From: a virus
Taxonomy: Duplodnaviria > Heunggongvirae > Uroviricota > Caudoviricetes
IMG/VR virus record: IMGVR_UViG_3300042275_000481
Span: 1-38,171 of that record
Strand: one strand, 5' to 3'
Length of the DNA: 38,171 nt
The notes under the pieces were generated by a model. The model saw nothing but the letters and a program-made list of their open reading frames with translations. It did not search any database and had not been told where the DNA came from. Both the position numbers and the translations under genes were made by a program. Shown piece after piece: positions 1 to 38,171 of this stretch (positions are counted from its first letter, which is position 1; each line of letters begins with the position of its first letter).

Positions 1-606
1 ATTTCGATCTTCTTCAATCATATCCGATAATACGTTCACAAACTGGTCGCTACTTAAACTTACATCTTGTTTACTGTCTTCAATACTCTCTTTAGCTGAT
101 TTAAGCTTTTTGTTAATACTGTTCAAAGAACCTTCAAACTTATTAATAAAGTTATCGAAATCTTCATAATTCTCAGTTTCCAAGTCAGCAAGCATTTCTT
201 GCAATACTGCACTGTCTTCACCAAGAACACTAAACTTCAATTGTTGTGTGATAAGTTTGTCGAGCATTTCTAATTCTTTAGGGTCAATATCAAGTTCAAA
301 CAGTGTATTTACAATCTCAACTGCTTCATTTTCATATTTACCACTAAAATCTATAAATGATAAAATAGCCTCTCTATTAGTAATATCTCTGTTAACAATC
401 GTGTTAGCTATCTTCTTTATAATATATACTCTGACTTCTTTTTCATAATCATTTTTATATGACTGCTCAATAAACATATCAAATAGTCGTTTCACATTTC
501 CTGCGAAAACTTTATTGTGACCATTGTTGAGCAATGCGACAATGGTTCTTTCTAATTGTGATATGTTAAATTTCATCGTGATTTTCTCTTTAAAATTCTG
601 CGCCAT
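1..606 (-). CDS. Partial CDS running off the window start; acidic helical protein, possibly the N-terminus of a jumbo-phage DnaB-like helicase
   Basis: Not in the ORF track. ATG at 606, then 202 open codons to position 1 (MAQNFKEKITMKFNISQLERTIVALL...). It follows the TAA of the upstream gene at 612. No helicase motifs are visible in this part, so the product is a guess. Confidence 0.5.
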   Translation of the reverse strand, partial: MAQNFKEKITMKFNISQLERTIVALLNNGHNKVFAGNVKRLFDMFIEQSYKNDYEKEVRVYIIKKIANTIVNRDITNREAILSFIDFSGKYENEAVEIVNTLFELDIDPKELEMLDKLITQQLKFSVLGEDSAVLQEMLADLETENYEDFDNFINKFEGSLNSINKKLKSAKESIEDSKQDVSLSSDQFVNVLSDMIEEDRN

Positions 607-611
607 AGTGT

Positions 612-1073
612 TTATGCCTCCTCAAGTATTTCTGGACAGTATATTACTAATCGTGGATCTCTGACTAATTGTCCATCAGACCACTCTAATTTTTCAAATA
701 ATACGACTACAAATTCTTCTGGATTTGCTTCTGTCATTGCATTTCTATTATCAATATGGGTGATGTCCTCTATGATACCACCTTTTTCGTCTAATAGATT
801 TACAAATTCGCTGACAGAGTATTCAATATCGCCGTAGTATGTGAATACGTTAAAGACTGAACCTGATGAGGGTTGGCCTAAATATACGTCAACTTCGTTG
901 ATAACTCTTAACTCTTCCCCTAATAATTCATAATCATCTTTAAAATATATATCTACATTTTCGATTGAATCGTTTTCTGCAAATACATCTTCAAGTGCAT
1001 TTTGAACTGCAATGGGTAGGTCAATGTCGCTTTCTTCGAAGAATTGTAATATTTGTTGGTGTTTATTTTCCAT
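612..1073 (-). CDS. Hypothetical acidic protein, 153 aa
   Basis: ORF with AGGAGG RBS upstream, TAA stop, in tandem with its neighbours. Confidence 0.8.
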   Translation of the reverse strand: MENKHQQILQFFEESDIDLPIAVQNALEDVFAENDSIENVDIYFKDDYELLGEELRVINEVDVYLGQPSSGSVFNVFTYYGDIEYSVSEFVNLLDEKGGIIEDITHIDNRNAMTEANPEEFVVVLFEKLEWSDGQLVRDPRLVIYCPEILEEA

Positions 1074-1095
1074 CGAGTATCGACCCTCCTTGTTG

Positions 1096-2223
1096 TTATT
1101 TTATTAATTCGTTGATGCGGTCAAGAGTCATAGTTTCTGAATATTCCTCTTTAATAAACTTCTGTATAGTTTTGTCCAGTGGAAGCTCACGTTTGAGAAT
1201 GTAACCATATGTATCATAGATAGCTGGTTCATTGTCTTCTTTGAGTGTAACTTTCTTTTTCTTCACTTCAACTTTTACATTGTCATTCTTTTTGAATAAA
1301 TCTTTGAAAATCTTAATCTTATCTTCACTTAGACCTGCTAAATCAATTTTAAGATTGTCTGTCTTCTCAATTTGTTCAGTAAGTTTTTCTTGAAGTTGTT
1401 CGATAGTTAAAGATTCTAAATCTTCACCTTTGAATAGCTTCTTAATACTTAGCGTTGTATATGCTGGCGCTTTTTCATTGTTAACATATTCAACTTTCCA
1501 TTCTTTAGTTTCAGTATCAATTTCATATACAACAAAACCTTTGTCAGAAGCATCGCCATATCCCCAAGCAGTATAACTACCTGAATAATATATGTTCTTA
1601 TGACTTTGTCTCTCGTGAATATGACCGAAGATAGCGAAACCATTTTTAAGAGCGCTTTCCCATTCTTCATACATAAATACTGGCGCTGAATGAGTGCTTG
1701 TCCCGACTTTTTCATATTCCATATTAGCGATAAATGATACAAAGTTCCAAGTACCATGTCCGTGCATACTACTATACGACTTAGTCTTGAATTCTTTATA
1801 ATATTCATCTGAGTTTTCTGGATATTCCTCAGGAACGTACAAAAAGTCTACGCCTTCAATTGTTTCTTCTTGTACAGTTGACATATATTTAATATCTAGG
1901 TCTGACCTCTCAAAATAGTGCTGAAACAGCGTTGTATATTGATTTAAATCATGTGACCTAGTACCAAGAATTATTCTTACTTTGATTTTCTTTTCAACAC
2001 AGATACTCATTAATTCATCAAAGAATGCAATTGCATAAGCAATAGCTGGTTCTGTAGCTGAAAGTTTTCTATCAAAGTAGTCTCCATTTAAATTTAGAAT
2101 ATGAACTTCATGAGTCCTTAAATATTCCAAAGCAAATGGTAATTCTTCATTATACATGCGTTCTGTATGTTTATGACCGAAGTGTAAGTCTTGTAACGTC
2201 ATGCCTTTTAATTTCATAAACAT
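1096..2223 (-). CDS. sbcD: SbcD/Mre11-like metallophosphoesterase nuclease
   Basis: Calcineurin-like motifs DLH, GDYFD, GTRSHD, HGH and FGHIH, plus a charged C-terminal extension. AGGAG RBS and an ATATATTATA motif lie upstream. Confidence 0.8.
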   Translation of the reverse strand: MFMKLKGMTLQDLHFGHKHTERMYNEELPFALEYLRTHEVHILNLNGDYFDRKLSATEPAIAYAIAFFDELMSICVEKKIKVRIILGTRSHDLNQYTTLFQHYFERSDLDIKYMSTVQEETIEGVDFLYVPEEYPENSDEYYKEFKTKSYSSMHGHGTWNFVSFIANMEYEKVGTSTHSAPVFMYEEWESALKNGFAIFGHIHERQSHKNIYYSGSYTAWGYGDASDKGFVVYEIDTETKEWKVEYVNNEKAPAYTTLSIKKLFKGEDLESLTIEQLQEKLTEQIEKTDNLKIDLAGLSEDKIKIFKDLFKKNDNVKVEVKKKKVTLKEDNEPAIYDTYGYILKRELPLDKTIQKFIKEEYSETMTLDRINELIK

Positions 2224-2230
2224 CTCTCCT

Positions 2231-2240
2231 TATAATATAT
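2231..2240 (-). promoter_or_regulatory. Putative early phage promoter ATATATTATA
   Basis: One of 5 exact intergenic copies (2231, 5303, 16032, 16619, 24805), each on the coding strand upstream of a non-structural gene. Confidence 0.6.
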
Positions 2241-2292
2241 AGTTCTAATTGTTTCGTTCATTTGAATTTTAATTTTTATTTTAAAAGAAAAT

Positions 2293-2314
2293 GAAAAGAA
2301 CCTAAGTTCTTTTC
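2293..2314 (-). terminator. Intrinsic terminator-like hairpin
   Basis: GAAAAGAAC-CTAA-GTTCTTTTC directly after the stop of 2315..2668. Confidence 0.6.
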
Positions 2315-2668
2315 TTATTCTTCACTGTTTTCTTCCCTTTTTTTAGCTTTTTCTAATAGGTCCATTCCATCATAATAAAAAGTGAGTAATAGTAACCGAA
2401 TATTCTCATTAGGAAAACTTTCGATTCCCTTGATTTCATCGTATAGAGTTTGTAGTCTCTTACTATTAGAAAATCTCCCTAGTACTTCTTGCATATGATG
2501 AAGACTATGTTTGAAAGCTTTTTCATGGATATCTCCATTACGTAAGTTCTCAGCAGTTATAACGTCTGCCCATTCTAAGATTTTGTTTAGAGCCATTGTA
2601 GTTCTTCTATTTGCTGTATCAACGAAAGAATCGACTCTCTTTTCTTGACTATTTTTATTTCTACGCAT
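2315..2668 (-). CDS. Hypothetical protein, 117 aa, probably late
   Basis: GGAGG RBS, late-type promoter motif at 2697..2712, terminator downstream. Confidence 0.8.
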   Translation of the reverse strand: MRRNKNSQEKRVDSFVDTANRRTTMALNKILEWADVITAENLRNGDIHEKAFKHSLHHMQEVLGRFSNSKRLQTLYDEIKGIESFPNENIRLLLLTFYYDGMDLLEKAKKREENSEE

Positions 2669-2696
2669 AATTCTACCTCCTCAGATTATAAACACT

Positions 2697-2712
2697 CATA
2701 TAATGATTTGTT
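2697..2712 (-). promoter_or_regulatory. Putative late promoter AACAA-N4-TTATATG
   Basis: Minus strand reads AACAAATCATTATATG; one of 7 exact intergenic copies. Confidence 0.75.
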
Positions 2713-2734
2713 CAACAATTTCTAAGGAAATATA

Positions 2735-3262
2735 TTATTTTAATTTTAAAAATAATCTAAATTCATCCGACAGGTTTTCTGTCACATAGTAGATATATAG
2801 TTCTCTAAATATAGATTTTGCATTGTCTGGAAACTTGGAACCTCCAAATTTTTCAATTGCTTTTATAAAGTCATCATAAAATTCTATTGCTATAGCTTCA
2901 ACAATATCAGTTTTATCATTTAAGACCATTAATCTTAGATTACTCATTATACCTTCTAATCCAACATAGACACTGTCACGAATTAAAGGTTTTGCAAAAA
3001 TCACATTAGGTGTCATTTCTTTAATTTTTTTAATTAGATCTACTGATAAATCTATTCCCCATAGAAATACATTTTCTATATATTCTATAAACATAACTTT
3101 AAATTGTGTAGATTCTAAAAGTTCTAATATTTGTTCACTTGTTAGATCACTTATTGGGTGATTTTTTCTCATATCTTCGTCATAGGCAACAAACATAAAT
3201 GACATATTTATAAATGGTGAATCCTTATTTTCTATTAAGAATTCTATATCTTTCTTATTCAT
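2735..3262 (-). CDS. Hypothetical protein, about 175 aa
   Basis: ORF 2735..3277. The likely start is MNKKDIE at 3262, coupled to the stop of the upstream gene. Confidence 0.75.
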   Translation of the reverse strand: MNKKDIEFLIENKDSPFINMSFMFVAYDEDMRKNHPISDLTSEQILELLESTQFKVMFIEYIENVFLWGIDLSVDLIKKIKEMTPNVIFAKPLIRDSVYVGLEGIMSNLRLMVLNDKTDIVEAIAIEFYDDFIKAIEKFGGSKFPDNAKSIFRELYIYYVTENLSDEFRLFLKLK

Positions 3263-3263
3263 T

Positions 3264-3461
3264 TTAGAGATCTCCAATTAATGAAGTAATCTCTGAATCT
3301 AATTTTGATATCTCTTCTAATTCTGAATTGACTTGTTTCAGGATCTTTTCTATTTCGTCATCTGGTAGAGTACTTAAATAATGATTGAGTATTGCTGCTT
3401 GTAATACTTCTTGTTTTTCAACAACTTCACTCTCATTAAATTTATCTAATTCTTTTCCCAT
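3264..3461 (-). CDS. Small acidic hypothetical protein, 65 aa
   Basis: AGGAG RBS upstream of the ATG at 3461 (MGKELDK...). Confidence 0.7.
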   Translation of the reverse strand: MGKELDKFNESEVVEKQEVLQAAILNHYLSTLPDDEIEKILKQVNSELEEISKLDSEITSLIGDL

Positions 3462-3488
3462 ATTATCTCTCCTAATCATAATAAAATA

Positions 3489-3508
3489 AAGGAACCCGAA
3501 GGTTCCTT
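3489..3508 (-). terminator. Intrinsic terminator with cUUCGg tetraloop
   Basis: Minus strand AAGGAACC-TTCG-GGTTCCTT followed by TATTTTATT, just after the permease stop. Confidence 0.85.
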
Positions 3509-3511
3509 CTA

Positions 3512-5154
3512 TTATCTTAACTCATATGTTTCTTTTGGAATTATTTGGTTTAAAACAATTCCTACAACTGCTGCAAGAGCCATTCCAGTCATACTGAAAG
3601 AACCAATGCTTAAAGCAGCTCCACCTAATCCAATAACTAACATTGTTGCTACAATAATAATGTTTCTAATTGAATATAAATCTACTTTATTTTTGATCAT
3701 AACTTTTACACCGTTACCAGCAATTAAACCGTATAGTACGATTGTCATACCACCGATAACTGGTTCTGGAATACTAGCAATAAATGCTTGTAGATATCCA
3801 AGGAATCCTAAGCCGATTGCAAATATTGCCGCTAATCCAATTACCCATACTGATCCAACTTTTGTTAAAGCTACAACTCCAGTGTTTTCTCCATCGTTTA
3901 TCTTCAGTTAAGGTCGTTAATCTTAACCCGGAACTTATCCAGCTGCATATTACTATGCAGACGAGACTATATCACAACCCTCATATGTAGGGTTCCTCCT
4001 ATTTCCACTCACTTGAGTGTACTCTCTTTCGAGATAGTCGTTGAACGTTTTCTATTTCTAGAACTTCGCTGCTGATTTTCCATTTAACCTAGTAAATGGA
4101 GGTCCCAGCAATTAAAGAGGTTATTCGATGTATATTTCTATACAAAGACGCGTATCCACGTTGTGTTAGCAGGTCCACCGATTGCTGCTGAAACAAATGT
4201 TGCTACACCATCACCAAGAATAGTTCTGTCTAAACCTGGGTCTGTAATGAAATCTTCTTCACAAATTTCTCCGATAACTGTTGTATCTCCTATATGCTCA
4301 GCTAATGTAACAAAGGCAATAGGTGCAAATGTTAATAATGCTGTGTAATTTAGAGTATAACTTCCCAGGAATGTAAACTTGGGAATTTCAAATAATGCCG
4401 ATTCTCCAAAAACATCTGGATATGGAATAAATCCAAGTGCAAATTCAACTGGCACTAGACCAAAAATCATTGCGCTTATGTAACCAATAAATATAGCTAA
4501 GATAAATGGTACAATTTTGAAGAAGCCTTTTGTGAATGTTGCAATTCCAACTACTGCTGCAAATGTAATAACAGCAACTAACGGAACTTTCCATCCTTCT
4601 CCCCCACTGAATCCTGAACTCGAGATAGCAACTGGCGCCAAACTCAAACCAATAATAATAATCATAGGTCCAATTACAACCGGTGGGAGTAATTTTTTGA
4701 TCCATCCACTACCTGTAAATCTAATAATCAACGCAATAATTGCATAAATTAGACCTACAACCATTAATCCTACATAGACAGATGAATAAGCATCCATATA
4801 ACTTATTACACCACTATCAATTGCTAGTTTCACTTGTGCCATCTGTTCTGGAATAGTACCAGTAGTATCAATAAGATGTGATCCTGCGGCTAACACACTT
4901 GCAATTGCACCTGCCTGTATTGCACCAATATAGGCAAAGCTTGAACCTAAATAAACTGGTACTTTCCCTCGTGTACTAATAATATAGATAAGTGTACCTA
5001 TACCTGATGCTACCAATGCAACTCCAATATCTAATCCTGTTAATAACGGGACAAGGATTGTTGCACCAAACATTGCAAAAACATGTTGCAAGCTTAATAA
5101 AAGCCATTGACCAACTGGTGGTCTTTCTTTGATTCCAATTCTTAAATTGCTCAT
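3512..5154 (-). CDS. uraA: Uracil permease (NCS2/NAT family, UraA/PyrP), spliced: exon 1 5154..4158, exon 2 3894..3512, 459 aa
   Basis: N-terminal LQHVFAMFGATILVP, then VPVYLGSSFAYI, EHIGD and GDG. Splicing restores GGPANTT-Y-GENTGVVALTKV, the NAT signature region. GAAAGGAG RBS precedes the ATG at 5154. Confidence 0.92.
3895..4157 (-). mobile_element. Group I intron (IA-like), 263 nt, no ORF, in the uracil permease gene
   Basis: The 5' exon ends in U (ACAACGT) and the intron ends in G (GATAAACG). Core elements: AATTGCTGGGA (P), AATCAGCAG (Q), GTTCAACGACTA (R), GATATAGTCT (S). Removal restores the frame and the conserved motif. Confidence 0.93.
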
Positions 5155-5209
5155 ATTTTCTCCTTTCAAATTTAAGTTTTTTAAAGCAATTAAATTTTTG
5201 TTTTTAAGG

Positions 5210-5269
5210 TTATGGCGCTTTAAACAATAAATTAAGGTAAGAATCAATTGTCTTATCCCAATTTTTCAT
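5210..5269 (-). CDS. Putative 19-aa leader ORF MKNWDKTIDSYLNLLFKAP
   Basis: Strong AAGGAG RBS at normal spacing, between the early promoter at 5303 and uraA. It is preceded by a 3-codon minigene MGK (5280..5291). Confidence 0.4.
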   Translation of the reverse strand: MKNWDKTIDSYLNLLFKAP

Positions 5270-5302
5270 TTTGTTCTCCTTATTTTCCCATATCCTCAAA
5301 CT

Positions 5303-5312
5303 TATAATATAT
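5303..5312 (-). promoter_or_regulatory. Putative early phage promoter ATATATTATA
   Basis: Exact copy of the motif, upstream of the leader ORF and uraA. Confidence 0.6.
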
Positions 5313-5336
5313 ATTTTATTAAAGATTTGAGAAATT

Positions 5337-5365
5337 AAAAACTAATACCAATGGTATTAGTTTTT
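5337..5365 (-). terminator. Intrinsic terminator hairpin
   Basis: AAAAACTAATACCA / TGGTATTAGTTTTT inverted repeat after the stop of 5365..6240. Confidence 0.75.
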
Positions 5366-6240
5366 TATACGTTTGTTTCAGAATCACTAGATAGATTTCT
5401 TGTATCTTTATTTATAATATGTAAATTGTTTAGTGTATTGTCAAAACCTGTATTGGCCATTTGGAAGTCATAATTTTCTCCATACCAGAAAGTTGCACCA
5501 GTACCATTATTCACTTCTATATATTGGATTGATTGAATTATATCTACATTGTTCATTAGATATTGTGGGTATGTGAAGATATAATTGTATTTGCCATTAT
5601 TTATAGATGTGAGTGTTCTTCTCATAGAGACAGGAATTCCTCTTAAAATCATATTTAAGGTTATATCCTGATTTGCATTTTCAACTTTTATATAACCAGA
5701 TATTCTAGTTCCAGAAATACCATCATAAGGAGAATAAATTCTTCCATTTACAGGGATTATCTGAGTATGTCTTCCTAACATGTGCATATTAGTTGCATAT
5801 ACTGTGTCATAAAGATTATCAACTAAATAATTCAACATATTTAATTTAGATGAGTACTCAGTCTCCATCCTCTCAATATTCTCTATTTGTTCTAGAATAT
5901 GAGGGTGTTCTGGAATATACTCCATTGTTGCGTCTTCAATAGATAATATATTTGTATATGATATAGATTCATTACGAAGACTATTTATTGTATCATACTC
6001 AGTTTGGTTATTTAATTCAGATACAGATTTTGTTTCACCTTCATAGTGGATACCAATAACTTTATTTATATCTAATCTAATTTGGAGAGTCTTATCTGGA
6101 GATATATCATTCAATGAACTCTGTTGGTCTAATGACGGCCATAATGGGTTCTCTATAAGAGTCGGGTGGACTTTATAATTTTGAGGGGTAAATAATTCAT
6201 TGTCCTCTGCTCGAAGAATAAGTTTAATGTTCTCAGCCAT
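5365..6240 (-). CDS. Hypothetical, probable virion protein, 291 aa
   Basis: Last gene of the operon that starts at the late promoter at 9601; Asn/Ile/Tyr-rich composition. Confidence 0.75.
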   Translation of the reverse strand: MAENIKLILRAEDNELFTPQNYKVHPTLIENPLWPSLDQQSSLNDISPDKTLQIRLDINKVIGIHYEGETKSVSELNNQTEYDTINSLRNESISYTNILSIEDATMEYIPEHPHILEQIENIERMETEYSSKLNMLNYLVDNLYDTVYATNMHMLGRHTQIIPVNGRIYSPYDGISGTRISGYIKVENANQDITLNMILRGIPVSMRRTLTSINNGKYNYIFTYPQYLMNNVDIIQSIQYIEVNNGTGATFWYGENYDFQMANTGFDNTLNNLHIINKDTRNLSSDSETNV

Positions 6241-6563
6241 TAGTTACCACCATCCTCATCAGGCATAGTAGGAATGTTTGCTAGAGCTGTTATATTTGCA
6301 GTTAAAGCAGTATAAGCATCATTTAATCTAGCATTCTCATCTTGAAGGAAATTATAGGAAAAATCATCATGAGATACAGAAAATATCTGGCCTTGACTGT
6401 CAACTGTCTTATATACAAATAGACCTTTTTCTGTCCCAGTTGTTTCACCTATAAATAACTCATTTTCTTCAGGTATATTAATATCATTTAATTCATATCT
6501 ATAAGGAGCGCCTGTAACTTCTAACACTTCAAATCTTCTTACTTTATTTAAAAATCTTTTCAT
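6240..6563 (-). CDS. Hypothetical, probable virion protein, 107 aa
   Basis: GGAGG RBS; TAATG stop/start overlap with the next gene. Confidence 0.75.
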   Translation of the reverse strand: MKRFLNKVRRFEVLEVTGAPYRYELNDINIPEENELFIGETTGTEKGLFVYKTVDSQGQIFSVSHDDFSYNFLQDENARLNDAYTALTANITALANIPTMPDEDGGN

Positions 6564-6574
6564 TACAGTCCCTC

Positions 6575-8509
6575 CTATCTAAATATATAGTAATTTATAG
6601 TGCTTGTGTTTCTTTTTATTTCGAATTTTATATTATCTTCTATGTTACCAAATGTATCAAAGAAGAATGGAATAGAAATATAAATGCCATTTGTTACAGT
6701 ACAATTATACTCTTTTTTGATTATACGATTTGTACTATCACGGTATATTATATCGAACTCATCAGATTCAGTTCCCTGGAGTACTATAAATAAGAATTGG
6801 CCAGCATCTATCAATGAAGCTGTATTATATTGTATATATTGTGGATTACTATTCAGGAATATACTCCTATAATTCTTTTTAAGTTGAGATATCTGTGCTT
6901 CTATCGATTGGACATCAGCGTCCTGCAAAAAAGTAGACACCTTCCCAGTTTGAAAATCAGTATAGTTTGATATGATAGAATTAAGATGTGCTGAGTAGAA
7001 CTCCGCAATTCCTTGAACTGATATATCTACGTCTCCGCCAGCAGAAGAATCTGTTATATATGGTTCATCATCATGCAAAACAAAATTCAATGCCGTATCG
7101 TAAAGGTAGACTTCTTGTACTGATATATCAGAAGAGGTCTCTCCATATGTATTAAAATATGGATCCGTTGAAATTTGATACTTATTAAAGTTGTCAAATG
7201 CAAGGGTTGATTCTATAATAGATGATGTATTAACAATACCAGATATATTTGTCGTCTCATTATCATTCCATTTAATATCTTCAATTATATATTCAGATAT
7301 CTCTGTGGGAGAGAATGATGCAGTATGATTATTATTTTTATATTTTCCGCCTTCAAATATAGTGACTATACTATTGGCAACATCAGGGTCTCACTTTGCA
7401 ATATATCTGTCATGTAACGCTCTTGTTATATTAAAGGTACCTGCAGATATTTTAAAATTCATAGTTTCTGTATTTAGCGGTCTTACATATATTTCATATA
7501 CATCAGTATTTTGAGCACTAGGTATAATTAATTTTTTGTTAGAGTCCAAATAAAAGTCGTGTCCATTTACTAATTTTGTTCCTTTTTGAGTAATTGGGTC
7601 TATTTTGAATACGTTTAAATTAGTTAGTCTTCTAAAGGTTGCAACTGAACTTGATAATGTTTCGTATGTAGTATAGTAATAATTGCTATAATTTTTTCTA
7701 TCTTGCATATAAATAGTATCAAAGTTCTTTAAATTGTCATTTATTATAATTTCAATATCATGGAATTTTTTATTCCAAGCACCATAGTTATTTTGTATAA
7801 AATCAAAATATGTTCCCTGCTCACTTACAAATTCTGAACCATCTTTCGAAACAAAGTTTACTCCTTCAATATTAAACATATAATCTGAGTTAGCAAGAAC
7901 ATAATAAGTAGTATCTTCCTTAACTAAGAAGTCAATAGTGTCTAAAGTATCAATCTGCAATTCAGACATTTTAAAATGAAACTTATTATTCATATTTGTA
8001 TCTCTTATTAGAGTTATAGGATTTCTTGATATTTTAGCAGTAGGTGTTCTCTTGAAATCTACAATTATATGAATATTTTGATGACTTAATGAATCTTTTT
8101 TTATAAGCATAAATGCTTCTTTGCTAGTATAGTTTCTAATTGTCGCTATCTTTTGCTCGGGTATTTTATAACCATCATTATCGAATATTTGAAATGTAAA
8201 ATCTGCTAAACCAGGAGACAAACTTTGGTGTCCATAATCTGGAATACGATAGATGTAATATGTATCTAATAGAGATTTTTTTGTTATACGAGCATATGTT
8301 TCTTTTTTAGCTTTTTGGTATATATCTGCAAAATCCGCTGGCACAACACCACCAAGTTCTCTTACTGTAATCAAAAAAGGGATAGACCCGTCTTTATAAG
8401 CGAGTTTATCCCTGTTTATTGTATTTACGTAGAACATTATTGAATGTGGTAGTTTACTAGCAGAATTTTCAGGGGTTTGATTATCTAAGATAATTCTTTT
8501 CTGCTTCAT
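6575..8509 (-). CDS. Probable virion structural protein, 644 aa, with one in-frame TGA (7391..7393) read as Trp
   Basis: ORFs 7391..8509 and 6575..7090 share a frame. The 100 codons between them contain no stop and no start codon (K-TGA-DPDVANSIVTIFEGG...DTA-LNFVL). Confidence 0.82.
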
Positions 8510-8526
8510 AGTTTACCCTCCTCTTC

Positions 8527-9564
8527 TTATCTTATTTCAGAGATTACTGCATTGTATAGTTTTGGCAGTCCATCTTTTTGAAGATCAGGTAGTCTATTGA
8601 ATAATCTAGTAGATCCCCCTAGAGTAGCTCCATGAAGTGTTGCAAATAGATAATGCAATAAATAAGGAGCATATTCGATAGCAAAGACTAGGCCTTCACC
8701 ATACATACTTAACCATGCAACTTCGAATTTTGAAACATCGATTGGTTCATTGAAGAACGCTTCACCGAATGATTTCAAGAATCCTGAAAGGCTATCGAAG
8801 TCGATATTTGATACTTCTTCATAATTCTTAAGTGCAGCTAAACTAGTTCTGTGTTTAAGAGCCTTGTAAGCAAAGTCATCAATTGTTGATGAATCTGGTT
8901 TATTAAGAACATATCTTAAGAAGAACTTAGCAATAAGGAATCGTGCAGCTGAATTGCTGAACTCGTCACCATAAGGGAATGCTCCTGGTGTCTTAATTGC
9001 TGCATTTGAGAATAAAGTTGTATAGATATTTGTAAGGTATTCTAATACTTTTCTATTAGAAAATACACTATCTGCTTTGTTGTCGTAAATCAGTCTATAA
9101 GAAATTATACCTGATTCTAATATAGCGTATAAATCTGTTGTAGCACTTACTTTTAGATATTCACTCTCGTCTTTTGACCAGTGTCCAATTCTGTGCATGT
9201 TCATTAAAGCTGCAGGAGAAGTTGGTGTCACTTGACTTTCTCCTTCCAGTTGTTTATTACGAACCTGACCAAATAGGAAAGGAATGAATGGTGGGATAGG
9301 AGAACGACCAGTAGATGTTGCGCCGAGATTGAATAATCTAATACGTCCATTAAATTGCTCAAATAAAGCGATAGCTTCTTTTAATAATGGATAGTATGAG
9401 CTCTTAGATTTAATTTTTAGCTGTGCTAATTCAGCCGCTAAATGGTCTGGAGTAATAATACCCACTCCTTGATTTAATTTCATATTAAGAGCATTCTTAA
9501 TTTCATTCTTCTGGCTTGAACTTAAATGCAAAGCATACATTTCAGTTTCATTTAGTTTTCTCAT
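8527..9564 (-). CDS. Hypothetical late protein, 345 aa, probable virion component
   Basis: First gene after the late promoter at 9601..9616; AGGAG RBS. Confidence 0.8.
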   Translation of the reverse strand: MRKLNETEMYALHLSSSQKNEIKNALNMKLNQGVGIITPDHLAAELAQLKIKSKSSYYPLLKEAIALFEQFNGRIRLFNLGATSTGRSPIPPFIPFLFGQVRNKQLEGESQVTPTSPAALMNMHRIGHWSKDESEYLKVSATTDLYAILESGIISYRLIYDNKADSVFSNRKVLEYLTNIYTTLFSNAAIKTPGAFPYGDEFSNSAARFLIAKFFLRYVLNKPDSSTIDDFAYKALKHRTSLAALKNYEEVSNIDFDSLSGFLKSFGEAFFNEPIDVSKFEVAWLSMYGEGLVFAIEYAPYLLHYLFATLHGATLGGSTRLFNRLPDLQKDGLPKLYNAVISEIR

Positions 9565-9600
9565 AATAACATCTCCTATCTGTGCAATTATTATTTATCT

Positions 9601-9616
9601 CATATAATTAATTGTT
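9601..9616 (-). promoter_or_regulatory. Putative late promoter AACAA-N4-TTATATG
   Basis: Minus strand AACAATTAATTATATG. Confidence 0.75.
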
Positions 9617-9646
9617 CAAAGTTTTGGGACTTTGAAGATATAAAAA

Positions 9647-9669
9647 AAGAAGATCGATTGATCTTCTTT
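9647..9669 (-). terminator. Intrinsic terminator
   Basis: AAGAAGATC-N4-GATCTTCTT with a T7 run on the minus strand. Confidence 0.75.
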
Positions 9670-16662: not shown

Positions 16663-17860
16663 ATCTTTTTTTAATATAGTCTGTTACGTCTATTTTATTG
16701 AATCTAATTGTTTGGTCATGTGTTTTTTTAAGTGCTAAGTTCATAAGAGACCCTGACATCGTTGATGCTAATAGTCCTGCATTTTTAATACCAATCTTAT
16801 GATATAATTCCCCAGCACATTTATTACAAATCTCATCACTCTTACAATAAAGTGGAGACCTCATTTCAACTTCCTTGCCAACAAATCTATCAATATTTGC
16901 TTCATCAAGCATAGTTTCTTTACCGCCAACTAAAATATATCTATATAAGAACATAGATTTCATTTCTTTGGTAATAGTTGTTTTAAGATATTGATTAGTA
17001 CCACAGTCAGTTCCTTTTTCATCTAAGGTAACAACTTGAACAGCGTTATTAATCTTCTTAGTTTCATAACCAGCTTTTTGAGTTTCGACACCACGAGCAT
17101 ATCCACCTGCAATTGTTGAGTTAGCAAATAGTGGGAATTCTTTCTGAGAGATACCTTCCATATAGTTAGATTTAAGAACGTCAAGTTTTCCTGTATATGG
17201 ATTTTCCATAACTCCACCCATAATGGATGTTTTCTTATAGTTATTTTCAAAGCTGAATGCACCGCTTTCAAAGAAGTCATAACCTTCGTTACCCTTTTCT
17301 TTGATAAGCTTACGGCTAAGTTCTAATAATTCAGACTCAATCTTACTTACAGCGTTTGGGTCACCATCTTTGATTTCTTTTGCATACTGTTCAAATAATT
17401 CTTCCTTACGTTTAATAACTTCAGGAATAGGTACGTTCATATCATAGTCCATTGTTGGTGATATAAAGTAAGTAATTCCAAGGGTCATCCATTCGGCACG
17501 GTCAAGATATCCAGCATAGTCATCCGCAGATATTTCATCATTAAGAAGCATATTAGCAAGTTGTTTCTCAAATGAGCCTGTAGCCTTCTTATTGAATACT
17601 ACATCTTGATAACCAAACTTTTTAAGATACTCATCTGGAATAACAAAGAAGTTCCATAAATATCTTCCTATAGTTGTTTCTATTGTTTCTTTATTATAGA
17701 GGCGATCTTTAGGTAACCTAAAAGTGTCAAATGTGTTAAATCTTGGTTCATCTTGGCCCATGCGGACTGCAAAGAAGTTTCTCAATAGATTCATATCTAT
17801 ATCTTCCTTTGTAAGTTTCAATAGGGCTTCAATTTCTTGTAGTGTTAGTTTACGTTTCAT
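16661..17860 (-). CDS. rpoC: Phage RNA polymerase beta-prime C-terminal subunit (probably virion RNAP), 399 aa
   Basis: Bridge-helix region YMEGISQKEF...GYARGVETQKAGYETKK, DCGT, zinc site RSPLYC...ICNKC, trigger-loop-like AGLLASTMSGSLMNLALKKTH. Confidence 0.9.
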   Translation of the reverse strand: MKRKLTLQEIEALLKLTKEDIDMNLLRNFFAVRMGQDEPRFNTFDTFRLPKDRLYNKETIETTIGRYLWNFFVIPDEYLKKFGYQDVVFNKKATGSFEKQLANMLLNDEISADDYAGYLDRAEWMTLGITYFISPTMDYDMNVPIPEVIKRKEELFEQYAKEIKDGDPNAVSKIESELLELSRKLIKEKGNEGYDFFESGAFSFENNYKKTSIMGGVMENPYTGKLDVLKSNYMEGISQKEFPLFANSTIAGGYARGVETQKAGYETKKINNAVQVVTLDEKGTDCGTNQYLKTTITKEMKSMFLYRYILVGGKETMLDEANIDRFVGKEVEMRSPLYCKSDEICNKCAGELYHKIGIKNAGLLASTMSGSLMNLALKKTHDQTIRFNKIDVTDYIKKR

Positions 17861-17914
17861 AAACCCGCCTCCTTTAAATTTTTTCTTTTATATTTTTTTA
17901 TTTAATTCTTTTTA

Positions 17915-18325
17915 TTAATATTTAAACGTTCCTAGAATTGTTTCGTTTCTTATTAAATAGCATTCTAAATCTTCAAGTTTTTCTAATTCTTTCTTTTTAA
18001 GAACAGTTCCTGAAAGGAATTTATAATGGTCTTTAATATTGAAAGGTGTTGCATATTCAGTTGTAACATAAGCAAGGTCTAGTTTCTTCACTGTATTTCC
18101 AGTTTCATCTAAATAATCAGCAAGAATAAAACCTGGACGCACATATTTAATCGCACCAGTTTTCTTAGCTTCTAATAGAATGATACCTTCATCGGTCTCA
18201 TCAATCTCTTCACCTTGTAGTACAGGAAAGAACAGTGTTGCCTTAATCATGTTCATATTTGTAAGTTCTGATTTAAGTATCAGATTGTGGTATTCTTTAA
18301 TAGTTTTTTCTTCAATAGTTTTCAT
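17915..18325 (-). CDS. Hypothetical protein, 136 aa
   Basis: AGGAG RBS; last gene of the late operon that starts at 23664. Confidence 0.75.
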   Translation of the reverse strand: MKTIEEKTIKEYHNLILKSELTNMNMIKATLFFPVLQGEEIDETDEGIILLEAKKTGAIKYVRPGFILADYLDETGNTVKKLDLAYVTTEYATPFNIKDHYKFLSGTVLKKKELEKLEDLECYLIRNETILGTFKY

Positions 18326-18336
18326 TTTCTCTCTCC

Positions 18337-19095
18337 TTAGAAGTAAATATAATATGTAAGTTTGTATTTAAAATTTTCAGTTAGCGGAATTGGATCGAAT
18401 ACTACTCTTGAAAATAGTGAGTCGTCTGATAAAAATAGTCCCAGCTCACTAGATGAATCATCAACAGCTGTTGTTCCTACAACATCAATAGTTATCTTTA
18501 AACCAATTGCATTAGTACTTGGTAAAACTTCAAGTATATAAGATGCATAATACAATTTATTGTTTCTAGTACTAAAGATGTAGTCACCATGAACTTCTGT
18601 TGTAATATCTGGCAATAGTATAGTTGAATCTAAAGCCACACCAGCGTCCCAAGTATCAACTGCAGTTGCAGTATATAATGTATATGTAGTATCCTCATTA
18701 TCCATTACAAACAATTCGCCTGTAAGTGCTGAAGTTGGAAGAACTAGTCCATAGCTATATGTGGTCGTAACTTCAGACCAAATTAAGTCTGTACTAGATG
18801 TTATAGATACTGCATTTAATCCGCTTAGGTCAGGAATAGATATTTCTAAACCAGTATCAGTTGGGACAGTAGGTGTTATTCCAGAGCCAAAGCTAATATA
18901 ACTAAACTTACGAGCATCCATTATATCCGTTGCTACCTGATTATAAACCAAATCTTTGATAAAGTTTCTTCCATTTTCTACTATCATATTCGGTTTTGCA
19001 AATACAGTTGTTCCATCTTCACGTTCCATAACAACAAAACCTTTAATTTTAGAGTCAGAGACCCTAAGTGTATCTTGTAAAGTAAATTCTTTCAT
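18337..19095 (-). CDS. Tail collar / fibre-attachment-like virion protein, 252 aa
   Basis: NMIVENGR...FGSG...ELGLF...LFSRVVFDPI pattern shared with the neighbouring gene; contains one LYTATAVDTW module. Confidence 0.65.
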   Translation of the reverse strand: MKEFTLQDTLRVSDSKIKGFVVMEREDGTTVFAKPNMIVENGRNFIKDLVYNQVATDIMDARKFSYISFGSGITPTVPTDTGLEISIPDLSGLNAVSITSSTDLIWSEVTTTYSYGLVLPTSALTGELFVMDNEDTTYTLYTATAVDTWDAGVALDSTILLPDITTEVHGDYIFSTRNNKLYYASYILEVLPSTNAIGLKITIDVVGTTAVDDSSSELGLFLSDDSLFSRVVFDPIPLTENFKYKLTYYIYF

Positions 19096-19109
19096 TTTCG
19101 GGCCTCCTT

Positions 19110-19637
19110 CTAAAAGTATATGTAATAATCTATATCGTATGTTTCGCCCTCTTCGACAGGAATCGGGTCGAATACAACTCTTGAAAATAGTTTATCATTT
19201 ATATCACTTGCTGCATCATTACCTAAAAATAGTCCAAGTTCTCTGATTACTGAGCCACTTGATGGGGTTAAAGAACCTTTTAGAACTATATACATTTGTC
19301 CACTAGATGCCTCTAGTATTTCCTTAGCCACAACAATTTTAGTTCCTATTAGAGAACCTAGATCTATAGAATCTAACTGTGTAGCTATTCCAGAAGAGCC
19401 AAATCCGAATCTTCTTAATTTGTAAGAAGTAGAATCGCTTTCTGTTATATATTCATTACTATAAGAAAAATCAGAAGGAAATGCATTTAGAATAAATAAC
19501 TCTCGAAGATATTTTCTACCTTCAGTAACAATCATATTTTCTTTTTCAAATAACACCGTACCATCAGATTTTTTCATAATAACATAACCTTTTGGTCCAA
19601 TATTATCTGTAAATTTTACTTTATCTTCTATTTTCAT
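19110..19637 (-). CDS. Tail collar / fibre-attachment-like virion protein, 175 aa, paralogue of 18337..19095
   Basis: Shares KGYVIMKKSDGTVLFEKENMIVTEGR, FGFGS, ELGLF and LFSRVVFDPI...YYIYF with its neighbour. Confidence 0.65.
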   Translation of the reverse strand: MKIEDKVKFTDNIGPKGYVIMKKSDGTVLFEKENMIVTEGRKYLRELFILNAFPSDFSYSNEYITESDSTSYKLRRFGFGSSGIATQLDSIDLGSLIGTKIVVAKEILEASSGQMYIVLKGSLTPSSGSVIRELGLFLGNDAASDINDKLFSRVVFDPIPVEEGETYDIDYYIYF

Positions 19638-19639
19638 TG

Positions 19640-22600
19640 TTATTCATCTCCTTCTGTAAGTTCGATATTTAATTTTTCATCATAAAATACCATATCCATT
19701 TTAGTTGATTCGAGTCTGTGTTCCACTCTTTCAGCTAATGGGGTAATTTCTGATATACTATCATATTTCTTTTTATATGTTGTGTAATACAATTCAGTAG
19801 TATAAGATAGGAATATTTCTACTGAGGTTTGTACGAATTGCAGTGTAGCTTCTTCTTGGTCTTTAAGTGATAATGACCATTGCATATATGCTTCTGATGA
19901 GAACAAGCTTTGAAGACCATCTATTAAAACAAGAAGTTTTTCTGTATATTCCAATATTAATTCTCTCATGGCATCAGAGCCAGACTCTGGAATACCATCT
20001 GCATAAGTCCCATCTATAATACTCAACGCTTCATCCAAGTAGTTGCCAGTGCTTAACGCAAGGTCAGCAGGTGGTATATACGCTGATGTATCTATATATA
20101 TTGGATTGTTGTCCGTAATATAAATATTTTGGAAGATATTATTTGCAAAATCTATAAATGCCTCATTATGATATAACTCAGGATTTCTATATGGAGACAA
20201 TAGCCCATCAAAATAATCCACTGGGAATTTCATGATTTTTTCAATTGCAAAATAATATAAGTCTCTATAGTTTATATTGCTTCCAGTAGGGTCATATGTT
20301 GATGAAGTTGGTAAGTCATAATTATCATTCCAATATTGTCCTAATATATGCAACCATAAATCATTATTGGTATTATCTATTCTGAGTAAATTAAGATTAT
20401 CAAAAGTTTCTAGTATATAACTTCCAGAGTTTTGATACTCATTTGCTACATCCTGCTTACCATAACTTGTTTTATGTGTAGAAAATAGTGAATTTTCTAA
20501 TTGTTTTGCAACTTCTGTTTTTTGGGCATAATTATATTTTTTATAGAATATATTTAGATTACCTTCGATACGATTATCATAATTTATCCAATCACTAGCT
20601 TCTTTGTAGACATTATACTTGTTAAATGAAGCTGGTACTGCTGCAGCACCATTGATATCTGTTGCTCTCCATGAAATATTAAACTCGTCATCGATATTAC
20701 TGTAATCAGATATATAACTATTCAATAATGAATCTATACTGCTTGCCCAATTTGATGATTCATTTATTCCGTAAAATAAACCAGTATTAATTTCACCTAT
20801 ACTAGCTATATTGCTATCTATTCCATATAATTTAAGTATAGCTTTATATATAACTTTGATAGCTTCGAAATATGAACCAATACTAATCTCTGTTGCAACT
20901 GTTCCGAATAATTCCCCAGCATCTAGTTTTGTATCACAGAGAACAGGGTCAGTTCCTTTTAATAGGTTGCTTTGAAGATAGTCTATAGTGCTCATTACAT
21001 ATCTTGAAAGTGTATATTTTTTGTAAATATTTTCCGATAAAGTTAAGCTTAGATATTTAGTTTCAGAAACATCTAAACCAATATCAAGAAGCGCTTCTTC
21101 TGTGACCTCATCAGCATCCCAATATATATCATCTCTTAAGAAATCTCTATAGTTTACAGCACTAGGTCTAGCTGCAAAAATTTCACGAGAACCATTATCT
21201 GAGAAATAAGGGACTTCAATAAATTTAATAGTTCCTTCTGAATCTTTTATTCCATTATTATAATCAGTTTCTTCATATATTAAGAATTTCCTAATTTCAG
21301 CTTCAAAATCTCCGACTTCAAATACTCTAAGTAATACAGAGATAACATCACGGCTACCTTTTAACTTAACTAACTCGTTAAATAATTTAACAATATTCAG
21401 TTTATAGTCTCTTTCTCCCAATATGAAATTATATTTTTCATCATTAAGAACTCCAAGACCATATGATTCTAAGAAATTATATATATCTGTTGAGTTGAAA
21501 TAATCAGGGTCATGAATATTTTCGATTTTAGAATTAAGGAATCTTTCAATCGCAAAGAAACTAATAAATAGTTTTTCATATAATTTATAATCCCCTTCTT
21601 GTATGAAGGATTTATTTAAAAGTACTCGGTAATAATAATCACGTGTTTGTTGATAGATTGTTAAGAATAGTTCGATTTCTCTTTTCTCATAATCTCTGTC
21701 CCCATAATTATTAGTAAATTCGCTAAGAGTTGAGCCATCGCCAACATAGTATCCGATGATATCACTCTCATTAGATAAGCGTGAGATATATGCATTGCTA
21801 TAAAAGTATCTATATCTATAAAAATCATTATTTATCTGAAATAACTCATCCTGCTCAGTGTAGCCTCTATAATAAGTGTCTGCACTCGTTGAGAATGATA
21901 CTCCTCCTTTATTACTTGCAAATAGTAAAGAAAAGGAAGGATAATTATTCTCAATCATTCTTGAAATTACGTACTCTTGGCTATCAGAAAGTAATTGCTC
22001 TCGAAGAGTAGGGTTCAACTCTTTATATAAAACTGTATATGTGAATCTATTTGGAACTGTTATAGTAGTTCCAAATGCATTATTAAGATTTTGTAACTCG
22101 GTAGTTGAAGCATTAGAAATATCTAAATCTTTAATATCAATAAATATTAACTGTTGTCCATCTTTAGCTGTATTAGTTTCATACTCGCTAGCATAATTTT
22201 TCTCAGCACTAACTGAACTACTAATTTGATAGTTGTCAAGAATTAAATCCTTATTATAAAATAATTCTGAGATATCGTTAAATGCTGCTAAGAATCTTCC
22301 AGCTAGTTGTTTGTTAGTATCAACGCCAAAATAGATTTTTTCATCAGTATCTGTCGTAGGATATATTAACGAGAAGAAATTGTATAGATTTCCTTCAAGT
22401 ATTGTTTTTAATTCTTCAATAGTTCCATTAAATTCTCCAATATTTATAGTATTATAAATATCAATTATATAACTAACTATTGAATAAAAGTCGTTTATAT
22501 TGTCAGTATTAACATCAAATAGTTCAGAAAAGCCTATAGAACTTGAAAGCTCTCTTAAATCTAATGGTAATGACATCATAATTTCTCCATTATCAGATAC

Positions 22601-23656
22601 TAAATCTAAGTATCTCGTATATCTTCTGAAATACTCTATATCTCCTGAAGTATTTCGTCTGGTAGAATCCTTTTGTTCTATTGTAGTAGTTAGATTAAAT
22701 GTAACAGTGTCAGTAAATGTAAAATCTACAGTAGATTCTCCTGAATAGTTAGATGCTAATAGGTTTGTAAAACTATTTGGGCCATCTTGTATGTATTGAA
22801 TAAGATTTAGCAATACTAGTGCACTAATGATATTGCTTTTTTGAAAGTATGAACTGTAAAAATTAGATTCAGTCATAGATGGTAAAATAGCAAGATTAAA
22901 TGGGTCTATTCTTCCATACCACATATCGCCAATAGCAGGGTCAATAGATGAAAATAAACTAATACTCTCTTCTGTTGCTCCTACCCAAGTTCCTGCTGTA
23001 ACACATGTATACAATGTACTTGTAGCCTCATCTAACCACATATCATTTATTTTAGGGTTTAATGATTGAGAGATAGAAACTAGTATTTCTGTTGCTCCAT
23101 CTCAAGTCCCTGCAACTGTTGCTTTATAAAGAATCTTTCTTTCAAACCATTCAGTTGAAGTTCTAAATGTATTAGGAAGAGGATTATCAGCTAATAACTG
23201 CTCTATTTTCTTATTAATTATGCTCACAATTCTAGAAAATATAGAATCTGCTTCAATCCCTTGTTTTAATTCATCTACTCCAAAGACGTATCTATATACA
23301 TTTTCATATATAAGGTCTACTCTATCCTGATTGAAGTCATTTACAAAGTTTTTTAGATTAATTAAGTCATTAATAGTGATAAATTCTTCAAAATATTTTC
23401 TGAGCATTTTTGAGAAGAAAAGACTATCACTAGTTTCATTTAACTCAATAATGCTTCCGTCTTTGATGACCGCATTATTTATGAATGTAGTAATATTGGC
23501 AAACTCTTCTTTGGACACATCAGCAATTTGATACTGTGATAATGCTTGTTCTTGTAAGAAACTCGCAATACTCGTTCCATAGCTATCCGCCATTTTTTCT
23601 AAATCTGCTAGTGATTTTAGCGAGAAATTATTTTTTGCCATAGTATCTACCTCCAT
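19640..23656 (-). CDS. Large baseplate/tail virion protein, about 1335 aa, with one in-frame TGA (23102..23104) read as Trp
   Basis: ORFs 23102..23656 and 19640..23041 share a frame joined by 20 sense codons. LYKATVAGT-TGA-DGATE aligns with the downstream repeat LYTCVTAGT-W-VGATE. The likely start is MAKNN at 23641. Confidence 0.88.
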
Positions 23657-23663
23657 TTTGTTT

Positions 23664-23679
23664 CATATAAAATATTGTT
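23664..23679 (-). promoter_or_regulatory. Putative late promoter AACAA-N4-TTATATG
   Basis: Minus strand AACAATATTTTATATG. Confidence 0.75.
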
Positions 23680-23712
23680 CAAGTATGCTTAAATCTATAA
23701 AAAACAAAAAAA

Positions 23713-23737
23713 AAAGACAATTTGGCCAATTGTCTTT
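23713..23737 (-). terminator. Intrinsic terminator
   Basis: AAAGACAATT/AATTGTCTTT followed by a long T run on the minus strand. Confidence 0.8.
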
Positions 23738-23743
23738 AATCTT

Positions 23744-24772
23744 TTAACATCTTCCTCCGCCAGAGGAACCTCCACATCTTCCTCCACCACATCGTTGACC
23801 TCCTCGTCCACATTTGTTTCCTGGGATGTCTGGGTGTCTTTCTATGTCAGTGTTTTGTTTAAGGTACTCAATGACACTATCTTTAATCTTTTCATCAATG
23901 ATGTCATTTTCTACCATACCTTGAACGATAAATTCTGTTGTTGTTCTTTCACGTGCTGTATATGTAAATTGTTTAATCATATCAGCCATGTCAGTATTTC
24001 CCTTATTCCAGTCATAATATAATGAACCATCTTGTTTAATAATGATATCATTAACCATAACCGTTTCTCCAACCTTTAATGCTGAGTTTTCAATTCCTCT
24101 GTGGTATGAAACTTCAAAGCCATCTTTTGTTAAAAATGAATCTGTATTGCATACGCTACAACTACTAGAACCGACATAAGTAAGACCTAATGACACTAGT
24201 TGTTGAAAAAACGGGTCATCAAGAGTGCTCAAATTAGACTTATTAATAGTTCTATAATCAGCTCTAAAACTGATAGTTCTATTATAGCCTTGATACATCC
24301 CGATGAAATCAAGTATTGCTTCATCTGAGTAGTCTCTGAAAACTACACAATTGATTTTGATGCTCTTGTTAATGCTGTCGAACAGAAAATCTGAACGTCT
24401 AGATATTATCCTGTCAATATGTCTTGAAATATTGACTGAATTGATTCTACTGTTATTGATATACTCCACAGCTTCTATTGCAGTATCATAAGGTAGTGTT
24501 GTGTTAACAAATATATACTTGTCATCTGAAATCTTTTGAATCATTTCATCTAACAGTTTAATATCTGCAAATGGTTCACCACCTGTAAATACAACATCCC
24601 TAACGTCTGGCATTTTGTTGATAATATCTAGTTGTTTCAGTATCTTCTTAACACTAAAATTGCTAGTATCAGCATACTCATGCTTTGTAGTACAAAAACT
24701 GCAATTGTTCTTACAGTCATACGGTACGAATATCGTAGCCGCTAAATTACTTCTACCAACGATAAATTTCAT
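23744..24772 (-). CDS. Radical SAM protein with a Gly/Cys/Arg-rich C-terminal tail, 342 aa
   Basis: CKNNCSFC cluster motif, FTGGEPF, an extra CSVC, and the tail GNKCGRGGQRCGGGRCGGSSGGGRC. Confidence 0.88.
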   Translation of the reverse strand: MKFIVGRSNLAATIFVPYDCKNNCSFCTTKHEYADTSNFSVKKILKQLDIINKMPDVRDVVFTGGEPFADIKLLDEMIQKISDDKYIFVNTTLPYDTAIEAVEYINNSRINSVNISRHIDRIISRRSDFLFDSINKSIKINCVVFRDYSDEAILDFIGMYQGYNRTISFRADYRTINKSNLSTLDDPFFQQLVSLGLTYVGSSSCSVCNTDSFLTKDGFEVSYHRGIENSALKVGETVMVNDIIIKQDGSLYYDWNKGNTDMADMIKQFTYTARERTTTEFIVQGMVENDIIDEKIKDSVIEYLKQNTDIERHPDIPGNKCGRGGQRCGGGRCGGSSGGGRC

Positions 24773-24804
24773 ATTAAATCTCCTCTCATATTATTTACCA
24801 TATT

Positions 24805-24814
24805 TATAATATAT
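24805..24814 (-). promoter_or_regulatory. Putative early phage promoter ATATATTATA
   Basis: Exact copy upstream of the radical SAM gene, back-to-back with a late promoter. Confidence 0.6.
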
Positions 24815-24837
24815 CTTTAAAGGTGCATAAAATTCAA

Positions 24838-24853
24838 AACAACTTATTATATG
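24838..24853 (+). promoter_or_regulatory. Putative late promoter AACAA-N4-TTATATG
   Basis: AACAACTTATTATATG. Confidence 0.75.
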
Positions 24854-24869
24854 ACAAAGAGGTGAGAAT

Positions 24870-25478
24870 ATGGAAGAGAAAAATAAAATAGGAAATATAA
24901 ACTTCATAGATTCAGAAGGAAAACCAATCATACAATCAGATGATAGTCCATTTCCTGAGAGCTTTTATTTTGATAAATTTTATGAAGAGAGAGAATATAA
25001 AAAATTTATAAAGAATATCGAGAAGTTGATAAGGACATCTAACGAATATAAGAACTATGTGGAACAACTGCATAATACAATTGCAGCACTAAATATCGAT
25101 AATATCTTATCATATATAACAGATGCTGATGCAGATATTGAATTTCACCACTACCCTTTCGCCTTATACGATATAGTTGACGCAGTAGTATTACAAAAAT
25201 TCTTTAATCAAGAAAATTTCACATCGTTTAGTGTTGCTAAGGAAGTTATGGAATTGCATTATAAGAATTTTATTGGCCTAGTTCCACTTACAAAGACTAC
25301 TCATGAACTAGCACATGCTGGTGAGTTATTCTTATCATCAAAACAGATATTTGGTGACTATAAGGAATTTATGGAAAGATACCCAGAGGGTGTCAATAAA
25401 GAGACCAGAGAAAAAATTGAAGAGATGGAAAAGCTCACAGAGCAAGATTACCCATCAGATTCGGGAGGGTTGTTCTAA
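24870..25478 (+). CDS. Late protein with an HNH-like His motif, 202 aa
   Basis: EFHHYPFAL...LVPLTKTTHELAH resembles a beta-beta-alpha-metal signature; GAGGTG RBS. Confidence 0.65.
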   Translation: MEEKNKIGNINFIDSEGKPIIQSDDSPFPESFYFDKFYEEREYKKFIKNIEKLIRTSNEYKNYVEQLHNTIAALNIDNILSYITDADADIEFHHYPFALYDIVDAVVLQKFFNQENFTSFSVAKEVMELHYKNFIGLVPLTKTTHELAHAGELFLSSKQIFGDYKEFMERYPEGVNKETREKIEEMEKLTEQDYPSDSGGLF

Positions 25479-26695
25479 TGTATGTTAATAAACTAGAAAA
25501 GTTTTTTGTAGAAGCAACTCTACTAGACCGTACAAATGATGTCACAATTGATATATCGCCTTTCATAAGGGCAGTCAGCGTTAAGAAAAACTTCATAAAT
25601 AACAGTTTCCCATTATTTGTGATAGATATTATGACCACTGAACAAATAAGAGATATTATGAGAGACAATGAAATATCCGTTAATATCAAAGTTGACAAAT
25701 ACTCAGATAGTGACAGTGAATTAAGTGAAGACAGTAGTGAGATACCTGTAATTGAAGAAAGAATTATTGACACAACCATTAGAATATATGACAAGCCTTA
25801 TGTTAGTAGCTCTACATATAAAGAAGAAGATAATGAGAATTCTGACAGTATGTCTGAGGTAATGCGCGTATTTCCTTATCAATTATCAGGGATACCAGAT
25901 GAGTTAATTGCTAAAAATGATAAAATAATAAATGAAATTTATGACAATGCGAAGATAAATGATGTCTTAGTTCATATACTATCACAAGTTGAAAATAACG
26001 AACTGTATATAGACAGTAGTGATAATCCTGAAAGATTTAGGTCGCTACTAATTCCATCTTTAAATGTCATACCAGCTATCAGATACATTCAGAGTATTTA
26101 TGGTGTTTATAATAGTTCTCTTGGAATATTTTTTGATACTAATCGAACTTACCTCTATAAACCGTTTAACAAAAACCGTACCAACAATAATACGGTTGAA
26201 GTAATAACTATTAAGGCTAATGACATTTCAGATGATAATAAACTACTAACGCCTCTTGTTGATGAAAATAACAATGTTAGAATACACTTAAAAAATACCC
26301 CTGCGTTCAGTTCATTCACTAAGATAAATGATGATGAAATAGGTAAGACTACTGTATTTAATTCATATGATAGCAACTTTGATGTTGTTAGAAGAATTGT
26401 TGAAAATGCGACTGTTGAAGGGAATAAAATCAGATATTATTGGAATTATCAACAAGATAAACTATTTGAAGATACATTTATAAACGAGAATAAAGAAATT
26501 GGTGAAGGTATCAATATATCTTTAAGTAACATCGACCCTAACTATTTTAATATTGACACGCTGTATGTTCTAAATACTCAAACAGAGTATGCAAACGGTA
26601 ATTACAACCTAATTGAGCAAGCATTCAGTATATACACCACAGACTATGAGCATTATAACTCAATGATAAACTTAAAACTAATAAAAATAAGATAA
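25478..26695 (+). CDS. Probable virion structural protein (baseplate hub-like), 405 aa
   Basis: Late operon with TAATG coupling; pattern KKNFINNSFPLF...LIPSLNVIPAIRYIQSIYGVY. The hub call is tentative. Confidence 0.65.
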   Translation: MYVNKLEKFFVEATLLDRTNDVTIDISPFIRAVSVKKNFINNSFPLFVIDIMTTEQIRDIMRDNEISVNIKVDKYSDSDSELSEDSSEIPVIEERIIDTTIRIYDKPYVSSSTYKEEDNENSDSMSEVMRVFPYQLSGIPDELIAKNDKIINEIYDNAKINDVLVHILSQVENNELYIDSSDNPERFRSLLIPSLNVIPAIRYIQSIYGVYNSSLGIFFDTNRTYLYKPFNKNRTNNNTVEVITIKANDISDDNKLLTPLVDENNNVRIHLKNTPAFSSFTKINDDEIGKTTVFNSYDSNFDVVRRIVENATVEGNKIRYYWNYQQDKLFEDTFINENKEIGEGINISLSNIDPNYFNIDTLYVLNTQTEYANGNYNLIEQAFSIYTTDYEHYNSMINLKLIKIR

Positions 26696-26713
26696 CCATA
26701 AGGTTATCTTATT
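26686..26713. terminator. Bidirectional terminator between convergent genes
   Basis: AATAAGATAACC-ATAA-GGTTATCTTATT with A/T runs on both sides. Confidence 0.85.
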
Positions 26714-26723
26714 ATTTTTTATT

Positions 26724-27773
26724 TTAGAATCCTAAGTCAAAACTATCATCACTGGTCATACTTGGTTGTGAAGGTTCTTCATCTTGAAGTGCACGTGCAG
26801 GGATTGATTTGATTTCTTTTGCAATTGTTCTATTTTCACTTTCAATATCACGTTGAGCAAGTTTACTACTTTCTTCTGCATCAACAACGAATTTACCAGC
26901 AAATTTGTTCAATTTAGCAAGAGCACCCATTCCACTACTACTAGCATTAGCAAATGTATCTACTGTATCTAGAACATCTTTAAGTTTAGTTTTAGAACGA
27001 TAGTACATATAGAAGATTTCTCTCAATGACATTAATAGCGTCACGATACCAGCCGCTTTATAAGCAAAGTCAACCAACTTTCTATTATTACCAACTAATT
27101 CTTGGATACCATTAATAACAACGCTAAGAATATCGCTTGCTTCTAATAACACGTCATCATCAAGTTCTACTTCATTGAAATGTTCTCTCATAGTGGTAAC
27201 TTGTTTAATAGTGCTACGGAATTCTCCTCTTTCAACACTTCTGTTAAATTCTTTAAGTGTTCTAATTGGAGCGATTTCTTCATACTTAGGGTTTTTCTTT
27301 AACTCAATATCACCAGCTGAGAAATCAATCATAACTGAAATTAGATATGATGTCGCTGAGAATATTGACATTACTAGTGATTGATATTTCAATACTAATA
27401 ACGTTTTGTTGTCTCTGTATGCTTCTTTAAATTGCATACTATATTGGTTTAGATACATAATTGACTTAACGATTTCTTTTAAGAATTCTCTCAACTCAGG
27501 AGTAACACCCTCAGAAGATCTTTCCATGATAACTTCTAATTGTGTCACTGCATCTTGTAATGAGCCAAGCTCACGGAGACGTTTAATATCTCCGCGAGAA
27601 CGGTCAATAGGAGTTGTATCCATACTTTCTACTTTTTCTTTAACTGCATTTAATACTGATACGACTATTTCTTTGATAGATTCTGTTTTAGCTGTTTCTA
27701 ATAAAGCCTGAATTTCTTGTTCGTTGAATAGTTGAGATTCCTGAAGGAAATCATATAATAGTTTATCTGTCAT
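26724..27773 (-). CDS. Probable head/internal virion protein, 349 aa
   Basis: Late operon, helical, several L/F-x-E-A/S motifs, one hydrophobic stretch (LVMSIFSATSYLISVMIDF). Confidence 0.7.
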   Translation of the reverse strand: MTDKLLYDFLQESQLFNEQEIQALLETAKTESIKEIVVSVLNAVKEKVESMDTTPIDRSRGDIKRLRELGSLQDAVTQLEVIMERSSEGVTPELREFLKEIVKSIMYLNQYSMQFKEAYRDNKTLLVLKYQSLVMSIFSATSYLISVMIDFSAGDIELKKNPKYEEIAPIRTLKEFNRSVERGEFRSTIKQVTTMREHFNEVELDDDVLLEASDILSVVINGIQELVGNNRKLVDFAYKAAGIVTLLMSLREIFYMYYRSKTKLKDVLDTVDTFANASSSGMGALAKLNKFAGKFVVDAEESSKLAQRDIESENRTIAKEIKSIPARALQDEEPSQPSMTSDDSFDLGF

Positions 27774-27788
27774 GATATTTCCTCCTCC

Positions 27789-30644
27789 TTACAATCTGCC
27801 AATTTTCATCAGAGCTGATGTTAATTGGTCTCCAGTATCTTTATTACGTAATGCACTATAAGGCACTACATCCCAGCTAATATTTTCAGGGCTATCATAA
27901 ATATATAGTCTTTCACTTGCATCATTAGCAATCATAATACTCATTGCTGAGTAACGTTTCATTAATGATGCTGATAGTTTTTTGTCTCTTAAATAGTCAA
28001 TTCCAGTGTCTGCCTTAACATCATCTACTTCTTTTTGTGAGAATACTAGATGAGCATTAGCAATATTATCACTACGCTTACCAGCTAATTTATTAGCGAC
28101 TGCTAGACGAGACACCTTTTCAAGGTCTTGCCAGATTTCAGCACTTTGTGGTAAGTTTTGTACATCTTTTTTAAGTTTAGTCATTCCAAGAAGGTCTGCA
28201 ATCATATCCTTATCTTTACTTGAAGATTTAAGAATACCTTTAAGTGTTTGACCTTCAGAGTTTGATTTAAGTATATAAGCCATTTCTTCTGATGGAATTC
28301 TTGTAATAACACCAAGGATACCAATAACAGCTACTAATTCGTTATCTGCAAATGTACCATCTGCATAGCGTTCTTTGAATCTGATAGTAAGCATTAATGG
28401 CGTATTGTATTTACGGTCTTTAAGTTCACGTTTATCATACTCTACTTCACCATAAGCATATGTTGATGCAGCACTAAATTTAGGAGCTACACGAATTGTT
28501 GGTTTAGCTTTCTTATCATATTCGTAAGTTGTTGATAATTCCACAGGAATTCTAGTTTGAACTATTGCTTCTGTTATTAAATCATTATAATATTCTTCAC
28601 CATTAAGAATGTCTTCTTCAATAATTTCACCAATTCCTTGAAGTGTTTCAGCTGTATCTTCATCTAAGAAAAAGTAAACTTTTTCTCTAACTTCAGTACT
28701 AGCATTAAGATTATTTTGTCTCATCATTTTTTCAAGAACAGAACGATGTTTATTTAATAATGCTTTTAATTCTGATTCTGATAACATTTCATCTTCAGGA
28801 TTGACTTTTTCACCATATGATTTAAATTCTCCAGCTGGTGATGGGTCTTTTTCTTCAGTTGGTTGTGCTATTTCTTTTTCTCTAAGTTCTAATGCTTTTC
28901 TTAGACTTTGTTGTTGAACTTCTATACTTTCGATTAAAGCTTCAACACGTTCCCAACCCATGATTCCTTCTTTTCTATGTCTTTTAAGTCTAGCTTTTTC
29001 TCTTATAGCTGCAGCAGCTTTTGGGAAAATTTTGGCTAGTAAGTCGCCAGTTCTCTTGAATAGTCCTTCTCCACCTAGTGATTTTCTAAAGATGAAGAAT
29101 CCTGCAACACCACCGAGTAGTCCTAAGCCAATAGGACCTAATGCGGCAGCCGCACCTGTTAGCCCAGCAACAGAAGCACCTAGAGTACCACCTGCAAATC
29201 CTGCAGCAGCTCCAGCGCCTGTTGATGCAACTGTTCCAGCTGCTTCTAATATTTCTTGTAATACAATACCAAATATTTTTGGCATAGTATTACCAATTAT
29301 TCTCTCACTATTTTTAATTCTATCTGCATCAGCAGCATTTATAACTGTGCTAGAAATTTCTGGGTCTATTACCTTATTATCAGGGAATCTTGCCACTAAT
29401 TCACCTCTAGTACTTCTAGATAGCGGTAATCCTAATCTAACAACTAGATATTGAATGTATTCATTACCAGATATTCTTTCTGATTGAAGTAAGAATGTTG
29501 CTTTTTCAAATCTGTCTTTCAATGCAGCATTTTTAGGATGTAATAACATTTCAGCAACAGTTGTATCTAATGATTGTGCTAATTCTTTAGAATTAACAAC
29601 GATGTCTGTTGATGTAAGTCTTGTCATTGTAGGTTTATTTTTCTTTAAGTAGTCTAACTGAATTTCTAAAGCATCCACTTCAGCTTGTGCTGTTACTTTA
29701 GCGGCACCAGTTGCATTCTTAACTACAGCTTCTTTTTTAGCTATTTCTGCTTTTGTCTCAGCTATTTTATCATTATAATCACTCATTTGTTCAGTGAAAT
29801 CTTTATTCGCTCTTTCTTTAGCACCACGAGCAAGTTCAAATACCTTATCTCTGTTTAATGCTTTTCCAGGGTCGGCTGCATCTTTCTTCAAGAAGTCTTG
29901 CAGCGTTAGATACTCGTAGTCTCTTAGTGAACTGCTATTATCAGTTGTACTAGCTTCTTGCAAATTAATCAATTCTTCAGGATATGTTGTTACATATTCT
30001 GCAAGTAATTTAGCCTCAGCTTCAGGGAGTACAACAGCATCTTCTAATAAAGCATCTATCATTGGTACACCAGTTTTATATTCTTTGCTTTCTTGTCTAA
30101 TTAAACTGTATGCAGAAATATTTTGGAAGAAATCTGCAGCATCTAATTTACCTTTTGAAGCTTGTCTAGCTAATTTTCTATTACCAAATTCAGTACCAGC
30201 TAGAGTATCTAGTGCTTGAATTGCAATATTTCCATCTTCTCCACTTTGATAAGCAGAAATATCAATTACTTGATTAGAAATTAATAGATTTATATATTCA
30301 GCATATTGTTCTTCAAATAGTCTTTTTAGCATTACAGAAGTTTCTGGTTCAATATTATCAGATATAACAATCGGAAAGGATTTAACTGACCTAGAAGCTA
30401 TGTTTTTGACACTATTTGCTCCAATAATTGCTCCGAAAGCACCTGTTAAGCGCTTTTTGGCTTCCTTAGCATCTGTGACTGTTCTAGTATCTGGGTCAAT
30501 AATCGCCCCAAATCCTGGTTGGTCCACTGAAAGTTTATCTTGTGGTTCATATTGAGGAAACTTTCTTTTTAATTTATCTGAATAGCTAGATTTTTTAAAG
30601 AACGCTTCTTGTAATAATTTATCATTACGTTTCATTTTCATCAT
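27789..30644 (-). CDS. Probable internal head / ejection protein, 951 aa
   Basis: First gene after the late promoter at 30673. It has L-x-E-A motifs, a coiled-coil, and a roughly 50-aa Gly/Ala hydrophobic segment. Confidence 0.75.
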   Translation of the reverse strand: MMKMKRNDKLLQEAFFKKSSYSDKLKRKFPQYEPQDKLSVDQPGFGAIIDPDTRTVTDAKEAKKRLTGAFGAIIGANSVKNIASRSVKSFPIVISDNIEPETSVMLKRLFEEQYAEYINLLISNQVIDISAYQSGEDGNIAIQALDTLAGTEFGNRKLARQASKGKLDAADFFQNISAYSLIRQESKEYKTGVPMIDALLEDAVVLPEAEAKLLAEYVTTYPEELINLQEASTTDNSSSLRDYEYLTLQDFLKKDAADPGKALNRDKVFELARGAKERANKDFTEQMSDYNDKIAETKAEIAKKEAVVKNATGAAKVTAQAEVDALEIQLDYLKKNKPTMTRLTSTDIVVNSKELAQSLDTTVAEMLLHPKNAALKDRFEKATFLLQSERISGNEYIQYLVVRLGLPLSRSTRGELVARFPDNKVIDPEISSTVINAADADRIKNSERIIGNTMPKIFGIVLQEILEAAGTVASTGAGAAAGFAGGTLGASVAGLTGAAAALGPIGLGLLGGVAGFFIFRKSLGGEGLFKRTGDLLAKIFPKAAAAIREKARLKRHRKEGIMGWERVEALIESIEVQQQSLRKALELREKEIAQPTEEKDPSPAGEFKSYGEKVNPEDEMLSESELKALLNKHRSVLEKMMRQNNLNASTEVREKVYFFLDEDTAETLQGIGEIIEEDILNGEEYYNDLITEAIVQTRIPVELSTTYEYDKKAKPTIRVAPKFSAASTYAYGEVEYDKRELKDRKYNTPLMLTIRFKERYADGTFADNELVAVIGILGVITRIPSEEMAYILKSNSEGQTLKGILKSSSKDKDMIADLLGMTKLKKDVQNLPQSAEIWQDLEKVSRLAVANKLAGKRSDNIANAHLVFSQKEVDDVKADTGIDYLRDKKLSASLMKRYSAMSIMIANDASERLYIYDSPENISWDVVPYSALRNKDTGDQLTSALMKIGRL

Positions 30645-30672
30645 CCTTTCACGAAAAAATTTAATTTGTTTT

Positions 30673-30688
30673 CATATAATTTATTGTT
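30673..30688 (-). promoter_or_regulatory. Putative late promoter AACAA-N4-TTATATG
   Basis: Minus strand AACAATAAATTATATG; divergent from the copy at 30731. Confidence 0.75.
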
Positions 30689-30730
30689 TCAACTATTATT
30701 ATTTTAAAATAATAGTTTATAAGTGAGAAG

Positions 30731-30746
30731 AACAATAGATTATATG
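30731..30746 (+). promoter_or_regulatory. Putative late promoter AACAA-N4-TTATATG
   Basis: AACAATAGATTATATG. Confidence 0.75.
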
Positions 30747-30769
30747 AGAAAATTAAGGAGTGTGATATC

Positions 30770-31921
30770 ATGGCTGATTTCAAAGACAAATATGTAGATA
30801 CCAATAGTAATGTGGCTGGATTTGAAGACCTTACCAAATTTGATGTCTATATGCAGAATCATAGATATGCTGATGACTTTACAACAGGATACGCTTTTGT
30901 ATTCATTACAAAACCAATGTTATTTTTATACCCAAACAAACCACAGGGTGATAAGATAACTACTACTGAAAGATTAGCATATGAAAATATGACAAGAGAC
31001 CATGTATTCTCACAATTTATAGATGGGGAAGCAATGAATGACAATGATTTGATGCTTGTAAAACAATTATCATATTATAATGATTTCGACACTTTAAATT
31101 TTCTACCATTAGTGACAAATAGAGTTAAGTCATTCCAAGCTATGGACGTGACACTTGCTCAGACTGAAACATATGATACACGTCATGGTTTTAGAATGCC
31201 ACTACCTACTCATAAGATTGATTCTATTAATAGTAATAGTCTTTCACTAGTATGTACAGAAACGCTTAACCTAGATTTCATTAAAATGATGACACTTTGG
31301 GTTAACTATATAAGTAATGTTACTGATGGAACTTTCCACGCTAATCCTGATATGATTAGAAATAACGTATTAGATTATATGAGTTCTATATACTACTTTG
31401 TACTAGAACCAGATGGAAGAACTTTAAAATTCTGGTCTAAATATACAGGTGTATGACCTACCACTATCCCTCAATCACCATTGAGCTTTAGCAGAGGCGA
31501 AAGTAGTACTGTTGATTTAGACTTACAATTTACTTACACAAGTAAAGAGGATATGAATCCTTCTATACTTGAAGACTTCAATAGAGTTTCATTAAACTAT
31601 TTTGAAGAACTATATCCAAATCAAATCGCTTTAGATGTATTAGATGATGACTACCCTTCTGTTAAGAATAGTCCATTATTAAATCCTAATGCTCTAAGAG
31701 CTAATATAAGTTTTAACAGCACTAATAGAGGACCATTAGTATTCTATAAGAATGGTTCTATTGAAAATTCATATCTTAGCACACCATTATCTAATAAATT
31801 TGAAATTAGTTTTGGTGAGAATACATTTGAAGGTGTATATGTAGAGAATAAATTTGAATCCGAGTACTTCTTTGAAAGTGCTAAGGAATTCTTCAAGTCA
31901 CAATTAAGTGACGAACAATAA
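30770..31921 (+). CDS. Tail-tube-fold protein (T4 gp19/gp54-like), 383 aa, with one in-frame TGA (31454..31456) read as Trp
   Basis: ORFs 30770..31456 and 31481..31921 share a frame: KFWSKYTGV-TGA-PTTIPQSPLSFSRGESSTVDLDLQFTY. Tube proteins typically have G-x-aromatic-P at this position. Confidence 0.82.
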
Positions 31922-31935
31922 GGAGGTAGAGATAT

Positions 31936-34818
31936 ATGGCTACAGAAGACAAAACATTAGTATCATCATCTCAGTATGATATATACGCTAAGCTGTTAGC
32001 AATAGCTAGTAAATATACAGATATAAACAATGAGGACTTTCTAAAAACTGGTCTTTTTGGATATATCACAGAAAGTATGGCTTTAATTGCTCGTGACAGC
32101 TCATTTCACAAAACTATGCTTTATAACGAGAGCTTCCTTAATACAGCTAATATGCCAAAATCTGTATATAACTGGGCTAAGATGTTCAATATCAATATTT
32201 CTAATGCTACACCTGCATATGCAGATATCATGGTTACTATTGCTGTTGAAAATCTAGAACTTGGGTCTCCTTTTGTTTACAAACATACAGAGGCTAAATA
32301 TGGTGCCGAAGTTTTAACATCAGATAAAAATATGCTAATATTAGACCGTGCTAATCCGTTTATTGCTGGTGAACTCCAATTTATGATGGAACGTTCAGTT
32401 GCAGTATACAGGTCATCTAGTGCAGATTCAGCATTTATTGTTAAATATATTAGTACCGAGGAACCAACATCTAATTTCCAAAATTTAAGCAATTTATTCA
32501 TTCGTAGTAATATTAGTAGAACCGATGGAAAAGAGTATCTCTCTTTTATTATCAGAGCATATCAATATACTCGAAATGAAATTAGAAAACAAATTAGTAG
32601 TGCATCATTCTTAGATACTAAAATTCATACTTTTGAATTTAGTGACCAGTTTGTTGCCGCTAGACTATACTATAAACGAGGAACATCTTCAAGAGAAGAA
32701 ATTGAACTTAGATATTCAAATATCCCAAGTACAAGTAGTGTAGATGCATTATCTAAATTTGCATATTACAATCTGTCATCTGAGAATTCAATACAGATAA
32801 AATTTTCTAGTGCTAGTGGAGACTTTATGCCTGCCGCTAATAGTACATTATATCTAGACCTTTATACAACAAGAGGTTCTGCAGGAAATATTGAATACAC
32901 TGGTGATGTTATTTTTAGATTACAAGAAGAGGAAATGAGAAACCTTCCAGTATACGCTATGTTCTTTAATAGCCGTTCTATCGGGGGAATTGACAGACCT
33001 TCTCTAAATAGAATTAAAAACGCAGTAATTAATGAGATTTCAACTCGTGATGTTATCGTTACCGAAAATGACCTTAATAACTACTTCTTAATCTTAACAG
33101 CATTATTAGAAACAGTTAACGATGGTAAAATTACCTTCATTAAGAAACGTGATGATATTCTAAGACGTGTATTCAGTTCTTATATATTAATGCGTGACGG
33201 TCTACAAAATGGTTCGGCAGCACCTTCTGGGTATCTATCTAAGGTTCTTCCTACTAACACATTAGATGCTACATTTGAAGTTTCGACTAACGTTAGTAAA
33301 CCATTTGGTACAGTTATTGAGAGAAATCCTGATGACGCACAATATCAATATGTACAAGACCCATCAAGCGACGACTATTACATAATTCCTTTCTATACTA
33401 GAATCACACTGTCACCTTTCAAAAAGGTTAAGTATATCTATAACTTAACAGATATGAGCAAGAGTTTATCTTATAGAACTGTAACTAATAACTCTGGTAG
33501 TAAGTACTTTATACCATCAACTGTATCTGTTTACAGAGGAATGGAAGGAATTACAACTAGTAATTTTTACAGTTTCAAATTTACTTATATAACTAACTTT
33601 AATCTTAAGAATGAAATAACTGAAGGACAAGATACATTTAATCTGTCATTTTACCGTAGGGGAACAGAGACTGTTGCCATAAAAACTATGGTGTTTGATA
33701 TGAATGACAATATTACAATATCAAGTATTGAAGATGAAGACAATGCTGGTGTATTCGAAACAGTTATTGAATTAAAAGTATTTGTTGACGAAGTAAATGA
33801 TGAATTCATTTTCGATGTAAATCAAGAAACCGATTACGGTACAAATATTGTAGTACTTGATCCAGACAATGCAACTGTCGCTTTACCTAGTGAAGTAAGT
33901 GTTGTATTAAGATTTAATAATATCACTAATGATAGTATTGATATAGAATTTATATCTGGTGGTTACTTAACACTATTTAAGAATCTAGACGAATTAATGT
34001 ATTCAGATATCACAGTTAATGAGACAGCTCCTCAATGGAACCAAATAAGTTCATTTACTAGCGCTGCTGTAACTACTCCAACAGTAGATGCGACTATATA
34101 TTCACATTATATAAACACAGCTGATGGAAGTCTTTGAACTTCAAATGGAACAACTTGGACTGATACTGGTGAGGACCTTATTGGAAACGAAGTTGACCCA
34201 ACATCAGCAGGAGATGATGATGCTTACTACTGGAACTCTACAGATGGCACATTATTCCAATATGATGCTAATACGTACATTACATCGTTAAAAATTAAAA
34301 ACATTCCATTAGTACATTCATCATTCTTCAATGGTGAAGAAAGTAGCACTAAATTTATTAATCAATTATTTGTATATATAGATATGCTTAAAGAAAACTT
34401 AGGTAAGCTAGAAACAAATACATTCTTTGACCTGAAGTTCTACAATACATATGGAAATGCACAATACTATAATACTATTTCAACTAATCTTAAACTAGAA
34501 TTAGATATTCATCTTAAAGAAAATGCTTATGCGACTGGTTTAGAGCTAACAATTAAAGATTTTGTTAGGTTACTAGTAGATGATGCTAATACATCTAAAT
34601 CATTAAGAGTTTCTGATTTGATTAGAAATCTAACAAATCAATTCTATAACCAAATAGATTATGTTGACTTCAAAGGTCTTAATGACACATTTACACAGTA
34701 TATTTCACAAACATCGTCAATCAGACCTAATCTTTATGCACCAGAATATCTAAATATTCCAGAAGAAAACCTTCAATATATCAAGATAATTGACTTTGAT
34801 GGTACAGAAATACAATAA
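31936..34818 (+). CDS. Baseplate wedge subunit (T4 gp6 / baseplate J-like), 960 aa, with one in-frame TGA (34135..34137) read as Trp
   Basis: ESFLNTANMPKSVYNWAK, YTTRGSAGN, GGIDRPS and DLNNYF motifs. After DGSL-TGA come 82 sense codons (TSNGTTWTDTG...) joining ORF 34384..34818 in frame. Confidence 0.87.
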
Positions 34819-34836
34819 TATAAAAATCAAATATTA

Positions 34837-34852
34837 AACAATATATTATATG
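34837..34852 (+). promoter_or_regulatory. Putative late promoter AACAA-N4-TTATATG
   Basis: AACAATATATTATATG. Confidence 0.75.
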
Positions 34853-34887
34853 AAATAAAATTTATATAATATGAGAGGATGGTATAA

Positions 34888-35976
34888 ATGGACAAAAAAT
34901 TTAATCTTACTGAGTCTTTGACTGAAATCGGAAGCAAGACTTTAGAAAAGAGCAAAAGATTACAAAATCAAGCCAATGACTTTTTACAAGAATACTACAA
35001 AAAATTAAGAGAAGATGAAAGCCTTCAAGAGCAAAAAAATAAAGATGCTCTTGTTAATGGTGCATCATTTACACAATCTTCTGCTTATATGCGCAATAAA
35101 AACAGAACTCAATTAGCAGAGCAAGCTATTAGATACAACAACCGTGCAAGCACAATTGTTATGACAGACGTCCTTTCTAATATTGTTGAAGAAGCTTTAC
35201 TAATGGAAACAGAAGAATTTGCAGAATTAAACCCTGCTTATAAAGCTGAAATTAGAGAAACTGTTTTAGCATTCTTAGAAAATGCAGACCTTAATGAATC
35301 AATTAAAGATAAGAGAACTCTTTCAATTATGGAACATATCTCTAGAAATCTTCCTGATGTTAAGACTGGCGTTTATCTAAAAGAAGAAGAAATCGTAGAT
35401 ATCGTTAAGAAATCTACTCCTAAAGAAGTTAACTCTTCTATTGAAAGTCTAGTTGGTGACGTTAAAGAACGTGTAGCTAACCTTGTATCCGATGAACAAG
35501 AAGCTGAAGAAGAATTACAAGACCAAATCGATGAAATTGTTGCTGTTAGCGAAGCTGCTAAAGCTAAAAAGAAAGCTAAAATAGAAAAACAAGAACAAGA
35601 TAAGGCAGAATTAGAACAATCTGAGAGAGATAAAGCTGGAGTAGTTCCTGAAGAGGAAGAAGTTATTGAAGAACCAGTTGATGAACCTTCTGAACCAAAA
35701 GAGGGCGACAAAAAAGATACTAGTATCGAAATCTCTAAAGATGGAAAAGTAAAAGTAAATATGAAAGAATCATTCATTCGTGAATATCCAAGAAAAGGAA
35801 TTCTTGAAACATTTGCATTTAATGAAGCTATGGAAATGTTAGAAGAAGGAAAAGAATATAATGGCGACTTAGCACTTGCTAATGCAATTATGTATATTAC
35901 AATTCTTGAAACATTTAATGCTACTGGTTTAATGAATATTAGTCCTGTAGAATATAAAAAATTAGCCGAAAGATAA
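34888..35976 (+). CDS. Probable head-associated/scaffold-like late protein, 362 aa
   Basis: Late promoter, acidic coiled-coil, repeated L/F/M-x-E-S/A motifs. Confidence 0.7.
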   Translation: MDKKFNLTESLTEIGSKTLEKSKRLQNQANDFLQEYYKKLREDESLQEQKNKDALVNGASFTQSSAYMRNKNRTQLAEQAIRYNNRASTIVMTDVLSNIVEEALLMETEEFAELNPAYKAEIRETVLAFLENADLNESIKDKRTLSIMEHISRNLPDVKTGVYLKEEEIVDIVKKSTPKEVNSSIESLVGDVKERVANLVSDEQEAEEELQDQIDEIVAVSEAAKAKKKAKIEKQEQDKAELEQSERDKAGVVPEEEEVIEEPVDEPSEPKEGDKKDTSIEISKDGKVKVNMKESFIREYPRKGILETFAFNEAMEMLEEGKEYNGDLALANAIMYITILETFNATGLMNISPVEYKKLAER

Positions 35977-35980
35977 AAAA

Positions 35981-36006
35981 AAAAGATAACCGAAAGGTTA
36001 TCTTTT
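35981..36006. terminator. Bidirectional terminator between convergent genes
   Basis: AAAAGATAACC-GAAA-GGTTATCTTTT. Confidence 0.88.
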
Positions 36007-36671
36007 TAATTTGTTATAATTCTTACATAAGGACTCTTAGTTTCGATTAGATATATTTTGTCCCTAATAGGTATTCTATTTGCTTTAATATCTGAGACAA
36101 CCCTATTGATTGTTACTCCCTTTATGGCAAAATAGATATCTTTTCCAGGTATATCTGGGTATAATTCAGCATCATATATTTCCATGCTACTTTCCTCAAT
36201 ACCATTATTATCTCTATAATATTGTATAATAGGAACCATAACTTCATAATGAACTTTTGAGAGTCTTCTATAATTGCTCATTTTAATGCTTGCAACCTTA
36301 TACATATATTGCGAGAAGGAACTAATTGAAAAAGGAACTGTTTCAGTTTTATTCTGATATAGTTTATTTATTTCTTCTATTTCCCTATATGTAAATTCAA
36401 GGAAACTATTCTTCCTATAACTCTCAATTTTTCTAATCATAATATTGTACGAAATTGCTTTTTGTTTATAAAATGTGAAGTTATTTTTAAATACATTAAT
36501 ATAAGACTGAACTAATGTCTTTACATTATTCTGAGCATTAGTGTCTGTAGATGACATATTTAGGATAAATGAATAGAGAATACATGATAAAATTAATTTG
36601 TCTTCGTTAGCATCAAAAGGAATTTGCATTAATCCTTCATGAATACCTGTTTTTAATATACTAGGCTTCAT
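36006..36671 (-). CDS. Hypothetical protein, 221 aa
   Basis: ORF with GAGG RBS and TAA stop at the terminator. Confidence 0.75.
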   Translation of the reverse strand: MKPSILKTGIHEGLMQIPFDANEDKLILSCILYSFILNMSSTDTNAQNNVKTLVQSYINVFKNNFTFYKQKAISYNIMIRKIESYRKNSFLEFTYREIEEINKLYQNKTETVPFSISSFSQYMYKVASIKMSNYRRLSKVHYEVMVPIIQYYRDNNGIEESSMEIYDAELYPDIPGKDIYFAIKGVTINRVVSDIKANRIPIRDKIYLIETKSPYVRIITN

Positions 36672-36840
36672 TTAGAACCCTCGCTATCTTTTCCTTAATT
36701 TTTTCTTTCAATAATTCAGCATCTCGCTCATTATTAAAAAAGTATTTATCATGTTCGTCTATATAGTCATTAACAGATTCTGAAAGGTCTAGTATTTTTT
36801 GTTTGCATAGTTTTATTTGCTCTACGATTTCTTCATACAT
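36661..36840 (-). CDS. Small hypothetical protein, 59 aa (MYEEIVEQIKLCKQKIL...RVLNEA)
   Basis: Not in the ORF track (below its apparent length cutoff). It fills the gap exactly, starts 1 nt after the upstream TAG, and has an AAGGTG RBS. Confidence 0.6.
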   Translation of the reverse strand: MYEEIVEQIKLCKQKILDLSESVNDYIDEHDKYFFNNERDAELLKEKIKEKIARVLNEA

Positions 36841-36841
36841 A

Positions 36842-38171
36842 CTATAACACCTTCCAATCTTCTATTAATATTTTTTCTAATAAATCTTCCTCTACTAGAG
36901 AGTCTTTCAAATACATAAGTTTTTCAGGTTGTTCAGTGGTCGCAAGAACATAATCTGATTCATCTAGTATCTTATCTTTTAAATACACATCATAGTTCTT
37001 TAAATACTTGTCATCACCTGTATATGTATTATAAGCATAGAAATTTTCAATTAAATTGTATATCACAAAATTTTTGTAGTCAAGTAAAGAAGGAATATTT
37101 ATTTTATATACTCTTTCTAGAACTCTGTTATCATCAAGAACTCTTGTTGATTTTACAAAGTCACTATATGCTTGTAGTCTTGATGACTGTTCTCTTAGAT
37201 ATTTTTTTCTTAATGTATCTGTAGGGAACTTGTCGTATTCGATTAACCTTGTGAATACATTTTCCTGATTTAATTTATTAGAGATATATGTAGGATTAGG
37301 CTCGAATTCTTTTCTAAGATAAATAGTACCTTCATTTTCACCTATTTTTTTAAGGTAGTTAGAAGCTTTTTCATCTTTTGAGATTAGTATACTTTTAGAA
37401 AGGTCAGTAGACAATATTCTAGGTTTCTTTGCAAGGTCTAAATTAATAAGATTTCTGTCGCTATTTACCAATTTTTTGTATCCCTCTGCAAAGACTCTCA
37501 TCTTCATAAGCATATCATCTTCAAAGATATTATAAGCATTGTCAAAAAGGAAGTTGTCATATCTTTTTTCCATGAAGGTTGACATCATAGTTCTTATTGC
37601 GTCCAACTTTCTTTGCTTGAAGATACCTTCAGGAACTAGGTCCCCTCTAAAAGCAGTTATATTATTAGGAGAGAATCCTTCTGTAATATAGTGTTCAAAT
37701 CTATCAAAATTACCGATAAATGAATCTAGTGTCATAAATGAAGTAATATTTGCAGCTCTACTCATAGTTTTGCCAGAATTTAGAGTTATTTGAGTTCCAG
37801 CAGTGTTATGGAAATAATCTAAAAATTCAGTGATAGTATGTACACTTGTACTTGTTACTTTTTCATAGACTTCTGTTTTTTGTATAAATAAAGATGTATC
37901 ATACATATCTTGAATTAACATGGTTTGTGTACTTGCTGTATTTAATGGTTCCCTGCTTGCTAAAAATGAAGTATCATATTTTCCTAAAGTTATCTGAGTT
38001 TCTGTTTCTGCTGTTATGCTTCCAAAGAAACTACCAGCTAAAATATCAGTTCTGTCATAAGGATACAAGAATGAACCATAAGGGAAGTTTGGTTCCACAG
38101 TACTATCAACTGGATATCTTACAGAACCAATATACATATATTTATTCGTAGTTCCTCTTATAGTGGCATAA
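36842..38171 (-). CDS. Partial CDS, 5' end beyond the window; hypothetical, possibly virion protein
   Basis: The frame stays open upstream of the annotated ATG at 38137 (YATIRGTTNKY-MYIG) to the window edge. Confidence 0.75.
   Translation of the reverse strand, partial: YATIRGTTNKYMYIGSVRYPVDSTVEPNFPYGSFLYPYDRTDILAGSFFGSITAETETQITLGKYDTSFLASREPLNTASTQTMLIQDMYDTSLFIQKTEVYEKVTSTSVHTITEFLDYFHNTAGTQITLNSGKTMSRAANITSFMTLDSFIGNFDRFEHYITEGFSPNNITAFRGDLVPEGIFKQRKLDAIRTMMSTFMEKRYDNFLFDNAYNIFEDDMLMKMRVFAEGYKKLVNSDRNLINLDLAKKPRILSTDLSKSILISKDEKASNYLKKIGENEGTIYLRKEFEPNPTYISNKLNQENVFTRLIEYDKFPTDTLRKKYLREQSSRLQAYSDFVKSTRVLDDNRVLERVYKINIPSLLDYKNFVIYNLIENFYAYNTYTGDDKYLKNYDVYLKDKILDESDYVLATTEQPEKLMYLKDSLVEEDLLEKILIEDWKVL

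Follow-up and report, generated by a model that had tools for sequence, protein, structure and literature searches.

Sequence comparisons strongly support the decoding of UGA as tryptophan in this phage, where only genes that lie behind predicted late-type promoters tolerate TGA. The window, i.e., the whole 38-kb stretch of DNA analysed, is the first part of the 127-kb record (G000; GC 31.6%) of an uncultivated wastewater jumbo phage. The record covers approximately 49% of the genome (CheckV) and the sequence continues past both of its ends; with extensions of 12 kb on the left and 3 kb on the right, at least 142 kb of phage sequence were seen. By gene content the phage is a relative of Bacillus phage AR9/PBS1 outside the genus Takahashivirus, since the identity of its virion genes is only 27–31%, as measured on syntenic homologues of the AR9 g213-g212-g211 block. 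With AR9/PBS1 (Takahashivirus), phiR1-37, vB_BpuM-BpSp and Staphylococcus jumbo phages it shares this virion block and split RNAP beta-like genes (multisubunit RNAP matches to phrog_2987 at 12908–14762 and to phrog_2962 at 16661–17860), as well as early and late promoter consensuses, group I introns with endonucleases, a dCMP deaminase and a uracil permease. The last two genes would fit a deoxyuridine-DNA lifestyle: AR9/PBS1-like jumbo phages have genomes of more than 200 kb in which deoxyuridine replaces thymidine. An infA gene (eIF-1a Pfam) lies at 12151–12369, adjoined by structured RNAs (11409–12891), and IF3 is encoded in the left-end extension.

As the sequence-only reading had proposed, four genes of the window are each broken by one in-frame TGA, at 7391 and 23102 on the minus strand and at 31454 and 34135 on the plus strand. 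Past these codons no stop interrupts the frame over the 100, 20, 8 and 82 codons up to the next table-11 ORF, and for 271, 1153, 154 and 226 codons up to the next TAA or TAG. With a chance of TAA or TAG of 0.0585 per codon, from base composition, four ORFs would all be followed by a same-frame neighbour across an open gap with a joint probability of approximately 4e-8. Read as sense, the TGAs turn eight ORFs into four proteins of 644, 1338, 383 and 960 aa, for all of which single-chain homologues were found (AR9, phiR1-37, BpSp and metagenomic). The 644-aa product, of unassigned function, is encoded by a late gene at 6575–8509 (minus strand), where code 4 joins ORFs 7391–8509 and 6575–7090 with TGA 7391–7393 as codon 373, in the same transcription unit as a virion-protein gene. 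All eight full-length homologues (634–718 aa) have W at that column, and P0002 (57% identical) stops just short of it. In the late gene at 19640–23656 (minus strand, 1338 aa), TGA 23102–23104 (codon 185) falls within an insertion with the internal repeat AGTwDGATE/AGTWVGATE, the second copy having TGG; P0019 (1234 aa, 100% coverage), P0020 and P0021 are single chains sharing the N-terminus of this protein. The gene at 30770–31921 (plus strand) encodes a tail-tube-like virion protein of 383 aa, homologous to AR9 g213, whose matches to Pfam Phage_TTP_15 (residues 62–286) and phrog_21400 (residues 23–274) both span TGA 31454–31456 (codon 229), with the conserved motifs still in frame beyond it. 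Finally, TGA 34135–34137 is codon 734 of a 960-aa protein (31936–34818, plus strand) homologous to AR9 g212, phiR1-37 g207 and BpSp gp268; these homologues are single ORFs of 863–904 aa, and the C-terminal motifs LENNT..KFYNTYG and PEYL are coded only downstream of the TGA.

That the contexts favour tryptophan, as first judged from the letters alone, was corroborated by a more heavily recoded relative, represented by two contigs (G001 and G309, 72 kb together). G001, approximately 70% identical, has TGG at sites 31454 and 34135 and, conversely, TGA at W177 and W222 of the 383-aa protein, both of which are TGG in the window. Over 40 kb aligned between G000 and G001, at an amino-acid identity of 55–80% and with synonymous sites saturated, 26 of the 32 TGA positions face TGG or TGA in the other genome (TGG/TGA 22, TGA/TGG 3, TGA/TGA 1 and TGA/other 6), and no glycine pattern was seen among the 32. 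G001 has TGA for a tryptophan that is invariant among the homologues from AR9, phiR1-37 and BpSp, and conserved tryptophans of the HNH and treble-clef endonuclease motifs are also written as TGA. The TGAs are not sequencing or assembly errors, because they are identical in independent assemblies: around 23102, 31454 and 34135 no letter differs in Logan contigs of four other wastewater runs, TGA 7391 is kept in the independent contig L273, and the regions of three further TGA sites (124250, 126278 and 126347) are each present in six to eight JGI/Logan contigs.

Complete genes whose stops were checked had been described as ending in TAA or TAG, which is true of 33/38 ORFs of the window; the remaining five end in TGA, namely those at the four sites and a fifth, at 13752, that had escaped listing. 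The latter (ORF 13752–14762, a piece of the RNAP beta-like gene) appears to end within a group I intron (13511–13776, minus strand; Rfam RF00028, 82 bits, E 4e-19), the flanking ORFs matching phrog_2987 at profile positions 21–290 and 291–467, and by these matches its TGA is intronic and no true terminator. When genes were called again with code 4, as had been suggested, the ORFs of G000 fell from 152 to 139 while coding density rose from 0.898 to 0.921; the corresponding figures for G001 were 54 to 36 and 0.863 to 0.965, and the ORFs of G309 fell from 43 to 33. A control relative with the standard code (G003, GC 29.7%), treated by the same ORF procedure, had 14% of its ORFs ended by TGA and gained nothing from code 4. 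In G000 the frame continues for 127–1153 codons after 10 of the 16 apparent TGA stops, and the many TGA-ended genes that would speak against recoding are essentially absent, with at most two TGA terminators beside 39 TAG and 100 TAA; the leftover TGA stops are intronic or, at 96496 and for the ORF that ends at 121261, ambiguous. TGG is, as stated before, the main tryptophan codon, with 225 TGG in the whole record vs approximately 19–22 credible in-frame TGA, i.e., about 10 to 1 or approximately 10% of Trp codons, and about 12% of the ORFs of at least 100 aa contain TGA. In the relative, approximately 45% of the late Trp codons are TGA.

The suggestion that TGA occurs only in late virion genes was right about the late bias but not about the restriction to virion proteins. 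Elsewhere in G000, in-frame TGA is found in the large terminase (two, and five in that of G309), in six homing endonucleases and in one gene of unassigned function. The endonucleases are of the HNH, treble-clef and GIY-YIG types, several lie in group I introns, and these mobile genes hold 12 of the approximately 19 TGAs. The nuclease, permease, RNAP pieces and dCMP deaminase of the window have no in-frame TGA, in agreement with what had been noted for its enzymes.

The early motif ATATATTAT-N6-G and the late motif AACA-N6-TA of G000 match the consensuses defined experimentally for AR9, namely AAATATATATTAT-(6N)-G for early and AACA-(6N)-TA/G for late promoters (PMC5312081), and the AR9 record itself annotates an early promoter that agrees with the early motif found here. 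Of the late motifs, 35 lie outside ORFs and one inside; by analogy, both motifs probably function as the AR9 promoters do. In the window, the late-type motif AACAATTAATTAT(ATG) at 9604–9616 (minus strand) heads the unit of 8527–9564 followed by 6575–8509, another at 23667–23679 (minus strand) is immediately upstream of the 1338-aa gene, and a third at 30731–30743 (plus strand) precedes the tail-tube-like gene, with a divergent partner at 30676–30688 (minus strand), a pair that is kept at the homologous place in G001. A further late-type motif (34837–34849, plus strand) lies upstream of 34888–35976. Early-type motifs were found at 24799–24814, 16613–16628, 16026–16041, 5297–5312, 2225–2240 and 412–427, all on the minus strand, and none of the genes behind them has an in-frame TGA.

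The late bias, cautiously called suggestive on four sites, survived a genome-wide test in which genes were assigned to predicted classes, from sequence alone, by the nearest upstream motif. TGA/TGG counts in G000 were 22/131 for late and 1/81 for early genes (p = 8e-4), the sole early TGA being the intronic 13752, and 17/116 vs 0/98 after curation (p = 6e-5). TGA is present in 8/21 late and 0/16 early promoter-proximal genes (p = 0.006), and even without the endonucleases there are seven late TGAs vs 0/98 early (p = 0.019). The relative shows the same bias (late 44/55, early 0/11, p = 0.003, with an early class of only 11 Trp codons), and its unassigned DNA-metabolism genes have TGA at 0/8 Trp codons. 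The TGA-containing genes of the late class are those of virion proteins, terminase and homing endonucleases, whereas early-class genes (nucleotide metabolism, non-virion RNAP pieces, permease and nucleases) write tryptophan as TGG only.

Because early-class genes are free of TGA, we favor a code switch that the phage times in a host with the standard code over a host that itself uses code 4, and consider the former the likelier reading, with some confidence. Early genes would be translated with the host's standard code, and a factor made later would cause the ribosomes to read UGA as tryptophan, thereby blocking premature synthesis of late proteins and homing endonucleases; genes behind late-type promoters are presumably transcribed by the non-virion RNAP. 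The factor would most likely be a tRNA-Trp(UCA) whose gene lies outside the record, in the other half or so of the genome. The window, the 127-kb record, its two extensions and the 72 kb of the relative yielded no tRNA, and neither an RF1/RF2 domain nor a class-Ib tRNA synthetase (TrpRS) was found in the record; thus, the noted lack of a suppressor tRNA and release factor in the window extends to the whole record, and the recommended search for tRNA-Trp(UCA) and RF1 beyond the window came back empty. No agent for the proposed switch has thus come to light, but its absence carries little weight in a record that spans about half of the genome and is open at both ends. The host probably uses the standard code. 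The bacterial proteins closest to the uracil permease of the phage, a hint from one gene at 59% identity, belong to Izemoplasmatales, Acholeplasmataceae, Mariniplasma and Erysipelothrix, and RF2 was above the curated cut-off in 5/5 tested genomes of this type. Genes with TGA are reported to make up 26–71% in phage clades with standard-code hosts and 90% in phages of recoded hosts (Borges et al., bioRxiv 10.1101/2021.08.26.457843), so that the approximately 12% of ORFs with TGA and the RF2-bearing permease relatives hint at a standard-code host.

A host that is itself code 4 (UGA as tryptophan and no RF2), e.g., an uncultured Mycoplasmatota-like bacterium, is a tentative alternative that we consider unlikely. 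No suppressor would be needed; the scarcity of TGA would be due to a recent move of the lineage to such a host, and late genes and endonucleases would have TGA because these modules turn over faster or were imported. This would account for the lack of a suppressor tRNA, release factor or TrpRS in approximately 142 kb of phage and 72 kb of the relative, for the near absence of terminator TGA in all gene classes, and for permease homologues from Mycoplasmatota/Erysipelotrichales, the neighborhood where code 4 arose. However, TGA and TGG would then be synonymous everywhere, yet TGA is confined to one class rather than spread over all of them, with 0 of 81–98 early-class codons in G000 and, in the relative, 0/11 early and 0/8 DNA-metabolism codons against 44/99 late ones. 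TGG also prevails over TGA despite the low GC content, while TGA predominates in code-4 Mollicutes. All five permease-donor-like genomes have RF2, and the share of genes with TGA is far below the approximately 90% of phages of recoded hosts. Two further observations run against a timed switch: early genes, like the others, shun TGA as a terminator, as they would if the host were natively code 4, and the TGA-rich mobile endonuclease genes could be imports from elsewhere.

A late switch that dispenses with a conventional suppressor tRNA, through an RF2-disabling or tRNA-Trp-retuning factor or a non-canonical RNA, is improbable; the structured RNAs beside infA might be candidates for the latter. 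Still more doubtful is the version in which host RF2 is put out of action or outcompeted by a late phage product, or host tRNA-Trp(CCA) is changed by it, making near-cognate reading of UGA as tryptophan efficient. The same class bias would result, no tRNA has been found so far, the phage has several translation factors (infA and IF3), and UGA is naturally leaky in Bacillus through tRNA-Trp. Moreover, of the code-4 phage genomes studied by Borges et al. (bioRxiv 10.1101/2021.08.26.457843), only 35% had a detected suppressor tRNA. Nevertheless, no candidate gene was found, and abundant virion proteins and a multi-TGA terminase demand efficient decoding; with half of the genome unseen, a missing tRNA is the simpler reading. 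If a tRNA-less switch proved true, an AR9-type two-polymerase phage would be a clean system coupling transcription class to genetic code. Each half of the four genes is a table-11 ORF with a possible start codon, but true stops, split genes or pseudogenes, sequencing errors, selenocysteine and glycine (code 25) are hardly credible and are refuted by the alignments, given single-chain homologues, conserved motifs crossing the TGA, the interchange of TGA with TGG, identical letters in independent assemblies and four same-frame open gaps.

The lineage is new, while the phenomenon is known from gut phages, in which code 4 has been described for the Agate, Jade and Topaz clades and some crAss-like phages (Borges et al.), and recoding of the code 15 type has been validated (PMC9523058); the comparison with Agate covers recoding traits. 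As in those code-4 phages, in-frame TGA stands for tryptophan, clusters in structural and late genes and is missing from replication and early genes, a homing endonuclease of a group I intron is preferentially recoded, and many of those genomes also have no detectable suppressor tRNA. Terminator TGA is likewise almost unused, a standard-code Agate relative having 4/146 genes that end in TGA beside 34 TAG and 108 TAA. No paper naming both AR9 and genetic code 4 was found in the literature searched. Phages of Mycoplasma and Spiroplasma, code-4 Mollicutes, also read UGA as tryptophan, but they use the host code for every gene, whereas here early-class genes exclude TGA and TGG predominates. The relative G003, unlike this phage, keeps the standard code. 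Different from the gut phages are the wastewater habitat, the AR9/PBS1-like lineage with two multisubunit RNAP sets, and the very light recoding of G000 beside the heavy recoding of its relative; moreover, the gene classes can be told apart here by two promoter motifs whose counterparts were defined by experiment, as well as by gene function.

An in-frame TGA was confirmed at 7391 (-), 23102 (-), 31454 (+) and 34135 (+) of the window. Under table 11 each of the four closes an ORF, after which the frame stays open for 100, 20, 8 and 82 codons, respectively, up to the next ORF; the sequence-only reading, which had described four genes interrupted by one TGA each, was therefore correct in all its coordinates and gaps. 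The joint chance of four same-frame neighbours with open gaps, calculated from base composition, is approximately 4e-8. With TGA as Trp (table 4), the four ORF pairs are joined into chains of 644, 1338 (counted from the ATG at 23656), 383 and 960 aa and, judged by sequence comparison, each fused pair is one protein. In the tail-tube-like protein (30770-31921), the Pfam Phage_TTP_15 (residues 62-286) and phrog_21400 (23-274) matches span the TGA, which is codon 229, and the motif KYTG-x-x-P...KE(D/E)...DFN runs on in frame. The 960-aa protein (31936-34818) is homologous to AR9 g212, phiR1-37 g207 and BpSp gp268, each of which is one uninterrupted ORF (863-904 aa); the C-terminal motifs conserved in them are encoded here only 3' of the TGA. 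The 644-aa protein (6575-8509) was aligned with nine metagenomic homologues, eight of them full-length (634-718 aa), while the metagenomic protein P0019 (1234 aa) covers 100% of the 1338-aa protein (19640-23656) and shares its N-terminus. The 1338-aa protein also carries, in the window at 22900-23200 (-), an insertion specific to its lineage, which contains an internal repeat (..AGTW(D/V)GATE..) and is missing from the homologues P0019-P0021. Sequencing error was ruled out by identical letters in independent assemblies: contigs from other wastewater samples agree across 23102, 31454 and 34135, the TGA at 7391 is covered by an identical contig (L273), and the TGAs at 124250, 126278 and 126347 of the whole record recur in separate contigs from JGI and Logan, six to eight in number.

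The record that holds the window (G000) is linear, with 127,461 nt and 31.6% GC, the window being its first 38,171 nt. Its CheckV completeness is 49%, and a walk via exact-protein look-ups lengthened it with metagenome contigs by approximately 12 kb at its left end and 3 kb at its right; since these contigs run on past both ends, G000 is a genome fragment. Near-identical DNA was found in at least 10 wastewater runs. The proteins most resemble those of the AR9/PBS1 jumbo-phage group (27-35% identity), the nearest phages being AR9, PBS1, vB_BpuM-BpSp, Staphylococcus jumbo phages, Yersinia phiR1-37, Listeria LPJP1 and Fusobacterium phages. The window contains a block syntenic with AR9 g213-g212-g211, split RNAP beta-like genes (phrog_2987, phrog_2962), and genes for a dCMP deaminase, an SbcD-like nuclease and a uracil permease. 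Megablast of the phage collection with the 1338-aa gene region, and tblastn with the 1338-aa and 644-aa proteins, gave no match. A single-protein scan of viral contigs gave no relative; an alignment-based scan yielded G001 (IMGVR_UViG_3300031601_000002, 40.6 kb), syntenic with 16-56 kb of G000 at 55-80% amino-acid identity, and a scan with the late-promoter motif, whose matches were mostly chance, led to G309. The contigs G001 (L039-L041) and G309 (L270-L271) both come from a single relative with heavier recoding, in IMG sample 3300031601; G309, which reaches 21.7 kb past the right end of the G000 record, carries no tRNA and has a terminase with five TGAs. Another contig, G310, from a sample in the same numbering series, has 26 tRNAs.

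Comparison with these homologues upheld the proposal that TGA is read as Trp. The column of site 7391 holds Trp in 8/8 full-length homologues, and a further one, P0002 (57% identical to the 644-aa protein), stops just short of this site, most likely at the same TGA, called under table 11. Site 23102 lies within the internal repeat of the insertion; in the second copy of this repeat the equivalent codon is TGG. Codon exchange with G001 is the strongest evidence: the G000/G001 pairings are TGG/TGA in 22 cases, TGA/TGG in three (including 31454 and 34135), TGA/TGA in one and TGA/other in six, all six in poorly aligned stretches. Moreover, W177 of the tail-tube-like protein is TGA in G001 and an invariant Trp in AR9, phiR1-37 and BpSp. 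Glycine (code 25) was excluded, as the alignments have no Gly pattern, and selenocysteine and pseudogenes were discarded in view of the alignments and of the assemblies made independently.

Sixteen table-11 ORFs of G000 end in TGA, 10 of them followed by 127-1153 open codons, and TGA is not used as a terminator in this record, aside from two ambiguous cases, a radical-SAM ORF (TGA at 96496) and an 83-aa ORF ending at 121261. In the window a fifth ORF (13752-14762) is closed by TGA; it covers part of an RNAP beta-like gene (12908-14762, minus strand) that a group I intron interrupts at 13511-13776 (82 bits to Rfam RF00028), and its TGA is intronic; the ORFs flanking the intron are exons of one gene, because their matches to phrog_2987 adjoin (positions 21-290 and 291-467 of the profile). 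Small ORFs that end in TGA at 71.6-72.1 kb and 100.5 kb are also intronic, and apparent TGA terminators in this genome can be group I intron artefacts. Re-calling with table 4 reduced the ORFs of G001 from 54 to 36, while raising its coding density from 0.863 to 0.965, and those of G309 from 43 to 33; it brought no gain in the control, the related standard-code contig G003 (152 kb, 29.7% GC), in which 14% of the ORFs end in TGA. Annotation of such contigs under table 11 splits virion, terminase and endonuclease genes.

Two motifs are enriched in the intergenic regions of G000. One, ATATATTAT-N6-G, is identical to the consensus of AR9 early promoters (virion RNAP), AAATATATATTAT-(6N)-G (PMC5312081), and to the early promoter annotated in the AR9 record, with examples in the window at 24799-24814, 16026-16041 and 5297-5312. 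The other, AACAATWWATTATATG, agrees with the consensus of AR9 late promoters (non-virion RNAP), AACA-(6N)-TA/G (PMC5312081), as at 30676-30688 and 34837-34849; it occurs 35 times outside ORFs and once inside, though ORFs make up approximately 90% of the DNA, and is kept at homologous places in G001, including a divergent pair. A late motif lies upstream of every TGA-bearing gene of G000: that at 9604-9616 heads 8527-9564 and 6575-8509, that at 23667-23679 the 1338-aa gene, that at 30731-30743 the tail-tube-like and 960-aa genes, and that of the terminase is located in the right-end extension. Promoter function, the ends of the transcription units and their timing are predicted by analogy with AR9.

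When each ORF was assigned the class of its nearest upstream motif, the late-gene bias suspected from the four sites was clear, with TGA/TGG counts of 22/131 in late and 1/81 in early genes (p = 8e-4) in the automatic set, the single early case being the intronic 13752, and of 17/116 and 0/98 (p = 6e-5) in the curated set. Among promoter-proximal genes, TGA is carried by 8/21 of the late and 0/16 of the early ones (p = 0.006), and when endonucleases are left out there are seven late TGAs and none in the 98 early Trp codons (p = 0.019). The relative (G001 and G309) gave 44/55 in late and 0/11 in early genes (p = 0.003), and G001 a further 0/8 in genes left unassigned, including a RecJ-like DNA-metabolism block. 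About 10% of late Trp codons are TGA in G000 and about 45% in the relative; the late-only test was thus passed in two related phages of very different recoding load. The RNAP piece of the early unit (12908-14762) has no TGA, and the RNAP gene of a late unit (16661-17860), presumably encoding a virion-RNAP subunit, has two in G001, a placement that fits AR9 biology. Timing evidence for stop-codon recoding in phages has so far come mostly from gene function; here the promoters fall into two classes defined by sequence, with experimentally mapped counterparts in AR9, and late-only recoding becomes countable.

The idea that TGA is seen only in late virion genes stood as to lateness but not as to virion genes, because outside the window it also occurs in the large terminase (two TGAs) and in six homing endonucleases, namely an HNH/NUMOD4 enzyme (three TGAs), three treble-clef phrog_559 enzymes, a phrog_15137 endonuclease and a GIY-YIG protein; a 267-aa gene of no named function carries TGA as well. 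A further stretch of the same genome, outside the window, has seven credible in-frame TGA sites and one ambiguous one. The endonucleases, each behind its own late-type motif, hold 12 of the approximately 19 credible in-frame TGAs of G000, and several adjoin group I intron pieces. Overall, the 127 kb have no fewer than four group I introns in complete form, together with several split intron-like pieces and the six homing endonucleases, at 56-57.5, 60.9-64, 71.4-72.1, 77.1-78, 100.4-104 and 108.8-109.4 kb. A search with an nhmmer profile made from the four introns of the record also found an intron-like element (3943-4160, minus strand) where the uracil permease ORF (4138-5247) has its 3' end, and a 78-aa ORF 3' of it (3512-3748) has a weak Xan_ur_permease match; the permease gene, too, is probably interrupted by an intron.

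As to the decoding agent, we favor, with some reserve, a phage-timed switch in a standard-code host by means of a phage factor. This would follow the model of Borges et al. (bioRxiv 10.1101/2021.08.26.457843), and a late-transcribed suppressor tRNA in the missing half of the genome would match precedent, since the single tRNA gene of AR9 is of the late class (PMC5312081). Consistent with such a switch, TGA is shut out of early-class genes in two phages whose mutual synonymous sites are saturated, TGG prevails despite the 31.6% GC, approximately 12% of the genes carry TGA, and the nearest bacterial homologues of the uracil permease (59% identity; Izemoplasmatales, Acholeplasmataceae, Mariniplasma and Erysipelothrix) are in genomes that all carry RF2. 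These homologues may hint at a host with relatives in Mycoplasmatota or Erysipelotrichales; a comparison of IF3 with 300 Bacilli genomes did not narrow the host down (40-49% identity everywhere).

That the host natively reads UGA as Trp seems rather unlikely, although it accords with the finding that the lack of a suppressor tRNA or release factor, first noticed in the window, extends, together with that of TrpRS, to approximately 142 kb of the phage and 72 kb of its relative. ARAGORN found no tRNA with default or relaxed settings and only obvious false positives when introns were allowed in the relaxed mode, and an Rfam tRNA search at E up to 1 found none in G000. This argument from absence is nevertheless weak, as about half of the genome lies outside the record and suppressor tRNAs were detected in only 35% of code-4 phages (Borges et al., bioRxiv 10.1101/2021.08.26.457843). 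A native code is also suggested by the avoidance of TGA as a terminator even in early genes, but this fits a timed switch too, because AR9 has many continuously expressed genes (PMC5312081) and a standard-code relative in the same study by Borges et al. has only 4/146 TGA stops. A timed switch that operates without a tRNA is improbable, and any other explanation more so. The tRNAs of related phages were rejected as suppressors, being Ser(UGA) and Leu(UAA) in G003 and Asn(GUU) in AR9.

Recoding of stop codons in late genes is already an established idea for phages: Borges et al. (bioRxiv 10.1101/2021.08.26.457843) described phages with TGA-to-Trp recoding that is concentrated in late genes and in those for structure and lysis, favors a homing endonuclease encoded within an intron, and is accompanied by a retreat from TGA as a stop. 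What is new here is the lineage, AR9/PBS1-like with two RNAP sets (our literature search found no paper naming both AR9 and genetic code 4), the wastewater habitat, the promoter-level test of late recoding, and the contrast of a lightly and a heavily recoded member within one clade. TGA recoding is thereby extended to AR9/phiKZ-type phages and to wastewater.

Several other features were observed. The phage encodes several translation factors, with infA (IF1; eIF-1a Pfam) at 12151-12369 and an IF3 homologue (IF3_N and IF3_C; 40-49% identical to Bacilli IF3) in the left-end extension (L027:9886-10410), approximately 7 kb beyond window position 1. Around infA, the minus strand of 11409-12891 is ORF-poor and has GC-rich structured islands, each after a TAGTGTTNCGCTA-like hairpin; code 4 produces spurious plus-strand ORFs there, and an Rfam and tRNA search of the RNA array at 11330-12910, run at E up to 10, gave chance matches only. 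A joint of 19630 to 26116, present in one contig in each of two runs, was judged unreliable because its shorter side has only 21 letters. Co-occurring strain variants include a deletion inside the 644-aa gene (contig L274, JGI 3300042281, against window 6575-8509) and a gap of approximately 104 nt near 122 kb (contig L050, against 121980-122085 of G000), and variant contigs of 90-95% identity differ mostly at every third base. The uracil permease (4138-5247) and the dCMP deaminase (14763-15224) fit an AR9-like deoxyuridine-DNA lifestyle.
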